NCBI GenBank assembly: GCA_012813795.1
Contig: GCA_012813795.1_4087.1
Length of the DNA: 64,000 nucleotides
Origin: a phage
Reading direction: 5' to 3' (one strand)
In this document: one piece after another, positions 1 to 64,000 of the stretch
Position numbering within the stretch: position 1 is the first letter of the stretch
Layout: each line of letters opens with the position of its first letter
Translations under genes and position numbers: made by a program
Notes under the pieces: model-generated
What the model saw: only the letters and a program-made list of their open reading frames with translations
The model's database searches: none
What the model was told of the DNA's origin: nothing

Positions 1-310
1 GTATACAATTCCTAAGAGAACTCGTTGTGTAAGTACTTAAATCATTTTCTGTAATGAAATGAACATTCCAGTTGACTTGTACTGGATAATCTCGTTTAAA
101 AAACAAAACTACTATAGGTCTTTCAGTACTCAATGCATTAATAAATTCGATTACACTATCATAGATTTCAGTACGGATATTATTGGTTTTTATTGTACTT
201 ATGTAATTCTGTTTAATTCCGTGCTCTTCATTGATTTGATACTCAAAAAACTTTTTAAACAATTCTTTGGTTAAATCAGATGAATTTTTAATATTCGTTG
301 CGTTACTCAT
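1..310 (-). CDS. hypothetical protein, partial (runs off window start); N-terminus MSNATNIKNSSDLTKELFKK
   Basis: Minus-strand ATG at 310-308 followed by more than 100 sense codons to position 1 with no stop; absent from ORF track because no stop is inside the window; hydrophilic K/E-rich composition. Confidence 0.4.
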   Translation of the reverse strand, partial: MSNATNIKNSSDLTKELFKKFFEYQINEEHGIKQNYISTIKTNNIRTEIYDSVIEFINALSTERPIVVLFFKRDYPVQVNWNVHFITENDLSTYTTSSLRNCI

Positions 311-400
311 TCACTTCGTTCTCTCGTAACTCAAGAATTCGTTTCGTTATCTACGATAACTCACTCATTCATATTAATTAATATTGTATTGTACTTTTAA

Positions 401-950
401 AGATTGACGGGATTTGTTGAGGACATTTTCATCCCCCCGCAGGGGAATGATATTAAAAAAGAACCAATGAAGGTTCTTGATTTTGACGCTGATGGCATCG
501 GAATTTATCGAATTGCGAATTTCTCCATATTTTGGACGGTTCAAGGGTGTCCAATTTTTGGAGAACGAAAGCGGGTTGCTCTGTTTCTCTCTATCGCAGT
601 CATATGCAACGGTCGCAGGTATTTTCATCCCCTGCACTAAAGTACTGGAACTATTCGATCAATTCAGTACTCGTTTTACTCAATTTTTGGGTGCAACTTT
701 CCCGTAGAAAAATTGACCGCTTGTTTTAAGTAAAACTCCCTTAGCAAATCTGGTAAGGTGCGATCCTTATACATCTATCGAGGAACTCTCTGTATGCTTA
801 TCGGAGTTCTTTATTGAGCCGTGTCGCCGTGTGATCCGTGTCTTATTTCGCGTTTGTATGAATGCACTTGGATGGTACTAACGGGTTTCTTTTGCTCATC
901 GCCTCAGTGGGAAGGCTCATCTATCCTTTACATTTTCAAGAGAAGTAGGT
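401..950. repeat. Direct-repeat element copy A: long non-coding region with invariant cores at 567-597 and 736-771 and a GC hairpin at 433-445
   Basis: About 720 bp without a convincing ORF; shares blocks with 63490-63965 including identical 31-nt and 36-nt cores at the same spacing (139 vs 141 nt) and a stem whose loop differs between copies. Confidence 0.55.
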
Positions 951-1030
951 TCTTCTTGTCCGTTGTTAAAACGTCCACTGACATTTTCCATTACAATATA
1001 ATTATAGCACAATATAAAGTATTGTCCCAA

Positions 1031-1444
1031 TTACATATAAACTTTTTTCAATTCTTTGCTGCTTCGTTCAAATACTGTTTCAATGAACTCAATATCCTGA
1101 AGAAGCTGTAGAGTACTGGCATCTGTCTCATTGCGTGACACATTTCTGTACTTTTGTTCAGGGTGATTGAATACCACCTTGACTACACTATTTAGGTCTA
1201 CAAAATTTGACGTTTTTTTCGTATAGGAAGCCTGAAGCTTAATATACTTCCCATTATCTTGTAGATTAGTTTTATGAATTAGTTCTTCAATACCTGTAAG
1301 ATGTAAATAACTATCTTCTTCTTTGACGAATGTAATAGTCAACAGTACTGTCTTTTCGTCTCCCATGTCAGAGATATTTTTCACAGCACTAACAATTTCC
1401 AAGTTTGAAAAATCTAAATCTTTAAGCATTACACATATTTCCAC
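1031..1444 (-). CDS. hypothetical protein
   Basis: 137-aa minus-strand ORF, hydrophilic composition, packed with neighbours. Confidence 0.5.
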   Translation of the reverse strand: MEICVMLKDLDFSNLEIVSAVKNISDMGDEKTVLLTITFVKEEDSYLHLTGIEELIHKTNLQDNGKYIKLQASYTKKTSNFVDLNSVVKVVFNHPEQKYRNVSRNETDASTLQLLQDIEFIETVFERSSKELKKVYM

Positions 1445-1785
1445 AAAGTTCTATAAGTGATAATTTCTTCTCTGGTAACAGAAACTTCATTGCACTTAAC
1501 ACCATCCGTTTCATACTCGAATGGTCGTTGTGGTCGATATTCTGTTAAACCTCGTTCATACGTACAATGATAATACTTGTTCTCGTTTATGTCAAGAAAA
1601 ACAAGATCAAATTCTTCAGTAAATCGTCTATGCCCTTTACTTTCATTGCAAATGATTTTGTACTGCACATCTGGACCAAAGGTTTCAGTACTGTCATCCC
1701 ATGCACCATAGTCAGTATACAAATCATCTTCATCTAACTCTGCAAGATGCCACATTAACTGTGGTAAAAAGATTTTTGATTTCAT
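1429..1785 (-). CDS. hypothetical protein
   Basis: 118-aa ORF; GGAG 8 nt upstream of ATG; 16-bp overlap with downstream gene. Confidence 0.5.
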   Translation of the reverse strand: MKSKIFLPQLMWHLAELDEDDLYTDYGAWDDSTETFGPDVQYKIICNESKGHRRFTEEFDLVFLDINENKYYHCTYERGLTEYRPQRPFEYETDGVKCNEVSVTREEIITYRTLWKYV

Positions 1786-1797
1786 TTATTTTCTCCA

Positions 1798-1826
1798 TTA
1801 AAAAAGGACTTGATTTCTCAAGTCCC
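1798..1826 (-). terminator. Intrinsic terminator candidate after the HNH gene
   Basis: 8-bp stem ggacttga/tcaagtcc (1806-1825) with 4-nt loop, followed on the minus strand by a U6 run (plus-strand aaaaaa 1800-1805). Confidence 0.55.
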
Positions 1827-1838
1827 TATTATAACATA

Positions 1839-2450
1839 TTACTCATGTTTATCCAACAGCTTTTGTGCCTTTTTTAATGCTTTCATGTGTCGCCCGTACT
1901 CACGAACATGCCACAGATGATCGTTATCCCATAGCTCTTGACGCAATTTACGTTCTTCGATCATTTCTGGTGTAGGACGTTTACTTTCCTTCTCAATCTT
2001 ATTGAAATAACGATTCATATGTTCTTCAAGTAGATTTAGGTTTTTGACTTTCTCAAGGAATTCATCAACCGTTTCAGTTTTATTTGAACGCATTTGGTTG
2101 CATCTTGAGCACATTGTATTAAAGTTGGACTCCAAATCAGCACCACCTTTAGATGCAAGATGATTATGATCTACAGTCATCATAACTTCATAAAGACCAC
2201 ATACTGCATACACATTTAAATGCGGTTTACCATATACCGGATCACTACAGTTAGAACGTTCGATTCGAACTTCTGTAGCCTCGATGCCACAAGCAATGCA
2301 CTTACAATTCTTAACGAATGTTAGTACTTTTTGTGGAAAGTATCTGAAAGTAATACCATTATAAGTATAACGTTTCATTTTGGTACTAGTATGATTGAGT
2401 TCATCTAGTAAACTCAATTTGGTTACATAATAAACATGATATTTAGACAT
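1839..2450 (-). CDS. HNH-family endonuclease, possibly a free-standing homing endonuclease
   Basis: Cys-rich core CIACG ... VDHNHLASKGGADLESNFNTMCSRCN matches the HNH His/Asn metal-finger pattern; own terminator downstream. Confidence 0.55.
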   Translation of the reverse strand: MSKYHVYYVTKLSLLDELNHTSTKMKRYTYNGITFRYFPQKVLTFVKNCKCIACGIEATEVRIERSNCSDPVYGKPHLNVYAVCGLYEVMMTVDHNHLASKGGADLESNFNTMCSRCNQMRSNKTETVDEFLEKVKNLNLLEEHMNRYFNKIEKESKRPTPEMIEERKLRQELWDNDHLWHVREYGRHMKALKKAQKLLDKHE

Positions 2451-2451
2451 A

Positions 2452-2766
2452 CTATTCCTTAACTTTTATGTTAACACGAATATTTTGGTCTTGGAGTTTG
2501 CGAATTGTATCAATTAGTGCATCATATCTCAGTGCACATTCATTGTATATGGAATCCCAACGCGTCAGAACGTTAAGAATTTCATCACCAGCATATCCTC
2601 TATTACCATGTGAGTCAACAACAATTTTTTTAGGAATTGGTGTATCTTCTTCGCATCGTTCTAATAAGATTTCCTGGGTGATTATTGGTGACGCTTGAAC
2701 TGGAACCTTATTAGAACACCCAGTGATAAACATAAAAGTAATCAAGAATGTTAATATGTATTTCAT
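2452..2766 (-). CDS. o-spanin (outer-membrane lipoprotein subunit)
   Basis: Signal peptide with lipobox FITGC then a short mature protein; start overlaps the stop of the upstream i-spanin-like gene by 4 nt, as in the T4 pseT.3/pseT.2 pair. Confidence 0.6.
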   Translation of the reverse strand: MKYILTFLITFMFITGCSNKVPVQASPIITQEILLERCEEDTPIPKKIVVDSHGNRGYAGDEILNVLTRWDSIYNECALRYDALIDTIRKLQDQNIRVNIKVKE

Positions 2767-3137
2767 TTAAATTTCTCTCTAGCTGCAAGTGAATTTTGTT
2801 TTAGATCATTCAAAAGTTTTACCCCTTCTTCATCTAAACATACATTTCTATAAACTTCACGCTCAATAATAACTGGTACTTTAGTTTCTATTACCTTTGC
2901 ATTATTTTGCATTATATGTTTAGTTTCTACATAGTTTTTGGTATTTTGGCTTTCAATTTTACTTAAAGCCGCATCTACTTTCTTCTCTATTTTTAATTCA
3001 ATACTTTCTTTATACCCAGTATAAAAAGTATTAGCCTTCCAGCCACCAAAAGTACATGATGCCATCAGGAGAACAAACGCAATTGGTTTCCAGAACGGTA
3101 TCAGTACTTTTGAAACAATAATATCTAGTACACTCAT
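2763..3137 (-). CDS. i-spanin (inner-membrane subunit)
   Basis: N-terminal transmembrane helix (IAFVLLMASCTFGGW) followed by charged coiled-coil-like region; immediately upstream of lipoprotein gene. Confidence 0.55.
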   Translation of the reverse strand: MSVLDIIVSKVLIPFWKPIAFVLLMASCTFGGWKANTFYTGYKESIELKIEKKVDAALSKIESQNTKNYVETKHIMQNNAKVIETKVPVIIEREVYRNVCLDEEGVKLLNDLKQNSLAAREKFK

Positions 3138-3182
3138 AATAATATCTCCTATAGATGATGATATTATTTAGAGTGCTGAAAA

Positions 3183-3608
3183 TTAGCGTTTATCGATCAT
3201 TGTTTGTACATGTTCTACGAGATGTACGATTCTGGAATCACCTGATTCATACTTATCTTCGATCTCAACCTTAAATTCATCTTCAAGTTCCATGATCATT
3301 TCTACCCAGTCCAGTGAATCAAATTTGAATTTTTCTTCAATTTCTAAGGAGGTTAAATGTAAATTCATCAGTACATCTGCCTCTGATACATCACCATAAC
3401 GTCCAGAAATGAATTTTGCAATTGCTTTCTCAACGTCAGTTGGTCCACGTGTACGGTATTCTGGTTCAAGGAACCATTCACCCTTATTGATAGCTTCTAA
3501 TTCTAGTTTAATTTCATGCATTACTTTATAACGATCAGTACTTTTATGGATGCGGCTAACTTCGCGATTCAGTACACGTAGTGCATCAATAATTGTTGAA
3601 TTCAGCAT
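3183..3608 (-). CDS. Acyl-carrier-protein-like protein with N-terminal extension
   Basis: C-terminal half carries the ACP phosphopantetheine-attachment signature FDSLDWVEMIMELEDEFKVEIED (DSL serine followed by acidic helix). Confidence 0.5.
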   Translation of the reverse strand: MLNSTIIDALRVLNREVSRIHKSTDRYKVMHEIKLELEAINKGEWFLEPEYRTRGPTDVEKAIAKFISGRYGDVSEADVLMNLHLTSLEIEEKFKFDSLDWVEMIMELEDEFKVEIEDKYESGDSRIVHLVEHVQTMIDKR

Positions 3609-3617
3609 ATAATCCTC

Positions 3618-4859
3618 TTATTTTTTACCATACCACTGCATTTCTCGAATATCGATTAGAACTTTTGCAGCTAGTTGAATGTTTGGTTTCTTTGGTAGAA
3701 CTGACTTAGGATACACCACATTGCGGATATAGTCAACCTTTTCATTGAAATAATCCATGACTTCTTCATATTTCCATTTGCCGTTGCGGATATCCATTAG
3801 CATATCAGCATCAGGACGTTTAACAAGGATAATACCGCTTTGTAATGCTTCTTCGGCACTATTTAGCAGCCTGATCGTATGCATAGCATGTTTTAAATCG
3901 AAGCCGTGCTGTGATTCCATAAGAGCACGTTTAGCATTACGATTCTCTTTCCATTTGTGATAACTTTTACGGTTCTCACTGTTCTCACTGTATTCTTTTT
4001 CATTGAATTTGACAATGAGTTCAGGTCGCACTTTCAATTCTTCAGTACTGCGTTCTTTGTTGAAATAACGTAAAGAACCATCAGCGTTAATTGTACTTTC
4101 ATTAGGATTGATAATAACACCAAAGATATTTTCACCGTAATGAATTAATTCGTACCCATTGTTATAATCCAATAAGTTGAAATCACGGTCTAGTACTTTA
4201 TCAGTACTGTAATTATGTACTAAACGTACAAAATGATACTGTTTCAACGGATGAGTTGAAACTAACTGCAATGAAGTATCACGCATGTATTTTTCAAAAT
4301 CAATTTTCTTAGCATTAAATGGATGTAGTTTAGAAGTATCTAAACGTTCTACCAAATAGTGTGGGAAATTTTCATACATCCATGCTAAAGTTTCATCTAC
4401 TGGAAAATCTTCTAAGATTTCATTTAGACGTTTTTCAGCAATACGCTCTTTATCCATCCACCCGTGGTGATTAGACATACGCTTAACCTGATTATATGCA
4501 TAACCGGTATAAGAGAATGCAATCTTAGAACTAAGTAATTGTTGATTGAATGTACGTAGATAATCATAGATTTCAGTACTTTCTACGATGTGTTCAGGAT
4601 CGACCCATAGTGATTCAAGAATATTTGGGTTAGCCTCTGTATATAGTCTTAAGTACTGGTTTAGTTCATAGAATTTAGTATCTTCTTCTCTTGAATCAGA
4701 AACTTCCTTTACATTATAAAAAGGCGTAAGGATGAATTCTTTGTTAGCAAGAAAAATACCACGATAATCCGTATCACTTTCAGGTGTACTGGTTCCATAC
4801 GCTTGTGAACCTGCTAAGTGCTTCACAATTGTTTGTTCAAGAAATTTGTTATTATTCAT
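3618..4859 (-). CDS. Pol-beta-superfamily nucleotidyltransferase (RlaP/PF10127-like)
   Basis: N-terminal HLAGSQAYGTSTPESDTDYRGIF fits the GS-x(9-13)-D-x-D minimal nucleotidyltransferase motif; 413 aa. Confidence 0.5.
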   Translation of the reverse strand: MNNNKFLEQTIVKHLAGSQAYGTSTPESDTDYRGIFLANKEFILTPFYNVKEVSDSREEDTKFYELNQYLRLYTEANPNILESLWVDPEHIVESTEIYDYLRTFNQQLLSSKIAFSYTGYAYNQVKRMSNHHGWMDKERIAEKRLNEILEDFPVDETLAWMYENFPHYLVERLDTSKLHPFNAKKIDFEKYMRDTSLQLVSTHPLKQYHFVRLVHNYSTDKVLDRDFNLLDYNNGYELIHYGENIFGVIINPNESTINADGSLRYFNKERSTEELKVRPELIVKFNEKEYSENSENRKSYHKWKENRNAKRALMESQHGFDLKHAMHTIRLLNSAEEALQSGIILVKRPDADMLMDIRNGKWKYEEVMDYFNEKVDYIRNVVYPKSVLPKKPNIQLAAKVLIDIREMQWYGKK

Positions 4860-5257
4860 AGATGTAATGTTAGCTCCTTAAGAAACCCATTATAGTACTT
4901 CATGAAATCTTTATGAAGAACTTTGTATTCTGATAAACTAAAACCTAGATTGATTATAGTATCTTCTTGAAAGAACTTTTCTTCTTCGGATAAATCCAGA
5001 GAAATAGATTGTTTGCCACCATTTAATATTTTAGTAAAGTGTAAACCATCATTATTGATTTCAACGTACATGAAGTTATTTTCACGGTCACGAGGGCAAA
5101 CAATATTAATGGAACTTTCACCAGTATCATCGTATTCGAATGATATTACATCATACTCCCCGATTCCATAAAATTGTTTATCACTCTTGTAACCACTATA
5201 TACTTTTTTATACGAATCCATCTGTCTTATGGTGCTATACACATCATCAAGATCCAT
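4856..5257 (-). CDS. hypothetical protein
   Basis: 133-aa ORF, 4-nt overlap with upstream gene. Confidence 0.45.
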   Translation of the reverse strand: MDLDDVYSTIRQMDSYKKVYSGYKSDKQFYGIGEYDVISFEYDDTGESSINIVCPRDRENNFMYVEINNDGLHFTKILNGGKQSISLDLSEEEKFFQEDTIINLGFSLSEYKVLHKDFMKYYNGFLKELTLHL

Positions 5258-5260
5258 ATA

Positions 5261-5764
5261 TTAACTCCTGTAATATTGTAAGTATTCGTTCTTTGCATCA
5301 TCCAATTCTTTTTGTTCCTGAATTTTCTTGTCGATATCTTTCACGTTAGTAATACTGTTATATAGTGCGTGAAGTACAAGAAAATCAGATACAGAAGTTG
5401 AAAAATCCTTCCACCCACCCGACATTTTAATACGCACACGTATATCACGTCTGTCCATCCAGAACATGAACCCTCGATTCCCACGTAAATCATTAATCAT
5501 ATACACTTTAAAACAAGAATCTCGTGTGCTGCTTTCTCGTCTTTCAAAATCTACATGAATACTGAACAAGTTTTTTGAACAGTACTTACAAAATGCATAG
5601 ATAACAGGATCACATTTTGAAAGAAGATATTTGTTTTGAATAATTTCTCTGCGATCTTTGTCTGATTTAATATTAGGTACTAATAAAGTACTTTTGTTTA
5701 AAATCAACGCAACTAAGTACTGAAGAATATCATTATCTTTTACTTTATGTTTACCGAAGATCAT
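5261..5764 (-). CDS. hypothetical protein, member 3 of tandem paralog triplet
   Basis: Shares S/T-D-x-D-R-R/K ... I ... K ... LS motif and C-terminal charged helix with 5764-6264 and 6274-6834. Confidence 0.5.
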   Translation of the reverse strand: MIFGKHKVKDNDILQYLVALILNKSTLLVPNIKSDKDRREIIQNKYLLSKCDPVIYAFCKYCSKNLFSIHVDFERRESSTRDSCFKVYMINDLRGNRGFMFWMDRRDIRVRIKMSGGWKDFSTSVSDFLVLHALYNSITNVKDIDKKIQEQKELDDAKNEYLQYYRS

Positions 5765-6264
5765 TAGTATAATCCTTTTAGTTTATTAAATTCATTAAGT
5801 TTATGCTGCTCGTATTCTAACTTCTTGTACTTTGTTTCAAGCTCACGAAGTGCAACGAGTAAATGAAACAAAAACATTTGTTCATGTTTAGGTAGAATAT
5901 TCGCATCTCCGTTAATATAAACAAATGTATGTTTTTCATCATAATCTTTAGATGAATATGTTACTGCATTAAAATCAACCTTAGTTTCGGTATCAAACAA
6001 TTTTACACGGTTGATATGATTACCATATATGAATACTGGTTCATATAACCAACGTTCACCGTATGGTTCTTTAACTAGGTCAGTGATTAGTTTCATTAGA
6101 GAATGAGAACTTAACATTTCTTTAATTTTAAGTATAGTTCTACGATCTTCATCAGTACTGATAATTTCTTTTAAAGAATAGCTTTTCATCAGTACTGGAA
6201 GAATTAATGTACACCACTCTACATTTTCTCTTTTGTGATCATTATTTTTCTTTTTGAAAAACAT
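5764..6264 (-). CDS. hypothetical protein, member 2 of tandem paralog triplet
   Basis: KEIISTDEDRRTILKIKEMLSSH aligns with KDFVKTDNDRKSLIELKYKLSKH in the upstream paralog. Confidence 0.5.
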   Translation of the reverse strand: MFFKKKNNDHKRENVEWCTLILPVLMKSYSLKEIISTDEDRRTILKIKEMLSSHSLMKLITDLVKEPYGERWLYEPVFIYGNHINRVKLFDTETKVDFNAVTYSSKDYDEKHTFVYINGDANILPKHEQMFLFHLLVALRELETKYKKLEYEQHKLNEFNKLKGLY

Positions 6265-6273
6265 AGTAACCTC

Positions 6274-6834
6274 TTAATATAAATCAGTTATTCTCTTTTG
6301 GATTTTGAATTTACGCTGTTCTTCTTCAATTTGTGATAACTTTTCTTTAATATCTTCAGCACCAATAATCACATGGAACAGGATCATTAACTCATCATCA
6401 TCAAGCATATCATAATGAACACCGAAGTTTGAAGAAACAACACATGACAAATCTCTTGATTGAATGATAGTTTCTTCGGTTCTGTGTTCAATCCCTGCTG
6501 GTGTATACTCAACCTTAAACATGATTGCATTTTTTAAATCGCGTAGTATGAATTCTTCATCACCACCCCACAGTTTTTTTTGAACCATAGACCAACGATC
6601 ACTGAATGGATTTTGGGTGTATTCTGCCAGTAATCCATATAGTTTATGCTTACTTAACTTGTACTTAAGTTCGATAAGTGATTTACGATCATTATCGGTT
6701 TTCACAAAATCTTTAAGAGTTACACTTTTGCATAGCAAACGAACTACTAGTGTATTCTGAAAGTGCTGCTCTTTTTCTTTTAAACGTTGTAACTGTGCGG
6801 GTGACAGTGGTGGTCTAAAACGTGATTGTACCAT
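6274..6834 (-). CDS. hypothetical protein, member 1 of tandem paralog triplet
   Basis: AGGAGG 7 nt upstream of ATG; paralogous to the two downstream genes. Confidence 0.5.
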   Translation of the reverse strand: MVQSRFRPPLSPAQLQRLKEKEQHFQNTLVVRLLCKSVTLKDFVKTDNDRKSLIELKYKLSKHKLYGLLAEYTQNPFSDRWSMVQKKLWGGDEEFILRDLKNAIMFKVEYTPAGIEHRTEETIIQSRDLSCVVSSNFGVHYDMLDDDELMILFHVIIGAEDIKEKLSQIEEEQRKFKIQKRITDLY

Positions 6835-6865
6835 AGATTCCTCCTAGTTTTTTAGCATTATACAG

Positions 6866-6896
6866 ATAAAAGAAAAGCCTGTCAATAGACAGGCTT
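6866..6896 (-). terminator. Intrinsic terminator candidate after fibre-like gene
   Basis: Stem agcctgtc/gacaggct (6876-6895) with loop aata; U-rich tract follows on the minus strand. Confidence 0.5.
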
Positions 6897-6902
6897 AATT
6901 TT

Positions 6903-9671
6903 TTAACTCCAACGAGTACCAGATTGTGATGGTAACCCAGAACTAGCTGGGATAGCAGAACCACGATTGTAGGTACTTGGGCGGTATAGCAAGAATCTGG
7001 ACACTTTTTCAGACTCGATTGATGCAATACCATTAGCATCAGTTACTATCTTACCAATGTAGGTTGATGTCATAGTTTCTGATAATTGATATAGTGATAT
7101 CTGATACGAAGCTGTAGATGTACCTCTATCCATAACCGCATATATGTAGAATGTTGAATTATCTGGTGTAGTACTTATGGTAGATAAGTCTATCATAGTC
7201 GGTGGTATCTTTGCAAACTTTCCACCCAAGAAAACTGGTACTTCTTGTGAAAAGTACACGTTGAACCCTTGTGCCACATCCTGTGAAGCAACAACTAAGT
7301 ACTGTGATATCGTTTCATTACCAGATATTAGTTTATCCATATCTGCTTCAGTAGTACCACATACAGCAAAAACTGATTTAGTTTGATAATCGTTTTTGTT
7401 CATTTGGTAATATCCAAACCCAATCCCTGGAATTGTACCTATATCAAATTGTGCGTTTGAAATATAAGTTGTTTCCATATATCGTTGACTTGAAATAATA
7501 CCATTTTTCACTTTAGCAATCATGTTAGGATAACGAGTCCATCCTGGGGTATCAATGCCATATAAAATGTTCACACCTAAGTAGTTAAAACCACTAAACT
7601 TAGCAACCGTCATACCAGCCCAACGTTTGATCATTTCATTTGGTGAAATTTGGAATGTATTCGTGATTGATGTATATCTTGCTGTATCAACACTAATACC
7701 ACGTAAAATTATAGTACCACTTGTACCCAGTGCACTACATGATATTTCGGAAAAAATAATATAACACACGTTGGTAGTACCGTTTAGTGCAGAAGTGACT
7801 GCAATAGATTTAGAATATGTAGTATCAGGTACATAATAAAAAACAGTTTTATGTTCAGTTATTCCAGTCAATCCAGCTTTAGCAACGGCATTATAACCTA
7901 TACCTGATAATGTAGTTCCTGAAATTTCATATCTATCACTGTTAAAGTCCATTGTAACAGGGTCGAATTTTCCATAAGCTGGTTTATCGATACCTTCTAT
8001 TAAAGAAGATCCATAAGTGCTGACATTTCCATTGGCATCAACCAATGTTACCATACCTGCATATTTGTAATCAGTACTTAAATAGTGTCTATTACCTGAT
8101 GGTGCAAAACCATTCATTGTGGTATTTTGTTCCAAGTTTTTATAACTATAAGTTGGATTCTCACCTATTTCAGTAAAAACTGTACTATCATAACCATAAG
8201 AAATTCCATCAGCAGTACCAGAACATGCAACAAGTATCTTACGTTTATCAACGAAACGAACACCTATTAAGTTTTCACCTACAGGTGAACCATAAACGGG
8301 CATTACTTCTACGCGTTTTAAATTACTACCAGTACGTGTTTTAGCAACCCAACTATCATAAGGTGTACCAGAAACTTTGTATGTTTGTACTGCATAGGTC
8401 GGCATGGATGACCATCTTGCTTTGGTAGTGAAAACAAAACCATCAGAAGTTTGACAGATTGAACCATAGTTACCAAGTGCACCATCATAAAACCCTGTAA
8501 AGTTTTCCATATTGATTGAAAACGGGTTTCTCACTGTTATACTGCCAGTTGATGCATTAGCTGATACTCTGATTGGACCACGTTCAGAACCGTCAAGTGT
8601 CATTGTTTTAGTACTGATATCATATGTAAAGCTAATGCCAAGTGAATATACACTAGATGTTTTTGTTTCAGTAAAGACACGAAACCCTGGATATATCGCT
8701 ACTCTTATTTTTGTACCATCAGGGCTAAGAACTGCTTGGGTATTAAACGTGTAATGTTGCCAGTCATCGATTTTGGAAACCCCATTATCATATGCTATTA
8801 GTGCATCACCACCTGAACCCAATACTGAATAGCTATCATAAACGCGAATATTATTTGAAGCTGAATATGTTACATCTCGTATAGTTCTTCCTGAATAACC
8901 ACTAATTTGTGTTACTGTCGAAACTGAACCAGTATTAAATGCAGTTAAAGGTACTGTGTATATGATAAATGCACAACCGCGAACACTATTAAGAACACTT
9001 GAATCCCTACACCATATATAAACTGAATCATTTACGATGTGTGCATAGATTGGTTTATTTGTTATTGCTGTTTTTGGAATTCTACAGTGTTTATGAGCAG
9101 ATTCATTTAATGTTTCATTTGTTAATGTAAGGTAGTATGATGCTCTATCAGTTGATTCCCAAAATAGTAATTCATATGCATTTGACCCATAAAATTCATA
9201 AATGTAATCAGTGCTTGGTAGCACAGAAGGTCTATACATCGTGTTGGTTGTAATTATATTATCTTGAGTTAGTGTTTCTATATCTCTTATATTTTTAATA
9301 TAAGCATAATAGTAACCATACGAACTTCCATTTGTACCTGCACGTAAAATTACACCAGTACCATCATTTTCAATGATACAAGGTTGCATTATTTTTGCAA
9401 ATGAAAAGGAAGAAGCACCTTCAAATGTACCGTTAATACTCATCGGTAGGTAATCTTGATCACCTACCCTTGAAACTGGAAGCATATCAAACATCTGATC
9501 TACTTCCGCTTTGTCATAATATTGGTAAGTGATTTTACCAGCAGAATCAGCAGGGAATCCATTAAAGGAACGTAATGCATACTTTCCATTAATTTTCAAA
9601 TTCCCTAGTATTTCTGCGTTTCCTATAATTCGTCTCGAAGCCATATATATTCCTTTACCATTCTGTCCCAC
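6903..9671 (-). CDS. Fibre-like beta-rich structural protein (tail fibre / receptor-binding candidate), paralog 2
   Basis: 922 aa, S/T/G/N/Y-rich; N-terminal and C-terminal regions shared with 10256-12955, central region divergent. Confidence 0.5.
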   Translation of the reverse strand: MGQNGKGIYMASRRIIGNAEILGNLKINGKYALRSFNGFPADSAGKITYQYYDKAEVDQMFDMLPVSRVGDQDYLPMSINGTFEGASSFSFAKIMQPCIIENDGTGVILRAGTNGSSYGYYYAYIKNIRDIETLTQDNIITTNTMYRPSVLPSTDYIYEFYGSNAYELLFWESTDRASYYLTLTNETLNESAHKHCRIPKTAITNKPIYAHIVNDSVYIWCRDSSVLNSVRGCAFIIYTVPLTAFNTGSVSTVTQISGYSGRTIRDVTYSASNNIRVYDSYSVLGSGGDALIAYDNGVSKIDDWQHYTFNTQAVLSPDGTKIRVAIYPGFRVFTETKTSSVYSLGISFTYDISTKTMTLDGSERGPIRVSANASTGSITVRNPFSINMENFTGFYDGALGNYGSICQTSDGFVFTTKARWSSMPTYAVQTYKVSGTPYDSWVAKTRTGSNLKRVEVMPVYGSPVGENLIGVRFVDKRKILVACSGTADGISYGYDSTVFTEIGENPTYSYKNLEQNTTMNGFAPSGNRHYLSTDYKYAGMVTLVDANGNVSTYGSSLIEGIDKPAYGKFDPVTMDFNSDRYEISGTTLSGIGYNAVAKAGLTGITEHKTVFYYVPDTTYSKSIAVTSALNGTTNVCYIIFSEISCSALGTSGTIILRGISVDTARYTSITNTFQISPNEMIKRWAGMTVAKFSGFNYLGVNILYGIDTPGWTRYPNMIAKVKNGIISSQRYMETTYISNAQFDIGTIPGIGFGYYQMNKNDYQTKSVFAVCGTTEADMDKLISGNETISQYLVVASQDVAQGFNVYFSQEVPVFLGGKFAKIPPTMIDLSTISTTPDNSTFYIYAVMDRGTSTASYQISLYQLSETMTSTYIGKIVTDANGIASIESEKVSRFLLYRPSTYNRGSAIPASSGLPSQSGTRWS

Positions 9672-10245
9672 TATTCACATCTGGTGTACCAGAACTGATA
9701 GGGATAGCTGAACCAATTTTTGTAGCACTTACTCTGAAGTCGTCAAATCTTGACACTTTATTTATACTGACCCCTGTAATGCCATCTGGGAAAACTGTCA
9801 TTTGTCCTATGTACATATTAACATTACTTTCAGGGCGTTGAGTTTTAGAAATGATGTAGTCAGCTACCCCAACATCTAATATAACATATACATAATGTGT
9901 TTCAATATTAGTTCCAGTAACGCCTGGGTCCGTTATTGTTTTAGCAGGGAGGGTATAAACCGCTCCCGCCATGAACAATGGTAATTCTTTACTGAAAGTT
10001 AATTTGAACCCAGCAGCAGTAATACCTAATGGTTCAGTACTGTAAAGTGAACCAAATTGTGATAACGGAAAGGAACTGGTAATGTAATTCACATCATCTG
10101 TACTCATGAGTGGTACATCAACATTCCCATTAGCATCAGCTTGATACACATTACCAGAACGATCAGTTATCGTGGTCCCAGTATTTTTTCCTTGTGATTT
10201 AACGGAAGCATACGCTTCCACATCAGATCTAAATTTATAAGCCAT
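9655..10245 (-). CDS. Short protein carrying the C-terminal domain of the fibre-like paralogs
   Basis: 196 aa; last ~120 aa (YVYVILDVG ... KVSRFDDF ... SSGTPDVNSGTEW) align to the C-termini of both large neighbours. Confidence 0.5.
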   Translation of the reverse strand: MAYKFRSDVEAYASVKSQGKNTGTTITDRSGNVYQADANGNVDVPLMSTDDVNYITSSFPLSQFGSLYSTEPLGITAAGFKLTFSKELPLFMAGAVYTLPAKTITDPGVTGTNIETHYVYVILDVGVADYIISKTQRPESNVNMYIGQMTVFPDGITGVSINKVSRFDDFRVSATKIGSAIPISSGTPDVNSGTEW

Positions 10246-10255
10246 ATTATCTCCA

Positions 10256-12955
10256 TTACCAATTCACATTACCAGAACTTGAAGGGAACCCAGAACTAAC
10301 TGGGAAGGAACTTCCGGCAGCGTCGAATGATGAACCAAACAGGTCTAAACGCGAACGTTTTTCTATATTAATTTCGGTTATTTGTAAATCATCAGTTTTC
10401 ACTGTACCAATCCAGTATATTGAATGAGTTTCAGCTAATTCAGTTGTTGATATGTGATAGTTTGCAATACCCTGTACTAATTTAATATACACATAAAATG
10501 TAGTATTGGCAGGATTTGCTTTCACAGTTGTTAAATCTATATTTGATATTGGTAATTTATAGTGTTTACCTGATAGCAGTACTGGTGTCTCTTCGGTGAA
10601 GTATATAATAAAACCTTGAGCAACATCTTGGGAAACAAGACATATAAATGGATTTCCTTTATCAGTCCATGCATTATAATCCGCTAATGTAGTACCATAT
10701 GTTCTAAAAATTGTTTTGTTTGTATTATCTATACTTTGAAGAATACCAAACCCAATATTAGGTAAAGCGAATGGTTGACCATCTAATGCATAGATAGGAC
10801 GTGCACCAGCTATATGGAAATTATTAAATTGGGCTGTCGCTTTATCCACTGTAGCACGGAAAAATGGAGAGTTTGTATTACCAACTGTATTAAAGAAACC
10901 TGGAATACCACCACCAATGAAGTAGAAAGAACCAGCATCATATATAGTAATACCAATACTTCCACTATCAAGATGATATGCGGTATCTGTTTTGTAATCC
11001 CCAGCTTGAACACTTTCATGTACTAAACGTTTGAACGACCATGTTGTAATATCACCAGTTCTTGTATTGACATTCAATTCAACAACTCGTACATATAAAC
11101 CACGGGCTGTAGTAGATGCTGCAAGAACACCAAAAACAGGAATATCAGTTTGTTGTGGAACAAATACAGATAATGTTTTTATTGATTCTGGTGATATATT
11201 CCATGAACTAGCAACTTTAGCAAATTCGGAATTTCGAATAGCATTCATTATATCTTGAGACATACTGATTGTACCATTATTCAGTACATTACCTTTATAA
11301 TCAAAACTAATAGGAGTTGATGTTCTATTATCTGCCACCAAAACACCACCATTAGTAGTGACCGTTGAACCAGAAATTGAACTTATAAAAATTCTAGATT
11401 CTGGTGTAGTTATAAACGCTCGGTCTGGTGTTGGTTCATAACCAGGAACAGTACCATAGTCTAGAGACTTAAATGTAAAGTTCGGTGTAGCTTTATGTAC
11501 AGCATAGGATGGATAAAAACGACCATCACCAGAACGTCTTGAATATTGTTTAGTACTGTTATTTGGTAATAACTCTACACCTACTTGGTATGAACCAACT
11601 GCTGAACCAAATCTTGGTGATACTACACCATTAATAAAATTAGTTGCTGATACACTTCTAACATTCATTAAATTAAACAATGACTGTGGTGGATATTTCG
11701 CATATGATAAGTTCAATGCTTCTGCGAGGTTTGGTGAGAATGAACAAAATGCATCACCAGTTGATGGTACATAGCAATAATTACTAAAAATATTACGACC
11801 ACCCGCGTGAAGATAAAATGGATCTTTTGTTATGCATTGACCCGTTACATTCATACTTGAACCCGTGTCATTAACAGCAACTGGTGTAGTCGTTAACATA
11901 TTATCTAATTTACATTGTTTTGTCACAACATCAAAAGTCATACTAAAACCATGTTGTGGGCGTGTGTCATATCGTCCATTTGTCATCCACATATCACCAC
12001 ATAATCTAAATCTGAATTCGGATGTACCAGATTTCTGTGCAACATATAAATCTGGATCTGTCATATAAACACCAAACCCAATAATACCACTTGGAATTAA
12101 AACGTATGGATTATCATTGGTATTTGTTGAATTTATTTTCATAGTTGGAACAATATTGTCATCATATACCATTGCATTATAAAAAGTTCTTGTGGCCCAA
12201 CCAGTAATTCTAGTAACACTATAAGTACCACCACCTGGGTTATTACTTGGACTAAAAGTAACTTTAGTAACGGATATTTTAAGAGTATTGCTTGGTGTAT
12301 CTAAACTGAAAAAGTATAATGAACCATCTTCAGCACGAATAACAAATTGTATTGCACCAAAAGGTTGTACGGCTGTATGGTCTGATAGAATAATACCAGT
12401 GTGCATTGTATCATTCATAGTACCATTATTGACTGAAACAAAAACTCTATCAATATATGTACCATCAGAATTTTCAGTTCTCACCAAACCACAAGTAATA
12501 TCATCACTGCTTGGATACAAATAAACTGCATACCCAGCACCAAAATAATTTGGTTTATATGCACGAGTAGTATTAACCATACGACTTGTATTTGTTGTAC
12601 CAACCGCCTGGGTCATATAACTATAATAAATCCCCTGTGTACTTCCATTAGTACCCGGACGTAACATTACTAAAGTGTTATCATCTTCCAAAAATAATTT
12701 TGTATTTCTGGAACTAGCATTTTCTGAAGAACCAACTGTTGTACCATTGACACCAGCAGGTAGATAGTTTTGTGTACCATAACGAGAAATGGGTAACATA
12801 CCAACCATTTCCAGCATATCATCTTGTGTATATGCATCTATTGTGAGATTGCCATTTTCATCAAATACGTTATCATTGATGCTCTGAACACTTCTCTTAC
12901 CTTTGACTGTTACATTATGTGTAACATCAATGCCACCATATATTTTCTTTGCCAT
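10256..12955 (-). CDS. Fibre-like beta-rich structural protein (tail fibre / receptor-binding candidate), paralog 1
   Basis: 899 aa; shares MLPISRYGTQNYLP ... LRPGTNGS N-terminal motifs and the conserved C-terminal domain with 6903-9671. Confidence 0.5.
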   Translation of the reverse strand: MAKKIYGGIDVTHNVTVKGKRSVQSINDNVFDENGNLTIDAYTQDDMLEMVGMLPISRYGTQNYLPAGVNGTTVGSSENASSRNTKLFLEDDNTLVMLRPGTNGSTQGIYYSYMTQAVGTTNTSRMVNTTRAYKPNYFGAGYAVYLYPSSDDITCGLVRTENSDGTYIDRVFVSVNNGTMNDTMHTGIILSDHTAVQPFGAIQFVIRAEDGSLYFFSLDTPSNTLKISVTKVTFSPSNNPGGGTYSVTRITGWATRTFYNAMVYDDNIVPTMKINSTNTNDNPYVLIPSGIIGFGVYMTDPDLYVAQKSGTSEFRFRLCGDMWMTNGRYDTRPQHGFSMTFDVVTKQCKLDNMLTTTPVAVNDTGSSMNVTGQCITKDPFYLHAGGRNIFSNYCYVPSTGDAFCSFSPNLAEALNLSYAKYPPQSLFNLMNVRSVSATNFINGVVSPRFGSAVGSYQVGVELLPNNSTKQYSRRSGDGRFYPSYAVHKATPNFTFKSLDYGTVPGYEPTPDRAFITTPESRIFISSISGSTVTTNGGVLVADNRTSTPISFDYKGNVLNNGTISMSQDIMNAIRNSEFAKVASSWNISPESIKTLSVFVPQQTDIPVFGVLAASTTARGLYVRVVELNVNTRTGDITTWSFKRLVHESVQAGDYKTDTAYHLDSGSIGITIYDAGSFYFIGGGIPGFFNTVGNTNSPFFRATVDKATAQFNNFHIAGARPIYALDGQPFALPNIGFGILQSIDNTNKTIFRTYGTTLADYNAWTDKGNPFICLVSQDVAQGFIIYFTEETPVLLSGKHYKLPISNIDLTTVKANPANTTFYVYIKLVQGIANYHISTTELAETHSIYWIGTVKTDDLQITEINIEKRSRLDLFGSSFDAAGSSFPVSSGFPSSSGNVNW

Positions 12956-12999
12956 ATATATCCCTTTTATCTAGATATCCATAGTGTATTTATAATAGT

Positions 13000-13025
13000 A
13001 TAAAAAAAGCACCCAAAGGGTGCTT
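13000..13025 (-). terminator. Intrinsic terminator candidate downstream of nrdG and small ORF
   Basis: Stem agcaccc/gggtgct (13008-13024) with loop aaa, followed on the minus strand by U7. Confidence 0.5.
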
Positions 13026-13032
13026 CTTCATA

Positions 13033-13191
13033 TTAACCGCCGTGTTTAGAAAATTCAACTGCTCTTAATTGTTTAAGTGCTTCTTTTCTGGTTGGGTGAC
13101 GACCGAGAACTTTCTTCCCTGTGTGGTCAGTAACAACCCACTCATTTCCACGTTTCTGTATCTTTTCCGAAATAATATCAAGATAACGCAT
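13033..13191 (-). CDS. Small ORF (52 aa) MRYLDIISEKIQKRGNEWVVTDHTGKKVLGRHPTRKEALKQLRAVEFSKHGG
   Basis: Below ORF-track size cutoff; ATG at 13191-13189 preceded by GGAG; start overlaps nrdG stop; ends just before terminator. Confidence 0.35.
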   Translation of the reverse strand: MRYLDIISEKIQKRGNEWVVTDHTGKKVLGRHPTRKEALKQLRAVEFSKHGG

Positions 13192-13657
13192 AATCTACTC
13201 CTTTACGAAGAATACGTTGATTATTAGAGCCTCTAAATGGTAATTCTAAATTCTTTTCTTCAAGAATAAATTTACCATCAACTAATACATCAATGTACTC
13301 TAGTATTGCGGAGGCATGATTATTTATTATTTCCTCTAAAGTATAACCACTCCAGCACCAAATATCTTTATTTGGATATTTTTCTTTTACTACTTTACAT
13401 AACTCAACAACAGTACTGATATTCTTTGGCATCAATGGATCACCACCAAGAAGTGACAACCCTTGTACATATGGCTTGTTAAGTTCATTCAGGATGATAT
13501 CAACTGTTTCAGTACTGAATTCTGAACCACTGCGATAATCCCATGCTTTTTCGTTGAAGCATTCTTCACATCCGTGGCTACACCCTGAAACAAAAAGGGA
13601 GCATCTAACTCCCTCTCCATTGACTAAATCATCCTTGATTATCGTCTGGTAATTCAT
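13178..13657 (-). CDS. nrdG: Anaerobic ribonucleotide reductase activating protein (radical SAM)
   Basis: N-terminal VNGEGVRCSLFVSGCSHGCEEC cysteine cluster typical of NrdG activases; directly downstream of nrdD. Confidence 0.85.
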   Translation of the reverse strand: MNYQTIIKDDLVNGEGVRCSLFVSGCSHGCEECFNEKAWDYRSGSEFSTETVDIILNELNKPYVQGLSLLGGDPLMPKNISTVVELCKVVKEKYPNKDIWCWSGYTLEEIINNHASAILEYIDVLVDGKFILEEKNLELPFRGSNNQRILRKGVDYALS

Positions 13658-13964
13658 CTAATATTGCACTCACTATTTCAACAAGAACATCTCCGTGACA
13701 TGATTTGGGCTTACAAAAGCACCCAAGACGCTTCCCAGCCAATTCAAGTAGTTCTTCGATAGTAACCTCACCATTATCAATTCTTTGGATAAGATACTCT
13801 CTGAACTTCTCAATCGACTCTTCTCGTGTCGGAACTATAAACTCTGCCTTTGTTTGTTTGTCATTAATGTGGGTAAATGGATTTCCCCATTTAGACCCAC
13901 GACCAATATACACATCATATGGTTCTTTATATTTGTTAACTACAATTGGTTTTAAGTCCATCAT
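13629..13964 (-). CDS. Conserved hypothetical protein with Cys/His cluster (DUF4326-like)
   Basis: [12 protein letters not shown] ... [15 protein letters not shown] motif pattern; 111 aa. Confidence 0.45.
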
Positions 13965-14323
13965 AGACCTTTAGTAAAAGTACGATTGATTACATCATCT
14001 TGTTGTTCTTTTGTTAGTGAATTGAAACGAACTGCATAACCACTAACACGAATTGTAAGTTGCGGATACTTTTCTGGATTATTTTGTGCATCAATGAGTT
14101 GTTCTTTAGATAGAACATTTACATTCAAGTGCTGACCACCTTCAATATTCGGTGCGTGTTGAATTTCCACATCACGCAGTACCTCACCATCAAAAGTACT
14201 CAAAAGTACTTCATCATCTTCGGAAATGGTCTTTGATACAATAATACGTGCAATATCATTTTCTATTAGCATGATAGTTCCACGGTGCTCACCAGACATG
14301 ACTTGTTTACCTTGAATTGACAT
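13961..14323 (-). CDS. grcA: Autonomous glycyl radical cofactor, GrcA/YfiD-like
   Basis: C-terminal [10 protein letters not shown] ... [21 protein letters not shown] ... RTFT is near-identical to the conserved GrcA glycyl-radical domain. Confidence 0.85.
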
Positions 14324-14332
14324 AATATCTCC

Positions 14333-16138
14333 TTACATGTGTTGTATACGTTGAATAACTTCAGCTTGTTTACCTTTATTGAACGGGCGACTATTTGGGG
14401 CACTAAGATATCCCGAAACTCTGCGAATAACCGACATTGTGCGTTCATTGCGGTTGTCACATACCGGACAATGGAAACCATTTTTATCTACACTAAATTC
14501 ACCCTCAAAATCACATTCAAAACACTTATCGACCTTCTGATTAATACCAAAATATGGAATTTTAGTATAAGCAAAATTTATTAATGTTTCAAGTGCTTGT
14601 ATATTATTAGCTAGATTTGGTGTTTCAACATAGCTAATATTACCACCATTGCTTAGATAAGCAAAGTTTTCCTCATAATCCCATTTAGCAAAAGGTGTAC
14701 TTTCAACCCATACTGGTTGATGGAATGAGTTAGTGATAAAGTCACGTTTCAGTACTGAAGGATGTTTTGCCTCAATACAACGTGCAAATTTATAACATAG
14801 TGATTCTGCTGGTGTACCGTAAAGACTAAATGCAATGTTACTCTCTTTTTTGAATTCATCACATTTTGCTTTCATGTAGTTCAAAATACTCATACAGAAC
14901 TCTTTACTAATAGAACCAGTGAGGATCTCTGAACACTCAGATAACCCAACATAACCAATACTGATACTAGCATAACCATTATAAAATAAATGGTCAATAG
15001 TGTCTTCAGGATCAAGACGTGCAATCGCACCTTCAGCGAAAAGTATAGGGTTTTGTTTTGCCTTTGTACCTTTTAAACGTTCTACACGGTTCATCTGTGC
15101 TCTGTAAGCAATATTCATGTGCTCATCAATCTTATCAAAGAAATCACCATCAGACTCACTCTCAAGAGCAATTAGTGGTAAGTTGATAGACACAACGCCA
15201 AGGTTGAATCTACCATTGTATTTTTCTTCTCCTTGTATATTTTCCCATTTCCCTAAGAAACTTCTGCATCCCATAGGAGTAACAGGAATAGTTGTGCTTC
15301 CAGTAACTTTTTGATTCAAAGGTACGGATACAAAATCAGGATAGATGCGTTTAGCTGCACAACGCATAGCTAATTGTTTTAAGTCATAATTACAATCAGT
15401 ACTGTTCATATTAATTCCATCCTGAAGAAAGAATATTACTTTAGGAAATACTGGAGTAATCTTATCTTTACCTAGTCCATTTTCATGTACTTTCAAATAT
15501 TGTTCAGTGATTAGTTTTTCAAATTTAGATGTACCTAATCCTAAACTCAAAGAAATGAACGCAGCCTGGCCATTAGTACTGATCATTGAGTTTGTTTGAT
15601 ATAGAATTGTTTGACAACCGTCATAAACTTCCTTACGCAACTCATCTTCGATGAATTCAGTGCTAAGATTGTATTTCTTTTGTTTTTCTAGGAGTTTATC
15701 CCATGACTTTTGTACATATGGTGCAAGGCCAGTGTCAATGTGAGCCAACGACTGACCACCGTATTGTGAGCTTGCAACAGCCTGAACGATCTGGGTTAGT
15801 ACTGTACAAGCTACCCCAAAGCTTTTTGGTTCTTCAATCTTGGCACAACCAATCATGAAGCCATTAGCAAGCATATCAGGATAATTAACTAAACAACAGT
15901 TTGTTAATGGGCTAATGTAATAGTCTAAATCATGAATATGACCGTAACCTTCATTATGCCACTTCATCAATTCATCAGGAATCACATCTTGGGAATAATG
16001 TTTAGAAAGAATACCTGCCAATAAATCACGATGTGTATTAACACATTTAGCGTCTTTATTTGCATTTTCGTTTGTTAAATCAGCGTTACTCTGGTTGAGG
16101 AAGTTAGTTACGTCCGTATATAATTTATCTATTTGCAT
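14333..16138 (-). CDS. nrdD: Anaerobic ribonucleoside-triphosphate reductase (class III), intact and uninterrupted
   Basis: 601 aa; C-terminal Zn ribbon CFECDFEGEF ... CPVCDN and glycyl radical motif RRVSGYLSAPNSRPFNKGKQAEV. Confidence 0.9.
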   Translation of the reverse strand: MQIDKLYTDVTNFLNQSNADLTNENANKDAKCVNTHRDLLAGILSKHYSQDVIPDELMKWHNEGYGHIHDLDYYISPLTNCCLVNYPDMLANGFMIGCAKIEEPKSFGVACTVLTQIVQAVASSQYGGQSLAHIDTGLAPYVQKSWDKLLEKQKKYNLSTEFIEDELRKEVYDGCQTILYQTNSMISTNGQAAFISLSLGLGTSKFEKLITEQYLKVHENGLGKDKITPVFPKVIFFLQDGINMNSTDCNYDLKQLAMRCAAKRIYPDFVSVPLNQKVTGSTTIPVTPMGCRSFLGKWENIQGEEKYNGRFNLGVVSINLPLIALESESDGDFFDKIDEHMNIAYRAQMNRVERLKGTKAKQNPILFAEGAIARLDPEDTIDHLFYNGYASISIGYVGLSECSEILTGSISKEFCMSILNYMKAKCDEFKKESNIAFSLYGTPAESLCYKFARCIEAKHPSVLKRDFITNSFHQPVWVESTPFAKWDYEENFAYLSNGGNISYVETPNLANNIQALETLINFAYTKIPYFGINQKVDKCFECDFEGEFSVDKNGFHCPVCDNRNERTMSVIRRVSGYLSAPNSRPFNKGKQAEVIQRIQHM

Positions 16139-16189
16139 TTCACATTCCTTGTATGTTATTCGTTTGGGTGAATTTATTTAACTTCAACA

Positions 16190-16240
16190 AAGAGCATTAT
16201 AGCCTCATATTGGCCTTTTTCTCTTGACCTAAATCAAGGA
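16190..16240 (-). promoter_or_regulatory. Putative FNR-dependent class II promoter of nrdD
   Basis: TTGAC-CTAA-ATCAA palindrome at 16224-16237 (9/10 match to FNR box TTGAT-N4-ATCAA) centred 41.5 bp upstream of predicted start site; perfect TATAAT on minus strand at 16201-16196. Confidence 0.45.
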
Positions 16241-16269
16241 AAAGTGCAATTGATTAAGTACTGTACAAA

Positions 16270-16294
16270 CACAAAAAGCACCACTTGGGTGCTT
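16270..16294 (-). terminator. Intrinsic terminator candidate upstream of nrdD promoter
   Basis: Stem agcacc/ggtgct (16277-16293) with 5-nt loop and U5 on the minus strand. Confidence 0.45.
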
Positions 16295-16371
16295 TATAGA
16301 ATAGACAAAATAACAACTGACCAGATTAGCATAACATATAAATTGCAATTACACAGCATCCAATGAATAGT

Positions 16372-16557
16372 TTAATTAGTCTCATCTGGACTCCATGTAA
16401 TAGTTACAGTAAATGTACCTTCCTGGAAGCCATATTCATCTTGTGGGATTTGTTCAGCTAATGGGTTAAATCTTGAATCAAAAGCTTCATGCACATCTCT
16501 TTGGATATCATATAGACTTTCACCATCATATTCTTTTTTGAAGATTTCATTCTGCAT
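16372..16557 (-). CDS. hypothetical protein
   Basis: 61-aa ORF, acidic. Confidence 0.4.
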   Translation of the reverse strand: MQNEIFKKEYDGESLYDIQRDVHEAFDSRFNPLAEQIPQDEYGFQEGTFTVTITWSPDETN

Positions 16558-16957
16558 TTAAACGTAACGACCCTCTGAATGTGTCTGGATAACTGTCTAA
16601 TAGATCGATTAGTCTATTAAACGCATGAGTACTGATGAATGGATGTTTCTTCGCGAGTTCGATGCGTTTCTCAAAATCCATTAATGTAATCTCGGTTCTA
16701 TTGAAACTACCTTTACGTCTGTACGTTAGTAAACGCTCTTTGTGTCCATTAAGCTGGAAATCAAAATATGTTGTTGTAGTATAATCACTATCATCACTGA
16801 TAGGCTTTGAAAAATCCAGATTATACGTAGAACCAAATGCGAAAAAGAAACCACCATCTTCCAATGGGATATCTTTATCGCTTAGATTGAAATCTGATTC
16901 ATCGCATAAAATATCAAATATCTTTCTACTTAATTTTAGAAACTCATCTTCTAACAT
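16547..16957 (-). CDS. hypothetical protein
   Basis: 136-aa ORF. Confidence 0.45.
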   Translation of the reverse strand: MLEDEFLKLSRKIFDILCDESDFNLSDKDIPLEDGGFFFAFGSTYNLDFSKPISDDSDYTTTTYFDFQLNGHKERLLTYRRKGSFNRTEITLMDFEKRIELAKKHPFISTHAFNRLIDLLDSYPDTFRGSLRLNAE

Positions 16958-16959
16958 AG

Positions 16960-17181
16960 TTATTCCTCGTTTTCATTTGGAATACAATATACAAATACTA
17001 AATGCTTAAAGTGATCAGTACTGGAATATAATGCCAATTCATGTAATGGGAAATTTGTATCTTTAAATTTACCATTTTCGTATATAGTTATTTGTAACGA
17101 ATGTTTTGGCTCAAAAATATAATAGTACATTATTGATTCACCAAAAAGTACAGTATGGTGCTGATATCGTTCAATTTTCAT
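16960..17181 (-). CDS. hypothetical protein
   Basis: Track ORF 16960-17229 trimmed to internal ATG at 17181 (MKIERYQHH), immediately after the stop of the deaminase gene. Confidence 0.4.
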   Translation of the reverse strand: MKIERYQHHTVLFGESIMYYYIFEPKHSLQITIYENGKFKDTNFPLHELALYSSTDHFKHLVFVYCIPNENEE

Positions 17182-17546
17182 GTATGGATAATCTCTTTTA
17201 CCCCGTACTCCTGAATTGCTAATGTACAAATCTCACAAGGTTTAGCTGGTACTGGGATACCATCTTTGCTTACACGAGCGATAAGAAGAGTATGTACTTC
17301 AGCACGAGCAGCAAGAAGACACGAAATTTCAGCGTGTAAAAATTCCCCTTGTGGACGACCAGCACGAATTGCAAAGCCTTTCTGCTTAGGGTGAGTCTGT
17401 GTGTAAGAGTTGGTACGAGTAGCCAGTACTCGACCTTTCTTATCCAGTGCACGAGCAATTACTCTATACCGTTTGTAATTGCCAACTTGTTCAATCGGCG
17501 GCATCTCACGGAGTTCTTCTACCAGTTTAAGCAATTTCGGGTTCAT
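17178..17546 (-). CDS. Zinc-dependent cytidine/deoxycytidylate deaminase-family protein
   Basis: HAE ... PCEIC zinc-binding signature (FLHAEISCL ... AKPCEICTLAI); 122 aa; distinct from the dCMP deaminase at 38228-38707. Confidence 0.5.
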   Translation of the reverse strand: MNPKLLKLVEELREMPPIEQVGNYKRYRVIARALDKKGRVLATRTNSYTQTHPKQKGFAIRAGRPQGEFLHAEISCLLAARAEVHTLLIARVSKDGIPVPAKPCEICTLAIQEYGVKEIIHT

Positions 17547-18160
17547 ATGTTGTAGTCTATACCTTTTCTAAGTGATTCCTCAAGCACCCATAGTTTACAT
17601 TCCTCGGATTGTAAATGTTTGTTTGCCTCTTCTTGTTCTTCTATTGTACAAGTTTTGAGGAATTCTTTCAAGGCTTTTATTGTACCTTTAATGTTTTCAA
17701 TATCACCTGGAATATAATCAAGTTCAATTTCAGATAATTTTGAGTTCTCCCATGTGTTACGAAGTTCTTCTGGTTGGAACATTGATGAAGGAAAAACACT
17801 TTTCGTCACTACACGCTGATGTACAGAATCATACTTAGCTTCCGCTTCTTCTTGTGTGTAATCACCGTACTTTTCTAGGATCTTGGTGTATAAATTATCA
17901 ATTGCTTCTTCATATGTATCACCACCACAATCCAACTCGTACTCATGTCCACGAACAAACTTCCCTTCGTCTTCATCGAAAAAAGGAGTTAGCATTTCGA
18001 TCCAGTACTGTGTTTTTGTATTCAGGGCCGGATAATCTTCAATTCGATTTGTGATGGGACATACATCGTGTGGCTCAACATCAATGCGAGCATCAACGTA
18101 GTCTTTATTGATAAATTCAGGGTGTCCCAAAATCCACCAGTACTTTTGTGATGTAGTCAT
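17543..18160 (-). CDS. hypothetical protein
   Basis: 205-aa ORF, acidic. Confidence 0.5.
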   Translation of the reverse strand: MTTSQKYWWILGHPEFINKDYVDARIDVEPHDVCPITNRIEDYPALNTKTQYWIEMLTPFFDEDEGKFVRGHEYELDCGGDTYEEAIDNLYTKILEKYGDYTQEEAEAKYDSVHQRVVTKSVFPSSMFQPEELRNTWENSKLSEIELDYIPGDIENIKGTIKALKEFLKTCTIEEQEEANKHLQSEECKLWVLEESLRKGIDYNI

Positions 18161-18204
18161 ATAGTCTCCATAAAAAGTACTGCCACATGGACAGTACTGA
18201 ACTA

Positions 18205-19008
18205 TTAGTAGTCTTCGTTATATGCAAAAGCGTAATGAGAAATTAGTTTATCGTTATACGATACTAAGGTGTAATGTCTACCTTCATCTGATTCAAATAA
18301 GCGGTATTCGATTTGACCCCATTTTTCTTTTTTAATGCGTTTTGCTTTTTCAACATCATATTCTTGCTTTAGGAATGCTTTACAATCAGCAGTCGTTTTG
18401 ATATCAACGGAATCGGGACTATACAATGAACGCCCAATAACTTCAGACATAAAGGCATTAATACCTTTATTCTTACTTTCATCAATATCCATATGACTTT
18501 CAAAAGTGCCAATTTCAATCAATTCTAAATTAGAAAGCTTACTCCATTCTATTAATGTAATATTATCAAGAAGGCAGTAATCATCTTCAAGTTCACCGAT
18601 ATTGGTTTTCATACCAAACATTAGATAAGTTCCATCATTTGCAGTATCCGGTTTACCTAAAACGACAGTTCCATCACAATTGTTTAATGCACATTTTAGG
18701 TCATCTGCTTCTTCTTCACAATCAACATCGGCATTTTTATAAATCGTATCAAAAACCCATTGTTTGTCATGTAACGGAATAACAAAATCATCAACATTGG
18801 TAATCTGTTCTTTCCAATCTAGTAATGGACTTACGGTTTGATTGATTTCTGGAATAACTAAAACGTTTGGTTCAGAAACTACTTCATCATATACATTAAC
18901 ATCTTCATAAGTGACGAGAAGAGAACGAGAAGGTTTAGGACATTTCAATGTATGTGGTTCATGGTAGAATTTAGTTTTTGAACAATGCTTACAGATTGGA
19001 TTCGACAT
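18205..19008 (-). CDS. hypothetical protein
   Basis: Track ORF 18205-19176 trimmed to ATG at 19008 (MSNPICKHCSK), which has GAGGA 7 nt upstream and abuts the stop of the upstream gene; the longer N-terminus looks non-protein-like. Confidence 0.5.
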   Translation of the reverse strand: MSNPICKHCSKTKFYHEPHTLKCPKPSRSLLVTYEDVNVYDEVVSEPNVLVIPEINQTVSPLLDWKEQITNVDDFVIPLHDKQWVFDTIYKNADVDCEEEADDLKCALNNCDGTVVLGKPDTANDGTYLMFGMKTNIGELEDDYCLLDNITLIEWSKLSNLELIEIGTFESHMDIDESKNKGINAFMSEVIGRSLYSPDSVDIKTTADCKAFLKQEYDVEKAKRIKKEKWGQIEYRLFESDEGRHYTLVSYNDKLISHYAFAYNEDY

Positions 19009-19018
19009 GGATTGATCC

Positions 19019-19378
19019 TCAGATATAACGTTTCTTTTTATAATCATACCCGATTGCTTTATAAAAGTCAAACAATGAAGCATGGGTAAACGTAGGTAAT
19101 AGATCATATGGGTGCTGATAGTTTGCAATGCCAACAATTTTAAGCATTGATACCGCAGTTCTTGCATTATCTTCATCCCATTCGTCTAAACGCCAAAGGG
19201 AACAAAGCACTGCTCGTTCATGTTGCTTACCGAGAAAGAATTCAGCTTCACGGTCACGGAATGCACCTACGCTGATAGTACTTTTGTACCAGTCTTTCTC
19301 ACCATAAGCTGGTAGACGAATGATGTGCTTTTCTTCAGCTTTACCAAAACGATGTAGGAATGCAACATAATCACTCAT
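19019..19378 (-). CDS. hypothetical protein
   Basis: 119-aa ORF. Confidence 0.45.
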   Translation of the reverse strand: MSDYVAFLHRFGKAEEKHIIRLPAYGEKDWYKSTISVGAFRDREAEFFLGKQHERAVLCSLWRLDEWDEDNARTAVSMLKIVGIANYQHPYDLLPTFTHASLFDFYKAIGYDYKKKRYI

Positions 19379-19400
19379 AGTTTATATCCCATTACGTCTT

Positions 19401-19634
19401 TCATTGAGCATCCCTTGGGACTGTTGTTAAGCGTTTGCGGTTAACAATTTTGCGACACATAAGATTTAGATCCTGTCCGTGACGCATCTCATGACAGGCA
19501 TAGAGTGTGCCATTATGATTCAGTTTAGTTAAGTCCTTACGGATCATTTCTGCATCCATCTCGTTAACTTTAGGTGCACAGCCGACGAGTAAGGTTGTCC
19601 CAGCAACTAAACAAGAAATGATAATCTTTTTCAT
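19401..19634 (-). CDS. Small putative lipoprotein
   Basis: Signal peptide ending in lipobox LLVGC; AGAGGA upstream of ATG. Confidence 0.5.
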   Translation of the reverse strand: MKKIIISCLVAGTTLLVGCAPKVNEMDAEMIRKDLTKLNHNGTLYACHEMRHGQDLNLMCRKIVNRKRLTTVPRDAQ

Positions 19635-19841
19635 GAATTAATCCTCTTTGTAAATGTATTGTAATTTTGTTTCACCATTAATGACATACATCTGATTACT
19701 TTCTAGTAAACAGTTATCTGGTGCTTCTTCAAACACTGAATAGTATTGTGTACTGTATTTAAAGTCCATTAGTGAACAAGATGATATTAACATTAATACT
19801 AATACATATGCAAGTCTTTTTATGATTATTTTCCAATGTTT

Positions 19842-20492
19842 TTAAGTTTTGGTCTTAGCTAATGCAATCTGGATTCGTGTAATGAACTCACGCTCAATTT
19901 CATCGGCATTTGTACCTTGGTATTGCGTCTTGAATAGTTCCATAGCTTTAAGTGCCATTTGTACTGAAATGTCAGCAATGCTCTCAGTACTGGAATTGTC
20001 AAATACACATTTGAGGCTTAGTTCACCGTCACTTACATCATCTACTAAAATTGGCGTTTTGTTCTGTTCATCAATGTAACGCAACGCTTTGTACTCTGCT
20101 TTGGTTAGATTTTCATACCAACGCGGATGGTTGAACAAATCATACATTGTAACTTTCGCTGATTCCATGAGAAGCAATAGCTCTTCATTTCTGCGAATAT
20201 GTTTTTCTTCACCTTTGTGATTTTTGTAAGCATATGCACAACGCATAATGGCTAAACGAACTTCACCTGCTTTGGTGATAGTATATGAATGTGTTGCATT
20301 ATCATAATCACTTTCCCATTGCTGTCCAGCGTATTCATACCAAAGATCATTAGTTTCCCATTTCAGGAAATCAAATTCCAATAAATTATCAATCAACTTA
20401 GCCATATGACCAACGTATTCTCGGCTAATAATATTGAAAGAACCGTTATGTTTAGCGTGATACAGAATCTTTTCTTGAGTTACATTTTTCAT
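19842..20492 (-). CDS. hypothetical protein
   Basis: 216-aa ORF. Confidence 0.5.
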   Translation of the reverse strand: MKNVTQEKILYHAKHNGSFNIISREYVGHMAKLIDNLLEFDFLKWETNDLWYEYAGQQWESDYDNATHSYTITKAGEVRLAIMRCAYAYKNHKGEEKHIRRNEELLLLMESAKVTMYDLFNHPRWYENLTKAEYKALRYIDEQNKTPILVDDVSDGELSLKCVFDNSSTESIADISVQMALKAMELFKTQYQGTNADEIEREFITRIQIALAKTKT

Positions 20493-20821
20493 TACATGTA
20501 ATCCTTGATATATTTTAGAAGTTTAGATTTCTCTTCAGTACTTAATGATTTCTTGTTCATTAAATGTTTCATTTCTTGACGTTCAATTTCTTCGCGACGT
20601 TGTGATTCTAACTGCAAACGGATATTGTATTCTTCATCCGTTTCTTCTCGTGTCCAAATTACATTGTATCCATCGAAACCGCCGTAACCACCGTCTGGTG
20701 AAAGACTAATGTGTCCCTTGTACTCTGCACGGTACTTATTAAGAGTGTCAATCAATGTATCAATACAACACTGTTCAATTTCAATATAGCCAATAACTAC
20801 ATCAACATCAACTTTGCTCAT
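20492..20821 (-). CDS. hypothetical protein
   Basis: Track ORF 20492-20983 trimmed to ATG at 20821 (MSKVDVDVVIGYIEIEQ); a stem-loop (20843-20858) sits between it and the upstream gene. Confidence 0.4.
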   Translation of the reverse strand: MSKVDVDVVIGYIEIEQCCIDTLIDTLNKYRAEYKGHISLSPDGGYGGFDGYNVIWTREETDEEYNIRLQLESQRREEIERQEMKHLMNKKSLSTEEKSKLLKYIKDYM

Positions 20822-20849
20822 AACGTTTAACCTATAAAAATAGGGAGCA

Positions 20850-21407
20850 TTAGCTCCCTTTGTATTGTTTTTTACGCTTAGTACTGTATTTCCAGCCAGT
20901 ACTGTGTCTTGTTCTAAAATCGTCCCAATATGTCGGTAGTGAACGCATCTTGCGTTTTCCACGAATATCAGGTTCACCATCATCCTTCAGTACTGCACAC
21001 GCCATACGACGCTCTTGTTGGGTCTTAGGACGTTTGTAGCGAGAATGGTTATGCTTGTACATGTAAGAGCGTTTGTGTCGCCATTCGGTGTCACGGGCCT
21101 TACGTTTATGTTCCCAGTACTCATTATAGAGAACCATGTATTCACCCATAAGTAAATCAGGCGATACTAATAAACCTTTTTCAGTACAGAGATAATAACC
21201 GACAAACTTTTCAGGATACATTTCGTAATAGAAACGATTTTTCCAGAATGATTCACGATTCTTCTTGTTGAACTCGGATAAATCAAATTTCATTTTGCTG
21301 TGAAATAGATCAACCCCTTCGTGGTCAGCAATATATTGTAGAAGATTATCAACAATCTCTACTTTTCCAGAATCATGGTACAACGTAAATGTTTGGTCAA
21401 AGAACAT
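20850..21407 (-). CDS. hypothetical protein with basic C-terminal tail
   Basis: 185 aa; C-terminus rich in K/R (KRKKQYKGS). Confidence 0.45.
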   Translation of the reverse strand: MFFDQTFTLYHDSGKVEIVDNLLQYIADHEGVDLFHSKMKFDLSEFNKKNRESFWKNRFYYEMYPEKFVGYYLCTEKGLLVSPDLLMGEYMVLYNEYWEHKRKARDTEWRHKRSYMYKHNHSRYKRPKTQQERRMACAVLKDDGEPDIRGKRKMRSLPTYWDDFRTRHSTGWKYSTKRKKQYKGS

Positions 21408-21470
21408 ATTATTTTCTCCATTAAGTTAAAGTTCCTTAATGGAAAGTCATGCGACCTCTGAAAGTATCTT

Positions 21471-22217
21471 TCATACATCCTCCTTGGGGTATAATTTTCT
21501 AAATTCAGTCATCAGTTTGTTGCGAATCGGTTTCGCATAATCAATAACAGCTTGTGCTTTTACATGATAATCACCATATGTTTCATCATATATCTTATAG
21601 ATGTTGTCGCGAATGTTCAGCATTTCAAGCACATCAAACTCTTGTTTCATTGACGCAATATTCATTTCATGTTCAGTATTGGATCTGTACAGATTGTAAT
21701 AATGCGTAATGATATAGATGAAGTGAATGCTATGCCAGATGTTCTTCAGTCCTAACATCTTATCGTAATCTTCCAGTACTGTCAACTTCTTTTTTCCTTT
21801 ATTAAAGGCTTTATCTGATGCAGTACTGCAAATTTTACGAATCTCACTGTTACGGCGTGTCATCATAACCGAACCGATATGACCAAGGTACATCAAAAGA
21901 TGATTTGCACATTTCGGTACAATAGTACCAAAACCGATGGTATAGTATTTAACATCACCACGCATTAATTCGACACGAAGATGATTGAGAGTCATACATT
22001 CAATATTGACAGGTATATCAATACAATCTAATTTTACAGAGAACTCACCTTCTTCAAACTCTTCTGGTACTATATTAATAACATCAATATCATTTGGTAA
22101 TTTGTCATCATACTTATACAAACAAAAAGTATTCCACGAACCATAGATAAATGGGCATTTATAACCAATTTTGATTAGTTCGGTGATGATTGCTTCGGTT
22201 TGTTTTTCAAGATCCAT
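21471..22217 (-). CDS. hypothetical protein, possible minimal nucleotidyltransferase fold
   Basis: FIYGSWNTF ... NDIDVI resembles GS ... D-x-D; weak. Confidence 0.35.
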   Translation of the reverse strand: MDLEKQTEAIITELIKIGYKCPFIYGSWNTFCLYKYDDKLPNDIDVINIVPEEFEEGEFSVKLDCIDIPVNIECMTLNHLRVELMRGDVKYYTIGFGTIVPKCANHLLMYLGHIGSVMMTRRNSEIRKICSTASDKAFNKGKKKLTVLEDYDKMLGLKNIWHSIHFIYIITHYYNLYRSNTEHEMNIASMKQEFDVLEMLNIRDNIYKIYDETYGDYHVKAQAVIDYAKPIRNKLMTEFRKLYPKEDV

Positions 22218-22229
22218 AGTTTACCACCA

Positions 22230-22259
22230 ATAAAAAATCCCTGCCAATTGACAGGGATG
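22230..22259 (-). terminator. Intrinsic terminator candidate
   Basis: 7-bp stem atccctg/cagggat (22237-22258) with U6 on the minus strand. Confidence 0.45.
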
Positions 22260-22361
22260 AAAAACTTACTGAAATAACACATGGAGTTCTTTTTAAATTC
22301 ATAAAAAGTATTATTATTCTTATGAAAGTATTTATTAAGAACTCCAAAAAAACGCGTTAAA

Positions 22362-22550
22362 TCAAAAACCTTTTTGTGCAACCAGTTCACGATATTGTGC
22401 ACGTGTTAGTACACCTTGCTTACGTAGAGACTGAAGCCCACTTAAAGTTTCAGCTTTACGTAGCTCATAAGTGCGTTGTTCTTTGGATTGAATAACTTTC
22501 ACTTTTTTAACTTTAACTTCTGGTTCTTTTTTCTTAGGTTGTTTAGCCAT
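22362..22550 (-). CDS. Small basic protein (possible nucleic-acid binding)
   Basis: 62 aa, lysine-rich N-terminus KKKEPEVKVKKVKV. Confidence 0.45.
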   Translation of the reverse strand: MAKQPKKKEPEVKVKKVKVIQSKEQRTYELRKAETLSGLQSLRKQGVLTRAQYRELVAQKGF

Positions 22551-22618
22551 GATTTACTTCCTTCTTCGATAATGGTGTGTTCATTATAGCAATGAACACA
22601 TTTAATGTCAATAATAGA

Positions 22619-24058
22619 TTACATATTTTCTTCTGCAAACTCTGCAAGTGCAGAACGTACAACACCTTCCAATTCAATGATACGACACCCTTCCCAATCT
22701 TTGAATTTTTCAGTTACATATGTCAAACCACTATTAACTGGACTAATAAACTTACTATCAATCTGTGCTAAGTTACCCATAATGATAACCTTACAGTTTT
22801 GACCAGCACGGGTAAGAATAGTCTTTGCCTGTGCAGGGGTGATGTTCTGGAATTCATCTACAATTAGAATTGTATTAGTAAAAGAACGACCACGAATAAA
22901 GTTCAATGCTTTAAACTGCATTACGTTACGTTTGAGAATCTCTTCAATGCTACCTTGTGGGTTAGCATCATCTTTGTGTAGATACTCTAGAGCATCGATT
23001 GCAGCCCCACAGAATGGGATGACCTTTTCAGCTTCAGAACCAGGCAAGAAACCAATTTCTTCAAATTGAGAATCTTGTGTTTTGGAGAAGATTATACGAT
23101 CATATTTACGTTTTTCCAGCACTAATTCAAGGGAAGTAGCAACGGTAATCAGTGTTTTACCAGTACCTGCTGAACCTAGTAGTACTGTCAAATGTACATC
23201 AGGGTCAAGAATACTGTTAATTGCTAGTGCCTGTTGAATATTCTTTGCTTTAATATCCCAAACTTTAGCACGAAGAGCGATACTTTGACCAATATCCTGG
23301 AATACCAAAATATCTTCAGGTGTTAGTGAACCGTCTTCTTCTTCGATAGCAGATTGACCTTCGTATACGAATAGTACATCAGCATTATCATATAGATAAT
23401 CACCAATACATAGATTATCTGGTAGAACATCTTGAATCAATGCGGTTGGAATATAGTGATATAGACGGCGACCTTCTTGTTGGGATTTAATTTCAGCATT
23501 GTTAACTTCACTGAATGTTTTCCAGAAATCAATATCAAGGTGGTGCTGTCCAATATGAATCAACTCACTATCTTCGATTGCAACGTCATGGCGGTAATCT
23601 TGTACCTCAACACCGTAGCTCATTGCTTTGATACGCATGTTAATGTCGCGAGTTACCAGTACTGATTGTGATGCCAAAGCCACTAGAATGATTTTGTCAT
23701 CTGGTACAGTACTTTTAAGTAGAGTTTCTACTTTATCTTCACTGCCGCCCATACGAATAAGTGCTTCAGCTTCTTCATTCGTCATAACGAATAGCTTACT
23801 GGATGCATCCATATTTTTGTGGATATTGGCAATATTAACACCAGTACTGCTGATTTCTTCATGAGTAGCATCTTTCAGAATTGCATCGATGTTACGGATT
23901 GCGAAACGTGCATCACGTGATACGTCAACATTACGGCTCTTGATTGAATCAAGTTCTTCAAGAACAGTGAATGGTAGAATCACTGCTGCCCCATCAAATG
24001 CTACGGTTGCATTTGGATCGGATAGTAGTACGTTTGTGTCAATTGTGTATTTTTTCAT
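22619..24058 (-). CDS. phoH: PIN-domain / PhoH-like ATPase fusion (PhoH2/YlaK-type)
   Basis: N-terminal PIN-like acidic residues (YTIDTNVLL ... LEELD); C-terminal Walker A LLGSAGTGKT and PhoH core ILIVDEFQN; start set at ATG 24058 with AAGGA upstream. Confidence 0.8.
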   Translation of the reverse strand: MKKYTIDTNVLLSDPNATVAFDGAAVILPFTVLEELDSIKSRNVDVSRDARFAIRNIDAILKDATHEEISSTGVNIANIHKNMDASSKLFVMTNEEAEALIRMGGSEDKVETLLKSTVPDDKIILVALASQSVLVTRDINMRIKAMSYGVEVQDYRHDVAIEDSELIHIGQHHLDIDFWKTFSEVNNAEIKSQQEGRRLYHYIPTALIQDVLPDNLCIGDYLYDNADVLFVYEGQSAIEEEDGSLTPEDILVFQDIGQSIALRAKVWDIKAKNIQQALAINSILDPDVHLTVLLGSAGTGKTLITVATSLELVLEKRKYDRIIFSKTQDSQFEEIGFLPGSEAEKVIPFCGAAIDALEYLHKDDANPQGSIEEILKRNVMQFKALNFIRGRSFTNTILIVDEFQNITPAQAKTILTRAGQNCKVIIMGNLAQIDSKFISPVNSGLTYVTEKFKDWEGCRIIELEGVVRSALAEFAEENM

Positions 24059-24122
24059 AAAACATCCTTGAGTTATGAGCACATCCTTGTGCTCTACGGT
24101 AGATTATAGACTCAGACACTTC

Positions 24123-24422
24123 TTATTGTGGCTCATAGTCAACGTAGCAGCGGTGACCGCGAGCCTTTTCTGTCCAGCATTCATTGTAAACAATTTGCCC
24201 AACTGAAACTGGTTTCCTTGATGCTCCATACTTAATAGACCCATCTTCAGTCTTATAAGTAAATGAACATGTATTTTCTTCACACTGCCCTATGTCAGTA
24301 ACAACAGCAGTACGGTAGTATATATCTCTGTGTTTGGTTTGATCTTGATGATAAAAGAACCAAAACCCAATAAGAAATATAATACTTGTGATTATAAAGC
24401 TTTGTATATGATGTTTTGTCAA
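24123..24422 (-). CDS. Small membrane protein
   Basis: N-terminal transmembrane helix SFIITSIIFLIGFWFFY. Confidence 0.45.
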   Translation of the reverse strand: MTKHHIQSFIITSIIFLIGFWFFYHQDQTKHRDIYYRTAVVTDIGQCEENTCSFTYKTEDGSIKYGASRKPVSVGQIVYNECWTEKARGHRCYVDYEPQ

Positions 24423-24751
24423 TTGTCCCCTCTCAAAAATCTAAAACCATTCTGTAAGTACGTGTCAATGTTGACCTTCCCTACAGGATTACTGCTATGG
24501 ATGATATAATCGAATTCAGTACTGATATTGTTTTCGACCATATAATCAATTAGAAATTTTGCAAATGAATACCCTGTCTTTTCATCCTCCCCAACATCAC
24601 CTAAGTCATGATCGAAGCTAATAAATTGTGGTAAACCATGTTCATTTACATAAGCACATGCACTTTCATAATCACGACATAAAACCATGTTTTGATTTGG
24701 ATAATACTTTTCAGGATCACGAATATCATCCAGAAACATTGAGTAAGACAT
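24419..24751 (-). CDS. hypothetical protein
   Basis: 110-aa ORF. Confidence 0.45.
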   Translation of the reverse strand: MSYSMFLDDIRDPEKYYPNQNMVLCRDYESACAYVNEHGLPQFISFDHDLGDVGEDEKTGYSFAKFLIDYMVENNISTEFDYIIHSSNPVGKVNIDTYLQNGFRFLRGDN

Positions 24752-24762
24752 TATAATTCACC

Positions 24763-25311
24763 TTATAAGTAACTAATCAGTAAATTCTCGGATTGAACAA
24801 GATGTTCTAATTCCATTTTAGCAGTTCCTATGAAGTTTTGTGTCATAAGATTATTATATCCTGCTTCTCGGTTTTGTCCCTTTGAATAACGAGAAATGTG
24901 ACATAAATTAACACCAGCCACTTCTGCACTTGCATGTTTAGCAGTACTGTATCCATCGCGAATCGCTTTCAATTCTTCGTAAGTAACTTCATAACTATAG
25001 CTATGGGTATGTGCTCCTGGATATAGTTCGTAAGTTTTCAATGGTTTCAATTGTTCGATAAAAATATTATAATTCATCTCTTCCTGAATTTCACGGAATA
25101 GTGCATCTTCTAAGGTGGCATCGGTATCTTCGACTGTTCCACCACAACCACCCAGTAAACCATCCCAACGAAGCTGGAGTAATACCAGATTCACAACAGG
25201 GATATCATTTAATTCATAACCTTTATATGGGTTACAATTTCGAGCAAAGAAGTAACAGAATACAAAGTTTGCTCGTTTACCATACTCACCTAGAGGTACT
25301 TCTCGAATCAT
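24763..25311 (-). CDS. hypothetical protein, divergent Nudix-like motif
   Basis: GGTVEDTDATLEDALFREIQEEMN approximates the Nudix box G-x5-E-x7-REUxEE but with altered spacing; weak. Confidence 0.3.
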   Translation of the reverse strand: MIREVPLGEYGKRANFVFCYFFARNCNPYKGYELNDIPVVNLVLLQLRWDGLLGGCGGTVEDTDATLEDALFREIQEEMNYNIFIEQLKPLKTYELYPGAHTHSYSYEVTYEELKAIRDGYSTAKHASAEVAGVNLCHISRYSKGQNREAGYNNLMTQNFIGTAKMELEHLVQSENLLISYL

Positions 25312-26060
25312 TTCATTCTATCCTTAATGATAGTTTCCAGTACTGGAATCGCTTTTGTAGCTGGTTTTATAATTTTTTCATTGAACATGAAATCGTTATC
25401 ATTTTTTCTGATGTTGATATTAACACTAAAGCATGGTAAACAAGCAACCAGATGTGACCATTTCAGTACTGTGTCACTGCTACCAATGACTACAACTGTA
25501 TCATCTTCTGTTAAGGATTGCAATACTAAATTACGCTCATCGTATATTGGGAGTTTTTCACCATCAACATAACGATAATATTCACCAATGAACACTACGT
25601 TTGGTTTCGCAAAGACACCTTCTTTCGGAATGTACGGTTCATAACCACAATCCACAATACTATAATCGTCACCACCAATTGTAAAATTCTCAATAACTTC
25701 TTTTAAATTACCATGTAACTTTAATTCATTACCACCAATACGAGTATAGAGATCATCCATATTCGAAGTCATATGTAAAAAGTTATCCCCGTATGTATCT
25801 TCTAGAGATTTGATATAATAATGCATATCATTAGGAACACAATCTTTCATTTTATCACGTAATGTATTATAGAAAGTGTGTACTAAATGATACTTAGTAC
25901 TAAGACGTGCAATGTTACATACATCATTTATTTGAAATTGATCCCATAGACCATCGTCCATGCGAAACGGTTCCATCCCACTTTCAACGGATAGACCTGC
26001 ACCGGAAATAACCAATACACGTTTATTACCTTTATTTTTTATAAAAGAGTCAGAAATCAT
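25308..26060 (-). CDS. Sir2-family NAD-dependent protein
   Basis: VLVISGAGLSVESGMEPFR (GAGxS ... PxFR), LHGN, PNVVFIGE and VVVIGSSDTV match Sir2 NAD-binding motifs. Confidence 0.6.
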   Translation of the reverse strand: MISDSFIKNKGNKRVLVISGAGLSVESGMEPFRMDDGLWDQFQINDVCNIARLSTKYHLVHTFYNTLRDKMKDCVPNDMHYYIKSLEDTYGDNFLHMTSNMDDLYTRIGGNELKLHGNLKEVIENFTIGGDDYSIVDCGYEPYIPKEGVFAKPNVVFIGEYYRYVDGEKLPIYDERNLVLQSLTEDDTVVVIGSSDTVLKWSHLVACLPCFSVNINIRKNDNDFMFNEKIIKPATKAIPVLETIIKDRMK

Positions 26061-26269
26061 AGCTTACCTACTGTACCTAATGAACTCAAATCATATACAA
26101 ATAATATACACACAACAGAGATGATAATATGATATACCATCCATCCATTGAATTTCTCTTTGTTTTTGATAATTTTATATATACATTTAATATTATTGTA
26201 CGCTGCAACTGCTAGAAATACAACAACAAAATAAACAAAGCATAGTGAAAAGTAATTGATAGTTATCAT
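26057..26269 (-). CDS. Small membrane protein
   Basis: Two predicted transmembrane helices; AAGGAG upstream. Confidence 0.4.
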   Translation of the reverse strand: MITINYFSLCFVYFVVVFLAVAAYNNIKCIYKIIKNKEKFNGWMVYHIIISVVCILFVYDLSSLGTVGKL

Positions 26270-26299
26270 AGTTATAATACTCTCCTTATTAAATTAATA

Positions 26300-26328
26300 T
26301 AGGGGATTATAAGAATCCCCTTTTTTGT
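26300..26328. terminator. Hairpin-plus-T-tract terminator candidate, orientation ambiguous
   Basis: Stem ggggatt/aatcccc (26303-26321) followed on the plus strand by tttttt; lies between two minus-strand genes. Confidence 0.4.
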
Positions 26329-26329
26329 A

Positions 26330-26932
26330 TTACAGCTTAGGATAGCTTAGTAAATCATACTCAGCACTAACGCTGGTGACATTATCACTTACAATTTTGA
26401 AGATAGAATCGGTGCGGTCAACCATCTTAACACCTGTTTCTTTTTGAACTTCAATATATGCTTGCATAGCTGCAATTGCATGATATGTCCCACTACCTAC
26501 TGACGTAATTTGAGTCTTCGGCTGGAGTACTGAAAAATCCCCTTGAACTTCATAAATTGTATGATTGTGGAGAATAATAAACTGTCCACCACCAACGTCT
26601 TGAGTTGTATCACGAGCACCCCATTCTTCTTTAAAGAGTGTGCGAATACGTGGGATTACCTCAAGTACTAAGTACTGTGAGAATGTTTGGTTTGATTGCT
26701 GTTCAGGTAAATCAAGTTTATACGTCAGCAATTGTCCCATGCGGAAGCTCGACGTGTATCCCATTGCCATAACTTCTTTGGTGCGATTCAATCCACTTTC
26801 ATCGATTTTGATGAATTCTTTTTCAAACACTTTTGGTTCAGTTTGAATTGCTTTAGTGAAACCATTACTACCCAGTTTGTCACCAGCGATAAAAGATGTG
26901 TTACCATCAGTATAAGCAATAATACAAGTCAT
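26330..26932 (-). CDS. HslV/proteasome-beta-like Ntn hydrolase
   Basis: N-terminus MTCIIAYTDGNTSFIAGD (Thr after Met, then IAGD) and later VGSGTYHAIAAMQA resemble HslV TTIVSV ... IAGD and IGSGGPYAQAAA. Confidence 0.55.
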   Translation of the reverse strand: MTCIIAYTDGNTSFIAGDKLGSNGFTKAIQTEPKVFEKEFIKIDESGLNRTKEVMAMGYTSSFRMGQLLTYKLDLPEQQSNQTFSQYLVLEVIPRIRTLFKEEWGARDTTQDVGGGQFIILHNHTIYEVQGDFSVLQPKTQITSVGSGTYHAIAAMQAYIEVQKETGVKMVDRTDSIFKIVSDNVTSVSAEYDLLSYPKL

Positions 26933-26943
26933 TGATATCTCCG

Positions 26944-27207
26944 TTATAAAAGGTGTGTTACATCTAAGATTGTGTACATGAAATACAATAGTAAACCCAA
27001 AATTATGAGTAAAATTGTATACGAAATTTTAAAGAAATAATAAAAGTACTTTTCAGTTTTAGAAGAAAACTCACCATTTTCTTCAAGAAAACCACTCTTA
27101 AAATCACTTGCCATAATCACTGATAAAAGAACAATGATTCCATATGTAACTATAGTAGCATAGAAGATGAACTCTGTCCAGCCTTGAAGATGTGATAATT
27201 CTGTCAT
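26944..27207 (-). CDS. Small membrane protein
   Basis: Two hydrophobic helices. Confidence 0.45.
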   Translation of the reverse strand: MTELSHLQGWTEFIFYATIVTYGIIVLLSVIMASDFKSGFLEENGEFSSKTEKYFYYFFKISYTILLIILGLLLYFMYTILDVTHLL

Positions 27208-27333
27208 TTTTTGTTTCCTTGGTTGTTAATGTACAACCATTATATCTTAAAATCGGGTGGCAGTACACCACCCTTAACCAAAATCATGAATTAGTATTAG
27301 GATTATATCATTGCTTCATAAAAAATACAACTT

Positions 27334-27939
27334 TTATTGAATAATTCCCCATTTAACTAGATCTGTTCTTCGTAAGACAACGATATCCTCACCATGTTTA
27401 GTACTGATATCAATGAGTGTTTCAGCGGGGATACCGTTATGTGCGTACAGTGTAAAAAGATACCCAACTTTAGTTGAGACTTGATGTGTAAACTCCATCA
27501 ACTGTCTAACTGAAACGAATGTAGTATCTGGATCTGCACCATTCGTAGATACCAGTGAGATGTTATGTAAACCCATCACTGCGGTATCACTCATATCCCT
27601 ACGTTCAGTTGATGCAGAGAAAAAAACCAGACTACAAGACGAATTACATTGCTTTGGGACATAAACAGTTAACTTTTTAGCAGCCACAAACAATCCCAAA
27701 TCTAATCCTGCATCAAAATCTCCACCTGGTGATGTAATTGTTAAAATTTTAAATCTTGTTTCTTTCCACAACTTCTTCACTTCTTGTACAGTTTCATCAT
27801 TTAGTTCACCATCAATTGACACAACATGTTCATTTAATAGAAAAACAGATGATTTTTTTGAAACTTCTGCCGCTGCCGGAAAGTTTAATGCAGCGATTAA
27901 AACAACGGTTTGTACAATCTCTTTCAAGATTCGTTTCAT
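27334..27939 (-). CDS. Signal-peptide-bearing ClpP/NfeD-fold serine peptidase-like protein
   Basis: N-terminal signal peptide (LIAALNFPAAAEV) then ITSPGGDFDAGLDL resembling the ClpP-family SPGG oxyanion motif. Confidence 0.45.
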   Translation of the reverse strand: MKRILKEIVQTVVLIAALNFPAAAEVSKKSSVFLLNEHVVSIDGELNDETVQEVKKLWKETRFKILTITSPGGDFDAGLDLGLFVAAKKLTVYVPKQCNSSCSLVFFSASTERRDMSDTAVMGLHNISLVSTNGADPDTTFVSVRQLMEFTHQVSTKVGYLFTLYAHNGIPAETLIDISTKHGEDIVVLRRTDLVKWGIIQ

Positions 27940-28083
27940 TTATTACCTCGGATTTGAGTTAAGGAACATAAATAATAGTATAATAATTGATCAATTATGT
28001 CAAGTACAAAACTGAACAATTATGACTGTAGTATCAAGTGTTTTTGTTAAGTTCATTGATTTACCAATTGACCATTTGAACTA

Positions 28084-28096
28084 TGGTATCATATTG
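28084..28096 (+). promoter_or_regulatory. Possible extended -10 promoter for the plus-strand Ig-like cassette
   Basis: TGgTATCAT at 28084-28092 about 45 nt upstream of ATG 28139; in the 200-bp divergent intergenic region. Confidence 0.25.
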
Positions 28097-28138
28097 GGAG
28101 GCAGTTTGCAATCCCATTTTTTAAGGTAAGGAGATGTT

Positions 28139-31100
28139 ATGAAACCAATAGCTGGCTTAGATCAATTTCCATTTGTTATAGGTGGATTGCAGGTTACTGC
28201 TGCAAAGATAGAAGGGCAAGTATTTGTTAAAGAATTGTATGTTATAAAACAAAGAACATTCGATTCGTATGATTTGATATCTGAAAATTTCAAGATTTAC
28301 AAAGATATAAAAATCACAGGTAGAAATAAAGATAAATCAACATTGACGTATGATGATGACGATGCTGAAATTGCTAAATCTTTAGCAAATAATACATTTT
28401 GCATAAAAGAATCTGATGATTTTAACAAAAAATATGGTTTTGGTATACAATATCAATTGAATAAAATAAAATTACATAATGGTGAAGTGATATTTAGACA
28501 ATCCTCAATTCGACCATCAGTACTTAATGGTGTTTTCATTACACCGAGTTCATTTGAGATTGATGTTGGTCAACAACAAGTATTTGACGCGATATATGAT
28601 CCACAAAGTTGGATTAATAAAAATGGTACTTGGGATTATGATAAATCAGTTTTTGATGTGGTTTCTTTTACACAAACATCAATCACACTTCTCGCTAAAC
28701 AAGATGCCATTAATACAGAAATAAAATATTCACCTACTGGACGAGAAATAAATCGCATAGCAGTCAGTATAGGTTCAGTAGTAGATAACACTTCTATAAT
28801 TAAAAACATTTCAATAACACCTAATGTCATAAATTCCAAATTATCTGAAGATTTTACAGTTAATGTAGTTTATGATCCTATCAAATATAAATTCAAATCA
28901 GGTAAATGGTCTGTCAGTGATACATCAGTACTACAATTTGTTTCTGGTGATGGTGAAACTGCGACATTTAAACCTATCAGCGTTGGTTCTTCCACAATAA
29001 CATTCACATTAGATAAAGATAGTACAAAAACTGCAACTGCATCAGTTGAAGTATCTTATGCAGATTTAAAATCCGTCACAATATCACCAGAAAATGTAAC
29101 TGGTACTATAGGTGAAACTGGTAGTATTTCAATAAGTTATGTACCAGATAATGCACAAAAAGGTGGTTCATGGGCTATTTCTGATAAATTAATACTAAAA
29201 GAATTATCATCGACAATATCAGAATTTGATTATGAATTGGTTGGTAATGGAACAACATATGCTACATTCGTCCCATTAGCTAATTATGATGGTTCAATGA
29301 TAACTGCTAAATTTGATGTTAACTATTCAAAACTTGAAAACATTGTTCTTACACCTTCATCAGTTAGTAATCTAGTTCCAGGCGACACAGGAAAAATTAG
29401 TATTGAATATACACCAAGTACTGTTGAAACTGGTGGTACATGGTCATTCAATCCAACTGGTGTAATAGAACAAGATCTCAGCAAAAGTACGAGTACTGAA
29501 ATGTATTATAATGTATTAATCCCAGGTACATCAACTGCAACATTCCACCCAACTGCGTCATATGATGGAACTCCTAAAACTGTTTCATTTGAAGTTGGGA
29601 ATTCCGAGTTAACTGGTATTACGCTAACACCTACTACATCAACCGTAAAAATTGGTGATGATTTCTATATTGATATTACATATGAACCAAACACTGCTCT
29701 ACATGAAGGTACATGGAATACATCAGATTTTGAGAAATATGTAACACTCGAATCAGATAGTACACCTGATCGTGCACATTTTAAAGCTATAGGTGTGATT
29801 GATTCTGTTAATCTGACATATTCAAAAGGAACAATTAGTGCAACTAACAAATGTGCAGTTAATTATTCTGATTTAAAATCTATCACATTAAGTCCAACTG
29901 CAACATATGCTAAACTTGGTGATGATTTCTATGTAGATATTGCATATGATCCAGACACAGCACAACACACGGGTTCATGGAATACATCAGATTTTGAGAA
30001 ATATGTAACACTAGAATCAGATAGTACACCTGACCGTGCACACTTCAAAGCAATTGATTTAGTTGATGAAGTTGATTTGGTATATTCGAATGGTAATATA
30101 AGTGATACGAATTATTGTGGAGTTAGTCGTCCACCATTAATTTCAGTTTCATTGTCACCTTCTTCTGAAAAAGTTAAAGTTGGTGATTCCTTTAATGTGA
30201 AGATTACATATAACCCTAATACTGCTCAACATTACGGTGAATGGAATTTGGATGAAATAAAAGAATATCTTACATATGATTCGGATCTTAGTGTTTATGA
30301 TGTGGCTGTGTTTGATGTTATTAAACGTTCTGAAACACCAATAGAATTGAAATTTACAAGTGCAGGTAAAACTGCAACAAACACTTGTGAATTTGAAGAA
30401 GCTGTGTTAACCGGAATTTCATTGAAAATACAAGAAAATACGCCAATATACGACAGCCTATATGTTGTACCATATAAAGGTGACATATATATTGATGTTC
30501 TACCTATTCCAGCCGACGCAAAATTACCAGACGATATTGGAACCATCACTGATAATACGGGATTATATGATTTAACGTTTTTTGATTTTTTGAGTTTTAA
30601 TAAAGAAAAAAGTACAAATCACCGTTTGTATTTTGATTTTGTTTCATCATTTGATGAGTATATGTATTTTATTGAGGAATCTTCAAAAGGATTAATATTC
30701 ACATATACACTGTCTAATGGTATGACGGTAGACTCACCGGCAATGGTAACAAATTTTCCAGAACTGACGAAAGTCACCCTTGTGCCATCATCTGGAAAAT
30801 GTGATGTTAACTCAATAATAAAATGCGAGGCAACACTTGATAATGGTATGTCAACTTATTATATTAATCCGTTGAGTACTTATACAAGTGAACACGAGGA
30901 TTATTTGGTAATTGAAGATAGAACATCCTTTCAGCCGTTTGATGAATTCCTTGAACCAATTGAAATTGTAGGTAAACTTCCAACAAATATATATGTACCA
31001 GATGGTAATTACGTATATTTCACATATACACTATCAACCACACCTGCCCAACCGTTGATTGATTATAATATTTACATATATGATAGTAATGAATGTATAA

Positions 31101-31426
31101 AAGGACGTATAAAAAATCCAACAGACGTAGTTAACATAAAATATATGAATGTCTTTTTCTTTGACATAGAGAATAATCCACCAAATGCTTTATATAGAGG
31201 AAAAATGGAAGGTGGTATTCCTGTTACGTTTCAATATGACACCCAAAATTCTAGATTAAATTCGTATACTTATATGGTACAGGGGGTAACTGATGGACCA
31301 ATAACTCTAAAATACACTTCATCTGCTACTGGTGTTATTAGAACTGCACAAGTTGATGTTACTGGACCAATGACTGATGATAGTAATAAAACTGATGAGG
31401 GGGGTGATGGTGATTTACTTAAATGA
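28139..31426 (+). CDS. Giant Ig-like (Big_2/Hoc-like) repeat protein 1
   Basis: 1095 aa built from ~85-90-aa repeats with Y.DLKS ... GD.FY.DI.Y.PDTA.H.G.W ... F.A pattern; AAGGAGA upstream; two near-identical 264-bp tandem DNA repeats inside. Confidence 0.65.
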   Translation: MKPIAGLDQFPFVIGGLQVTAAKIEGQVFVKELYVIKQRTFDSYDLISENFKIYKDIKITGRNKDKSTLTYDDDDAEIAKSLANNTFCIKESDDFNKKYGFGIQYQLNKIKLHNGEVIFRQSSIRPSVLNGVFITPSSFEIDVGQQQVFDAIYDPQSWINKNGTWDYDKSVFDVVSFTQTSITLLAKQDAINTEIKYSPTGREINRIAVSIGSVVDNTSIIKNISITPNVINSKLSEDFTVNVVYDPIKYKFKSGKWSVSDTSVLQFVSGDGETATFKPISVGSSTITFTLDKDSTKTATASVEVSYADLKSVTISPENVTGTIGETGSISISYVPDNAQKGGSWAISDKLILKELSSTISEFDYELVGNGTTYATFVPLANYDGSMITAKFDVNYSKLENIVLTPSSVSNLVPGDTGKISIEYTPSTVETGGTWSFNPTGVIEQDLSKSTSTEMYYNVLIPGTSTATFHPTASYDGTPKTVSFEVGNSELTGITLTPTTSTVKIGDDFYIDITYEPNTALHEGTWNTSDFEKYVTLESDSTPDRAHFKAIGVIDSVNLTYSKGTISATNKCAVNYSDLKSITLSPTATYAKLGDDFYVDIAYDPDTAQHTGSWNTSDFEKYVTLESDSTPDRAHFKAIDLVDEVDLVYSNGNISDTNYCGVSRPPLISVSLSPSSEKVKVGDSFNVKITYNPNTAQHYGEWNLDEIKEYLTYDSDLSVYDVAVFDVIKRSETPIELKFTSAGKTATNTCEFEEAVLTGISLKIQENTPIYDSLYVVPYKGDIYIDVLPIPADAKLPDDIGTITDNTGLYDLTFFDFLSFNKEKSTNHRLYFDFVSSFDEYMYFIEESSKGLIFTYTLSNGMTVDSPAMVTNFPELTKVTLVPSSGKCDVNSIIKCEATLDNGMSTYYINPLSTYTSEHEDYLVIEDRTSFQPFDEFLEPIEIVGKLPTNIYVPDGNYVYFTYTLSTTPAQPLIDYNIYIYDSNECIKGRIKNPTDVVNIKYMNVFFFDIENNPPNALYRGKMEGGIPVTFQYDTQNSRLNSYTYMVQGVTDGPITLKYTSSATGVIRTAQVDVTGPMTDDSNKTDEGGDGDLLK

Positions 31427-31462
31427 TTATAAATTAATTTTAATGCTAAGGAGAAATATTTT

Positions 31463-33982
31463 ATGGCAGAATTAAAATCAATTAGATTTAACAATAATGG
31501 TGTTGTAAACAGCACCATTTATAAAACCAGTACTATAACGGTTACATATGACCCAGTTGATTGGTATGATCAAACTGGGAAATGGGTATATGATAGTACG
31601 TATATTAAAGTGTTGTATAGGAGTGGTGAGAAACTTATTTTCAAAACACTCAAAGAAGGAAACACAAATATATCATTTTCACCAACTAATTATGATTCTT
31701 TAAAACAAACGTGTACTGTTGATATTCATACCGATACAGTTCAAAGTATCTCATTGAATCCAACTGAAAACATGTTGAAGTATAGTTCTGAATTTGAAAT
31801 CGATGTCACTTATAACCCACCAATTGGCACGGATCTTCCAACATGGACATATGATAAAAATGTTTTAACATATGATGCTGAAAAAAGTACAAGGGATAAA
31901 GCTTTCTTTAAAGTAAATTCTAGTGTTTTAAGTCCAGTATCAGGTAAGATTACATGTACGTATGGTGTAGATTTATCAGCGGAAAGTTTTTATTACGTGT
32001 CCGAAAACCCCGCATCACGTGTAAAATTGTCTCCTGATACATCAAACGTACTACTTGGTGATACGTTCTCAGTTAATATTTTATATGATCCACTTGGGTG
32101 TGATAAAACTGGTGTATGGAGTTACGATGATACATGTCTTGAATACAACGAATCACGCTCAACTTCTGATGTTGCATATTTTAAAGCAATTAAAACACCA
32201 GAAGGAAATAATGACACGTTAAAATTAACATATAAATGTGCATCATCCGTGTCCGATTCAACAACGTGTACAATATCATATGATCCATTGCAATCAGTTA
32301 AATTGACAACAATCCCAGCTTCATTGAATCCAGATGCAATGATAAACGTAAAAGCTGGGGATGGGTTTAGTGTTAAGGTCACATATGTCCCAGACACCGC
32401 CAGACATGATGGTGTTTTGAATTTTAACCCACTATATTTCACCTATGAAAAAGACCAATCTGCACAAGACACTTTTTTAATCACACCAATTCTACCATCT
32501 ATAGACACTGATGAACCTGTGCAGCCGATATCTTTTACTTCTAACGGGATTATATCAAATATACTCAATTTCACAATAGATTATTCTGACCTTGTTTCGG
32601 TATCTTTTGACCCACCAGAAGTTAATACAACCGCTGGTTCTGTATTTGGTGTAACTGTGATTTATAATCCAAGCACAGCTAAAAATGACGGTGAATGGAA
32701 CATTGCTAATGTTCTGGATTATATTAAAAAAGGAACAACAGTCGGTGATTCAACTTCATTCCAATCTTTGAAAGCCACAGTTGATAGTGATGGAAACCCA
32801 TCAAGTATAGATATGGTTTACAAAAGTGGTTATATCAGTACACCTATTAAATGTAACATTGATTATAGTGAGTTGAAATCTATTAATGTAAAATGTGATC
32901 CGTCATATCCACTGAATACTTCTCTTGGGATAATAGCAACATATACACCAGACACCGCAAAACATGATGGTGTATGGACATGTTCATCAGATTTAATTCC
33001 AGGTGCATCTACTCCAGATCTTGGGTCATTCCGTACAGGTAAATTAGTAAATGCAAAAAGTGTAGTTACTGTAACATCTAAATCCAATAAAGATATTGGT
33101 GCATCATGTGGATTTACCTCAACTTATTCTAAGTTAAAAGGTATAACAGTAACACCACTTGGAACAACAACAGTTAAACCTGGTGATTCATTTGGTATAC
33201 AAATATCGTATAATCCAAACACTGCACAGCATCTTGGTATGTATAATTGGGATTTTAACCCTGATTATTTTGAATATAACTATGAGTTGTCAGAGCCAAA
33301 CAAAGATATACAATATTTTAATGCTTTATTACCCACACCAGAAGAAGGTTCAGTACTAACATGTCTCCCACCTGAAGGGTCTGGTGCTACATCTGGTAAA
33401 TGTGTAATAACCGTTAGTTATCCTCCAATCAAATCAGTGTCTATTGAACCACCTGAATCAACTCATAAATTTGGTGATGTGTTCAACCTTATCGTGAAAT
33501 ATGATCCAGATACAGCAAGAAAAATGGGTACATGGGAATATGATAAAGATCGAATAGCATTAGTTAATCCGGTAACCGACCTTAACGATCAAGCAACATT
33601 TTATGTTATCAATAACGGTATAGGTGGAGAAACGGATATATCATATTCATATTATCCAGGCGTAACTGCAACACATAAGTGTACTGTAGAATATGAAAAC
33701 TTGGATACCCTAAGTTTAGTTCCTCCAAGAATCAAGAAAAAACCAGGTAATACTTTCTATATAAAAATCATATACACACCAGATGGTGCATTACATGATG
33801 GTACATGGACATACAATAAAACTGTATTTGAATATACACAGGAAAGTACTAAAGATTTGGGAGTTTTTAAAATTTCCGACACTGCTCCTGAAGGTGCATA
33901 CCAATTATCATATCAACCAAAAACTGCTGATCCAGATCAAACATTCCCACCTGTAATTTTACAATGCACTATTACAAAATAA
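31463..33982 (+). CDS. Giant Ig-like repeat protein 2
   Basis: 839 aa with the same repeat signature (YNPNTAQHLGMYNWD, YTPDTAKHDGVWT); AAGGAGA upstream. Confidence 0.65.
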   Translation: MAELKSIRFNNNGVVNSTIYKTSTITVTYDPVDWYDQTGKWVYDSTYIKVLYRSGEKLIFKTLKEGNTNISFSPTNYDSLKQTCTVDIHTDTVQSISLNPTENMLKYSSEFEIDVTYNPPIGTDLPTWTYDKNVLTYDAEKSTRDKAFFKVNSSVLSPVSGKITCTYGVDLSAESFYYVSENPASRVKLSPDTSNVLLGDTFSVNILYDPLGCDKTGVWSYDDTCLEYNESRSTSDVAYFKAIKTPEGNNDTLKLTYKCASSVSDSTTCTISYDPLQSVKLTTIPASLNPDAMINVKAGDGFSVKVTYVPDTARHDGVLNFNPLYFTYEKDQSAQDTFLITPILPSIDTDEPVQPISFTSNGIISNILNFTIDYSDLVSVSFDPPEVNTTAGSVFGVTVIYNPSTAKNDGEWNIANVLDYIKKGTTVGDSTSFQSLKATVDSDGNPSSIDMVYKSGYISTPIKCNIDYSELKSINVKCDPSYPLNTSLGIIATYTPDTAKHDGVWTCSSDLIPGASTPDLGSFRTGKLVNAKSVVTVTSKSNKDIGASCGFTSTYSKLKGITVTPLGTTTVKPGDSFGIQISYNPNTAQHLGMYNWDFNPDYFEYNYELSEPNKDIQYFNALLPTPEEGSVLTCLPPEGSGATSGKCVITVSYPPIKSVSIEPPESTHKFGDVFNLIVKYDPDTARKMGTWEYDKDRIALVNPVTDLNDQATFYVINNGIGGETDISYSYYPGVTATHKCTVEYENLDTLSLVPPRIKKKPGNTFYIKIIYTPDGALHDGTWTYNKTVFEYTQESTKDLGVFKISDTAPEGAYQLSYQPKTADPDQTFPPVILQCTITK

Positions 33983-34052
33983 TAGACTGAAATTACTTTA
34001 CAAAAAAAATGTGGTTGAATATTCAACCACATAATAAGAAGGAAACATAATT

Positions 34053-35678
34053 ATGATAGAAGATTCAAAAAATCTTATTTCAGTTAGTTTAAACAAAAGA
34101 ACTATTAGAACTTCTGTTCGTGATGTTAACACATTATATGTTAGTTTTAATCCACCTGACTATATTAATCAGGTTGGAACATGGACATATGATGAACAGT
34201 ATATTGAAATGATCACACAAGATAATTTGGTTTTTGTTTTTAAATCTATAAAAAGTGGTGTAACCACCATAACATACACACCACGTGATAATAAAGCATT
34301 ATCGAAGAATTGTATAGTTAATATTGAAAAAATACCATTATCATCAATTAGTCTTAACCCAAATTATATAACTTTATACAAAGGTCAAACTTTTGATATT
34401 GATATATCATATATCCCAGATGGAGCAGTTCATTCGGGTAATTGGAGTAATTTAAACAATGATATATTGTATATAGGTCAACAAAGTACACCTGATAAAT
34501 CAAGAATGCAAGTACTAACAACTGATGCTAAGATGATAACTTTATATTATACCAGTGGCGAAATATCAGTTCCTTTGAATTGTACTATATTGAACAACCC
34601 AGCAGATGAAATTATTTTCGATCCACCATCACCAATTAATGTAACAGTTGGTGAGAGTTTTTTTGTAAACATAAACTATGCACCAGAAAATGCGGATAAG
34701 GTTGGATTCTGGGAATATGATGATTCAGTACTGATGTTATTGAATGATAGTGATAAGGCATCCAGTGCACATTTTGTGGCTACCAAAAAAACCACATCAA
34801 CTGGAACTGAACTTAAATTCCGTTCAGGTGATGTGTACTCAACGTTACAGTGCTTTATAACTCCTGGTGTTTTAGATTTATTAACATTAACACCTAGTTA
34901 TGAAACGGTGGTTGTTGGTGACGCGTTTGACATTGGAATAACCTATTACCCAGAAGACATAATTCACAAAGGTATATGGGAATATGATTCTACATATTTC
35001 AAAAAAATGTTCGATGACTCAAATACTGCAACATTTAGATTAATCAAAAAATCCGACATACCATTAAAATTAAGATATATCTCTTATGGGAGAGCATTTA
35101 ATAATATATGCACTACTGTTGAAAATGGTGATTTAGTTTCATTACAATTAAACCCTAATTCCGAATCAGTTGAGGTTGGTAAAAGTTTTGATATCGCAAT
35201 AACATATAAACCTGATAATGCTTTACATAGTGGTATATGGGATTTCGATTCGGAATATATTAAATTGGAAAAATCAAGTACAGTGGATAAAGCAACATTT
35301 ACAGTACTGAAATATAATCCAAATCCATTAACATTAACTTATAAATCAGGTAAAACAACTGCAACAAACAAATGTATTACTGTAAAAAATACACCAGTAT
35401 TAAGTAGTATTAAAGTATCCCCAGAATCAACTGAAATGAAAGTTGGTGATACAGTATTATTATCAATTTCATACAACCCTAATACAGTAGAGCATATGGG
35501 AATGTGGTATTATGATAAAAAACTATTCAAATTAATAGACACAGGTCAAACACATGACTATGGTATATTTGAATGCTTGGCGGTGTCAGACGCAAAATCA
35601 CCAATAGTATTTTCAAGTGCTGGAAATGCTGATGCTTGTATTGTCACAACTAAAGAAAAAACAACTAAAGAGGATTAA
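34053..35678 (+). CDS. Giant Ig-like repeat protein 3
   Basis: 541 aa, same repeat signature (YIPDGAVHSGNW, YKPDNALHSGIW). Confidence 0.65.
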   Translation: MIEDSKNLISVSLNKRTIRTSVRDVNTLYVSFNPPDYINQVGTWTYDEQYIEMITQDNLVFVFKSIKSGVTTITYTPRDNKALSKNCIVNIEKIPLSSISLNPNYITLYKGQTFDIDISYIPDGAVHSGNWSNLNNDILYIGQQSTPDKSRMQVLTTDAKMITLYYTSGEISVPLNCTILNNPADEIIFDPPSPINVTVGESFFVNINYAPENADKVGFWEYDDSVLMLLNDSDKASSAHFVATKKTTSTGTELKFRSGDVYSTLQCFITPGVLDLLTLTPSYETVVVGDAFDIGITYYPEDIIHKGIWEYDSTYFKKMFDDSNTATFRLIKKSDIPLKLRYISYGRAFNNICTTVENGDLVSLQLNPNSESVEVGKSFDIAITYKPDNALHSGIWDFDSEYIKLEKSSTVDKATFTVLKYNPNPLTLTYKSGKTTATNKCITVKNTPVLSSIKVSPESTEMKVGDTVLLSISYNPNTVEHMGMWYYDKKLFKLIDTGQTHDYGIFECLAVSDAKSPIVFSSAGNADACIVTTKEKTTKED

Positions 35679-35681
35679 ATC

Positions 35682-37883
35682 ATGTCAAAAGATGATCAAT
35701 TAACATCTGTTACCCTACAACCAGAATCAGTAACACTGAATGTGGGTGACAATAAAATTGTATATGCAGTTTATACACCAAATACATATACACCAAAAAA
35801 AGGTAAATGGATATATGATGCAAATATTGTATCTGTTACACATGAAGAAGATACCTTTATGCAATTCATTGCAGTAAAACCTTCTGAAACTGAAATAACG
35901 TACATTCCATTGGGTGCACCTGAATTTGCTTGTAGTACAGTTGTTACAATTAAAGGTACTGATCCAACAGATGATTTGGTATTAGATCCAGAAAACGAAA
36001 CAGTTCAGGTCAATACTGATTTTTATATTAATGTAAAATATAATCAAGCAGATGGTATCCCAACATGGAAATATGACCAATCTGTAGTTAAATATATGCC
36101 TGATAGTACACCTAGTAAAGCACACTTTAAAGCACTAAAAACTACTGCGAATAGTATTCCTTTGGTTTGTGAATGCGGAAATAACACTAAAATGAATTTA
36201 TGTACAGTTGTTGATACTGCGGCCACCATATCATTGAATCCACAACACGTAACTAAACAAGTTGGTGACGACTATTATGTTGATATTTTTTACTCCAAAA
36301 AAGTTCAAGATCCAGTAGTTACATGGGACGGTACTGATGAGTTTTTAGAATTACAACCTGATAGCAACCCATACCGTGCTCATTTCAAAGTTGTAAAATA
36401 TTCTGAAGATCTTGTTTCAAGAAGAATTACAACTTCAATGGGTAAAAGTGCCACACATACCTGTGTTACACGTTATAGTGATTTGAAAAACATTTTCATT
36501 GATTATCCAAGTAAAAATTTAATGGTTGGTGACCAATTTAAATTAACAGCGTTGTATTATCCAGATACGGCAAATCATGATGCTAAATGGTCGTTTGATT
36601 CTGGTAATTTTATTATTGATAGTAGTAGAACCACGCCAAATGAAGCATACTTCACTGCACTAAAAGCAACATCAGGGGCAGACTTCAAGAGTATTACATT
36701 GAGTAGTGGTACATTTAAAGATGAATGTAAATGTATAATTAATGAATCCTCATACTCAGAAGAAGATAATGTGCCAGTACTAAATCAACGTGCAAGTGGG
36801 GATTTGGATAGTGTTGTAGTAACTCCATTAACAATTGCATCCAGAGTTGGGCAGCCTAAAATTATATCTGCGGTTTTCGAACCAAGAGATTATAGTGATA
36901 AATCAGGAACTTGGATGTATGATCCACAAACACTTGACGTATTGTCTGAACAAGATAACTATATAATCATAAAACCGAACCATATTAGTAATACATTTGT
37001 TGAATTTGTTTCCAATGATAAACCTTCATTTAGTTCTAATTGTTCCATCGTGGTTTCAAGTGATGGTTTTGTAATTTCACCAACACACCAACATGTAAAA
37101 TTAACTGAAGATTTTTATATTGATGTTTTATTCGATGAATCGAAAGGTAAACCAGTATGGAGATACGATACTAATTACATAAAAATGTTGGATGACAGTA
37201 CTGATACCAAACCACATTTTCAAGCATTTAATATGACAAGTGAGGATGAATTAATAACCAAATTAGTATGTTCGTATGACAATATGGAACAAATATTCAC
37301 TTGTTATATTGATAAAAATACTAACCCAATATCATGTCACCCATCAAAATCATTACAATTTATGTCATCTGATTTTTGGATAAATGTTGCATATGATAAA
37401 GAAAATACAAAATCTTCTTTATTGGATGTCGATTTTATTACATGGGATGATGATAATGAATACGTTGAACTACAACCTGACAGTACCTCTTTCGTAGCCC
37501 ATTTCAAAGTTGTGAAATATAAAAATGGTCAAATTACAAGAACAGCAACCTCCAAATCTGGACATACCGCCACATTTGCCATATCATTATATTCACCATA
37601 TACTTACATCGATATGACACCACAATTTGAAACTTATTCTATGAATAGTATTATAGTTTTGAGCATAAATTACGGAGGTAGTCCATATACACCTGAATAC
37701 AAAAAATTCAATGACATGTTAAATTATGATTCTAGATTTCTGCAATTGGAGGATGATAGTACTGGCGATAAACTATACTTCACTCCTTTATCTCCAACAG
37801 GAAATAACTTTACAACTGTTATATTTTCCGACGATAACACACGTTTGATGTCTGCAAAAAGTTGCATTACAATTAAAAAATAA
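35682..37883 (+). CDS. Giant Ig-like repeat protein 4
   Basis: 733 aa; more diverged repeats (YYPDTANHDAKWSFD); AGAGGA upstream; ends at bidirectional terminator. Confidence 0.6.
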   Translation: MSKDDQLTSVTLQPESVTLNVGDNKIVYAVYTPNTYTPKKGKWIYDANIVSVTHEEDTFMQFIAVKPSETEITYIPLGAPEFACSTVVTIKGTDPTDDLVLDPENETVQVNTDFYINVKYNQADGIPTWKYDQSVVKYMPDSTPSKAHFKALKTTANSIPLVCECGNNTKMNLCTVVDTAATISLNPQHVTKQVGDDYYVDIFYSKKVQDPVVTWDGTDEFLELQPDSNPYRAHFKVVKYSEDLVSRRITTSMGKSATHTCVTRYSDLKNIFIDYPSKNLMVGDQFKLTALYYPDTANHDAKWSFDSGNFIIDSSRTTPNEAYFTALKATSGADFKSITLSSGTFKDECKCIINESSYSEEDNVPVLNQRASGDLDSVVVTPLTIASRVGQPKIISAVFEPRDYSDKSGTWMYDPQTLDVLSEQDNYIIIKPNHISNTFVEFVSNDKPSFSSNCSIVVSSDGFVISPTHQHVKLTEDFYIDVLFDESKGKPVWRYDTNYIKMLDDSTDTKPHFQAFNMTSEDELITKLVCSYDNMEQIFTCYIDKNTNPISCHPSKSLQFMSSDFWINVAYDKENTKSSLLDVDFITWDDDNEYVELQPDSTSFVAHFKVVKYKNGQITRTATSKSGHTATFAISLYSPYTYIDMTPQFETYSMNSIIVLSINYGGSPYTPEYKKFNDMLNYDSRFLQLEDDSTGDKLYFTPLSPTGNNFTTVIFSDDNTRLMSAKSCITIKK

Positions 37884-37901
37884 TTATTATATTAAATAAT
37901 T

Positions 37902-37930
37902 TAAAGGAGCCATAAGGCTCCTTTTCTTTT
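37902..37930. terminator. Bidirectional intrinsic terminator between convergent genes
   Basis: 8-bp stem aaggagcc/ggctcctt (37904-37923) with ataa loop and T-rich tracts on both sides. Confidence 0.55.
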
Positions 37931-38231
37931 ATAGTTCAATATTACCAGATAACACACTGTAATCTTTATTCATAAGTTCACAAACATATGATACAGTTGA
38001 AACATCTTTGTAATAAATTGTTAACCCAAAACGACCACGGATACGTTCTTCTTTTTCTTGATACATGAATGTTCGTACAACGTAGTACTTATTATTCTTT
38101 GGTTCATAACGTGCTTCGTACCCTTTAACTTTGTAAGCACTAGTAGAAGTACAAATAATCAATGACACAATAACCCACACGATTATAAAGAATGCCATTA
38201 GTCCAAGAAAAACAAAAGCTTGAATCATCAT
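37929..38231 (-). CDS. Small membrane protein
   Basis: N-terminal hydrophobic helices AFVFLGLMAFFIIVWVIVSLII. Confidence 0.45.
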   Translation of the reverse strand: MMIQAFVFLGLMAFFIIVWVIVSLIICTSTSAYKVKGYEARYEPKNNKYYVVRTFMYQEKEERIRGRFGLTIYYKDVSTVSYVCELMNKDYSVLSGNIEL

Positions 38232-38707
38232 TTTAATCCCATGTCAAATATACAGTTAACTTCAATCCCAGCATCTTCCAGTACTTTAATAGCTTCTAGT
38301 GGAGTGCGAGGATACGATTTTTCGTAAATTACACGAGAAATACCACTACCAGCGATTAACTTAGAACAAGTATAGCACGGTTGGAGTGTGGTGTAAAGTG
38401 TTGCACCCTGACGTTCTTGTGGTGAACTATATAGTAATGCATTCATTTCCGCATGGATCTCATGAATGTTGCTCCACTCGTGATGTAAGTGTTTTGCATC
38501 TTCATCAATCCAATTTTGAAATTGACCATTGTTTACGAGATGTTTATTAACATCACAACAGTTAGGTTGCTTTGATGGTGTACCGTTATATCCAGTACTC
38601 AATACTCGGTTATTCTTTACAATAACACAACCTACTTTCTGGGAAAGACACTTACTTTCCTCAGCAACGACACTGGCTATCTTCAACCACGTTGTATGTT
38701 TCATCAT
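38228..38707 (-). CDS. cd: Deoxycytidylate (dCMP) deaminase
   Basis: HAEMNALL and PCYTCSKLIAGSGI zinc-binding motifs and overall similarity to T4 Cd as recalled from memory (not aligned). Confidence 0.8.
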   Translation of the reverse strand: MMKHTTWLKIASVVAEESKCLSQKVGCVIVKNNRVLSTGYNGTPSKQPNCCDVNKHLVNNGQFQNWIDEDAKHLHHEWSNIHEIHAEMNALLYSSPQERQGATLYTTLQPCYTCSKLIAGSGISRVIYEKSYPRTPLEAIKVLEDAGIEVNCIFDMGLK

Positions 38708-39182
38708 ATGTCCCTAAATTGGTTAATAGTTCTTTACAGATCTGATGCGTACGTAAAATACGCATATAGTCTACTATATCTTTCTGGGTAATGTCAAATG
38801 GTTTTGAGCTATAAACATTCCAGCAACGAACGATTTCCAGAATGAAATCCACTTCCTTATTCATAATCTTATCAACTGCCACGATAACATCTTTTTCGTT
38901 TTGTTCTAATGTACGACCAGTATCTGAAAAAATCCCACCTAATGTGAACATCGCCCCACTATACAACCCAATAAAAATATCAGATGGTTTGTACATATTA
39001 TACATAGTAAGTGCATAAATTTTCATGAAGATATTACGGTGAAAGTGTTTGTATGTTTTTTCTTTAGCTTCGTCTGATACACGGTCAGCTTCCGAAATAC
39101 ATTGTCGCACAAGTTCCAACGTATTGTTTACGTTCTTTAGCCAAATATCAGTATCTTCTTGTGATAATTGATTATAGTTCAT
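38661..39182 (-). CDS. hypothetical protein
   Basis: 173-aa ORF. Confidence 0.45.
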   Translation of the reverse strand: MNYNQLSQEDTDIWLKNVNNTLELVRQCISEADRVSDEAKEKTYKHFHRNIFMKIYALTMYNMYKPSDIFIGLYSGAMFTLGGIFSDTGRTLEQNEKDVIVAVDKIMNKEVDFILEIVRCWNVYSSKPFDITQKDIVDYMRILRTHQICKELLTNLGTYDETYNVVEDSQCRC

Positions 39183-39183
39183 A

Positions 39184-39693
39184 TCACTCCTTTAATTTTA
39201 AAGATTCAACCATCTCTTCACACATTTTCATGTGATGATATTGTTTTTCATCTAAAGTATATGGGATATTACGACTTTGTAAATCCATACTAATATCATA
39301 ATTTCTATACATAAATGACGAGTGCTTAATCATAAATGTTACAGCTTCCCAAACTTTACCCGATTCTTCATATATTTCCTTAGTATTGATTGATGTTAAT
39401 TTTCTAATTTTTTTAATATCCATACCAACAATTGTTGAATTGAAATCAAGTCCAATGTAATTAAAATTCATACAATTATATCTTAATACTAGTCCATCTC
39501 CCTCAGTTATAGTAGTAAGAAACCACTGGTAATCATTAATTTTATGATACCATTTTCTTGTATTCAAATAATTATCGTACCATTTCTTGGTTATTTCTAT
39601 TGCTTCAGTACTGATATTTTTTGCGTACTCATTTATTAAAAACATATTTTTTGAGAACTCAATACTGCTTTCTTTAGTGATTTTAAAGATCAT
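39184..39693 (-). CDS. hypothetical protein
   Basis: 169-aa ORF. Confidence 0.45.
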   Translation of the reverse strand: MIFKITKESSIEFSKNMFLINEYAKNISTEAIEITKKWYDNYLNTRKWYHKINDYQWFLTTITEGDGLVLRYNCMNFNYIGLDFNSTIVGMDIKKIRKLTSINTKEIYEESGKVWEAVTFMIKHSSFMYRNYDISMDLQSRNIPYTLDEKQYHHMKMCEEMVESLKLKE

Positions 39694-40046
39694 TAAAGTA
39701 TTACCTCCTTCCTAGTGTTACTTGCGTCGCACCAATAAAAGACGTGCCAGTCAGGAAACTCCTTCTTTATTTGTACTGCACAAGCTTGACTTAATATATG
39801 TGATGCTTGTTGGATCATAAACATCCCAGGTGCTTCCACATTTATCATATCCGATGGTGACAGATATGAACTCCAATTGGATGCCTCCCAAATTTGCTGG
39901 TAAACATACAAGCTATGCATTAAACCTGCACTAAAAAGTTTTTTGTATCCATCAAGATCATCATTAATCCAATAGTCTCCTGTTTTAGAAGTCCATATAG
40001 GATCAGATGAATAATCCATATCAACAGAAATGTAAACTTTACTCAT
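39693..40046 (-). CDS. hypothetical protein
   Basis: 117-aa ORF. Confidence 0.45.
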   Translation of the reverse strand: MSKVYISVDMDYSSDPIWTSKTGDYWINDDLDGYKKLFSAGLMHSLYVYQQIWEASNWSSYLSPSDMINVEAPGMFMIQQASHILSQACAVQIKKEFPDWHVFYWCDASNTRKEVIL

Positions 40047-40094
40047 ATAATTTACCTATGCGAAAAGGGAGTACAATGACTCCCATTTATTTAA

Positions 40095-40541
40095 TCACTT
40101 TTCGGTCGGTGTATAGTTATATTGTTGACAATCTTCAACAGTTAATACACCTTCATCGTAGCCGTACTGAAGTACAATATCAAATGCTTCATCTACCATA
40201 GTAACAACATCACGATAACGGACAATAGTATGTGCACGTTTTTCAACAGCTTTCATGATACCCATTAGCAGCCATTTACCTTCGTCGGTATGTAGTTTTG
40301 CAAAACGTGGTCGTTTAGTTGCTGCCATAATATCAGTCCAATCAGCCTTAAACACTTCAGGACGTTTAGGAATATCAAACAATGTAGTTGGGAAGGTTAC
40401 ATTGTTTTTCTTCATTGCGTCAGCTTGTGCAGCACGATAGCCTTGACGGAAAATTGGATGCTGCATTTTAAGTTGTTCTGGTGACAATACTAGTTTATTT
40501 TTAAACGCATCATAACCATCTTTGTATTGTTCATTAGCCAT
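40095..40541 (-). CDS. hypothetical protein
   Basis: Track ORF 40095-40634 trimmed to ATG at 40541 (MANEQYKDGY) with AAGGA upstream, just after the stop of the upstream gene. Confidence 0.45.
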   Translation of the reverse strand: MANEQYKDGYDAFKNKLVLSPEQLKMQHPIFRQGYRAAQADAMKKNNVTFPTTLFDIPKRPEVFKADWTDIMAATKRPRFAKLHTDEGKWLLMGIMKAVEKRAHTIVRYRDVVTMVDEAFDIVLQYGYDEGVLTVEDCQQYNYTPTEK

Positions 40542-40545
40542 TGTA

Positions 40546-40839
40546 TTATTCCTTATCTTCTGTGCTGACAGCTTTTTTCTCGTTGAATGAACCGTGTTCG
40601 GCTCGCAAATTTGCAGCATATTGCACTGCATCAATTGGTTTAATATTGTTCTTCATAAGAACTTCTTGCATCAATTCAAGAATTTCAGCCATACCAACCA
40701 GTAGGTCTTCTGATTCTTTAATGTCTTTTAGTGCTAACGCTTGAGTACTGATCTGCTCTAGTGCAGTACTGATGAATTCCGAATCATCAAGAATTTCAAC
40801 TTCTTCAGTGCTAGAGTTTCGTACAAGTTTCTTTGACAT
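40546..40839 (-). CDS. hypothetical acidic protein
   Basis: 97-aa ORF. Confidence 0.45.
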   Translation of the reverse strand: MSKKLVRNSSTEEVEILDDSEFISTALEQISTQALALKDIKESEDLLVGMAEILELMQEVLMKNNIKPIDAVQYAANLRAEHGSFNEKKAVSTEDKE

Positions 40840-40903
40840 TTTAACTCCTTAGAAAATGCCCCACATAGTGAGGCATAATATATTTTAAGTTTTTAGTACT
40901 GAA

Positions 40904-41599
40904 TTATACCCACTCTTCCACGCCACCGCGACGTTTAACTAGGTATTGACCTTTTTCATTACGTGGACCAAGGATAATACCATCGATAAATCCAAGTTCA
41001 CCATACTCAAGTGCTTCATCTGCACTCAACCACAAATCGCGGTCCGCATCTTCTAGTAGTTTTTCATGAGAAACACCTACAGCTTCAGCGATTTCTTTCG
41101 TCAGCAATGTGTTCAATGCATCAGAGTGTTTTAGTGCAATTTTCTGATCAGTGATCAGACCTTGTGTACCAGAACTTACTTGGTGACACATAAAGTACGA
41201 GCGTTTACCACCAAGACGATAACCTTTAGTACCAACTACTGATTGTGTGTAGCAACCCATTGATGCTGCATAACCCATCACTACTGTGCGGATTGGTGAT
41301 ACACAAGATTTAGCAATATCAGAAATACCCAAACCTGCATGAACACTACCACCCGGCGAGGAAATATAAAGAGTAATTGGTTCAGAACCTTGAGAATCCA
41401 ACCACACCAATTGTTGCTTGATGATATGTGCCATTTGGTCGTTGAAATCAGTATCAAGGAAAATGATACGGTCTTGCATCATACGAGATGCTAGATCATA
41501 AGTACGTTCGTTGCCATTAACTTTTTCAACTACATATGGAATTGAAATGTTAGTTGTTTCACCATTCGCATAACCACCAAACATAAATTGTTGAGTCAT
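40904..41599 (-). CDS. clpP: ATP-dependent Clp protease proteolytic subunit-like peptidase
   Basis: LYISSPGGSVHAGLGI and VVMGYAASMGCY match ClpP oxyanion and catalytic-Ser regions (GxAASMG). Confidence 0.8.
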   Translation of the reverse strand: MTQQFMFGGYANGETTNISIPYVVEKVNGNERTYDLASRMMQDRIIFLDTDFNDQMAHIIKQQLVWLDSQGSEPITLYISSPGGSVHAGLGISDIAKSCVSPIRTVVMGYAASMGCYTQSVVGTKGYRLGGKRSYFMCHQVSSGTQGLITDQKIALKHSDALNTLLTKEIAEAVGVSHEKLLEDADRDLWLSADEALEYGELGFIDGIILGPRNEKGQYLVKRRGGVEEWV

Positions 41600-41659
41600 T
41601 GTATATTTTCCTCTATTGTTTCATTGATGTGAGTATTATATCACAGTGTTCTTATTTGT

Positions 41660-42043
41660 CTACAATTTTCTTGTAAAATCTAGTAAACCGTAAATTGTTT
41701 CTTTGTTGTACAGAGTTGGGTCTATCTTCAGTAACCTAACCATACCTGTATCATACACAGAAGTGTTGGTAATGTCAAACAAAGAATGTGTATAAAATCG
41801 GTCAGTACTGACATAAATGAAGAATTCGTTCGATTTATCTAAATCTTCAAAGAAAACTGCATCATAGTATTCAGCATTGCCATCAATATACACTTCAACT
41901 GAATCATCATCAAGCCAGTAGTGAGAGATTTCAGTACTGTTCTGTTGTAACTTTGTTTCACCTCTCGTGTGGTGTAAGTTTGCATTTAACACGTACTTGA
42001 TTTCGTTATTATATACGATTGTGTACACAGTAATAAGTTTCAT
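41660..42043 (-). CDS. hypothetical protein
   Basis: 127-aa ORF. Confidence 0.45.
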   Translation of the reverse strand: MKLITVYTIVYNNEIKYVLNANLHHTRGETKLQQNSTEISHYWLDDDSVEVYIDGNAEYYDAVFFEDLDKSNEFFIYVSTDRFYTHSLFDITNTSVYDTGMVRLLKIDPTLYNKETIYGLLDFTRKL

Positions 42044-42438
42044 CAGTACTCCCTAATTGATACCAGTGCGTTAAGAAATTCTAAACGAATTCCACATGGT
42101 ATGGTATCAAAATCAACCTCAATCATTCTTAATGAATCAGAGAGTTCATTTCTAAAGAACATATTACATGCAAAAGTACTGAAAGGTAACACATCACCTT
42201 TACTATCATCACAAACAACAACGTACACTTTACCACTAAAAGAATCCAAATCATCTGCTCTCTGGATATCACGACTATAGTGATACCTATCTTTCAGTAC
42301 TGAGTTGATTCCTTTCTTATCATCATAGAATTGAACTTTATCACAATATGTCACCAGACGCATACCATATCTTTGGAACATACGAGCACTTCCATTGATT
42401 ACGATCATTTTGTCTTTTGTATGCAATGTATATATCAT
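42043..42438 (-). CDS. hypothetical protein
   Basis: 131-aa ORF. Confidence 0.45.
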   Translation of the reverse strand: MIYTLHTKDKMIVINGSARMFQRYGMRLVTYCDKVQFYDDKKGINSVLKDRYHYSRDIQRADDLDSFSGKVYVVVCDDSKGDVLPFSTFACNMFFRNELSDSLRMIEVDFDTIPCGIRLEFLNALVSIREY

Positions 42439-42447
42439 AGTAATCCC

Positions 42448-43239
42448 TTAGATTTCGAATACCAATTTAGGATTGTAATCGAAATTCTCACAAGCTCCAC
42501 TATAAGATTCGTAACCTCTTGGATTACAAATGATACGTGTCTTACCGATGTGGTAATCAAAGCTACTATGAACATGACCATGAATCCAAACATCAGCACC
42601 CAAATCTTCAATGTACTGATCCATGTCTGAACAGTAACAACCATTCAGTGAATCGTTTTTATATTTTGGTGAAACACTTTGAAAACTCGGTGCGTGATGG
42701 GTAATCACGATGACCTTGAAATCATTATCCTGCATTAAGCGTACTGTGTCAACTGAATTTTTGATAAATTGTTTATCTTTGTAATGCATGAACTCAGTAT
42801 CTTCTGGTGTCAGTTTCTTACGCCAAGGCTCGGATGTTGTTCCATGACGGATGTGTTTGTAATCGTTCATCTTCTGACGAGCATCAAACTTCGTCATGGA
42901 ATTACCTTTGTCAAAGTCTGTCCACAGAGTACTACCAACGAGCAAAACACCATCCAGCCATACAAATTTGTTTTGCAAAAAGATGAAATTAGGAAACTCA
43001 TCTTGCATATCGGACAGTACTTGATGCGTTTTGTAAATGTTCGAACCGTAGTACTCGTGATTACCAGGAACCAGTACTACATTCTTGAACTGCTTACACA
43101 GTGATTCGATACCAGTACGATAACGACTACGTTTAACTTCATCGAAGTCCCCAGCAATGATCAGTACTGTGTCACTGTAATCACCACTATGGAGGTAATC
43201 AGTGCCACCGTGTACATCAGATGTTACGACAAATTTCAT
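42448..43239 (-). CDS. Calcineurin-like metallophosphoesterase
   Basis: VTSDVHG, GDFDE, GNHEY, ITHHAP and WIHGHVH motifs; start trimmed to MKFVVTSDVHGG. Confidence 0.7.
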   Translation of the reverse strand: MKFVVTSDVHGGTDYLHSGDYSDTVLIIAGDFDEVKRSRYRTGIESLCKQFKNVVLVPGNHEYYGSNIYKTHQVLSDMQDEFPNFIFLQNKFVWLDGVLLVGSTLWTDFDKGNSMTKFDARQKMNDYKHIRHGTTSEPWRKKLTPEDTEFMHYKDKQFIKNSVDTVRLMQDNDFKVIVITHHAPSFQSVSPKYKNDSLNGCYCSDMDQYIEDLGADVWIHGHVHSSFDYHIGKTRIICNPRGYESYSGACENFDYNPKLVFEI

Positions 43240-43258
43240 AATTACCTCCAATAAATGT

Positions 43259-44677
43259 TTAGCCAAGTGATTCAATAATACTGTTTGAGAAGACCTCAAC
43301 TGCACTATCACGAATTTCTAAGATACGAGTATAATCGTCACAAGTGTTTTTGTCAAATCTAAATTCAATAAACACTGGTAAAAATAGTGATGGCTCACCA
43401 GTACGCTTGTCGAATACAATGTCATTACACTCAACTGTAACCACTTTACCAATAAGTTCTTGCATTCTTTCCCAAATGGTTTTAAATGTCCATTCAGCAT
43501 CTTTTTCGCGGATTCCTGTTCCTACGCTTACTTTTAGTGTACCACAAGCACTTTCCAGTTGTAAAGAACCAAGCATACCTTTACGCTTACCTTCACCTTC
43601 ATTGAAACCAACAATACGCAAGTCCAGTTGCATTTTCAATTTCATTTTCAACTGCTTAGGAGAAGTATGTGATTTCCAGATACCATCTTCACATTTCAGT
43701 ACTGAACCTTCTTCACCTGAACTCATGAGTTCAGAGTTGTAAGCAAAGGCTTCTTTGAGATCCTTCACCTTACGATATCCAACCATACGCACGAATTCAC
43801 TACCTAATGCATTGATTGCACCTTCAAGAATCTCGCGACGTTCCTTACGTTTTACATCCCAGATACCATCACAATATGCATCGTATGGCACTACATCCCA
43901 GAGAACGAATACTGTACGCATTGCTTCGTTTTGGGTGATAGTATCTTTACCTGCTTTCTGAATGATGCCGTTACCAGTTGTACGTGGAAGAATAGTTTCC
44001 CCATCAGTATCCAGTACTAAACCCTCGCCCATAAAGACTACACCACTACTGAAACGTTCATCTGTACTTTGGATATGATGAGCAAGGCCAGCCATTTCAG
44101 CATCACGACAACCGAGGAAGTCGTAAATCTTACCATTACGGGAAGTGGATGTTAATGATGCATTGATAACAACGTGGTTCAAGTACTGACCATCCATCTT
44201 AACTTCAGCAACGGCATAACCATAATCTTTGAAGTTGATGTTCTTAGCAGTTTTCTTGTCAATCAATGAACAACGCATATAAGGTTCATCTTTAATGAAG
44301 CCTTTACCGAATACATCATTACAGTTCTTTTCCTGAATACCACAATCAAGGTTCTTCGTGAGCATTTTACGGAGAACTTCCTGGTCATCTTCAGGAACAG
44401 CACCCAGTACTGAAGCAATGAAATCACGCCCTGTATTACCCGTCACACCACGCTTATAGATGCATTCTAGCTTATCAATAGCTTCATCTAACGTCATATG
44501 TTGATACACGTCAGCAGCGTCTGGTAGCTTCTTATAGCCACTTACGATAGTAGGGTCTAGCGTATATTTCAGTACTTTTTTGAGTGTTTCATTGTTTTTG
44601 TTTTCTTCAAGGATTGCTTTCTTACCAAGTGTACTTGAAGTCTTTTTGATTTGTTCCAGAATTGCTAAAATGCTCAT
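43259..44677 (-). CDS. ATP-dependent DNA ligase
   Basis: Adenylation motif I AVAEVKMDGQ (KxDG); N-terminus MSILAILEQIKKTSSTLGKKAILEENKNNETLKKV resembles T4 gp30 as recalled. Confidence 0.85.
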   Translation of the reverse strand: MSILAILEQIKKTSSTLGKKAILEENKNNETLKKVLKYTLDPTIVSGYKKLPDAADVYQHMTLDEAIDKLECIYKRGVTGNTGRDFIASVLGAVPEDDQEVLRKMLTKNLDCGIQEKNCNDVFGKGFIKDEPYMRCSLIDKKTAKNINFKDYGYAVAEVKMDGQYLNHVVINASLTSTSRNGKIYDFLGCRDAEMAGLAHHIQSTDERFSSGVVFMGEGLVLDTDGETILPRTTGNGIIQKAGKDTITQNEAMRTVFVLWDVVPYDAYCDGIWDVKRKERREILEGAINALGSEFVRMVGYRKVKDLKEAFAYNSELMSSGEEGSVLKCEDGIWKSHTSPKQLKMKLKMQLDLRIVGFNEGEGKRKGMLGSLQLESACGTLKVSVGTGIREKDAEWTFKTIWERMQELIGKVVTVECNDIVFDKRTGEPSLFLPVFIEFRFDKNTCDDYTRILEIRDSAVEVFSNSIIESLG

Positions 44678-44686
44678 TATATTCCC

Positions 44687-45886
44687 TTATAGATAATAGG
44701 TTCCATAAAAAATAGGACAGTCAGTGCTAATATGAACCATAGGTTTTTTATTAGATTCTGATGTATTATTACTGTATCGTTTGGTTGGTGGATAGAAAGG
44801 TGAATTATAACCACGCCATGTATTGAAAGATGTATGTTTATCGATATCAACATCCATTGACATTACACCATTCGCATCAACTTCTACTGGGTATCCGCAG
44901 TATTTTTCAAAATCACCCTTGTACGCTATAGAATAATCATGGCGATAATATCCATAGGAATTTCTGCTGTTGTTATCTGAAATACCAAAGAATACACGAT
45001 ATTTTTGACCATTCTGTTCAGTCATGAATAATACGTTTTCATTGAAACGACCATTAACAAGAACGTCTTTAGTGATTTCAGTGTATTTTACTTTCATATC
45101 AGTACTTTTAAATGATTTAGTACTGATCAGTACTGGTCTATTGCATTCACCTAATGCGTTCTCAGTTCGCATTCGGTACGTATTGAAATACGCATTTGCT
45201 TTAACAATTTCAGCTTCCATTGTTGTTTTAACGTTATGGAGTGCTCTGGGTGTTAATTCGTATCGGTCAAGGCTTGCACATACACCATATGTACCATCAG
45301 CGATACAATACACCATATGATAGAAAGAACTTTTGTTAGGTAAAGAGAATTCTTTAGTTTTCTTCAAACAAAGAGTATGAACGCGACCACAATAGTAGTA
45401 CTCTTTTTTGTTATAAAGGAATCCATCACCAACTTTCAACTCACCAACAACGCATTTACGTTCTTCAGCTTTCTCTTGCTTCTCTTGCATCTTAGCAAAT
45501 GTTTTTGTATTACCATTAATGAGTTCAAGATTATTATTAAAGAACATAGCATCTTGGAATACACCATTAACGATATCATTGTGTGTGATTAAGTCCAGCA
45601 TATTGTTTGCAGTGATATTGAACTCAAATCCTTCTGGGTGACGGCAAACGAAATAAGTATCTCGACCACTGTGAATCAATTTCTGAACAATAGCGAAACC
45701 TTTTTTCGGTTCATTGTCGAGTGTAAGTGACGGCATATTATTGGTTCTTGCCCAGTACTCAACACGTTCTTTCTTATTTTCAAATGCTTTAGTGTGAGTT
45801 TTAGTTGCGTCGATAATAAATCCGTCAACCTGATCTCCACTAACAAAACGTCTTGCGACGAAAATCTTTTCAGGAAAATTCATCAA
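44687..45886 (-). CDS. hypothetical protein
   Basis: 399-aa ORF. Confidence 0.5.
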   Translation of the reverse strand: MMNFPEKIFVARRFVSGDQVDGFIIDATKTHTKAFENKKERVEYWARTNNMPSLTLDNEPKKGFAIVQKLIHSGRDTYFVCRHPEGFEFNITANNMLDLITHNDIVNGVFQDAMFFNNNLELINGNTKTFAKMQEKQEKAEERKCVVGELKVGDGFLYNKKEYYYCGRVHTLCLKKTKEFSLPNKSSFYHMVYCIADGTYGVCASLDRYELTPRALHNVKTTMEAEIVKANAYFNTYRMRTENALGECNRPVLISTKSFKSTDMKVKYTEITKDVLVNGRFNENVLFMTEQNGQKYRVFFGISDNNSRNSYGYYRHDYSIAYKGDFEKYCGYPVEVDANGVMSMDVDIDKHTSFNTWRGYNSPFYPPTKRYSNNTSESNKKPMVHISTDCPIFYGTYYL

Positions 45887-46302
45887 ATAGTCCTCATTGT
45901 ACTCATAGCTTTTAGTGTTTCGTACATATGACCGTATTTGGAAAATAGCTGTAAATCAGACATTGGGTCGTTAGTACGCATCAGTGCCATGTCATCAATC
46001 ATTTCTTCAGTGCATAGTACTGCTACACTAGTGAGGGTATCGTTCAAACCTGGTTCATTGAATTTAGCAAATGGAACCTTGCCCTGTTTGGATAGATTCT
46101 CGTAATGAGTGGTTAATTTATCTTGGTTGCCAGCATTGAGAATTACAATAGTTTCGTGCTCATTATACCATTCATCGATTAGAGTACTGAATACTGTACC
46201 TTCATATTCTTTGACGAGTTTAATACCAGCATGAAATGCCTGAACGCCAGCCTGAACACCCTGACAGTACATGTTTGTTAAGCAATATAGTTTCACTTCC
46301 AT
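45883..46302 (-). CDS. hypothetical protein
   Basis: 139-aa ORF. Confidence 0.45.
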   Translation of the reverse strand: MEVKLYCLTNMYCQGVQAGVQAFHAGIKLVKEYEGTVFSTLIDEWYNEHETIVILNAGNQDKLTTHYENLSKQGKVPFAKFNEPGLNDTLTSVAVLCTEEMIDDMALMRTNDPMSDLQLFSKYGHMYETLKAMSTMRTI

Positions 46303-46520
46303 ACCTCTTGTTTTTCTACATATCCTTTACCATCACAATCTGGACATGCATAATAGCGACGAAATTCTTCATCGGGAACTTGTTGTGATCCGTTACATTT
46401 AGGACAAATGCGACGAACACCAGAAATAATACGTTCATGATGCTCAGCTTGTTTAGCTGAATCAAAAATGCGACCATCTTCAGTTTGATATTTTTCAACC
46501 TGAACATAAATTACTTTCAT
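46293..46520 (-). CDS. Small zinc-ribbon protein
   Basis: CPKCNG ... CPDCDG paired CxxC motifs. Confidence 0.45.
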   Translation of the reverse strand: MKVIYVQVEKYQTEDGRIFDSAKQAEHHERIISGVRRICPKCNGSQQVPDEEFRRYYACPDCDGKGYVEKQEVWK

Positions 46521-46529
46521 TTTATATCC

Positions 46530-46808
46530 TTATAAAAAAGTTAAATCTTCAGTACTTAATTGTACAAAACATTTGTTAGTTTCATTGTCAACCAGAATTT
46601 CAACATACACCTTCACTTCATGAATTGTTACAATTCTATGAATCACACCAACAGTAGTTCCATCTATATATGGTAGCTCAACCCAACGACCAACCAATTT
46701 ATCACTTAAATGGTCTTTCATTTGTTGGTTGGTATCATTGATTATTGTATCGAGTGATTTTTTAAAAAAGTTAAATTCGGTTAATGAACTATCAATCATG
46801 TCATGCAT
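46530..46808 (-). CDS. Small-protein paralog family member
   Basis: 92 aa; N-terminal helix then DKLVGRWVEL motif of the K-x-[YL]-[IV]-G-[KR] family. Confidence 0.45.
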   Translation of the reverse strand: MHDMIDSSLTEFNFFKKSLDTIINDTNQQMKDHLSDKLVGRWVELPYIDGTTVGVIHRIVTIHEVKVYVEILVDNETNKCFVQLSTEDLTFL

Positions 46809-46813
46809 AATAA

Positions 46814-47557
46814 TTACCTCTTGAATCGACTAAATGAATATTCGTCTTTTTCTTTACGCAAATAACACATCTTACCACCTTGAGGGGTAGCAATAGTCAA
46901 ATCACCAGTAAGAAACTGACTGTCAATCCAGATACGGTTACCATAAATGAGGGGATCAAACACGGCAGTATGCCCACTAAGTACATAATCTACGTTGGTA
47001 ATACGTGATGCATTAAAGACGTTGTTGGCTTTACAGAAATCAAATGTCTTTCTGTCCCATAGGCATGACTCAATTGTATCACTGGACATTGATTTTGTCC
47101 CAGTAATGAACTTATTCCAGTCAGTGTGCTTAAGGTCTACACTTGCATGTACGAGGCCAATCTTGAGTCCTCTGTGATTGATTTGGATAATCATAGGTAG
47201 CTGGTTCAAGTACTGACGGAAGAATTCCACTCCTGATACACCAACTTCTTCCAGGAACTTATCGCCCCCATTCTGTGTCCAGCAATGATACCAGTCACGA
47301 TGAGTTGCAGAATCAACACACATCGATTCATGATTGCCCATGATCATATATCGATTCTCAGCGAATAAAAACTCAAACAAAAGGTGAGCACTTTGCTCAC
47401 CTCTGTCAATTAAATCGCCTAAACTGAATACATAATCTTCAGGAGTAATACCAAATTCTTTCTTGGTATGTTCCCATAGTTTTGCATTACCGTGAATGTC
47501 TCCTACTATATACAAATCTTTTTCATCAGGAACTGTTACTTCTAAGAAATGTTTCAT
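46814..47557 (-). CDS. Ser/Thr protein phosphatase (lambda-PPase/ApaH-like)
   Basis: GDIHGN, GDLIDRG and GNHE phosphoesterase signature motifs. Confidence 0.75.
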   Translation of the reverse strand: MKHFLEVTVPDEKDLYIVGDIHGNAKLWEHTKKEFGITPEDYVFSLGDLIDRGEQSAHLLFEFLFAENRYMIMGNHESMCVDSATHRDWYHCWTQNGGDKFLEEVGVSGVEFFRQYLNQLPMIIQINHRGLKIGLVHASVDLKHTDWNKFITGTKSMSSDTIESCLWDRKTFDFCKANNVFNASRITNVDYVLSGHTAVFDPLIYGNRIWIDSQFLTGDLTIATPQGGKMCYLRKEKDEYSFSRFKR

Positions 47558-47808
47558 TGTTCTTTAATCCATATAATTCTATCATAGGTGACAACTTGAG
47601 TATTGGCAATTTGGTCATTGACATAGCAATCTACGTAATATCGCACATCACCATGATATGTTCCCATATCTCTTATGCATATTTTTTGCCAACCTCTGGA
47701 GTGTTTAAGAAGAATTTCTTGACCAATATATTTGTGCTTAGCACGTTGGACAAAATCATCATATAACGATTGTAACATCTTTAACTGTTCAATTTCAGTC
47801 TTTGTCAT
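47554..47808 (-). CDS. Small-protein paralog family member
   Basis: 84 aa; KHKYIGQEILL motif. Confidence 0.45.
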   Translation of the reverse strand: MTKTEIEQLKMLQSLYDDFVQRAKHKYIGQEILLKHSRGWQKICIRDMGTYHGDVRYYVDCYVNDQIANTQVVTYDRIIWIKEQ

Positions 47809-48031
47809 GTTTCTTCTTCTTGAATTTTGTTAGTGTATTGTAAAAATCTTTACAGATTGAAATGAAAAGATACACCAACGACACAGGCCACAGTACTGAT
47901 AACATAGAGCAGGTACTAATATTAATCATTGTGGTATGGGTATCTTTAAAAGAACCCCAGTTGATGATAAGAAAAGTACTCAAAAATGTACTCAGTACTC
48001 CTACACCATACAAAGCAAAAAATAAAATCAT
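47795..48031 (-). CDS. Small membrane protein
   Basis: Two hydrophobic helices. Confidence 0.4.
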   Translation of the reverse strand: MILFFALYGVGVLSTFLSTFLIINWGSFKDTHTTMINISTCSMLSVLWPVSLVYLFISICKDFYNTLTKFKKKKHDKD

Positions 48032-48376
48032 TTATTCCTCTTCTATTAGTTCTAAACGATCTAAACGGTAAGTGAATCCGTACCATTCAGAACTTTTTGG
48101 ATTTTCATATTCCACATCAACATAGATTGATGAATTCTTTACTCGCAACAAAGTAATAAACATAACTGTATTTTCGTTGATATGAGAAGCTTCATCATCA
48201 CAATAAATCCAGTCAGAATCTACTTCATCCTCCTTAGCCTTATTGATGTGGTCAATATACTCTTGAGTGAATTTTACTTTTTTGCCTATTAATTTATTTT
48301 TTAAGGTACTAACGAATTCTGATTGAAGATCAAGGAGAGATTCGAAGTACCTTAGTTCAGATGATAACGGAACCAT
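48032..48376 (-). CDS. Small-protein paralog family member
   Basis: 114 aa; KNKLIGKKVKF motif. Confidence 0.45.
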   Translation of the reverse strand: MVPLSSELRYFESLLDLQSEFVSTLKNKLIGKKVKFTQEYIDHINKAKEDEVDSDWIYCDDEASHINENTVMFITLLRVKNSSIYVDVEYENPKSSEWYGFTYRLDRLELIEEE

Positions 48377-48984
48377 TAATCACAGCTTCCTGAACTTGAG
48401 CTTGAACTATCACAAGAGCCACTATCATAAGAGGAAGATGAGTCGCTATAGGATGAAGTACTGATAATTGCGGCAGTTGTTGCTGCTGTCAGTAGAACAG
48501 TGCTTGTACCATCATCAGTACTGGTAGTACTGGAAGATGCTTCCTTATCAGTTTTAGTGCTTTTGCGAGTTGTACTGGTTTTTTTGGTATTTTTAGTGCT
48601 AGTCTTGCGACCTTTTGTTTTCTTAGAAGTTTTTGCTTTTGTTTTAGTTGTTGGTGCTTTTGGTTGTGGTTCTTCTTTTACTGGAACTTCTTCCTGAACT
48701 GATTTAACTTCTTCAGCAGCACCATCAATGTAAACGTCATCAACTGTTAAAGTTGGCGTATATCCTTCAAAAACTGGTACATCATGTACTGCTTTATCAC
48801 GATTATCGTCAATGACTAGTGACATGTCACGGCGACCCATAATAATGAGTAAACCTAGTTCTAGTACTGGCGTAAAAATAATACCAAATACTGTGTATAC
48901 CAGTGCATTACGGTTGTAAGATTTTGCCAAAAACCAACCAATAACCAGACCAAGTACGTATAGTACGTATAGTGCATAAATCAT
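48376..48984 (-). CDS. Membrane-anchored protein with basic K/T-rich and Ser-rich low-complexity tail
   Basis: N-terminal transmembrane helices, then TKTKAKTSKKTKGRK ... SSSSYDSGSCDSSSSSSGSCD. Confidence 0.45.
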   Translation of the reverse strand: MIYALYVLYVLGLVIGWFLAKSYNRNALVYTVFGIIFTPVLELGLLIIMGRRDMSLVIDDNRDKAVHDVPVFEGYTPTLTVDDVYIDGAAEEVKSVQEEVPVKEEPQPKAPTTKTKAKTSKKTKGRKTSTKNTKKTSTTRKSTKTDKEASSSTTSTDDGTSTVLLTAATTAAIISTSSYSDSSSSYDSGSCDSSSSSSGSCD

Positions 48985-49280
48985 AGTATGACTCCTTTAA
49001 TTACAATTATTTTACCGATATCTTCGATATAATTAGAAAAGTGATAGTTGTCTTGGTATATCAACCACGCACCAAACCCATCTACTATTTCGATTATATT
49101 AATTTCTTCAATTGGATTATTTTTACATTCAGCAACGAACGGACAAAAATAATCATTTAAAATTTGAAGATATATTTTACTTACCTCTAACCATTCAGTT
49201 CTATTATAGTATTTGTCAAAAATAAAAGTTTCCCACAGAAGTTTATATGTTTCTTCTGCTTCATATAATGTTTTAATCAT
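48981..49280 (-). CDS. hypothetical protein
   Basis: 99-aa ORF. Confidence 0.4.
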   Translation of the reverse strand: MIKTLYEAEETYKLLWETFIFDKYYNRTEWLEVSKIYLQILNDYFCPFVAECKNNPIEEINIIEIVDGFGAWLIYQDNYHFSNYIEDIGKIIVIKGVIL

Positions 49281-49579
49281 ATACTAATAATTTCGTTAGT
49301 GGATACTACTCTTCCGTACATCAATGGGATTACGTACACATTTGGAATCGAAATCCCCACTGATTTAATTGTATCACATAGCTCATTATTTGTCCTGGCA
49401 TTTTTGAACTTTATTTCTCTACCTTCAAATGCATCAATAACAGATTGTGAATATGAATCCATTAACACCCTGAAGTTAATCATCATAGTTGGGTAGTCTA
49501 GTATCCCCTCAATTCGCATATCATGGCACGTTCTGAATAGCATAATGTATGTTTTATGACAAAGTAATAGTTCATTCAT
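49277..49579 (-). CDS. hypothetical protein
   Basis: 100-aa ORF. Confidence 0.4.
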   Translation of the reverse strand: MNELLLCHKTYIMLFRTCHDMRIEGILDYPTMMINFRVLMDSYSQSVIDAFEGREIKFKNARTNNELCDTIKSVGISIPNVYVIPLMYGRVVSTNEIISI

Positions 49580-49893
49580 ATGAAAATCTCATCCAGATAC
49601 AATGTAGTACTGGGTCTGTCTGTATTAACATCAGTACTGCAATCAATCATCAGACCGTAGTCAGTACCCCATATTTGCTTGATATAAATGTCATAATCAC
49701 GACTGGTATTTGCTTCATATACTACATTATTATAAAAAAGATCAGTCAATTCGTAATAGAAATCTTTAACAAGTTTATTCACCTCTTTTCTGTACATATC
49801 CATCTCAACGTTATCAATGTACAATAACCATTTCAGACAATAATTAAAATGATTCTCGTACATTATTAATTTATTATATTCTTCTTGTGTCAT
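49576..49893 (-). CDS. hypothetical protein, paralog of 49890-50213
   Basis: IWGTDYGLMIDC ... YLDEIFI parallels VFGTSHGIFVDY ... MYIEEIEL in the neighbour. Confidence 0.45.
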   Translation of the reverse strand: MTQEEYNKLIMYENHFNYCLKWLLYIDNVEMDMYRKEVNKLVKDFYYELTDLFYNNVVYEANTSRDYDIYIKQIWGTDYGLMIDCSTDVNTDRPSTTLYLDEIFI

Positions 49894-50213
49894 AGTTCAA
49901 TCTCTTCTATGTACATACTATTTTCTGTGTACGGATCAAATGGGTGTATTTTATAATCAACAAAGATTCCATGTGATGTACCAAAAACACCATGAATATA
50001 TACAATTTCATCTTCGCACTTAATAGTTCTGTACTTAAATCTCTTTTCCAATGATTCATATATTTCACTAATTATACAGTTAATATAGTTCTTAAACTGA
50101 CGGTTTGATTTAGTGCATTGTTCTTCAAGAAGTATATTATATATAATCAGAAAGTGTCTGTTTATATAATTCAAATAATCTAATTCACTTTTTGTTATTA
50201 AAGTGTTGCTCAT
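49890..50213 (-). CDS. hypothetical protein, paralog of 49576-49893
   Basis: 107-aa ORF, tandem paralog. Confidence 0.45.
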   Translation of the reverse strand: MSNTLITKSELDYLNYINRHFLIIYNILLEEQCTKSNRQFKNYINCIISEIYESLEKRFKYRTIKCEDEIVYIHGVFGTSHGIFVDYKIHPFDPYTENSMYIEEIEL

Positions 50214-50601
50214 ATATAATCTCTATCTCGTTTGAATCGTAATATGCTTTATGGGTTCTTGTTTTATTTTGGTATTTTATTTTGGTTTTGATAAAATATA
50301 TAACCTTTTTCCATTCATAATACACGTACTCAATTTTACCATAGTCACCAGTACTAAGTAATACTTTTTTACCTTTGTACAGTTCTTGTAATTGTGTTTT
50401 ATAATCCTCAAGAAATCTACTTTCAAAAATTTTTACATCACTTTCCATCACAAGGTCGATAAGAATAGCAAGATGCCTATCCAATAATAGTAAGTTCTCT
50501 TGATCGTATTGCATAATATCTTTGTCCATTATCAGATTTTGCCGTATACATGTATGCCCCATAAGAATATGATATGTTGGTAATTTCAACTTCTCTTCCA
50601 A
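50185..50601 (-). CDS. Small-protein paralog family member (start uncertain)
   Basis: ELYKGKKVLL motif; N-terminal part of track ORF overlaps upstream gene, true start probably internal. Confidence 0.35.
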   Translation of the reverse strand: MEEKLKLPTYHILMGHTCIRQNLIMDKDIMQYDQENLLLLDRHLAILIDLVMESDVKIFESRFLEDYKTQLQELYKGKKVLLSTGDYGKIEYVYYEWKKVIYFIKTKIKYQNKTRTHKAYYDSNEIEIIYEQHFNNKK

Positions 50602-50782
50602 GATATATAGCTTTTGTTCCTACGTATTTTTTAAGCAGTGGTGTAGTTAGTTCAAGGAGATAGGTTTCAAGGAAATCGGAAATATCATAAGATGGATAAT
50701 AATCATCCATTTGGGTATGAAAGAAACGACGTGTATCTCTTATTAATTTCACGTGCCTGTCATACAATTCTAATTTCGTCAT
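50477..50782 (-). CDS. Small-protein paralog family member (start uncertain)
   Basis: KKYVGTKAIYLGREVEI motif; track ORF begins at a TTG, so trimmed to ATG at 50782. Confidence 0.35.
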   Translation of the reverse strand: MTKLELYDRHVKLIRDTRRFFHTQMDDYYPSYDISDFLETYLLELTTPLLKKYVGTKAIYLGREVEITNISYSYGAYMYTAKSDNGQRYYAIRSRELTIIG

Positions 50783-51041
50783 ATGTTGCATCCCATAAAA
50801 AACCTGCTCGTTCGCACCTGTACAAAATATTACCATTCCATGTCGCCACTTCAATAATTGTCCAAGTTAAATCAGTATCATCTAGAACATTGACACCAAA
50901 AACCGATTTAGACAATTCGTTCTCGTAATTATCCATCAGTACTGATAATGATGTTAGTAATCTTTCATCGGATTCTGAAAAATATAAACTACGTAAAATA
51001 CGATAATGATAATAAAAAAACTTCAATGAATCATTATTCAT
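50760..51041 (-). CDS. hypothetical small protein
   Basis: 93-aa ORF. Confidence 0.4.
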   Translation of the reverse strand: MNNDSLKFFYYHYRILRSLYFSESDERLLTSLSVLMDNYENELSKSVFGVNVLDDTDLTWTIIEVATWNGNILYRCERAGFLWDATYDEIRIV

Positions 51042-51343
51042 GAAAAAATAAACCTCGAATATATTCTTGAGCGAAATGTTATATCACTTGGGATATATTT
51101 GCAACAAAGGTATGGATATCCGTAAGTACTGGATTCGATTTCGGTAATAATAACATCACTACCTCGATATTTGCACTGAACATTTGAGTATTTTTTATTC
51201 AAAAAGTCAAGATATTCATCATGGAAATAAATGAGTTGTTCTTCAAACTTGTATTGTTTTTCATTATACATTGCAAGAGATTCTTCTTTAAGAAGATATA
51301 ATGTTTTCATTAATGCTTGGAATTCATTCGTATTCATATCCAT
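51038..51343 (-). CDS. hypothetical small protein
   Basis: 101-aa ORF. Confidence 0.4.
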   Translation of the reverse strand: MDMNTNEFQALMKTLYLLKEESLAMYNEKQYKFEEQLIYFHDEYLDFLNKKYSNVQCKYRGSDVIITEIESSTYGYPYLCCKYIPSDITFRSRIYSRFIFS

Positions 51344-51590
51344 CCACTGTAGTTATTGTTGCTCGCGTTGTGAATTGGTATCTATGCCCATACATATCAA
51401 CGCCAGATACAACTATATTATTGTTAGTATCAAGATATACTGAATCAATTTTAATAATGCGTTCCCAGTCACTTGTATCATAGACACATTTAACATATGT
51501 ATCTTTATATTTTTCTGATAGTTGCTTTACTAAATTTTTCAGTACTTGAATATGTGAATTAACAAATTGGAAATCTATATTAATATTCAT
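51324..51590 (-). CDS. hypothetical small protein
   Basis: 88-aa ORF. Confidence 0.4.
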   Translation of the reverse strand: MNINIDFQFVNSHIQVLKNLVKQLSEKYKDTYVKCVYDTSDWERIIKIDSVYLDTNNNIVVSGVDMYGHRYQFTTRATITTVDGYEYE

Positions 51591-51592
51591 GT

Positions 51593-51853
51593 TTATTCAT
51601 CCGATATAGATAATTCAGAGATAATTTTTACCATATGTTCACCCAAGAAATCGTTAGATCCAGTTAGGAATATTTTAGCTTTTATTTTAATTTCATCACT
51701 AAGTGGAGAATAATAAATCTCTACAATTTGCCCACGTCTTCCAGTTGATAAACATGTAGCAATTTTGCCTATGTACTTGATTCGCAACTCTTCCATTAGG
51801 GAGTGTAAAACCAACTGGCATTGTTTGAAATGTACATCATAACTATTATCCAT
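51593..51853 (-). CDS. Small-protein paralog family member
   Basis: 86 aa; RIKYIGKIATCL motif. Confidence 0.45.
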   Translation of the reverse strand: MDNSYDVHFKQCQLVLHSLMEELRIKYIGKIATCLSTGRRGQIVEIYYSPLSDEIKIKAKIFLTGSNDFLGEHMVKIISELSISDE

Positions 51854-51868
51854 TATATCACCTAAATT

Positions 51869-51897
51869 AAAAGAAAAGGGATCAGTACTGATCCCTT
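51869..51897 (-). terminator. Intrinsic terminator candidate after pseT; stem is a perfect palindrome centred on AGTACT
   Basis: aagggatcagtactgatccctt (51876-51897) perfect 22-nt palindrome followed on the minus strand by ttttctt. Confidence 0.5.
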
Positions 51898-51905
51898 TGT
51901 AATAA

Positions 51906-52838
51906 TCAAAATAGTCCAGGTTCCACCTGAAATACTTTCAAGCCTAGTAGCTTACGCCACATGAATACAACTTGTGATCTATCATCAAATACTTTCTTAA
52001 CATCGTAATGATTAACAACGTTATTCATATACAACTCGAATTTGACAACATCATCAGGACGTTTATCATCGATAGCTCGCATTAACAATACATCGTAGGG
52101 AATGCCCCAATTCTTAAGCCACTGTTCAGTATCAGCACGACACCCTTCAGTACGCCCACTCATGACGATTACCTTACGCTTATGGAAAACAGCCTCAGCA
52201 ATGACAGACAGAATTACTTCTTCATCTGGTGTATCCTGAAGGACAGTACTTTCATCAAACGGGTTACGTCCCCACTTATGAGCAAGAGTACCGTCGATAT
52301 CAACAATGATAGCAGCTTCACGTGCATTACCATAGTAACCAATGTGCATCGCCTTACTATAATAGTACGTATTTGCCATAGTGTCAATGATTTCATCTTG
52401 TACTGAACGCTCACGCTGGAGGTTATATTTCTTACAAAGTTTTACGAACTCTTTAATCTTAAAGAATTCATGAACATCTGCACCACGGTCTTCATTAGGT
52501 ACAAAATCATCATAGAAGTTCTTTTCTTTGTAATCATAACCATTATCTTTAGCCCACATTTTCCATTGATCACGGAAATGTGGTTTAAGGTTCGTATCGG
52601 ATACGATGATATTCCAACTATTCTCCGCTGCTGAATTTGCTGCACTGAACTGTAAATTAGTTACGTACTTCTCATTAGCATCGTTGAATTTGTAAGCATC
52701 ATGTGACCCAGCCATAGATTCACGAATATCATCACGGTTGATGTTGATAGTCTTGGATTTGGCTTTTTTAATCTCTTGCACTGCCCATGTAGTTTTACCA
52801 CACCCTGGCAATCCAACTGTTAGTGTAATAGTTGGCAT
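51906..52838 (-). CDS. pseT: Polynucleotide 5'-kinase / 3'-phosphatase
   Basis: N-terminal Walker A GLPGCGKTT and C-terminal HAD phosphatase motif IVDIDGTLA. Confidence 0.85.
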   Translation of the reverse strand: MPTITLTVGLPGCGKTTWAVQEIKKAKSKTININRDDIRESMAGSHDAYKFNDANEKYVTNLQFSAANSAAENSWNIIVSDTNLKPHFRDQWKMWAKDNGYDYKEKNFYDDFVPNEDRGADVHEFFKIKEFVKLCKKYNLQRERSVQDEIIDTMANTYYYSKAMHIGYYGNAREAAIIVDIDGTLAHKWGRNPFDESTVLQDTPDEEVILSVIAEAVFHKRKVIVMSGRTEGCRADTEQWLKNWGIPYDVLLMRAIDDKRPDDVVKFELYMNNVVNHYDVKKVFDDRSQVVFMWRKLLGLKVFQVEPGLF

Positions 52839-53150
52839 TTAATCCTCAATAAATTTCACATTCTTTAGATTGTACCACGAAAAACGTTCATGACGTGTGT
52901 TGTGTCCTATAGTTACTTCTACATAGCACTCGTCAGTAATGTGATGAGTAACTACATGAAATTTGACATTAACATCACTAATGATAGTTTCGAACCATGT
53001 TTTAGTGTTGTAATCCCAGCATTCAACTTTCTTACCAATGAGTGATTTCTTGTATTGTGTAATCATATCATGAACAATTTCAGAAATAGTATTAGTTAAT
53101 TCAATTTCTGCATTCATTAAATTATGAAGTTCTTTTAATGCTTTATTCAT
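52839..53150 (-). CDS. Small-protein paralog family member
   Basis: 103 aa; KKSLIGKKVECW motif. Confidence 0.45.
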   Translation of the reverse strand: MNKALKELHNLMNAEIELTNTISEIVHDMITQYKKSLIGKKVECWDYNTKTWFETIISDVNVKFHVVTHHITDECYVEVTIGHNTRHERFSWYNLKNVKFIED

Positions 53151-53422
53151 TAGATTACCTCAATAATATCATCAATTGAGATATCAATACAATTATCGAC
53201 AATGATATTCAATGTAAAATCATCATCTACATATACATTAGTGATTTTACCATAAACATTCATCCCATCATAAGATGATTTATAACGTACTCTTTTGTTA
53301 ATATATTTTGCACGTAGAGTATTACTCTCACGGTACAATATATCCGTCAAACATTCTGATAGTACTTTATAATATAACAAATCACTTGAATGATTGTTTT
53401 TCATTGTATTTCCCAACTCCAA
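53150..53422 (-). CDS. Small-protein paralog family member
   Basis: 90 aa; RAKYINKRVRYK motif. Confidence 0.4.
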   Translation of the reverse strand: MELGNTMKNNHSSDLLYYKVLSECLTDILYRESNTLRAKYINKRVRYKSSYDGMNVYGKITNVYVDDDFTLNIIVDNCIDISIDDIIEVI

Positions 53423-53618
53423 ATCGCTTGGAGATTTTTACAAGTACAGCTTCATCACAACGAATACTAGCAGTGTTATTGGATGAACTGTACTTTAAGG
53501 GGGTCCACTGTAATTGAGATTCTTCAAGGAACTTGATACATCTGAAGTAATCTTTCAGAGAAAGAAACTTAACCACTGACATATCCTGAACAATACTATG
53601 CTGAACTTCAACTTTCAT
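53382..53618 (-). CDS. hypothetical small protein
   Basis: 78-aa ORF. Confidence 0.4.
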   Translation of the reverse strand: MKVEVQHSIVQDMSVVKFLSLKDYFRCIKFLEESQLQWTPLKYSSSNNTASIRCDEAVLVKISKRFGVGKYNEKQSFK

Positions 53619-53627
53619 ATGAACTCC

Positions 53628-53885
53628 TTATAGTGGATCGAATTTATTTTCACGTTTCGATGTATAGCGAGTTACATCATGTATTCTCGGCTTAACATCC
53701 TTTGGTTTCCTTTTCTTCTTATATTCAGTACTACTACACCCAAAAGTATTCTCGATTCGCTTCTTACTAATCTTCACACCTTTCATTGAGCGTTTGTGCT
53801 GTAAATCATCGATTTCTTGTTGTATTTTCCTGAACTCAGTAGGAGAAAGGGAACCATCATTTTTATACTTAGGTTTAGCCATCAC
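53628..53885 (-). CDS. Small basic protein
   Basis: 85 aa, K/R-rich (KKKRKPKDVKPR). Confidence 0.45.
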   Translation of the reverse strand: MMAKPKYKNDGSLSPTEFRKIQQEIDDLQHKRSMKGVKISKKRIENTFGCSSTEYKKKRKPKDVKPRIHDVTRYTSKRENKFDPL

Positions 53886-53911
53886 TTCTCCTTGTGCTGG
53901 GCTAGTTAGTA

Positions 53912-55057
53912 CTAAAAATCCTTTAGTACATCTTTGTAGTACTTTAGTAAAGTCTCTTTATAATCGACACTTTTGCCATTGTACAACGCAAAGGCCAAGC
54001 CTTGTCGGTTCAATACATTAGGTAAATCTTGCTGAACCTTTTGAGCGAATTCCTTTCGCTCTAAGTGCTTGTATGCATGGACGAAGCTTTCTACCTCATC
54101 TTGTAAAGCATTATAGCACGAAAATACCAATTGTTCCATTCTTAATATCTTATCCATAGCATATGTATCAGTACTGAACAATTGTTTTAAGTCATCACTT
54201 GCACCAGTCAGTACAGCTTCATATAAATGGGAATCAATAAGAATGGAATCTTTTGTTAAATGCAAAGAGCAATACCAGTCAGTTTTGATTTTGCACATTG
54301 TACCATCTTTCATTATACACACAAAACCTTCAATGTCAAGCATAGAACGTACTTTATCGATTGACTCTTTAAATGTAGGCATAATCGGGAATGTATGATG
54401 AATGTCATTACCTGTCATATTAGTACTGTACTGTGAAAGGCATGGAAACTTATCACGTAGTGCTTTACCGCATAACAACTCACCACTAATACGATGACGA
54501 ACGTTAAGAACAAATAACTGTTCCACCTGATATGGTAACACAATTCGATACTCTGGGCTTGTGTATTCCAGATTCACAGTATAGCCCAAACGGTCTGCTT
54601 CATCAATGTATTGATAGAGATTTTGGTTCTCGTTCAAAAGTCGAGTACTGTTAATAGCATGGTCAGAAGATAACGAAGTGTGTGATTTACAACGGATTTC
54701 ACCATCGTTATCACGGAATGTGCTGATGATAGAACCATCTAGCTTAGGCATTACAACCGCAATATCATCACAGGTAGTATCAGTACTGAACATTGTGTAC
54801 GGGTTTTCATATGCATTGAAGAACTTTTTCATTGTACGTGCTGCACAACGAATCATAATTCCGTTGGAATCGATTTCCCACATAGAACCACGAGTTTCTA
54901 GTGCATTTTTATTTGTGAAATCGGTATAAGATGCCAGACGATAGGTGAATACACGGTATAAACCACCACCAGGGCTTGTATGATCTATATAGAAAAATGC
55001 ATCATTAGATTCACATAGTTCCATTAAATCATTGTATATTTCTCGCAAATTACTCAT
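53912..55057 (-). CDS. rnlA: RNA ligase 1
   Basis: Nucleotidyltransferase motif I VVMPKLDGSI (KxDG); N-terminus LMELCESNDAFFY and VCIMKDGTMCKIKTDWY parallel T4 Rnl1 as recalled. Confidence 0.85.
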   Translation of the reverse strand: MSNLREIYNDLMELCESNDAFFYIDHTSPGGGLYRVFTYRLASYTDFTNKNALETRGSMWEIDSNGIMIRCAARTMKKFFNAYENPYTMFSTDTTCDDIAVVMPKLDGSIISTFRDNDGEIRCKSHTSLSSDHAINSTRLLNENQNLYQYIDEADRLGYTVNLEYTSPEYRIVLPYQVEQLFVLNVRHRISGELLCGKALRDKFPCLSQYSTNMTGNDIHHTFPIMPTFKESIDKVRSMLDIEGFVCIMKDGTMCKIKTDWYCSLHLTKDSILIDSHLYEAVLTGASDDLKQLFSTDTYAMDKILRMEQLVFSCYNALQDEVESFVHAYKHLERKEFAQKVQQDLPNVLNRQGLAFALYNGKSVDYKETLLKYYKDVLKDF

Positions 55058-55362
55058 CTAATTACCTCTATATCTACATCTGTGCCATAGTAGGAAACGT
55101 AACCATTATCTGACTTACATTGAATTGATAACTCTGATTCATAGTATGTTACTTTGTTCACTGTTAGAACTTTTTCTTCAATTTCTCCCGTTAAATAATC
55201 CATTTCACGAACACGAACGTTGGTTCCTTTTGGGAGTTCTTGTGCAATTTTATTAACAAGTTCAAAAGCAGCTTCTTCAAGTGTGTGCAACAATTGCAAT
55301 CTATCTTGGATATTCATATTATTTCCACCAACTGGTATCTCGACCACCAGACAAAGATTCAT
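55054..55362 (-). CDS. hypothetical small protein
   Basis: 102-aa ORF. Confidence 0.4.
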   Translation of the reverse strand: MNLCLVVEIPVGGNNMNIQDRLQLLHTLEEAAFELVNKIAQELPKGTNVRVREMDYLTGEIEEKVLTVNKVTYYESELSIQCKSDNGYVSYYGTDVDIEVIR

Positions 55363-56008
55363 TGTACTGATGCCTGAAATTAGTATTTGGATTATTTGTC
55401 ATTGTACTAATAAAATCAAATTTAGTGTTCTCTTGGATATATTCAATAACACTATCTTTAAACTTGATAGTACTGAAATCTAAATCCAAATGTTCATACG
55501 ATACTGGATGACAAAACTCATGATTACACAATGATCTCATCGTATCTTTAATGTATTGTACGGTGTTAATCATTGCTTCATAGTCTGGCATTGCACGCAT
55601 CATCATAAGCTGGAAGTGTTCTTCCTCTGTCATTGATTCATCCAAATCAATAACAACTTCTTCATTCTTAGAGTCATATACTTTAATCTTACTATTCGTA
55701 GGGTCAAGCATAGCCCAATCAGGGTACAGGCATGTTTTCCAGAAAGGATTATTACACTGAAACATACTGACCAGTACTTGATTTTTATCGAAGATTGCAA
55801 AACCAAGATCATTACTGGGCTGTACTTCACACACATATATATCATATGCAGAGTCTTCAGTGCAGAATGAACCAACTACATTTGATATATGAGTGTATGG
55901 AGTTTCTCTTGATTTTAATTCAAAGGCTCTCTCCATGCGGTTAATCTGTGGTTGTAAAGTAATTACACCCCTTAGTACATATAAAATTCTATCTAAATCT
56001 TTAATCAA
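55319..56008 (-). CDS. hypothetical protein
   Basis: 229-aa ORF. Confidence 0.45.
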   Translation of the reverse strand: MIKDLDRILYVLRGVITLQPQINRMERAFELKSRETPYTHISNVVGSFCTEDSAYDIYVCEVQPSNDLGFAIFDKNQVLVSMFQCNNPFWKTCLYPDWAMLDPTNSKIKVYDSKNEEVVIDLDESMTEEEHFQLMMMRAMPDYEAMINTVQYIKDTMRSLCNHEFCHPVSYEHLDLDFSTIKFKDSVIEYIQENTKFDFISTMTNNPNTNFRHQYNESLSGGRDTSWWK

Positions 56009-56583
56009 AATTCTATCCCCGTGTCGGTTAATTTTGCCCCGTCCATGTACCTGACAGTTATTTCAATACGACTCTCGGTACTCAATTTCTGAAGTTCACT
56101 GTAGTACAATTTAAATTCTTCAAAGAACTCAAACGGTGGAATATCGAATAGAGTACTCATCTGGAAGTGCTCAGGTAAGCCAAAATCTAATATATTAATC
56201 TTAGGAATAAGACCATCTGATGCTGCACCTTCAGGTGTACTGCTATCTGCTATATAAAACATAGAATCACCATGACGCTGGATAACGAATATACAATCAT
56301 CTTCAGTTACATAAATTATATTTCCTAGGTATGGATCATTATCACACCACTCATCATGGACGAGTTCTTCAACTTGAAGTAAATCTTTTATAATTCCCTG
56401 CCCACTATCATCAACTCGAATATGTAAACTAGAATCATCTTTACTCAACCAGCGGTATCTGGCATCTGATTCTGATTCCATGAATGGATATTTGGAAAAA
56501 TCCATATCAGTACCGTTATAATACCAATTGTACCACTCATTACGCATAGTAATCAGCTTAGTACTTAATTCTACAATATTCAT
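56005..56583 (-). CDS. hypothetical protein
   Basis: 192-aa ORF. Confidence 0.45.
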   Translation of the reverse strand: MNIVELSTKLITMRNEWYNWYYNGTDMDFSKYPFMESESDARYRWLSKDDSSLHIRVDDSGQGIIKDLLQVEELVHDEWCDNDPYLGNIIYVTEDDCIFVIQRHGDSMFYIADSSTPEGAASDGLIPKINILDFGLPEHFQMSTLFDIPPFEFFEEFKLYYSELQKLSTESRIEITVRYMDGAKLTDTGIEF

Positions 56584-56879
56584 TTTAGTTTTAACCTTTT
56601 AGCAACATATTCTCTTAATTTTCCATCAGGAAGTTCTACTACAAAATATGGATGATATGTTAGTCTCAGTGTAACCCTTTTTATTACACCTCGGTCATAT
56701 GATATGGGAATTCCATAGGGATCATCAATTTCAACTTCCTTGCCATATAACATTGCATTGCAGGTATAGGTGTATTGCGTGAGTATACCGTGCATAGCAC
56801 TGACGGAACCACCACTGCTCCATCTGGCAGCATCTGCGAGCATTGTTATCGTACTACTAACTAATTGTATTTTGTCCAT
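56580..56879 (-). CDS. Small-protein paralog family member
   Basis: 99 aa; AMLYGKEVEI motif. Confidence 0.4.
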   Translation of the reverse strand: MDKIQLVSSTITMLADAARWSSGGSVSAMHGILTQYTYTCNAMLYGKEVEIDDPYGIPISYDRGVIKRVTLRLTYHPYFVVELPDGKLREYVAKRLKLK

Positions 56880-56922
56880 AATGTACCTACAAAAAAGACC
56901 AGCAATCCATGCTGGCCTGTAC

Positions 56923-57201
56923 TTATTTTAATTCTTTATACGTGTATATACCAACAGTATCATTTGAGAAAATAATATAAAAATACACACCATGTGTATC
57001 AAAATCAATTTCATCAATGATACCTGATTTATTCATTGATTTATGTGTAACTTCTTTATTAGTATAAAGTGGAATAAACTCAGAAGAAAAATCATCTATC
57101 AAAGCCCTTATATCGTCTATGTATGGTTTATTTTTAATATACATATCACCATAAAGTTCTAAAAGATATTCATATATCCACACATCTCTTTGTAAATTCA
57201 T
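56923..57201 (-). CDS. hypothetical small protein
   Basis: 92-aa ORF. Confidence 0.4.
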   Translation of the reverse strand: MNLQRDVWIYEYLLELYGDMYIKNKPYIDDIRALIDDFSSEFIPLYTNKEVTHKSMNKSGIIDEIDFDTHGVYFYIIFSNDTVGIYTYKELK

Positions 57202-57209
57202 AACTTACC

Positions 57210-57938
57210 TTAGAAGTAAATCATACCAAGTAATTCAGAATCATCAGGTCTGTTATAATCTTGCTTCTTAACTTTGAAGTAGAAAGACTCATGTTCTTCT
57301 AAATTATATCTCTTTTTAAGGCAACGTGTATAAGTTTGACAGTTAGGTGTGACCCATTCATAAATGTGGACACCATTCTCATCATAACCATTTACACTAC
57401 AACGATTGCCTTCGTGCTTTTTGTAGTTTTTACTCTTTTCAGTAAATTCACGAGCACATGTGGTATGTGGTTTTTTATAATCAAAAGGTACTTCAGTTAT
57501 ACGGAAATAATAGAAAAATTCGTCTTCATCATATCCCAAGAGCACTGTGTTAGTTTCACGTACATTGTAATGATTCTTACTTTTTGCTTCATTTTCGTAT
57601 ATATCTTTCAGTACTTCATCAAATACTACATCACTTGCAGCATTCGGGTTTGACACACCTGATACACGGCGTTCAATAATAAAATCGGTAAACTTACGTT
57701 CTTCTTCAATATCACCGTTCATATACAGACTAACAAACTTATCCTTGTATGTTTTGACTGAATATTGTTTACCTTGCACTTCACTGTATACATCAGCTAG
57801 TAAATTCTCTTGTCCGCATTGGACACCACTTACTGAATATGCAGTTGCATGTTCTGCCATTACGGATGTTAGCATTTGGAAATTTGCAATGTTTAATTGG
57901 TTTGCTAACTCGCTGGCAAATCTGATACGGTCAATCAC
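57210..57938 (-). CDS. hypothetical protein
   Basis: 242-aa ORF. Confidence 0.5.
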   Translation of the reverse strand: MIDRIRFASELANQLNIANFQMLTSVMAEHATAYSVSGVQCGQENLLADVYSEVQGKQYSVKTYKDKFVSLYMNGDIEEERKFTDFIIERRVSGVSNPNAASDVVFDEVLKDIYENEAKSKNHYNVRETNTVLLGYDEDEFFYYFRITEVPFDYKKPHTTCAREFTEKSKNYKKHEGNRCSVNGYDENGVHIYEWVTPNCQTYTRCLKKRYNLEEHESFYFKVKKQDYNRPDDSELLGMIYF

Positions 57939-57996
57939 TCTACACGCTCCTTGTGTTAGATATTATTCCATACCAACAATTATATCACTACTTATA

Positions 57997-58299
57997 CTAC
58001 TGTCCCGCTTTATAACAATAAAGATTCTCTAATTTGAAGTCCGCAAGGTCACATTCAGAACGTACTCGGTTCTTGTTCCAGTACAAAATACGAATCCTTT
58101 CATAATCACGATAAACACTAATAATGCTTTTGTGCTTGGATTTATAGTATTCCTGCACAGTCACAAGATACACGGTCCTCAATAAAGACTTAATGGGATA
58201 GGGCATATTCTGTGCTGTAGTAATACTATAAATCATCTTCATTGTTTCAGCAATAAGTACTTCATTTGTTTGATTTGTCATTGAAATCCTTACATACAC
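57997..58299 (-). CDS. hypothetical small protein
   Basis: 100-aa ORF. Confidence 0.4.
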   Translation of the reverse strand: MYVRISMTNQTNEVLIAETMKMIYSITTAQNMPYPIKSLLRTVYLVTVQEYYKSKHKSIISVYRDYERIRILYWNKNRVRSECDLADFKLENLYCYKAGQ

Positions 58300-58444
58300 T
58301 ATGTAAAGTAAATCCTAAACCTACACCTACGAATGGGAATAGTAAATTAATGTACCAGACATTCATTGTCGATAAGAAACAAATCCCACCTACTGTCAGT
58401 ACTGCAAGAGAAAAAAGACTCCAGATAAAAAATAATGTTCTCAT
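58262..58444 (-). CDS. Small membrane protein
   Basis: 60 aa, two hydrophobic helices. Confidence 0.35.
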   Translation of the reverse strand: MRTLFFIWSLFSLAVLTVGGICFLSTMNVWYINLLFPFVGVGLGFTLHSVCKDFNDKSNK

Positions 58445-58731
58445 AAAAAGGTTACCTCATCGAATGAAAAGTTTAAGTACGTTGGTGAATTTTGGTCTAA
58501 ACTATGAATGGTAATATGACCATTGAAATAAAAAGAAACATCTTCTACTTGAAGTTTTGGATATTTTCTAGTACTGAAATATCTTCCTACTACTAAGTCA
58601 GAAAACATATTTCTGTATTCTTGTGTTACGTTTTTGTATAGGTTATGTAGAGCACTTTCTTGTGAATCGAAAGTAATGGAATAATCTTTCACCAATATAG
58701 CATATGTTTTCTGTATTAAAATAATATTCAC
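58441..58731 (-). CDS. Small-protein paralog family member
   Basis: 96 aa; DLVVGRYFST motif. Confidence 0.4.
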   Translation of the reverse strand: MNIILIQKTYAILVKDYSITFDSQESALHNLYKNVTQEYRNMFSDLVVGRYFSTRKYPKLQVEDVSFYFNGHITIHSLDQNSPTYLNFSFDEVTFL

Positions 58732-58991
58732 AAATCACCTAAGATTTCAAAAATTATTGATACTGGGTATACTGGGTTATCAGTTGAAGTAATACATACT
58801 ATTAGTACGTTTTTTCCGGGTGCTATATCTTTTATCGTGAAATTAAAATCATTAAGATTCAGTGATTTTCCAAGATAATGTTCTTTTAAGGATTCAATAA
58901 AATAGTCCAGTACTGGATTATCTGCACCACAGGATAACTCAGTACTGGCTATCATTTTATATGTATGAACTATTAGTTCAGCTTTAGTCAT
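58728..58991 (-). CDS. hypothetical small protein
   Basis: Track ORF trimmed to ATG at 58991, which overlaps the upstream stop as ATGACTAA. Confidence 0.4.
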   Translation of the reverse strand: MTKAELIVHTYKMIASTELSCGADNPVLDYFIESLKEHYLGKSLNLNDFNFTIKDIAPGKNVLIVCITSTDNPVYPVSIIFEILGDL

Positions 58992-59184
58992 GTACACGCT
59001 CACAATTAAGGCAATAAATGCACTCAATGTCTGGTCGCCATGATTTATCAAAATCTTTGTGCTGTTCTTCAGTGTATTCCGCATCATCATTGATGGGAAA
59101 GAAATCCCCAGCACCAGTGGCCCAGTCTGAATCTAAGCGGAAACGAGCTAATTGAGTACTGTTACAATATGGACACTTATTCAA
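58984..59184 (-). CDS. Small zinc-ribbon protein
   Basis: CPYC ... CIYCLNC paired Cys motifs. Confidence 0.4.
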   Translation of the reverse strand: MNKCPYCNSTQLARFRLDSDWATGAGDFFPINDDAEYTEEQHKDFDKSWRPDIECIYCLNCERVHD

Positions 59185-59464
59185 AATTTATTCCTTCTAA
59201 CTGATATACGTTTAATGAAAATGACCCACTATTATTATCGCATCTGAAACACAGTGTTAAAGAACCATTAAAACTAACGACATCCGTACAGGTACATTTT
59301 TCACCATTGGATATGATAGATTTTCCTATATATAAATCTCTTACTATAGTACGGTAATGTTGCCATAAAAAATAATACACACTTTCATAGTACTCATCTG
59401 TTACATATGACAAGTATAAGAATCTATAAAATACTTGTATTTCCTTTAAGTTGTTTTTCATCAT
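59177..59464 (-). CDS. Small-protein paralog, member of 5-gene tandem array
   Basis: RDLYIGKSIISNGEKCTCTDVVSFNGSL aligns with the three genes upstream. Confidence 0.45.
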   Translation of the reverse strand: MMKNNLKEIQVFYRFLYLSYVTDEYYESVYYFLWQHYRTIVRDLYIGKSIISNGEKCTCTDVVSFNGSLTLCFRCDNNSGSFSLNVYQLEGINFE

Positions 59465-59724
59465 TTAAAATCCAGTAAATTTATACCAATGAAGTCCCCG
59501 TCTCTGCGGTAGAATTCTAAACGCAACCTACCTCTATGACTTACTACATCAGTACAACGATAGTTTTTATTATTTCTACGTATTGGAAGTCCTATAAAAT
59601 GATGTTGTATCTCAGATAGATAATTTGACCATATTTTATTATGTACTTCATAGTAGAAACCTAATTCGTTATTCATATCATCATATAAAAGTTGATACGT
59701 GAATTGTAAATCATGATAGTTCAT
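59461..59724 (-). CDS. Small-protein paralog, member of 5-gene tandem array
   Basis: MNYHDLQFTYQLLY ... HHFIGLPI ... RCTDVVSHRGRL. Confidence 0.5.
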   Translation of the reverse strand: MNYHDLQFTYQLLYDDMNNELGFYYEVHNKIWSNYLSEIQHHFIGLPIRRNNKNYRCTDVVSHRGRLRLEFYRRDGDFIGINLLDFK

Positions 59725-59996
59725 AGGTACTCCAAATCAACAAATCCGCTTTTCGCCTTTTCATTGTTATAGTAAATTCCAACAAGACTTCCATTATAAC
59801 TTTTAATTCTGATAATACGTACAGTCATGTCGTCAATCATATATTCTTTATCAACAAAAATCTCGTTAATCATTGCCAAATATTCACACCACAATGTAAG
59901 AAAAAAATCTCGTTCATCGTAAGTTAATATTCCTTCACCACGTTCATATTGTTCATGAAGAATTTTGTACGTGAATTGTAAATCCTTATAATTCAT
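59721..59996 (-). CDS. Small-protein paralog, member of 5-gene tandem array
   Basis: Trimmed to ATG at 59996 so protein begins MNYKDLQFTYKIL like its neighbours. Confidence 0.45.
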   Translation of the reverse strand: MNYKDLQFTYKILHEQYERGEGILTYDERDFFLTLWCEYLAMINEIFVDKEYMIDDMTVRIIRIKSYNGSLVGIYYNNEKAKSGFVDLEYL

Positions 59997-60252
59997 AGAT
60001 ATAAATCTCATGTAATCCATCACTAGAATCTCTACCCCTGAAGCATAGATCCCCGTTGTAACTATCAACTTGAAATATTTTTACTGTTTTACCTTCGTAT
60101 TGAATTATAGTACCTATAAAATGTTCACGTAAAGATTTTATATAATCACTCCACAAACGATGATAAAATGCATTATCCATGCAGTTGTTATCAGCGTAAC
60201 GATACATATAAAATGTTAGTTTATAGGTGAAATGTAAATCCTTATAATTCAT
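59986..60252 (-). CDS. Small-protein paralog, member of 5-gene tandem array
   Basis: MNYKDLHFTYKL ... EHFIGTIIQYEGK ... VDSYNGDL. Confidence 0.5.
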   Translation of the reverse strand: MNYKDLHFTYKLTFYMYRYADNNCMDNAFYHRLWSDYIKSLREHFIGTIIQYEGKTVKIFQVDSYNGDLCFRGRDSSDGLHEIYIYEL

Positions 60253-60524
60253 TATAATATCTCTAAATTTATAGATTGTTGTCCAATAATAGAATCAGTA
60301 TAGAATAACACAATTTCACCACCTATACTATCAACGCGTGTTAGCTTACGCATTTCACCATCTATAAAGATTTCGTTAGCGTAAAAGTAATTTTGAATCA
60401 TTGTAAAATATTCATTCCATATAATATAAACTGGATTTTTATAAATGATAGGATTATGTACTTTACTTTCAATATATGTTTTGTATAAAGCTTTATATGT
60501 TCTATTCAGTACTCGATAATCCAT
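60252..60524 (-). CDS. Small-protein paralog, member of 5-gene tandem array
   Basis: MDYRVLNRTYKALY ... RVDSIGGEI. Confidence 0.45.
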   Translation of the reverse strand: MDYRVLNRTYKALYKTYIESKVHNPIIYKNPVYIIWNEYFTMIQNYFYANEIFIDGEMRKLTRVDSIGGEIVLFYTDSIIGQQSINLEIL

Positions 60525-60569
60525 TTACTTTTCCTTAAAAAGATGCCCGAACTAAGTCGGGCATAATTA

Positions 60570-61226
60570 TTATTCATCGTCGTCATCATCATCCAGTTCG
60601 ATGTAGATTTCACCATCATCGTCATCAAAGCTTTCAACGATAACACCTGGAATGTTCAGAGTACTGAATAATACGTCATATTTTTCATCTGAAGGAATTA
60701 AGACAAATTCTTCAATATCTTGAATCTCTGGCATCTTATCTTCAGGGATACCCATCTGAAGAAGTGATTGAACCATCTTTGCTTTGAATTCTTCAAATTT
60801 CTCTTTAGATGCAAAATCCATGATAAGTTGTGCTACATATCCATCTTCATTACCAAAAGCAATTGCCATTTGTGGATCTGTACCTACTAAACACCATGTA
60901 GTTTTTGCTGTGTTAGTTTCAATAAATTTATGAATTTCTTTGATTACATCATGTCTTGAACTGTTTACGATGCAATCTAGATTCTCAATGCCGTTCATAA
61001 TACCAGTACTGTCATTGGTTTCTTCAAACTCACCGAAGTCACCCAGAACATACTGTACACCATCATCATAAATGGAATATGCATAATCTAAATCAGCAAG
61101 AGAATCACATTTACCTCGAATTGGACGAAGGGATAGCCCAAGGCGTAGATAACGAAAATAAGTATTACTGTTTGTATTTGTCAAAATAGTTCTCCTTGGT
61201 GAGATAGAATAAATGATCACTTCCAA
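60570..61226 (-). CDS. hypothetical protein with poly-acidic C-terminus (start uncertain)
   Basis: Ends DDDDGEIYIELDDDDDDE; N-terminal part of track ORF overlaps upstream gene. Confidence 0.4.
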   Translation of the reverse strand: MEVIIYSISPRRTILTNTNSNTYFRYLRLGLSLRPIRGKCDSLADLDYAYSIYDDGVQYVLGDFGEFEETNDSTGIMNGIENLDCIVNSSRHDVIKEIHKFIETNTAKTTWCLVGTDPQMAIAFGNEDGYVAQLIMDFASKEKFEEFKAKMVQSLLQMGIPEDKMPEIQDIEEFVLIPSDEKYDVLFSTLNIPGVIVESFDDDDGEIYIELDDDDDDE

Positions 61227-61455
61227 GATAAATTATATATCCAGTATATGAAAGACTCGGTGATGACCTCACTGTACACAGTTTACCTTCAGTACTGTGC
61301 GAAGTCAAGAGTTTTTTGCATTCAGTACTGAAGCCATTGATACCACGGCATTTAATGTGCCATAGTTCTATACCGTCTAGTACTGAAAATGTTTCGTATG
61401 ATCCTAAAATACACTCATCCAATATGATAGAAGTGATATCATTTATTTCAGACAT
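61165..61455 (-). CDS. hypothetical small protein
   Basis: 96-aa ORF. Confidence 0.4.
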   Translation of the reverse strand: MSEINDITSIILDECILGSYETFSVLDGIELWHIKCRGINGFSTECKKLLTSHSTEGKLCTVRSSPSLSYTGYIIYLGSDHLFYLTKENYFDKYKQ

Positions 61456-61741
61456 GTAAATTGTCCAGTAAGTTGATTACATCATCGTGTGTAAGTTCAG
61501 TATCAGTACAAAGGAAGTTCATAATGAACTGCATTTGTGAATAAAGATTAGCGAGAAATTCAACTTCATCCAGACGATATGAATAACCCATTGGAACCAC
61601 TTGACATGTCCATTCACCTAGGGTTTTGTTCGCAACAACCGATACAATAGTGTTACCTTTGTATTCTACTTGGATATTACGATATCCTGAACTTTCATTT
61701 TGTTCCCATAGTACTGGGTTAGTTTTGAAGAGTACTGTCAT
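61448..61741 (-). CDS. hypothetical small protein
   Basis: 97-aa ORF. Confidence 0.4.
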   Translation of the reverse strand: MTVLFKTNPVLWEQNESSGYRNIQVEYKGNTIVSVVANKTLGEWTCQVVPMGYSYRLDEVEFLANLYSQMQFIMNFLCTDTELTHDDVINLLDNLHV

Positions 61742-62277
61742 GGTTCTTTCCTCATGTATTTTATTACATCTTTAAAAAGTTTTATTTTCAAGTCATTATC
61801 ATCACCTGGTAGATAAGAACTAAAGCTTTCAAAATCATCACGCTTAGCAAAAGAACGCATTTCAGTTGAACTGTACTTGCTAACGTTTCGGTCAATACCA
61901 GCTTGGATTGCTTTTATATTACGAAAATTATACAAGTTTCCATTGTATCTGTCAAGTACATTTTGAAAGTTTTCTATCCTGTCTGAACCACATATGAAAA
62001 GAACATCACTGTACTTACCATTCAATTCCTGCATAATATCAAAAAGATTATCTTCAGTACTGATGTTGTGTTGAATTCTTGGATAGAAACCCTCAGTGTA
62101 ATACATTTTCAATTCAGGTGGTAATGGATTCTTAATACAATCTTGTGTAGTACTAAGGTATATTTTTAAATCAGCATTGTATTGTTCTTTCATCGATACG
62201 GCTTTATCAAAAATTAACCCATGTCCCAAATGCACTGGATTTATACGTCCATACGTTACTATACAAGTGTCTTTCAT
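61738..62277 (-). CDS. HxGH-family nucleotidyltransferase, NMN adenylyltransferase-like (NadM/PPAT type)
   Basis: N-terminal YGRINPVHLGHG (GRxxPxHxGH) and later KYSSTEMR (ISSTxxR-like) motifs; 179 aa. Confidence 0.55.
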   Translation of the reverse strand: MKDTCIVTYGRINPVHLGHGLIFDKAVSMKEQYNADLKIYLSTTQDCIKNPLPPELKMYYTEGFYPRIQHNISTEDNLFDIMQELNGKYSDVLFICGSDRIENFQNVLDRYNGNLYNFRNIKAIQAGIDRNVSKYSSTEMRSFAKRDDFESFSSYLPGDDNDLKIKLFKDVIKYMRKEP

Positions 62278-62801
62278 ATATTCTTCATCACCTGACCGAG
62301 AGATTTAAGATAGTTGATTTTAGCTGGTGTTAAGTACTTATCCAGTACTATTAAACAGCTAGGGAATGGAGCACTATCAGTCTTTTTATCTGGTTCTTCA
62401 GGGATGCCAAATTTTAAACGTCCTTTAATAAAACAAATACAGTCACAAAGCTTAGATGCATATTCCTGAAATGCAATTGTATCAGTACGTGATGGAACAA
62501 GTATCAGTACTGTTGCACCATTATTATAAGCATCAACTGCCTTAGATAGCCAAGGTTTTAAGTCACTGTAAGGGGGATTTAACCAGACGATATTGTTTCC
62601 CCAATCCTGTGAAAGACTATCATCTTCCGGTGTAAAAAACTTGTCACATAATGCAGTTTCTTTAACACATGCTGCATCCAGTGTGAATTCCCAGACTTCA
62701 TCCAAATCTTCAAAGAATTCCTTTGGAGTAGTCCAGTTATCTTTTCCAGTACTGAAGTGTACCGAATGTTTGTTTTTTGTGGGATTATCCTTTTTCCCCA
62801 T
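62274..62801 (-). CDS. Phage-type DNA N6-adenine methyltransferase (Dam family)
   Basis: WTTPKEFF ... FTLDAAC ... VWLNPPYS matches the Dam motif pattern (DAAC, NPPY). Confidence 0.8.
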   Translation of the reverse strand: MGKKDNPTKNKHSVHFSTGKDNWTTPKEFFEDLDEVWEFTLDAACVKETALCDKFFTPEDDSLSQDWGNNIVWLNPPYSDLKPWLSKAVDAYNNGATVLILVPSRTDTIAFQEYASKLCDCICFIKGRLKFGIPEEPDKKTDSAPFPSCLIVLDKYLTPAKINYLKSLGQVMKNI

Positions 62802-62818
62802 ATCATTAAGTCCTTTAA

Positions 62819-63361
62819 TTATAGACAGTTCTGTAAGATATTATCGAACAGTTTACTGTCCAGGTTGTACTCATATAAAAATTTAAATCTAGAACCGTAC
62901 TTCATCATTATATTGAATGCTTCATCTTCTGCTAATACATAGAAGTTGAAGTCATCTACTGTACCATTGAACCCAATAAAATCCATAATTTCAATAGTAA
63001 CATCATGTCCTTGATGGAAGTACTTCACTGACAAAGGGAGTCCAAGAACACTATATTGTCTGGATTCCCCTTCTAATTTCCCATCTACTACATGGAATTT
63101 CCTTGATACTGTATTAGAATTATATCGCTCTTCTCCGTAATGTCCATAGCGAACAGAAAAAATTACTGGGTTTTTTGTAGGTCTACAAGTGATTTTTGCT
63201 AGTTCTACACCTCCCATGTACTCAACAATATGATTGATAGTTCCTTTTTCTTTTACTATTTTATATCCATCAAATGAATCTCTATCAAATTCTTCTAGTA
63301 CTTCAAATTCTTTTGATTTATAAATGATCTCTGTTGTTTTGTTCTTTGAAAATACAGGCAT
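62819..63361 (-). CDS. hypothetical protein
   Basis: 180-aa ORF; AAGGA upstream; lies immediately downstream of repeat element copy B. Confidence 0.5.
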   Translation of the reverse strand: MPVFSKNKTTEIIYKSKEFEVLEEFDRDSFDGYKIVKEKGTINHIVEYMGGVELAKITCRPTKNPVIFSVRYGHYGEERYNSNTVSRKFHVVDGKLEGESRQYSVLGLPLSVKYFHQGHDVTIEIMDFIGFNGTVDDFNFYVLAEDEAFNIMMKYGSRFKFLYEYNLDSKLFDNILQNCL

Positions 63362-63489
63362 TATTATTCCTTTTTAGGAAACATCAAATAATGTACTCGA
63401 TATTGATTTCGTTTGCACTCAATCAACATCAGTAGAATTAATTCATCGCTACGCTCTGAATAATTCTAATAGTACTAAATGGTTTTAAT

Positions 63490-63965
63490 TAATATTGACG
63501 AGGTTTGGAAGAGCATATTTCATCCCCCCACTGGGGGAAAGAATTAAAATTTGACGCTGGTGGTCTTCACATATTTCATATCACGAATTCTCTTAACGAG
63601 GCGAAAGCGGGTTGCTCTGTTTCTCTCTATCGCGGTTCTTGTAGCAACGGTCGTCGGTCTTAAACATCCCGACACATAATACGAGTACCATATGAACAGT
63701 ACTGGTATTTGATTTCACCAAATTTTGGACGCAACTATCTTGTACAAATAGTTGACCGCAATTTCTAATGAAATCTCCCTTAGCAAATCTGGTAAGGTGC
63801 GATCCTTATATGTCTATCTAGGAACTCTCTGTGTGCTTATCGGAGTTCTTTATACAGCCGCATTGCCGTGAGGGGTTCATAATATGCCCACATCTGACGG
63901 GTTTCATCTGCTGTTCGTACTGAAAGGACTACTCATCTACCCTCTACATTTTCGAGTGGATTAGG
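63490..63965. repeat. Direct-repeat element copy B: invariant cores at 63603-63633 and 63774-63809, GC hairpin at 63524-63538
   Basis: No ORF of 60 aa or more in 63362-64000; same block order, spacing and conserved terminal segment as copy A. Confidence 0.55.
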
Positions 63966-64000
63966 CTCTTAATCATTTCCATATGGAACCTTTCAGGATT

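What the first reader, a model, noticed from the sequence alone, without database searches (positions are those of the whole stretch)
24763..26060. NAD-linked gene set: Sir2-like protein next to a Nudix-like ORF, with an NMN adenylyltransferase-like gene at 61738-62277
Gene 25308-26060 has Sir2 NAD-binding motifs (GAGLSVESG..PFR, HGN, VVFIGE, VVVIGSS). The gene overlapping its 3' end (24763-25311) has a divergent Nudix-like box (GGTVEDTD...REIQEEMN). A separate gene at 61738-62277 has the GRxxPxHxGH and SSTxxR motifs of NMN/NaMN adenylyltransferases. Together they suggest the phage manipulates or replenishes NAD+, which is relevant because several host defence systems act by NAD+ depletion. 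The Nudix call is weak.
Basis: partly seen in the sequence, partly recalled or inferred. Interest (0 to 1): 0.5.

Follow-up and report, generated by a model that had tools for sequence, protein, structure and literature searches.

The report
Phage sirtuin–Nudix–cREC RNA-linked operon
A jumbo E. coli phage carries a conserved operon with an NAD-consuming sirtuin, a Nudt16-like Nudix hydrolase, a cyclic-phosphate "cREC" enzyme and a PIN-PhoH RNase/helicase; this module has already been predicted on paper to be an NAD-dependent RNA-repair system, and in this phage it has no NAD-rebuilding genes.

Summary
The genes and motifs are real. 25308-26060 is a sirtuin (Pfam SIR2, 6.5e-20). 24763-25311 is a solid Nudt16-like Nudix (3.4e-19), not a weak call.

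A cREC domain gene (24419-24751), a 99-aa membrane ORF and a PIN-PhoH gene (22619-24058) follow on the same strand.

This is the sirtuin+Nudix+cREC+PIN neighbourhood that Iyer et al. 2022 described in jumbo phages and predicted to be an NAD+-using RNA-repair system. I found no experimental test of it.

The window is an Asteriusvirus, 99% identical to Escherichia phage A4.

The 179-aa gene 36 kb away is a HIGH-superfamily nucleotidyltransferase:
- Its closest solved relatives are phosphopantetheine adenylyltransferases.
- It belongs to the cyanophage/jumbo-phage "cytidyltransferase" family.
- It coexists with genuine NadM in sister phages, so the NMNAT reading is unsupported.

In 15 of 16 related jumbo-phage loci, NadM+NadV sit just upstream of the sirtuin block, and 14 also have an Acb1-like 2H gene there. 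The Asteriusvirus locus lacks all three. The complete A4 genome gave no hit for NadM, NadV, a Prs-like kinase or the 2H gene.

The set consumes and processes NAD+/ADP-ribose. It does not replenish NAD+. Interest is modest.

The parts
26057..26269 (-). 70-aa ORF with one N-terminal hydrophobic helix. Its stop overlaps the Sir2 start by 4 nt. It is the first gene of the putative unit.
   Evidence: Kyte-Doolittle 19-residue maximum 2.3. Annotated in phage A4 and conserved there (96%). No family match.
25308..26060 (-). Sirtuin, 250 aa. CobB-like (class III) fold without the Zn-binding cysteines. GAGLS, TSNMDD and catalytic H116-G117 are present. Y64 and R68 are invariant in the phage clade.
   Evidence: Pfam SIR2 6.5e-20. 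AF2 pLDDT 91.8. Foldseek best hit CobB 6rxq, TM 0.78/0.85. Clade profile against CobB 8.9e-39; the CobB Cys ligands are unmatched. Invariant columns. No PADLOC hit.
24763..25311 (-). Nudt16-like Nudix hydrolase, 182 aa. Nudix box G57-G58...E61...R73-E74-x-x-E77-E78. C-terminal NFIGTA motif shared with NUDT16.
   Evidence: Pfam Nudt16-like 3.4e-19 and NUDIX 1.7e-6. PDB NUDT16 1.7e-13 to 8.5e-13 over residues 28-178. Fused to cREC in GAP32.
24419..24751 (-). cREC (cyclic-phosphate-processing receiver-like) domain protein, 110 aa. Receiver-type acidic residues D8, D9 and D47.
   Evidence: Pfam cREC_REC 1.8e-22, 80 bits against a cut-off of 27. 60% identical to the C-terminal half of the GAP32 Nudix::cREC fusion. 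Acidic residues read from the translation.
24123..24422 (-). 99-aa ORF (TTG start) with an N-terminal hydrophobic helix and a Cys-containing C-terminal part. Conserved in this position from Asteriusvirus to GAP32. Function unknown.
   Evidence: 40-55% identity in relatives; present in 15 of 16 jumbo loci.
22619..24058 (-). PIN-PhoH (PhoH2-type) protein: N-terminal PIN endoRNase domain plus a PhoH ATPase/RNA-helicase domain. An alternative GTG start lies at 24082.
   Evidence: Pfam PIN_4 1.2e-21 and PhoH 1e-43. 72% identical to the GAP32 protein.
26301..26321 (.). 8-bp-stem hairpin between the HslV-like gene and the 70-aa ORF. Possible upstream boundary of the transcription unit.
   Evidence: pattern match only.
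22583..22611 (-). Perfect sigma-70 consensus (TTGACA-17-TATAAT with TG) immediately after the PIN-PhoH stop. Possible start of the next unit.
   Evidence: Pattern match only; promoter-like sites overall are not enriched (40 found against 34 +/- 6 expected).
61738..62277 (-). 179-aa HIGH-superfamily nucleotidyltransferase of unknown substrate. It was evaluated because the finding includes it, but it is probably NOT part of the Sir2 module.
53912..55057 (-). T4 Rnl1-type RNA ligase. A distal RNA-repair gene and possible functional partner.
   Evidence: Pfam RNA_lig_T4_1 1.6e-15 and T4_Rnl1_C 7e-15.
51906..52838 (-). T4 Pnkp-type polynucleotide 5'-kinase/3'-phosphatase. A distal RNA-repair gene.
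   Evidence: Pfam HAD_PNKP 2.7e-42 and AAA_33 4e-13.
3618..4859 (-). RlaP-family pol-beta nucleotidyltransferase (named for the RNA repair pathway). Distal.
   Evidence: Pfam RlaP 2.1e-17.

Best explanation
The finding is part of a six-gene, same-strand and largely overlapping block: 70-aa membrane ORF, sirtuin, Nudt16-like Nudix, cREC, 99-aa membrane ORF, PIN-PhoH (26269 to 22619). It is conserved in Rak2-like jumbo phages.

The most likely reading is the one predicted by Iyer et al. 2022: an NAD+-consuming module that works on RNA ends.

Shown here:
- The protein families.
- An intact catalytic His and NAD-binding motifs in a CobB-like sirtuin that has lost the Zn cysteines.
- Intact Nudix metal-binding glutamates.
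- Intact receiver-type aspartates in cREC.
- A Nudix::cREC fusion in sister phages.
- Conserved gene order.

Inferred:
- The sirtuin transfers ADP-ribose from NAD+ onto an RNA phosphate (a 2'-phosphate as with Tpt1/KptA, or a terminal phosphate). [quoted passage not shown]
- cREC opens cyclic phosphates, either on RNA 2',3' ends or on ADPr>p.
- The Nudt16-like enzyme cleaves the ADP-ribose pyrophosphate to AMP plus (phospho)ribose.
- PIN-PhoH supplies RNA unwinding and cleavage.
- Sealing would fall to the phage's T4-type Pnkp and Rnl1, encoded 26-29 kb away.

The 179-aa nucleotidyltransferase is a separate gene of unknown substrate. This phage lineage has no NAD+ salvage arm.
For: Family assignments.

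Sirtuin:
- Model pLDDT 91.8; best match CobB, TM 0.78/0.85.
- The phage-clade profile aligns full length to CobB (8.9e-39), but CobB's Zn cysteines have no counterpart.
- G20, G22, N100, D103, H116, G117, Y64 and R68 are invariant from jumbo to T5-like, rV5-like and Vibrio phages.

Fusion and synteny:
- GAP32 encodes one 301-aa protein with Nudt16-like and cREC domains. It aligns to the two window genes at 51% and 60%.
- The order Sir2, Nudix, cREC, small ORF, PIN-PhoH is the same in 15 of 16 jumbo-phage loci; the 16th is truncated.

In other phage groups the same sirtuin clade sits beside RNA-end enzymes:
- Rnl1, cREC and a P-loop kinase in Mydo-like phages.
- HAD_SAK_2 ('Swiss Army Knife RNA repair') in T5-like phages.

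The window also holds Rnl1, Pnkp and RlaP.

Literature:
- PMC9503650 section 3.7.3 describes exactly this neighbourhood and this hypothesis.
- Human NUDT16 acts on RNA ends that were ADP-ribosylated by the Tpt1 homologue TRPT1 (PMC6582358).
Against: No biochemical data exist for any phage-clade sirtuin or any cREC protein.

The sirtuin's nearest relatives by sequence and fold are true protein lysine deacylases (CobB, Sirt5), and nothing computed here excludes that activity.

T4-type Pnkp plus Rnl1 repair does not need 2'-phosphate removal.

PIN nucleases leave 3'-OH ends, not cyclic phosphates.

In this phage Rnl1 and Pnkp are not adjacent to the block.

In sister genera the block is flanked by NadM+NadV and an Acb1-like 2H gene, families with established counter-defence roles. 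That fits a small-molecule counter-defence reading equally well.

Operon boundaries rest on pattern matches only.
Confidence: 0.4

Rival explanations
1. The sirtuin is a CobB-like protein lysine deacylase that remodels host or phage protein acylation. The Nudix (with cREC) only disposes of the O-acyl-ADP-ribose by-product. PIN-PhoH is functionally unrelated.
For: Closest relatives by sequence and by fold are E. coli CobB, Sir2Af and Sirt5. The catalytic His, the NAD pocket motifs and a class-III-like Tyr/Arg pair are conserved. GenBank relatives are annotated as NAD-dependent deacylases.
Against: The Zn-binding cysteines present in CobB are absent across the whole phage clade. Scores are far below the NCBIfam CobB equivalog cut-offs (85-93 bits against 243-320). 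In three independent gene contexts the sirtuin is tied to RNA-end enzymes, not to acyl-CoA or acetyltransferase genes. No Macro or ARH-type O-acyl-ADPr deacylase lies in the block.
Confidence: 0.25
2. The block is a counter-defence module against NAD-derived or cyclic nucleotide immune signals and toxins. cREC and Nudix would degrade cADPR isomers, ADPr>p or ADPr-1''P. The sirtuin would modify or generate ADPr derivatives.
For: In 14-15 of 16 related jumbo-phage loci the block lies directly downstream of an Acb1-family 2H gene (Pfam Acb1, 5.7e-16) and of NadM+NadV, the NARP2 pair. In rV5-like phages a Prs-like/NadV-like pair lies 5-8 kb away. PMC7824862 proposed cREC and Nudix as processors of cADPr-type signals.
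Against: Neighbouring position alone is weak evidence, and most of these loci share one ancestry. This window has lost exactly those flanking genes yet keeps the block intact. A sirtuin is not needed to degrade signals. No PADLOC or known anti-defence family match was found for the Sir2 or cREC proteins. PIN-PhoH and the RNA ligase contexts are left unexplained.
Confidence: 0.2
3. An RNA 5'-end decapping and decay module for host shut-off. The Nudt16-like enzyme removes NAD, triphosphate or other caps, and PIN-PhoH degrades the RNA. The sirtuin is only loosely connected.
For: The Nudix belongs to the Nudt16/X29 RNA-decapping family rather than to the ADPr pyrophosphatase families. [quoted passage not shown]
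Against: This does not explain the Nudix::cREC fusion, the strict linkage to the sirtuin, or the sirtuin's association with RNA ligases and HAD phosphatases elsewhere.
Confidence: 0.1
4. One reading: Sir2, Nudix and an NMNAT-like enzyme together manipulate and replenish NAD+ to counter NAD+-depleting defences.
For: The HIGH-motif segment GRxxPxHxGH resembles the archaeal/NadM type (profile against MJ0541 NMNAT 9e-4 and a NadM-type entry 1.8e-3, N-terminal part only). Sister phages do place real salvage genes next to the Sir2 block.
Against: The best full-length profile match (3e-6) and all of the top 41 fold matches are PPAT, with no NMNAT in the top 50. NadD, NadR and FAD-synthase models are far below cut-off. 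GAP32 NadM gives no tblastn hit at E<=1 anywhere in A4, the 179-aa gene included. The family coexists with NadM in Muenster, PHA46, pEa_SNUABM_12 and Kaldavass. No NAMPT or Prs-like partner is present in the genome. Sir2 and Nudix consume NAD+ rather than rebuild it.
Confidence: 0.05

Closest known systems
Sirtuin-centred 'NAD+-utilizing RNA-repair' neighbourhood, type 1, of jumbo phages (Iyer, Burroughs, Anantharaman & Aravind 2022, Viruses 14:1977; prototype Serratia phage BF AQW88637.1)
   Same: Sirtuin, Nudix, cREC and a PIN endoRNase in one conserved gene neighbourhood in a Rak2-like jumbo phage. The gene order matches GAP32 and 14 other jumbo-phage loci.
   Different: Nudix and cREC are separate genes here (fused in BF and GAP32). 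The 2H gene is absent. The upstream NadM+NadV pair is absent from the whole genome. The system is a computational prediction and has never been tested.
E. coli CobB / class III sirtuins (Sirt5, Sir2Af)
   Same: Two-domain sirtuin fold (TM 0.78/0.85, rmsd 2.7 A), GAGxS, TxNxD and the HG catalytic His. A Tyr/Arg pair sits at the position of the acidic-acyl recognition residues.
   Different: No Zn-binding cysteines. 29% identity. Below the CobB equivalog thresholds. An invariant clade-specific VC motif (V47-C48). Arg spacing is Y-x3-R rather than Y-x2-R in the jumbo clade. The substrate is unknown.
Tpt1/KptA RNA 2'-phosphotransferase pathway (Tpt1, then a 2H cyclic phosphodiesterase, then ADPr-1''-phosphatase)
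   Same: The proposed logic is the same: NAD+ is used to remove or tag an RNA phosphate, and ADPr>p is then processed by a cyclic phosphodiesterase-like enzyme and a pyrophosphatase. NUDT16 acts on TRPT1-made ADPr-RNA (PMC6582358).
   Different: There is no sequence or fold relationship. Tpt1 has an ART fold and this protein a sirtuin fold. cREC replaces 2H, and Nudix replaces or adds to Macro. The analogy is inferred, not shown.
NUDT16 / X29 (U8 snoRNA decapping enzyme) family
   Same: Pfam Nudt16-like above threshold. The alignment covers 150 residues, including the extended Nudix box GG[FT]V[DE]...LED.L.RE..EE and the C-terminal FIG[ST]A motif.
   Different: A phage protein of about 25-30% identity. 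Often fused to cREC in relatives. The substrate has not been determined.
NARP2 (NadV/NAMPT + NadM/NMNAT) and NARP1 phage NAD+ reconstitution pathways
   Same: These pathways sit beside the homologous Sir2 block in sister genera (15 of 16 jumbo loci) and, as a Prs-like/NadV-like pair, 5-8 kb away in rV5-like phages.
   Different: Neither pathway's genes are detectable in the window or in the A4 genome. The 179-aa nucleotidyltransferase is not a NadM/NadR/NadD member by any threshold.
Phosphopantetheine adenylyltransferase (CoaD) and the cyanophage 'cytidyltransferase' family
   Same: The 179-aa protein's best fold hits (E 9e-5, TM 0.55-0.6) and best profile hits (3e-6, full length) are PPAT. 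Homologues are annotated cytidyltransferase in 563 phage records, mostly T4-like cyanophages.
   Different: Similarity to PPAT is remote (11-17% identity). No CoaD model passes threshold. In many homologues the domain is the N-terminus of 500-1200-aa proteins. The substrate is unknown.

Membership tests
Sirtuin (SIR2) superfamily | Pfam SIR2 profile above the gathering score | tested here: met
   72.3 bits against a cut-off of 24, E 6.5e-20.
Sirtuin (SIR2) superfamily | Rossmann NAD-binding GAGxS, TxNxD and catalytic His in an HG motif | tested here: met
   G20-A-G22-L-S24, T98-S-N100-M-D-D103 and H116-G117. All are invariant or nearly so across the phage clade.
Canonical deacylase sirtuins (CobB/Sirt5 type) | Cys ligands of the structural Zn in the small domain | tested here: not met
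   CobB's RC...KCHCC cysteines align to non-Cys positions. There are no conserved Cys in that region in 31 clade members.
Canonical deacylase sirtuins (CobB/Sirt5 type) | NCBIfam CobB / PRK00481 equivalog score | tested here: not met
   85-93 bits against cut-offs of 243-320.
Canonical deacylase sirtuins (CobB/Sirt5 type) | NAD+-dependent lysine deacylase activity | not testable with these tools
   Needs an enzyme assay.
Defence-type Sir2 NADases (ThsA, DSR, SIR2-HerA, SPARSA) | Match to defence-system Sir2 models or folds | tested here: not met
   No PADLOC hit at E<=0.01. The 50 listed PDB fold matches are CobB, archaeal Sir2 homologues, Sirt5 and Plasmodium Sir2A entries; none is described as a defence-system Sir2.
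Nudix / Nudt16-like | Pfam Nudt16-like and NUDIX above the gathering scores | tested here: met
   69.8 bits against 27 and 28.5 against 21.1. NUDT16 PDB chains at 1.7e-13.
Nudix / Nudt16-like | Nudix box metal-binding residues (RE-x2-EE) | tested here: met
   R73-E74-I-Q-E77-E78, aligned to RELREE of NUDT16. The classical GX5EX7 spacing is replaced by the longer NUDT16-type spacing.
cREC (PF20274) | Profile above the gathering score and receiver-type acidic residues | tested here: met
   80.3 bits against 27. FLDD (D8, D9) and SFDHD (D47) are present in the translation.
Iyer et al. type-1 sirtuin RNA-repair neighbourhood | Sirtuin linked to Nudix, cREC and a PIN endoRNase | tested here: met
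   Contiguous same-strand genes 26060-22619. The same order occurs in 15 of 16 jumbo-phage loci.
Iyer et al. type-1 sirtuin RNA-repair neighbourhood | Linked 2H phosphoesterase | tested here: not met
   The GAP32 2H (Acb1-like) has no tblastn hit in the window or in the whole A4 genome. It is absent from the Asteriusvirus locus L004 but present in 14 of 16 loci.
Iyer et al. type-1 sirtuin RNA-repair neighbourhood | RNA 2'-phosphotransferase-like activity of the sirtuin | not testable with these tools
   A prediction only. No experimental paper was found.
NMN/NaMN adenylyltransferase (NadD, NadM, NadR) | Family profile above threshold | tested here: not met
   TIGR00482 21 bits against 112. No NadR or NadM model hit. 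GAP32 NadM gives no tblastn hit in A4 at E<=1.
NMN/NaMN adenylyltransferase (NadD, NadM, NadR) | HxGH and ISSTxxR motifs | tested here: inconclusive
   Both are present (HLGH, SSTEMR), but they are shared by the whole HIGH nucleotidyltransferase superfamily, including PPAT.
NMN/NaMN adenylyltransferase (NadD, NadM, NadR) | Closest structural and profile relatives are NMNATs | tested here: not met
   Foldseek hits 1-41 are PPAT and there is no NMNAT in the top 50. Profile: PPAT 3e-6 over the full length, against archaeal NMNAT 9e-4 over the N-terminal 60 residues.
NARP1/NARP2 NAD+ reconstitution | NAMPT/Namat-like and Prs-like or NMNAT partner genes | tested here: not met
   tblastn with GAP32 NadV, GAP32 NadM and the Mydo Prs-like protein gave no hit in the window (E<=0.01) or in A4 (E<=1). 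NARP3 (PnuC+NadR) was not tested with its own sequences.
Phosphopantetheine adenylyltransferase (CoaD) | Family model above threshold, or conserved substrate pocket | tested here: inconclusive
   Best remote match by fold and profile, but no NCBIfam or Pfam CoaD-specific hit. Substrate-binding residues were not analysed.

The most novel reading that the evidence does not exclude
The Zn-less, CobB-derived sirtuin clade found in 972 phage records is not a protein deacylase. It would be the first nucleic-acid-directed sirtuin. It would use NAD+ to ADP-ribosylate or remove an RNA phosphate, as a functional analogue of Tpt1/KptA. The Nudt16-like::cREC pair would clear ADPr>p or ADPr-RNA. The retained class-III Tyr/Arg anion site would be re-used to bind phosphate instead of a succinyl carboxylate.

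In most jumbo-phage relatives this NAD+ sink is genomically coupled to NadV+NadM, which would recycle the released nicotinamide. The Asteriusvirus lineage runs the module without that recycling arm.
Probability: 0.3. Interest if true: 0.7.

Novelty: new member of a known kind. Interest (0 to 1): 0.3.

Why it matters
If the prediction holds, phages would have turned a sirtuin into an NAD+-dependent RNA-end repair or tagging enzyme. That would be a new activity for a heavily studied enzyme family and a new layer in the phage-host contest over tRNA/mRNA cleavage and NAD+.

The Asteriusvirus version is a convenient minimal test case:
- The genes are separate.
- No 2H gene and no NadV/NadM are present to confound results.
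- The phage grows on E. coli.

As an annotation finding it adds little. The genes are already labelled in GenBank relatives and the neighbourhood is published. The NAD-replenishment idea does not hold for this phage.

Tried and rejected
- NMNAT identity of the 179-aa gene. Rejected as unsupported after Pfam/NCBIfam scans, PDB phmmer (no hit), an AF2 model with Foldseek, a profile-against-PDB search and the family's distribution.
- NAD salvage genes elsewhere in the genome. I fetched the whole A4 record in nine pieces and ran tblastn with NadM, NadV and a Prs-like protein. There were no hits.
- Defence-type Sir2, as a superinfection-exclusion NADase. No PADLOC match, and no defence-type Sir2 among the 50 listed fold matches.
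- tRNA genes in the window as possible repair substrates. None found. The A4 tRNA cluster lies elsewhere.
- Single-sequence search for related loci for Sir2 returned only one close relative. The alignment-based scan was needed.
- The word-indexed homologue search for the 179-aa protein found only close relatives. The exhaustive profile search was needed.
- Literature searches for experimental work on phage sirtuins or cREC found none. 'CREC' mostly means carbapenem-resistant E. coli.
- The promoter/terminator scan gives only pattern-level operon boundaries, and sites are not enriched over shuffles.
- A Pfam scan of nearby hypothetical ORFs for a hidden 2H, Macro or KptA found nothing.
Full report
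**Source of the window.** The window is from an Asteriusvirus jumbo phage of E. coli. The region 24400-26300 is 99.0% identical to Escherichia phage A4 (ON286972.1, 355.5 kb) and about 75-77% identical to 13 other E. coli jumbo-phage records of about 350-390 kb, the one whose taxonomy was checked (WPEC5) being unclassified. The 61400-62900 region behaves the same way.

**Observation.**
- Sirtuin (25308-26060): Pfam SIR2 6.5e-20 and phrog_2162 5e-72.
- Nudix (24763-25311): Pfam Nudt16-like 3.4e-19, NUDIX 1.7e-6 and phrog_9999 1e-84. It aligns over about 150 residues to human NUDT16 and Xenopus X29 structures at 1.7e-13 to 5.7e-11. The alignment includes the extended box GG[FT]V[DE]..D..LED.L.RE..EE and a C-terminal FIG[ST]A motif. 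The 'weak' Nudix call is therefore strong.
- 179-aa protein (61738-62277): only sub-threshold matches to generic cytidylyltransferase-like, FAD-synthetase and NadD models, and no PDB sequence hit.

The Sir2-Nudix pair is the upstream part of a tight same-strand block.
- A 70-aa membrane ORF (26057-26269) overlaps the Sir2 start by 4 nt.
- Sir2 overlaps the Nudix start by 4 nt.
- Eleven nt after the Nudix comes a cREC_REC domain gene (24419-24751; PF20274, 1.8e-22).
- cREC overlaps a 99-aa membrane ORF (24123-24422).
- Sixty-four nt later comes a PIN-PhoH gene (22619-24058; PIN_4 1.2e-21, PhoH 1e-43).

A hairpin at 26301-26321 and a perfect sigma-70 consensus at 22611-22583 bracket the block. 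These are pattern matches only.

[quoted passage not shown] They propose that the sirtuin acts like KptA/Tpt1 in removing RNA 2'-phosphates. The other enzymes would resolve cyclic phosphates or process ADPr>p. cREC itself was defined in their 2021 jumbo-phage paper (PMC7824862).

I found no experimental study of a phage sirtuin or of cREC in the searchable library.

**Independent check of the context.**
- In Cronobacter phage GAP32 the order is NadM, x, NadV, four small genes, Sir2, a 301-aa Nudt16-like::cREC fusion, a 100-aa ORF, then PIN-PhoH.
- The window genes match these at 39% (Sir2), 51% (Nudix), 60% (cREC), 40% (small ORF) and 72% (PIN-PhoH).
- An alignment-based scan of viral contigs returned 80 loci with a phage-clade sirtuin. 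I screened their flanks locally.

| Group | Loci | Context of the sirtuin |
|---|---|---|
| Jumbo-phage | 16 | Sir2, Nudix, cREC, small ORF, PIN-PhoH in the same order in 15; the 16th is truncated |
| T5-like | 27 | A HAD_SAK_2 'Swiss Army Knife RNA repair' phosphatase about 1 kb downstream (Pfam 2.3e-20); a PhoH gene on the opposite strand upstream in all but one |
| rV5/Mydo-like | 10-11 | Rnl1-type RNA ligase, cREC (2.1e-17) and a P-loop kinase just upstream; MazG downstream |

These are the three configurations in the paper. The window itself also encodes a T4 Rnl1-type RNA ligase (53912-55057), a T4 Pnkp (51906-52838) and an RlaP nucleotidyltransferase (3618-4859).

**The sirtuin.**
- The AF2 model is confident (pLDDT 91.8). 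It is most similar to E. coli CobB (TM 0.78/0.85, rmsd 2.7 A, 29% identity), then to archaeal Sir2 and Sirt5. No defence-type Sir2 appears in the top 50, and there is no PADLOC hit.
- A profile of the phage clade aligns to CobB over its full length (8.9e-39). CobB's Zn-ligand cysteines (RC...KCHCC) face non-Cys residues.
- No Cys is conserved in that region in 31 clade members spanning jumbo, T5-like, rV5-like and Vibrio phages.
- Invariant residues include the NAD-pocket glycines, N100, D103, H116-G117, a clade-specific V47-C48, and Y64 and R68. The last two occupy the place of the Tyr/Arg pair that class III sirtuins use to bind acidic acyl groups. That role comes from my knowledge of Sirt5 and CobB. 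Their re-use for a phosphate is my inference.
- Scores against the CobB equivalog models are far below cut-off.

It is therefore a sirtuin derived from the CobB class, but it is not demonstrably a CobB-type deacylase.

**Mechanism.** The best-supported reading (confidence about 0.4) is the published prediction. NAD+ is spent on an RNA phosphate, either a 2'-PO4 as with Tpt1 or a terminal phosphate. cREC opens cyclic phosphates. The Nudt16-like enzyme cleaves the ADP-ribose pyrophosphate. PIN-PhoH handles RNA unwinding and cleavage.

One supporting fact from experiment is that human NUDT16 removes the ADP-ribose signal from RNA ends modified by the Tpt1 homologue TRPT1 (PMC6582358).

Weak points:
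- The sirtuin's nearest relatives are deacylases.
- T4-type Pnkp/Rnl1 repair needs no 2'-phosphate removal.
- PIN nucleases do not create cyclic ends.
- Nothing has been assayed.

**The 179-aa gene.**
- Its AF2 model (pLDDT 83) matches phosphopantetheine adenylyltransferases first (E 9e-5, TM 0.55-0.6), then FAD synthetase. No NMNAT appears in the top 50.
- A 35-sequence family profile hits PPAT over the full length (3e-6). It hits archaeal or NadM-type NMNATs only over the N-terminal HIGH segment (9e-4 to 2e-3).
- The family is large: 3354 representative clusters. The domain is often the N-terminus of 500-1200-aa proteins.
- In isolates it is the 'cytidyltransferase' of T4-like cyanophages and Rak2-like jumbo phages (563 records).
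- Klebsiella phage Muenster, Salmonella phage PHA46, and Erwinia phages pEa_SNUABM_12 and Kaldavass carry both this gene and a genuine NadM.
- It lies 36 kb from the Sir2 block and overlaps a Dam methylase gene.

It is a nucleotidyltransferase of unknown substrate. NMNAT is not excluded, but it has no specific support.

**NAD+ salvage.** NadV and NadM homologues of GAP32 are present in every other Rak2-like group seen in the search: GAP32, CBB, Serratia BF, Yersinia fHe-Yen9-04, Salmonella Munch/7t3, Klebsiella RaK2/K64-1/Muenster and E. coli EJP2. No Asteriusvirus record appears among the top 40 hits of either search.

I assembled the complete A4 genome from nine fetched pieces. tblastn found no match at E<=1 to NadM, NadV, the Mydo Prs-like protein or the GAP32 2H protein. 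The same run recovered the Sir2 block at the expected place. The window is also negative.

In the 16 jumbo loci:
- 15 have NadM and NadV 2-7 kb upstream on the same strand.
- 14 have a 2H gene 0.6-1.3 kb upstream.
- The single locus with none of these is the Asteriusvirus one.

The GAP32 2H protein is a Pfam Acb1 (anti-CBASS) family member (5.7e-16). rV5-like phages have a Prs-like/NadV-like pair 5-8 kb from the sirtuin.

Linkage of the sirtuin block to NAD+ salvage is therefore real in relatives, although it represents only a few independent events. It is compatible with recycling of sirtuin-released nicotinamide. This phage has only the consuming side.

**Elsewhere in A4, outside the window.** The record annotates a CCA-adding/2',3'-cyclic phosphodiesterase-type enzyme, a second Nudix and a Macro-domain protein within 3 kb of each other, a third Nudix among tail genes, and tRNA genes. 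These show that ADP-ribose-processing and tRNA-related functions are scattered through the genome.

**Verdict.** The block is a new (Asteriusvirus, unfused, 2H-less, salvage-less) member of a published but untested kind. As a finding it is of modest interest (0.3). The underlying biochemical question, whether a sirtuin acts on RNA, is worth testing, and this minimal version is a good substrate for that.

Noticed in passing
L005 5300-5746 (Cronobacter phage GAP32 gene GAP32_118): The 2H phosphoesterase immediately upstream of the sirtuin in GAP32 scores as Pfam Acb1 (anti-CBASS protein), 5.7e-16. Tblastn homologues of it lie 0.6-1.3 kb upstream of the sirtuin in 14 of 16 jumbo-phage loci, together with NadM+NadV in 15 of 16. 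In relatives the Sir2 block therefore sits in what looks like a counter-defence island. The Asteriusvirus lineage lacks all three genes.
   Followed up: partly
window 22583-22611 (- strand) and 26301-26321: A perfect sigma-70 consensus promoter (12/12 with an extended TG) sits right after the PIN-PhoH stop codon. A hairpin that reads as a terminator on both strands lies upstream of the 70-aa ORF.
   Followed up: no
window 21471-22217 (- strand): A 248-aa ORF with a pol-beta-type nucleotidyltransferase-like motif (IYGS...NDIDV, by eye). Pfam gives only a sub-threshold DUF6932 match. It is conserved downstream of PhoH in GAP32 (35% identity).
   Followed up: partly
window 13629-13964 (- strand): A DUF4326 protein (9.3e-25) embedded in the anaerobic ribonucleotide reductase cluster. 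Iyer et al. [quoted passage not shown]
   Followed up: no
window 28139-37883 (+ strand): Four paralogous large ORFs (1095, 839, 541 and 733 aa) that are paralogous to one another by BLASTP. Their domain content was not tested; the Ig-like label rests only on the 'Ig domain-containing protein' annotation of the gene in the equivalent position in GAP32. The block is about 6.5 kb longer than the corresponding region of phage A4, so it is a variable structural region.
   Followed up: partly
window 59177-60524 (- strand): Five tandem paralogous ORFs of about 90 aa (N-termini such as MNYKDLHFTYKL and MDYRVLNRTYKAL), function unknown. Many further small ORFs of 80-105 aa fill 47554-53400.
   Followed up: partly
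window 45883-46302 (- strand): A 139-aa ORF with a sub-threshold PTH2 (peptidyl-tRNA hydrolase) match (2e-4, 21.9 bits against a cut-off of 23), near an ATP-dependent DNA ligase and a metallophosphoesterase.
   Followed up: no
Phage A4 record 136686-139617 (outside the window; L010 25987-28918): The A4 record annotates a CCA-adding/2',3'-cyclic phosphodiesterase-type enzyme, a Nudix hydrolase, a glutaredoxin and a Macro-domain protein close together. This is a second possible ADP-ribose/tRNA-end processing cluster in the same genome.
   Followed up: no
window 62801-62819 versus A4 66334-66948: A4 has an extra 615-nt ORF (A4_405) between the Dam methylase gene and the next gene. The window lacks it, an indel of about 620 nt.
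   Followed up: no
window 24123-24422 and 26057-26269 (- strand): Two small ORFs, each with a single N-terminal hydrophobic helix, bracket the enzymes of the block. The 99-aa one is conserved in position in 15 of 16 jumbo-phage loci. This hints at membrane association of the module.
   Followed up: partly

What the first reader, a model, noticed from the sequence alone, without database searches (positions are those of the whole stretch)
26330..27939. Cluster of protease-fold genes: HslV-like Ntn hydrolase and a signal-peptide-bearing ClpP/NfeD-like protein, plus canonical ClpP at 40904-41599
Gene 26330-26932 begins MTCIIAY...IAGD with Thr directly after Met and has a later GSG...AAA segment, like HslV/proteasome beta subunits. 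Gene 27334-27939 has a cleavable-looking signal peptide followed by a ClpP-family SPGG motif, suggesting a periplasmic or membrane peptidase or a pseudo-protease. A canonical ClpP with intact GxAASMG lies at 40904-41599. Three peptidase-fold proteins in one accessory region suggests proteolytic remodelling of host or phage proteins; the secreted ClpP-like protein sits divergently next to the Ig-like cassette.
Basis: partly seen in the sequence, partly recalled or inferred. Interest (0 to 1): 0.5.

Follow-up and report, generated by a model that had tools for sequence, protein, structure and literature searches.

The report
Three protease genes in jumbo phage
A giant E. coli phage carries three genuine, apparently active protease genes (a proteasome/HslV-like one, a ClpP-like one exported to the periplasm, and a standard ClpP); public records of sister phages already label them this way, so the finding is correct but largely ordinary.

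Summary
All three ORFs exist on the minus strand at the stated coordinates, in an Asteriusvirus (121Q/PBECO4-like) jumbo coliphage 98% identical to phage A4.

- **Gene 1 (26330-26932)** is a proteasome-type Ntn hydrolase. The model has pLDDT 91 and its best folds are HslV and BPH. Its family keeps T2, D18, K34, G58 and G146-S-G148, which correspond to Thr1/Asp17/Lys33/Gly47/GSG.
- **Gene 3 (40904-41599)** is a canonical ClpP (S113/H139/D188). It is not the prohead protease, and relatives of this phage encode their own ClpA.

None of the three orthologs is in the phAPEC6 virion proteome. Sister genomes already annotate these genes as "ClpYQ-like" and "ClpP-like" proteases, and phage proteasome homologs are described in the literature. 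Substrates and any functional link among the three remain unknown. Interest is low to moderate; the exported ClpP-like family is the only fresh angle.

The parts
26330..26932 (-). Gene 1: cytoplasmic proteasome/HslV-type N-terminal-nucleophile (Thr) peptidase, 200 aa. Catalytic codons: T2 at 26927-26929, D18 at 26879-26881, K34 at 26831-26833, G58 at 26759-26761, G146-S147-G148 at 26489-26497.
   Evidence: PHROG 1040 at E 1.5e-21. NCBIfam HslV at 2e-5, a local match below the cutoff. AF2 model pLDDT 90.9. Foldseek: HslV E 3.6e-9, BPH TM 0.69. hhalign against HslV: 96% probability. Invariant M1 T2 C3 D18 K34 F63 G146 G148 in 26 sequences. Codons verified.
26944..27207 (-). Small 87-aa two-TM membrane protein lying between gene 2 and gene 1. 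It ends 11 nt before gene 1 here and overlaps gene 1 by 4 nt in 121Q. Function unknown.
   Evidence: Two hydrophobic segments, 10-41 and 54-87. Ortholog 121Q_474 is 39% identical. No Pfam or PHROG hit. A TM gene in this position is not a general feature of distant gene 1 loci.
27334..27939 (-). Gene 2: exported ClpP-fold Ser/His peptidase, 201 aa. SPGG at 27721-27732; C98 at 27646-27648; nucleophile S100 at 27640-27642; C102 at 27634-27636; H125 at 27565-27567.
27868..27939 (-). Predicted Sec signal peptide of gene 2 (residues 1-24: n-region MKRILKE, h-region IVQTVVLIAALNF, c-region PAAA, with cleavage predicted after A24).
   Evidence: The only 19-mer with KD above 1.6 is at residues 8-26. 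The model shows helix 2-19 followed by a linker with pLDDT below 50 at 20-27. The motif F-P-A-x-A is conserved in the clade. 144 of 169 family members have an N-terminal hydrophobic segment, against 1 of 64 in the gene 1 family. SignalP was not available.
27975..28003 (-). Best sigma-70-like promoter match (TTGACA-17-TACTAT), 36 nt upstream of the gene 2 start, in the divergent intergenic region. A candidate promoter for gene 2, the TM gene and gene 1.
   Evidence: It is the only 10/12 match in 25900-28300, but the overall number of matches there is not above chance (13 found, 12 expected). This is a consensus match only.
26301..26321 (.). GC-rich hairpin (AGGGGATT-loop-AATCCCCT) just downstream of the gene 1 stop codon; a possible terminator or RNA-stability element.
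   Evidence: Terminator-like scan: 5 sites found against 0.9 expected in the region. The T-run is better on the + strand than on the - strand.
40904..41599 (-). Gene 3: canonical ClpP, 231 aa. SPGG starts at 41357-41359; S113 at 41261-41263; H139 at 41183-41185; D188 at 41036-41038. The N-terminal axial-loop motif IPYVVEK is preceded by a 19-residue extension.
   Evidence: Pfam CLP_protease at 7.7e-42. NCBIfam ClpP models at 1e-46, below the equivalog cutoffs. PDB ClpPs at 1e-37, with AASMG / HQ / DRD aligned. About 36% identity to E. coli ClpP and 60% to the ClpP of the distant Rak2-like contig L006. Neighbours are DNA ligase, a phosphoesterase and DnaJ, not head genes.

Best explanation
The window comes from an Asteriusvirus jumbo coliphage that encodes three separate, probably active, non-virion peptidases working in two compartments.

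(1) Gene 1 is a cytoplasmic proteasome-family (HslV/BPH-like, 'group I') threonine peptidase. Host methionine aminopeptidase removes Met1 and exposes Thr as the N-terminal nucleophile. That Thr acts with Asp18, Lys34, the oxyanion Gly58 and the G146-S-G148 loop. By analogy it forms stacked rings, working either alone or with host HslU, since no phage HslU is seen.

(2) Gene 2 is made with a Sec signal peptide, is cleaved after Ala24, and acts in the periplasm as an ATP-independent ClpP-fold serine peptidase. It uses a Ser100-His125 pair and the SPGG oxyanion loop, and the nucleophile is flanked by the conserved Cys98 and Cys102.

(3) Gene 3 is a true ClpP (Ser113-His139-Asp188). It most likely pairs with the ClpA-type unfoldase that this phage lineage encodes elsewhere, and possibly with host ClpX or ClpA, giving a phage-controlled ClpAP degradation machine.

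What is shown: the folds, the catalytic-residue conservation, the export-signal features, the absence from virions, and the presence of ClpA in the lineage. What is inferred: enzymatic activity, oligomeric state, partners, and every substrate.
For: Identity of the genome.

Gene 1. The D18-to-K34 spacing is 16 residues, the same as D17-to-K33 in HslV. The family definition (Thr1/Asp17/Lys33/Gly47) and the existence of phage-borne group I homologs come from PMC8665760.

Gene 2.

Gene 3. Its context is not the head module. phAPEC6 has a separate prohead protease, gp227c, next to the major capsid protein.

ClpA: the Rak2-like phage ClpA ortholog matches E. coli ClpA at E 1.5e-177, and a copy about 75% identical to it lies in phAPEC6, Sharanji and other Asteriusviruses. 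PMC6102473 notes that ClpA is conserved in Rak2-like phages.

Virion status: orthologs gp345c, gp346c and gp353c are absent from the phAPEC6 virion MS table, whereas their neighbours gp341c and gp347 are listed.
Against: There are no biochemical or expression data for any of the three.

Gene 1 scores far below the curated HslV cutoffs (24 bits against 137), so it is not an HslV ortholog, and its dependence on HslU is a guess.

Gene 2 has no conserved acidic residue at the ClpP Asp171 position, so its catalytic efficiency is uncertain. Its signal peptide has unusually conserved E7 and Q10, so it could instead be an uncleaved membrane anchor. A cytoplasmic phage ClpP-like protein (L004) also has the CxSxC motif, which weakens the disulfide idea.

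The ClpA gene is not in this window, and the rest of this phage's genome was not available to me.
Confidence: 0.8

Rival explanations
1. The three genes, or at least gene 2, the small TM gene and gene 1, form one functionally linked proteolytic module: a membrane-spanning system in which the periplasmic ClpP-like enzyme, the two-TM protein and the cytoplasmic HslV-like enzyme act on a common pathway.
For: Gene 2, the TM gene and gene 1 are contiguous and on the same strand. A promoter-like site lies upstream and a hairpin downstream. The order is kept in A4, 121Q and phAPEC6. In an unrelated-looking phage lineage (L004, L012) a ClpP-fold gene (PHROG 1827) again sits just upstream of the HslV-like gene.
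Against: L006 and L008 carry gene 2 homologs without an HslV-like gene. L010 and L011 carry HslV-like genes without an adjacent ClpP-like gene. The ClpP-like protein of L004 and L012 is cytoplasmic and belongs to a different family from gene 2. The TM gene is absent from L012. All of these contigs share PhoH, dCMP deaminase and ligase synteny, so the adjacency may simply be inherited.
Confidence: 0.15
2. Gene 2 is a catalytically dead ClpP-fold protein (a pseudo-protease, binding protein or chaperone-like scaffold) in the envelope.
For: The ClpP catalytic Asp is not conserved. Curated ClpP, NfeD and SppA models hit only below threshold.
Against: Ser100 (151/167), His125 (144/146) and the SxGG oxyanion loop (165-166/167) are conserved across about 150 cluster representatives (clusters at 50% identity), aligned at positions matching the ClpP nucleophile and base. 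Ser-His and Ser-Lys dyads are functional in relatives of this fold such as SppA and NfeD 1510-N (established knowledge).
Confidence: 0.12
3. Gene 3 and/or gene 2 are head-maturation (prohead) proteases, as the RefSeq 121Q annotation ('head maturation protease') and the PHROG 94 label suggest.
For: PHROG 94, 2976, 133 and 1684 'head maturation protease' hits for gene 3. Weak NCBIfam Clp_rel_HeadMat hits for gene 2 and its relatives.
Against: Gene 3 matches cellular ClpP full-length, including the N-terminal axial loop, and sits among ligase, phosphoesterase and DnaJ genes. The lineage has a T4-type 'prohead core scaffold and protease' next to the scaffold, MCP and portal genes (gp227c; also Sharanji). 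The orthologs are not in the virion proteome. Gene 2 has a signal peptide.
Confidence: 0.04
4. Gene 1 is not a protease but a proteasome-fold ligase or transpeptidase of the connectase type.
For: The only Pfam hit is to the connectase MJ0548-like N-terminal domain (E 0.0075, residues 1-19).
Against: The hit covers only the shared N-terminal hairpin and is below the cutoff. Connectase is not among the top 50 fold matches, which are HslV, BPH, 20S beta and Anbu. All four flanking helices are present, whereas connectase lacks the first pair (PMC8665760; model).
Confidence: 0.04

Closest known systems
HslV (ClpQ) and the 'group I' proteasome-like homologs (BPH, AAH, CPH, PPH) of Fuchs, Alva & Lupas 2021 (PMC8665760)
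   Same: The same Ntn fold with four flanking helices and no C-terminal S12/H5 elements. Thr directly follows Met. The Thr1/Asp17/Lys33 spacing is identical to HslV, and the oxyanion Gly and the GSG loop are present. Like other phage HslV-like genes (e.g. pSal-SNUABM-04, PMC7823757), it has no accompanying HslU.
   Different: Identity to HslV is only 15-19%, and the score is far below the curated HslV cutoffs. Cys is invariant at position 2 of the mature protein, where HslV has Thr. Asteriusviruses have a roughly 16-20-residue extension of the S3-S4 hairpin (residues 37-57). It is longer than PPH (about 140 aa). Which named cluster it falls into could not be tested.
ClpP (MEROPS S14)
   Different: Gene 2 has a signal peptide, lacks the N-terminal axial loop and the catalytic Asp, has CxSxC around the nucleophile, and would sit in a compartment without ATP or unfoldases. 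Gene 3 is only about 36% identical to host ClpP and carries a 19-residue N-terminal extension.
SppA (S49 signal peptide peptidase) and NfeD / 1510-N membrane-bound ClpP-class proteases
   Same: Both are extracytoplasmic or membrane-associated, ATP-independent members of the ClpP/crotonase fold that use a catalytic dyad. That is the same cellular logic proposed for gene 2.
Annotated orthologs in sister phages (121Q genes 475, 473 and 464; A4_469, A4_467 and A4_455; phAPEC6 gp345c, gp346c and gp353c)
   Same: Same genes in the same order, at 43-100% identity. 121Q notes read 'protease (ClpYQ-like)' and 'protease (ClpP-like)'. A4 labels them 'protease', 'ClpP/crotonase-like domain protein' and 'Clp protease'.
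   Different: Nothing of substance. The public records do not mention the signal peptide or catalytic residues, and RefSeq calls the ClpP a head maturation protease, which is probably wrong.

Membership tests
Proteasome-like family (HslV / 20S beta / BPH) | Ntn-hydrolase alpha-beta-beta-alpha fold with the conserved S1-S11 sheet core and flanking helices H1-H4 | tested here: met
   The AF2 model has pLDDT 90.9 and helices at 63-72, 84-103, 149-166 and 170-184. Foldseek returns HslV, BPH, 20S beta and Anbu at probability 1.00.
Proteasome-like family (HslV / 20S beta / BPH) | N-terminal nucleophile Thr1 (or Ser1) exposed after removal of Met or a propeptide | tested here: met
   M1-T2 is invariant in 26 family members. 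Actual Met removal was not tested.
Proteasome-like family (HslV / 20S beta / BPH) | Asp17 and Lys33 of the catalytic triad, the oxyanion Gly47, and the Gly-Ser-Gly loop | tested here: met
   D18, K34, G146 and G148 are invariant, and G58 is conserved at 90% or more. The D-to-K spacing of 16 residues equals that of HslV. The hhalign register around K34 is shifted by 3 residues because of a gap, so K34=Lys33 rests on the spacing, the invariance and the strand position.
HslV proper (equivalog; partner of HslU) | Score above the curated HslV model cutoffs, and functional coupling to HslU | tested here: not met
   NCBIfam NF003964 scores 24.2 bits against a cutoff of 137, and TIGR03692 scores 22.9 against 157.75. 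No AAA+ domain was found among the 10 large window ORFs scanned against Pfam; smaller ORFs were not scanned. HslU dependence cannot be tested here.
ClpP (S14), applied to gene 3 | Full-length CLP_protease domain with the Ser-His-Asp triad and the SPGG oxyanion loop | tested here: met
   Pfam scores 143.7 bits against a cutoff of 20.2. S113, H139 and D188 align with AASMG / HQ / (E/D)RD of solved ClpPs. The score is below the NCBIfam equivalog cutoffs (156 against 308), so this is a diverged ClpP.
ClpP (S14), applied to gene 3 | Docks to a Clp/Hsp100 unfoldase (ClpX, ClpA or ClpC) through IGF/IGL loops | not testable with these tools
   A ClpA ortholog exists in the lineage and carries 'RSIGV' where, from my memory of the E. 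coli ClpA sequence, the IGL docking loop sits. Binding was not tested.
ClpP (S14), applied to gene 2 | ClpP fold with Ser and His at the catalytic positions | tested here: met
ClpP (S14), applied to gene 2 | Catalytic Asp (Asp171 in E. coli), the N-terminal axial loop, and a Pfam or NCBIfam score above cutoff | tested here: not met
   No conserved acidic residue lies at the aligned position. The mature N-terminus starts 6 residues before the first core strand. CLP_protease scores 15.3 bits against a cutoff of 20.2.
NfeD / SppA (membrane-associated ClpP-class peptidases) | Ser-Lys dyad; family HMM above cutoff; an NfeD OB-fold or stomatin partner, or the SppA tandem/oligomeric bowl | tested here: not met
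Sec-exported protein (gene 2) | An n-h-c signal peptide with small residues at -3 and -1 | tested here: inconclusive
   The heuristic features all fit: MKRILKE, a 13-residue hydrophobic core, then P-A-A-A|E. SignalP and LipoP were not available, and the conserved E7 and Q10 leave a signal-anchor possible.

The most novel reading that the evidence does not exclude
Gene 2 represents an undescribed, widespread family of envelope-located, ATP-independent ClpP-fold Ser/His peptidases. There are at least 1,720 cluster representatives (50% identity), the hallmark motif is SxGG…C-x-S-x-C…H, most members are secreted or lipoproteins, and no Pfam, NCBIfam or PADLOC model covers them. Jumbo phages would have recruited it to remodel the host periplasm or outer membrane during infection, for example to destroy receptors for superinfection exclusion, to process exported phage proteins, or to time lysis. 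The flanking cysteines might form a redox-sensitive clamp on the nucleophile.
Probability: 0.3. Interest if true: 0.6.

Novelty: already known. Interest (0 to 1): 0.28.

Why it matters
The practical gains are modest.

1. It confirms, with structure-level and residue-level evidence, annotations that until now were only labels in GenBank.
2. It corrects a probable mis-annotation: the ClpP is not the head maturation protease.
3. It indicates that Asteriusvirus phages carry their own ClpA plus ClpP pair and an orphan proteasome-like peptidase. That fits the picture of jumbo phages bringing their own protein-quality-control or host-takeover machinery.
4. It flags an exported ClpP-fold family with conserved Ser/His and a CxSxC motif that no curated library covers. 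A phage-encoded periplasmic ClpP-like peptidase would be an unusual tool, and the phage context offers a tractable system for finding its substrates.

No long-standing question becomes testable from this alone.

Tried and rejected
- Pairwise sequence search of genes 1 and 2 against the PDB gave only marginal or spurious hits (HslV at E 0.16; a calcium-channel fragment at E 0.17). Profiles and structure prediction were needed.
- Single-sequence hhalign of the narrow gene 2 alignment against ClpP gave only 18% probability. Rebuilding the profile from 169 distant domains raised it to 93.5% with the same register.
- PADLOC found no defence-system match for any of the three.
- I looked for an unfoldase partner inside the window. 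None was found among the 10 large ORFs scanned against Pfam. A ClpX query found no Asteriusvirus hit in the rows listed. A ClpA ortholog was then found in the lineage via a Klebsiella Rak2-like phage.
- I provisionally concluded that the three genes were fully independent modules. I then found a ClpP-like gene next to the HslV-like gene in L004 and L012, so a functional link is kept as a low-probability rival rather than dismissed.
- The idea that a small TM protein is a constant partner of the HslV-like gene is rejected, because L012, L010 and L011 lack it.
- The idea that C98/C102 must be a periplasmic disulfide is weakened, because a cytoplasmic phage ClpP-like protein also has CxSxC.
- The afdb50 fold library was unavailable, and model coordinates were not exposed. 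Active-site geometry and the Cys-Cys distance could therefore not be measured.
- Assignment of gene 1 to a named Fuchs et al. cluster (AAH, CPH or other) was not possible, because their representative sequences could not be fetched.
Full report
**Where the window comes from.** Megablast of 24000-32000 finds Escherichia phage A4 (ON286972.1, genus Asteriusvirus, 355 kb) at 98% identity over window 24000-28498, and about 35 other 121Q/PBECO4-like jumbo coliphages at 74-79%. GC content is 30-38%, and almost every gene outside 28-38 kb is on the minus strand. The window is therefore part of a Rak2-like jumbo phage genome.

**The observation.** All three ORFs exist at exactly the stated coordinates, on the minus strand, with the quoted motifs. 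Orthologs are annotated in A4 as A4_469 'protease', A4_467 'ClpP/crotonase-like domain protein' and A4_455 'Clp protease'.

**Gene 1 (26330-26932).**
- Profile evidence: PHROG 1040 'peptidase HslV family' at E 1.5e-21. NCBIfam HslV models hit locally (residues 118-173, E 2e-5) but far below the equivalog cutoffs.
- Homologs: 64 were found. An alignment of 26 of them, down to 26% identity, has invariant M1, T2, C3, D18, K34, F63, G146 and G148, and G58 is conserved at 90% or more. With Met removed these are Thr1, Asp17, Lys33, the oxyanion Gly and the Gly-Ser-Gly loop. This is the set that Fuchs, Alva & Lupas use to define the proteasome-like family (PMC8665760).
- Structure: the AlphaFold model is confident (pLDDT 90.9). 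Foldseek against the PDB returns HslV first (E 3.6e-9), BPH with the highest TM-score (0.69), then 20S beta subunits and Anbu. hhalign of the family against E. coli HslV gives 96% probability.
- Register around Lys33: that alignment inserts a 3-residue gap, which puts K34 opposite R36. However, the D18-to-K34 spacing of 16 residues equals D17-to-K33 in HslV, K34 is invariant, and it sits at the start of strand 35-43. I therefore equate it with Lys33.
- Classification: gene 1 is not an HslV ortholog, at 15-19% identity and sub-cutoff scores. It is a member of the HslV/BPH-like 'group I' radiation, in which phage-borne members (PPH, AAH, CPH) are already described. It has all four helices and about 180-200 residues, so it is not PPH. 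The exact cluster could not be determined.
- Other features: there is no signal sequence or TM segment. None of the 10 large window ORFs scanned against Pfam has an AAA+ domain, so no HslU-like gene was detected there. Another jumbo phage paper likewise reports HslV without HslU (PMC7823757).

**Gene 2 (27334-27939).**
- Profile evidence: curated models only brush it. CLP_protease scores 15.3 bits and NfeD1b_N 15.2 bits, both sub-threshold, while PHROG 26024 'protease' hits at 2e-60.
- Close relatives: they are few and all phage-like. In 19 sequences the invariant residues are S70-P-G-G-D-F-D76, C98, S100, C102, L124-H125-N126 and S128.
- Wider family: an exhaustive profile search found 1,720 cluster representatives at E ≤ 1e-3. 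Among the best 152, the conservation is S70 165/167, G72 163/167, G73 166/167, C98 154/167, S100 151/167, C102 165/167 and H125 144/146.
- Catalytic mapping: a profile built from these relatives aligns to canonical ClpP at 93.5% probability. The segment C98-N-S100-S-C102 aligns without gaps to A-A-S113-M-G, and H125 aligns to H139 (same register). The nucleophile and general base are therefore conserved. The ClpP Asp has no conserved counterpart.
- Export: this is supported by several observations. There is a single hydrophobic segment at residues 8-26, preceded by a basic n-region (MKRILKE; three basic and one acidic residue) and followed by P-A-A-A|E. The motif F-P-A-x-A is conserved in the clade. 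N-terminal hydrophobic segments occur in 144 of 169 relatives, 22 of them lipobox-like, against 1 of 64 in the gene 1 family. C98 and C102 are the only cysteines in the mature protein.
- Annotation of relatives: they have no above-cutoff Pfam or NCBIfam family. Bacterial members in Ferrimonas and Aliiglaciecola are 'hypothetical protein'.
- Caveats: E7 and Q10 inside the signal peptide are nearly invariant, which is odd for a mere export signal. A cytoplasmic phage ClpP-like protein also carries CxSxC, so a disulfide is not certain.

**Gene 3 (40904-41599).**
- It is a full-length ClpP: Pfam at 7.7e-42 and PDB ClpPs at 1e-37. SPGG starts at residue 81, and the triad is S113, H139 and D188. The axial-loop motif IPYVVEK is present.
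- It is about 36% identical to E. coli ClpP and 60% identical to the ClpP of a distant Rak2-like contig, so it is an old phage gene rather than a recent host capture.
- Its neighbours are DNA ligase, a metallophosphoesterase and a DnaJ-like protein.
- The lineage has a separate 'prohead core scaffold and protease' next to the scaffold, MCP and portal genes (phAPEC6 gp227c; Sharanji). The RefSeq label 'head maturation protease' for 121Q_464 is therefore most likely an over-transfer from PHROG 94.
- Rak2-like phages encode a ClpA ortholog. The 769-aa protein in L007 matches E. coli ClpA at E 1.5e-177 in one contiguous stretch. A copy about 75% identical to it is present in phAPEC6, Sharanji and other Asteriusviruses (33 Escherichia-phage records). 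This agrees with PMC6102473.
- The most economical reading is a phage-encoded ClpAP protease. The ClpA gene is not in this window.

**Are the three linked?**
- Gene 2, an 87-aa two-TM gene and gene 1 are contiguous. The best promoter-like match of the region lies 36 nt upstream of gene 2, and a GC-rich hairpin follows gene 1. The order is kept in A4, 121Q and phAPEC6.
- The partnership is not kept elsewhere. L006 has gene 2 and gene 3 homologs but no gene 1. L008 has only gene 2. L010 and L011 have only gene 1.
- In the L004/L012 lineage, however, a different, cytoplasmic ClpP-fold gene (PHROG 1827, with a full triad) lies just upstream of the HslV-like gene.
- Because all these contigs share PhoH, dCMP deaminase and ligase synteny, inherited gene order explains the pattern as well as function does. 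I give a functional link about 15%.

**Virion status.** In phAPEC6 the orthologs are gp345c, gp346c and gp353c. None is in the virion MS table, whereas the flanking gp341c (PhoH-like) and gp347 (Ig-like) are listed. All three peptidases therefore act in the infected cell.

**Verdict.** The novelty is low, because the labels already exist in public records and phage proteasome homologs and Clp components are in the literature. What this analysis adds is:
- residue-level and fold-level confirmation;
- evidence that gene 2 is exported, ClpP-like rather than NfeD-like, and probably active through a Ser/His pair;
- membership of gene 2 in a large family with no curated model;
- a likely phage ClpAP pairing for gene 3.

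Substrates and biological roles remain unknown.

Noticed in passing
window 22619-26060 (-); L006 8728-15925: A conserved block of PIN+PhoH ATPase, a small TM protein, a cREC_REC domain protein, a Nudt16-like NUDIX hydrolase and Sir2. In a distant Rak2-like contig the same block sits beside NMNAT-NUDIX, NAMPT (NAD salvage) and the anti-CBASS nuclease Acb1. This suggests an NAD-replenishment or counter-defence island directly abutting the protease genes.
   Followed up: partly
window 28139-37883 (+): Four very large Ig-like-repeat ORFs (1095, 839, 541 and 733 aa) on the opposite strand. Nucleotide identity to the nearest phage, A4, stops at about 28498. In 121Q and phAPEC6 this locus holds a single 14-kDa Ig-domain protein (gp347) that is an abundant virion protein. 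The locus is a hypervariable, expanded structural-decoration cassette.
   Followed up: partly
window 22619-24082 versus 26330-26932; L004, L010, L012: A PhoH-family gene lies within about 2 kb of the HslV-like gene in 4 of 5 sampled lineages, a more consistent neighbour than any ClpP-like gene. The PhoH-like protein is also detected in phAPEC6 virions.
   Followed up: no
L004 6668-7435; L012 1679-2566: A separate family of cytoplasmic phage ClpP-like proteins (PHROG 1827 'ATP-dependent protease', 255-295 aa, with Ser/His/Asp present and an acidic, Lys-rich C-terminal tail) is encoded immediately upstream of the HslV-like gene. The L004 copy also has a CxSxC motif around the nucleophile.
   Followed up: partly
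window 27868-27939 (gene 2 residues 1-24): The signal peptide has nearly invariant E7, Q10, F20 and P21 across 19 homologs that are only 33-71% identical overall. That is more constraint than export alone requires, and it may mean a retained membrane helix or a specific interaction.
   Followed up: no
121Q gene 464 (RefSeq NC_025447.1), the ortholog of window 40904-41599: The RefSeq product name 'head maturation protease' for the canonical ClpP appears to be an over-transfer from PHROG 94. The lineage's real prohead protease is encoded next to the scaffold, MCP and portal genes.
   Followed up: yes
gene 1 homologs P0001 and P0002: Proteins 100% identical to gene 1 are filed in NCBI as 'hypothetical protein [Escherichia coli]' on 357-359 kb contigs. 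Whole jumbo-phage genomes are therefore sitting in E. coli assemblies, and the window may come from such a record.
   Followed up: no
window 26057-26269 (-) and 26301-26321: An extra 70-aa two-TM ORF lies between gene 1 and Sir2. It is present in A4 and has no annotated counterpart in 121Q, where the corresponding interval is an unannotated gap. It is preceded by a perfect 8-bp-stem GC-rich hairpin that looks like a bidirectional terminator.
   Followed up: no
window 3618-4859 (-), 14333-16138 (-), 6903-9671 (-), 10256-12955 (-): An RlaP-type (RNA-repair pathway) nucleotidyltransferase and an anaerobic ribonucleotide reductase NrdD are present. Two ORFs of about 900 aa have no Pfam match at all.
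   Followed up: no

What the first reader, a model, noticed from the sequence alone, without database searches (positions are those of the whole stretch)
46530..60524. Expanded family of small paralogous proteins, including a five-gene tandem array
At least 12-15 genes of 85-115 aa in this interval share an architecture: an N-terminal helix rich in L/Y, then a basic-x-[Y/L/F]-[I/V]-G-[K/R/Q] motif (KLVGRWV, KYIGQEI, KLIGKKV, LYKGKKV, KYVGTKA, KYIGKIA, SLIGKKV, LYIGKSI, HFIGLPI, HFIGTII, MLYGKEV, LVVGRYF), then a beta-rich C-terminal part. Genes 59177-60524 form five consecutive members with near-identical N-termini (MNYKDLQFTYKL / MNYHDLQFTYQL / MNYKDLHFTYKL / MDYRVLNRTYKAL). A second pair of tandem paralogs lies at 49576-50213. 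Such a lineage-specific expansion of small proteins next to RNA-repair genes (pseT, rnlA) is typical of a host-takeover or anti-defence diversification hotspot, but the family function is unknown to me.
Basis: seen in the sequence. Interest (0 to 1): 0.65.

Follow-up and report, generated by a model that had tools for sequence, protein, structure and literature searches.

The report
Expanded small-protein family in jumbo phage
A giant E. coli phage carries about 19-23 very diverged copies of one small, non-enzymatic protein (a helical stalk plus an SH3-like barrel) packed around its RNA-repair genes; the family is real, restricted to this phage lineage and fast-evolving, but what it does is still unknown.

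Summary
The window comes from an Asteriusvirus jumbo phage, 98% identical to Escherichia phage A4.

- **Five-gene array:** genes 59177-60524 are clear paralogues by plain BLASTP.
- **Wider family:** profile methods with decoys and real negative controls join the array to 14 more genes between 46530 and 58991. That gives 19 robust members, plus 4 marginal ones (57997, 55054, 51593, 50185).
- **Structure:** AlphaFold2 gives an N-terminal helix or helical hairpin followed by a 4-5-stranded SH3/Tudor-like barrel (pLDDT 95 and 83). The "K-x-[YLF]-[IV]-G-[KR]" motif is the helix-to-barrel junction, not an active site. Only core residues are conserved, and most members are acidic.
- **Known families:** nothing matches in Pfam, NCBIfam, PADLOC or by PDB sequence. 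A scan of 1.84 billion protein representatives found only 22 relatives, all from this lineage.
- **Evolution:** copy number varies between relatives (23, 18, 18, at least 13, at least 12, and 0 in GAP32 and BF). Most copies are 30-45% identical to their SP27 counterparts, while neighbouring enzymes are 75-96% identical.

Function is unproven. My best guess is early-expressed binders of host or defence proteins. This is a new, undescribed example of a known phenomenon: lineage-specific expansion in a plastic phage region.

The parts
60252..60524 (-). Array member 1 (90 aa), robust family member
   Evidence: BLASTP to other array genes E 8e-6 to 4e-4. The array group scores 95.8%, P 7e-9 in leave-one-out hhalign.
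59986..60252 (-). Array member 2 (88 aa), robust; the protein modelled in AF2 model 1
   Evidence: BLASTP E 9e-9. AF2 pLDDT 95.2: helices 3-22 and 27-45, strands 49-52, 55-65, 68-74 and 80-84.
59721..59996 (-). Array member 3 (91 aa; true start is the internal ATG at 59996), robust
   Evidence: BLASTP. Start agrees with the A4 annotation and with P0012.
59461..59724 (-). Array member 4 (87 aa), robust
   Evidence: BLASTP. tblastn finds it in only 36 of 50,697 phage records, all Escherichia or Salmonella phages and all below 50% identity except A4.
59177..59464 (-). Array member 5 (95 aa), robust
   Evidence: BLASTP. 97% identical to its SP27 ortholog.
58728..58991 (-). Family member (87 aa), robust
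   Evidence: hhalign to the array group 80%. Leave-one-out hhalign 72.8%, P 3e-5. Leave-one-out HMM E 1.3e-6.
58441..58731 (-). Family member (96 aa, GTG start), robust
   Evidence: hhalign to the array group 84%. Leave-one-out hhalign 91.8%, P 7e-7. Leave-one-out HMM E 8e-7.
57997..58281 (-). Marginal member (94 aa, basic, pI 9.2)
   Evidence: Taken in by the iterative HMM, but not recovered in the leave-one-out HMM. Leave-one-out hhalign 20%, P 1.1e-3.
56923..57201 (-). Family member (92 aa), robust
   Evidence: Leave-one-out HMM E 2.4e-7. Leave-one-out hhalign 57%, P 1e-4.
55054..55317 (-). Marginal member (87 aa)
   Evidence: Iterative HMM. Its RaK2 ortholog is recovered at E 7e-7. Leave-one-out hhalign is only P 6e-3.
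53150..53404 (-). Family member (84 aa), robust
   Evidence: Leave-one-out HMM E 1.5e-5. Leave-one-out hhalign 57%, P 1e-4.
52839..53150 (-). Family member (103 aa), robust; the protein modelled in AF2 model 2
   Evidence: Leave-one-out hhalign 84.6%, P 7e-6. AF2 using only non-array paralogues: pLDDT 83.3, helix 3-37 followed by 5 strands.
51593..51853 (-). Marginal member (86 aa)
   Evidence: Iterative HMM. Leave-one-out HMM E 6e-5 through its Turkey5 ortholog. Leave-one-out hhalign P 3.5e-3.
51324..51590 (-). Family member (88 aa), robust
   Evidence: Leave-one-out hhalign 92.2%, P 6e-7.
51038..51343 (-). Family member (101 aa), robust; no ortholog found in SP27, ph0011, Turkey5 or RaK2
   Evidence: Leave-one-out HMM E 1.2e-6. 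Leave-one-out hhalign 51%, P 1.6e-4. No ortholog by BLASTP.
50760..51041 (-). Family member (93 aa), robust by hhalign, marginal by HMM; lineage-restricted
   Evidence: Leave-one-out HMM E 8e-4. Leave-one-out hhalign 56%, P 1.2e-4 over 88 columns.
50477..50791 (-). Family member (104 aa), robust; intact but unannotated in phage A4
   Evidence: Leave-one-out HMM E 4.8e-6. Leave-one-out hhalign 44%, P 2.3e-4. tblastn to A4 gives 92% identity. P0018 is an ortholog.
50185..50514 (-). Marginal member (109 aa)
   Evidence: Iterative HMM only. Leave-one-out hhalign P 1.4e-3 over 22 columns.
49890..50213 (-). Family member (107 aa), robust; tandem paralogue of 49576
   Evidence: hhalign 96% to the 49576 group. 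Leave-one-out hhalign 88%, P 2.8e-6.
49576..49893 (-). Family member (105 aa), robust
   Evidence: hhalign 96% to 49890. Leave-one-out hhalign 38.5%, P 3.3e-4.
48032..48376 (-). Family member (114 aa, with an acidic insert), robust by hhalign
   Evidence: hhalign 76% to 47554 and 50% to 52839. Leave-one-out hhalign 78%, P 1.8e-5. Leave-one-out HMM E 5.5e-4.
47554..47808 (-). Family member (84 aa), robust
   Evidence: Leave-one-out hhalign 93.6%, P 2e-7. Leave-one-out HMM E 1.4e-7 for its cluster.
46530..46808 (-). Family member (92 aa), robust
   Evidence: Leave-one-out HMM E 1.2e-5. Leave-one-out hhalign 44%, P 2.3e-4 over 74 columns.
48981..49579 (-). Two small ORFs (48981-49280 and 49277-49579) that look like the family by eye (a "TY..L" helix-1 motif; AFEGREI in 49277) but are not statistically supported
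   Evidence: Leave-one-out hhalign P 0.13 and 0.0064. Not taken in by any HMM run.
56580..56879 (-).
   Evidence: hhalign P 0.02. Never taken in by the HMM.
61927..61955 (-). Perfect sigma-70 consensus promoter, oriented with the genes, upstream of the array block
   Evidence: Four perfect matches in the window, all on the minus strand, against 0.14 expected by chance.
54312..54339 (-). Perfect sigma-70 consensus promoter inside rnlA, oriented towards 53885-51906
60543..60564 (-). Terminator-like hairpin in the gap just upstream of the array
   Evidence: Similar intergenic hairpins lie at 56896-56918 and 51875-51898.

Best explanation
**What it is.** This is a lineage-specific multigene family of Asteriusvirus and Alcyoneusvirus jumbo phages. 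The window holds 19 robust and 4 marginal copies, two thirds of the small ORFs in a 14-kb stretch around pseT and rnlA. Each copy encodes an 84-114 aa soluble protein. The protein is an N-terminal helical stalk (one long helix or a two-helix hairpin) joined through a conserved [YLF]-x-G-[KR]-x-[VI] cap and turn to a 4-5-stranded SH3/Tudor-like barrel.

**Shown:**
- the homology between copies;
- the predicted fold;
- the restricted distribution;
- rapid divergence and copy-number change between related phages;
- purifying but relaxed selection.

**Inferred.** The proteins are non-enzymatic binders. They are transcribed by host RNA polymerase with the surrounding non-structural genes. Each copy uses a variable, mostly acidic surface on a constant core to bind, and so inhibit or redirect, a different host protein such as a defence or housekeeping factor. 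Tandem duplication followed by divergence, or replacement, adapts the set to different hosts.
For: **Family is real:** BLASTP within the array. Iterative HMM with 0 of 900 decoys and 0 of 69 real negative controls. Leave-one-out HMM. hhalign gave 14 of 435 in-region pairs at P<1e-3 against 0 of 900 region-versus-control pairs. Leave-one-out hhalign gave P 7e-9 to 3e-4 for 15 groups, against a best control of 0.037.

**Non-enzymatic:** the only well-conserved columns are hydrophobic core positions plus G47, K48 and G67. No polar residue is invariant.

**Acidic:** mean pI is 5.7, and net charge is -5 to -11 in 9 of 23 members.

**Fast turnover:**. Against A4, pN/pS is 0.35 for the family and 0.17 for its neighbours. 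Both are below 1, so these are working genes.

**Restricted distribution:** 22 representatives among 1.84 billion, and 36 phage records.

**Expression context:** all genes are co-oriented and tightly packed. Perfect sigma-70 promoters point the same way.

**Not virion proteins:** the phAPEC6 virion proteome lists nothing between gp347 and gp549, the span that should contain this locus (PMC7247149 Table 1; gene numbering inferred from 121Q, where the array gene is 425 and pseT is 443).
Against: - No binding partner, phenotype or expression timing has been measured.
- The family signal is weak. The iteration stalls at 20-33 proteins with a stricter threshold or another aligner, and most pairwise hhalign probabilities are below 50%.
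- The two AF2 models were not superposed on each other, and their top BFVD hits do not overlap.
- An SH3/Tudor-like barrel could equally bind nucleic acid.
- Elevated pN/pS may reflect relaxed constraint rather than an arms race.
- Five members (59177, 58441, 57997, 58728, 55054) are 79-97% conserved against SP27, so not every copy evolves fast.
Confidence: 0.45

Rival explanations
1. The proteins are RNA- or DNA-binding Sm/Tudor/KOW-like factors that work with the neighbouring RNA-repair and translation genes (PseT, RnlA, a PTH2-like hydrolase). They might, for example, present or protect broken tRNAs.
For: SH3/Tudor-like barrel. A conserved K/R follows the Gly at the start of strand 1. The genes are interleaved with pseT, rnlA and a PTH2-like gene. 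Model 2 has one N-terminal helix followed by five strands, the same element order as the Sm fold.
Confidence: 0.12
2. The wide family is an artefact. Only the five-gene array, its two neighbours (58441, 58728) and the 49576/49890 pair are truly related. The rest share a generic helix-then-beta layout and the AT-rich amino-acid composition, and were pulled in by profile drift.
For: No pairwise BLAST signal outside the array. PHROGs splits the proteins into about 20 separate families. The iteration depends on threshold and aligner. Many hhalign pair probabilities are below 50%.
Against: No decoy and none of 69 real small proteins of the same or related phages was ever recruited. Leave-one-out profile tests recover 15 groups at P<=3.3e-4 over near-full length, against 0.037 for the best control. 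An AF2 run on non-array members alone gives the same element order at pLDDT 83.
Confidence: 0.1
3. The proteins are virion-associated or assembly proteins, such as inner-body, decoration or chaperone components.
For: Jumbo phages of this group have many small uncharacterised virion proteins (PMC7247149).
Against: No phAPEC6 virion protein maps between gp347 and gp549. The locus lies among DNA/RNA-metabolism genes, not among structural genes. Small proteins can escape mass spectrometry, so this evidence is not absolute.
Confidence: 0.05
4. The genes are largely dispensable duplicates with little present function, tolerated in a plastic region of a very large genome.
For: Presence and absence vary between close relatives. 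pN/pS is twice that of the neighbours.
Against: All copies are intact in both A4 and the window. Pooled pN/pS is 0.35, well below 1. Most positions are retained across Asteriusvirus and RaK2.
Confidence: 0.1

Closest known systems
Hyperplastic regions of T4-type phages: clusters of small, early, non-essential ORFs that differ between relatives (Comeau et al. 2007 Virology; Arbiol et al. 2010 Genome Biol Evol; cited from my own knowledge, not read here)
   Same: The small co-oriented ORFs are packed between conserved replication and repair genes such as pseT and rnlA. Gene content and sequence vary strongly between related phages. Host-type promoters point the same way.
   Different: Here most of the ORFs are paralogues of one family rather than unrelated ORFans. 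No repeated promoter-stem-loop cassettes were found between the genes.
Lineage-specific expansions of small domains in jumbo phages, e.g. about 35 zinc-ribbon copies in Bacillus phage G (Iyer et al. 2021, PMC7824862); also the remark that about 10% of RaK2 proteins are paralogues (PMC3622015)
   Same: One small domain has multiplied to about 20 copies within one jumbo-phage lineage, and its function is unknown.
   Different: The fold is different (helical stalk plus SH3-like barrel, with no metal ligands). This family is not described in either paper.
SH3 / Tudor-like small beta-barrels (PDB 8jvz_B, 6hq9_B)
PHROGs phrog_32291 and phrog_21004 (both 'unknown function')
   Same: Five window proteins match each of them, with best E 2.5e-12 and 9.6e-12. 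These are presumably the five array genes, since only counts are reported.
   Different: PHROGs spreads the 31 small ORFs that were scanned over 23 separate families. The link between them is made only here.

Membership tests
The family proposed here (helical stalk + SH3-like barrel, Asteriusvirus/Alcyoneusvirus) | Significant profile similarity to the remaining members when the candidate's own ortholog group is left out | tested here: met
   15 groups (19 genes) score P 7e-9 to 3.3e-4. Four genes score 1e-3 to 6e-3. Controls score 0.037 or worse. Leave-one-out HMM results agree.
The family proposed here | Shared fold: N-terminal helix or helices, a Gly cap, then 4-5 strands | tested here: inconclusive
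   Two AF2 models from disjoint sets of paralogues have the same element order. They could not be superposed on each other, and only 2 of 23 members were modelled.
SH3-like / Tudor-like barrel fold | Small barrel of 4-5 antiparallel strands that superposes on known SH3 or Tudor domains | tested here: met
Sm / Hfq (LSM) proteins | Sm1/Sm2 sequence motifs, detected as an LSM or Hfq profile match | tested here: not met
Sm / Hfq (LSM) proteins | Ring-shaped hexamer or heptamer that binds RNA | not testable with these tools
   No multimer prediction or binding assay is available here.
MazF / CcdB / Kid SH3-like toxins | Profile match to PemK/MazF or CcdB, with an adjacent antitoxin | tested here: not met
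Any curated domain family (Pfam-A, NCBIfam) or defence-system protein (PADLOC) | Score above the curated or significant threshold | tested here: not met
   Best E values are 0.012 (Pfam), 0.022 (NCBIfam) and 0.017 (PADLOC). Each is a single protein far below the cut-off. The PDB sequence profile search gave a best E of 0.079.
Known anti-defence protein families (Ocr, Arn, Dmd, Tad, Acb, Acr and others) | Sequence or structure match to a characterised inhibitor | not testable with these tools
   No anti-defence library is available. None of these appeared among the PDB or BFVD hits, which is weak negative evidence only.

The most novel reading that the evidence does not exclude
The family is a phage-encoded repertoire of diversified binders on one stable scaffold (constant core, hypervariable acidic surface). 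Each copy would neutralise a different host immunity or stress effector, for instance anticodon nucleases and other abortive-infection proteins whose damage the adjacent PseT/RnlA repair. The copy set would then determine which E. coli, Klebsiella or Salmonella strains the jumbo phage can infect.
Probability: 0.2. Interest if true: 0.75.

Novelty: new member of a known kind. Interest (0 to 1): 0.45.

Why it matters
About 83% of the proteins of these 350-kb phages have no assigned function (PMC7247149). This result collapses 19-23 "hypothetical proteins", which PHROGs spreads over many separate families, into one family with a confident predicted fold. It shows that the family is the main content of a fast-changing region.

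That gives a concrete and tractable set of candidates for host-takeover or anti-defence screens in phages now being considered for therapy against E. coli and Klebsiella. If the copies prove to be target-specific binders, the scaffold would also be a natural example of repertoire diversification in a virus. As it stands, the finding is an annotation and evolution result, not a new mechanism.

Tried and rejected
- **Pairwise BLASTP** of all window ORFs found only the array. It missed the wider family and gave just E 0.025 for the 49576/49890 pair.
- **Curated libraries** (Pfam, NCBIfam, PADLOC, PDB sequence profile) gave nothing.
- **The search for homologous proteins** with the family profile returned only 10 near-orthologs. 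The word index and the 5.8-billion-sequence E-value scale limit it.
- **Iterative HMM** with mafft --auto and E<1e-4 or 1e-3 stalled at 20 or 33 members. I therefore did not rely on one run and added leave-one-out HMM and hhalign tests with real controls.
- **Generic promoter scan** showed no enrichment (89 found, 90.7 expected). Only the perfect-consensus search was informative.
- **Direct-repeat search** found no repeated regulatory cassettes between genes. It found only the shared 5' coding ends of three array genes.
- **The afdb50 fold library** was not available.
- **Loci fetched in parallel** (L003-L008, L012, L013) did not reach the Python sandbox. I re-fetched some singly and imported others through align_proteins.
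- **Phage CMSTMSU** (L008) was dropped because its record is full of frameshifts.
- **Literature searches** found no description of this family.
- **Hypotheses considered and rejected:** Sm/Hfq, MazF/CcdB, virion protein. See the rival explanations and the membership tests.

Full report
**Context.** The interval 46530-60524 is 98.0% identical over its whole length to Escherichia phage A4 (ON286972, genus Asteriusvirus, 355 kb). Other Asteriusviruses (SP27, PBECO4, 121Q, phAPEC6 and others) match by megablast only across window 51867-59490, at about 87% identity. The two ends of the interval are therefore too diverged to align at the DNA level. Every gene in the interval is on the minus strand. 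Recognisable neighbours are a PTH2-like hydrolase (45883-46302), a DnaJ/anti-TRAP-type zinc-finger protein (46293-46520), a Ser/Thr phosphatase (46814-47557), PseT (51906-52838) and RnlA (53912-55057). The same gene order is kept in RaK2, GAP32, CBB and Serratia phage BF.

**Checking the observation.** BLASTP of 111 window ORFs against each other confirms the five-gene array 59177-60524 (E 9e-9 to 6e-3, 25-35% identity). It hints at the pair 49576/49890 (E 0.025) and shows nothing else among the small ORFs. In PHROGs, five proteins hit phrog_32291 and phrog_21004, two further PHROGs are each hit by two proteins, and the rest fall in singleton families of unknown function. Pfam gives nothing.

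**Profile tests of the wide family.** I pooled small ORFs (145 aa or fewer) from the window and from the syntenic loci of SP27, Turkey5, ph0011, RaK2, GAP32 and BF. I added three shuffles and one reversal of every sequence as decoys.
- An iterative hmmbuild/hmmsearch run, seeded only with the five array genes (E<1e-3), converged on 83 proteins. These were 22 in the window, 18 in SP27, 18 in ph0011, 13 in Turkey5, 12 in RaK2, and none in GAP32 or BF.
- No decoy (0 of 900) and no window small ORF outside 46.5-60.5 kb (0 of 30) was recruited. An earlier run on a smaller pool behaved the same way.
- The result is sensitive to settings. With another aligner and E<1e-4 or 1e-3 the iteration stops at 20 or 33 members, although the next-best hits are still all real family candidates and never decoys.
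- I therefore added independent tests. In leave-one-cluster-out HMM searches most clusters are recovered by a profile of the others at E 1e-5 to 1e-8, while decoys reach at best about 1e-3.
- In group-against-group hhalign, 14 of 435 in-region pairs reach P<1e-3, against 0 of 900 pairs between region groups and control groups.
- In leave-one-group-out hhalign against the family profile, 15 groups (19 genes) reach P 7e-9 to 3.3e-4 over 49-88 aligned columns. The best of 30 window controls scores 0.037 and the best of 23 BF/GAP32 groups scores 0.11.

**Resulting membership.**
- *Robust (19):* 46530, 47554, 48032, 49576, 49890, 50477, 50760, 51038, 51324, 52839, 53150, 56923, 58441, 58728 and the five array genes.
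- *Marginal (4):* 57997, 55054, 51593 and 50185 (P 1e-3 to 6e-3).
- *Family-like by eye but unsupported:* 49277, 48981 and 56580.
- *Unrelated:* the two membrane ORFs (47795, 58262), the zinc proteins (46293, 58984), and 53382, 53628, 60570, 61165 and 61448.

**Structure.**
- *Model 1:* AlphaFold2 on 59986-60252, with the 20 window paralogues as the alignment, gives pLDDT 95.2 and pTM 0.80. It has helices 3-22 and 27-45, then strands 49-52, 55-65, 68-74 and 80-84.
- *Model 2:* 52839-53150, built from an alignment that excludes the array, 58441 and 58728, gives pLDDT 83.3. It has one long helix (3-37) followed by strands in the same order.
- *Viral models:* Foldseek against BFVD returns independently predicted models of uncharacterised proteins of 121Q, UB, RaK2 and PBECO4. 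It also returns many small SH3-like phage proteins, none with a known function.
- *Conservation:* in the 83-protein alignment the conserved columns are hydrophobic core positions plus G47, K48 and G67, numbered on 59986-60252. No polar residue is invariant.
- *Charge:* the proteins are mostly acidic (mean pI 5.7; net charge -5 to -11 for nine of them) and rich in aromatic residues.

**Distribution and evolution.**
- A full HMMER scan of 1.84 billion cluster representatives with the family profile finds only 22 proteins at E<=1e-3. All are 84-107 aa long and all are recognisable orthologs of the window genes or of their Asteriusvirus counterparts.
- tblastn of one array gene finds 36 of 50,697 phage records, all Escherichia or Salmonella Asteriusviruses. 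Apart from A4, none exceeds 50% identity.
- Detected family members per locus number 23 (window), 18 (SP27), 18 (ph0011), at least 13 (Turkey5), at least 12 (RaK2) and 0 (GAP32, BF). The block between pseT and 48032 holds ten small genes here but six in SP27.
- Against SP27 most members are 30-45% identical or have no detectable ortholog. By contrast PseT is 91%, RnlA 84%, the phosphatase 75% and the non-family small ORFs 53628 and 53382 are 94-96% identical. Five members (59177, 58441, 57997, 58728, 55054) are exceptions at 79-97%.
- Against the near-identical A4, all copies are intact. Pooled pN/pS is 0.35 for family genes (59 non-synonymous, 40 synonymous changes) and 0.17 for neighbours. 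The family is constrained, so these are real genes, but about twice as permissive as its neighbours.

**Expression context.**
- The genes are tightly packed, often with overlapping stop and start codons.
- Perfect TTGACA-N16-18-TATAAT promoters occur four times in the window, all on the coding (minus) strand, against 0.14 expected. Two lie at 61927-61955 and 54312-54339, pointing into family blocks.
- Intergenic terminator-like hairpins lie at 60543-60564, 56896-56918 and 51875-51898.
- The published virion proteome of phAPEC6, the same species as SP27, lists no protein between gp347 and gp549, the span that should include this locus (PMC7247149 Table 1). I infer the numbering from 121Q, where the array gene is 425 and pseT is 443.

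**Most likely mechanism.**
- *Shown:* one diverged family, a predicted stalk-plus-SH3-like fold, conservation limited to the core, acidic variable surfaces, narrow distribution, rapid turnover and purifying selection.
- *Inferred:* these are non-enzymatic binding proteins made from host-type promoters together with the surrounding non-structural genes. Each copy would engage a different host protein, and duplication and divergence would tune the set to the host.

I give the combined statement 0.45. The family itself I put at about 0.9, and the protein-binder role at about one half given the family.

**Rival explanations.**
- Nucleic-acid binding alongside RNA repair (0.12). Acidity, the lack of conserved basic residues, the absence of Sm/Hfq matches, and the absence of the family from GAP32 and BF, which keep pseT-rnlA, all argue against it.
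- Profile drift, so that only the array and its closest neighbours are truly related (0.10).
- Largely functionless duplicates (0.10).
- Virion or assembly proteins (0.05).

**Comparison with what is known.** In genomic behaviour this is closest to the hyperplastic regions of T4-type phages and to the lineage-specific expansions noted in jumbo phages. [quoted passage not shown] Neither paper describes this family, and no other paper in the searched library does. The barrel resembles the SH3/Tudor fold. Membership of Sm/Hfq, MazF/CcdB or any Pfam, NCBIfam or PADLOC family was tested and not met.

**Verdict.** I class it as a new member of a known kind of phenomenon, with moderate interest (0.45).

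**Limits.**
- Only 64 kb of the phage and 12-31 kb of each relative were examined.
- Only two members were modelled.
- The two models could not be superposed.
- No experimental data on expression or partners exist.

Noticed in passing
window 6857-6885, 22583-22611, 54312-54339, 61927-61955 (all minus strand): Four perfect sigma-70 consensus promoters (TTGACA-N16-18-TATAAT), all oriented with the genes, against 0.14 expected by chance. Two are intergenic and two lie inside coding regions (rnlA and the 61738-62277 gene). They suggest strong host-RNA-polymerase transcription of these blocks.
   Followed up: partly
window 59681-59729, 59953-60001, 60209-60257: The 5' ends of three array genes keep a 33-49 nt stretch at 69-80% DNA identity (the stretch encoding MNYKDLQFTYK), while the rest of these genes is only about 30% identical at the protein level. 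This points to gene conversion, or to a strong constraint on helix 1 or the translation-initiation region. The [LI]QFTY[KR] motif is also kept in diverged orthologs (P0019, P0022-P0025).
   Followed up: partly
window 28139-37883 (+ strand): Four consecutive large paralogues (541-1095 aa; BLASTP E 1e-20 to 1e-52) lie on the opposite strand, in a region of reversed GC skew. At least two carry a HYDIN/VesB-like Ig domain. They may be fibre or adhesin proteins.
   Followed up: partly
window 6903-9671, 9655-10245, 10256-12955; 5261-6834: More paralogue sets. Two proteins of about 900 aa (25% identity, E 1e-50) share a C-terminal module with a 196-aa protein. The neighbours 5764-6264 and 6274-6834 are also related (E 1e-12). 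None has a Pfam match.
   Followed up: no
window 48376-48984: A 202-aa protein with N-terminal membrane helices and a long Ser/Thr/Lys-rich low-complexity tail ending in poly-Ser. It is rich in indels relative to phage A4 (21 gap positions).
   Followed up: no
window 50477-50791; L001 6948-7253: This family gene is intact in phage A4 (92% protein identity) but is not annotated in the A4 GenBank record, which shows a gap there.
   Followed up: yes
window 51906-52838 (pseT): pseT is only 93.5% identical to A4 at the DNA level (pS 0.205), while flanking genes are 98-100% identical. This looks like a recombination patch in an otherwise near-identical pair of phages. 58728-58991 (92.0%) and 49890-50213 (95.4%) show the same pattern.
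   Followed up: partly
window 46293-46520 and 58984-59184: Two small Cys-rich proteins lie among the family genes. One is a DnaJ CxxCxGxG / anti-TRAP-like zinc finger (75 aa; Pfam E 1.7e-6, below the curated cut-off). The other is a 66-aa CxxC...CxxC zinc-ribbon-like ORF with no Pfam hit. Both are conserved across Asteriusviruses.
   Followed up: partly
window 53382-53618 and 53628-53885: Two small non-family ORFs between rnlA and pseT are the best-conserved small genes of the locus. They are 94-96% identical to SP27, and orthologs are detectable in RaK2, GAP32 and BF. The second is very basic. They probably have a core function linked to RNA repair.
   Followed up: no
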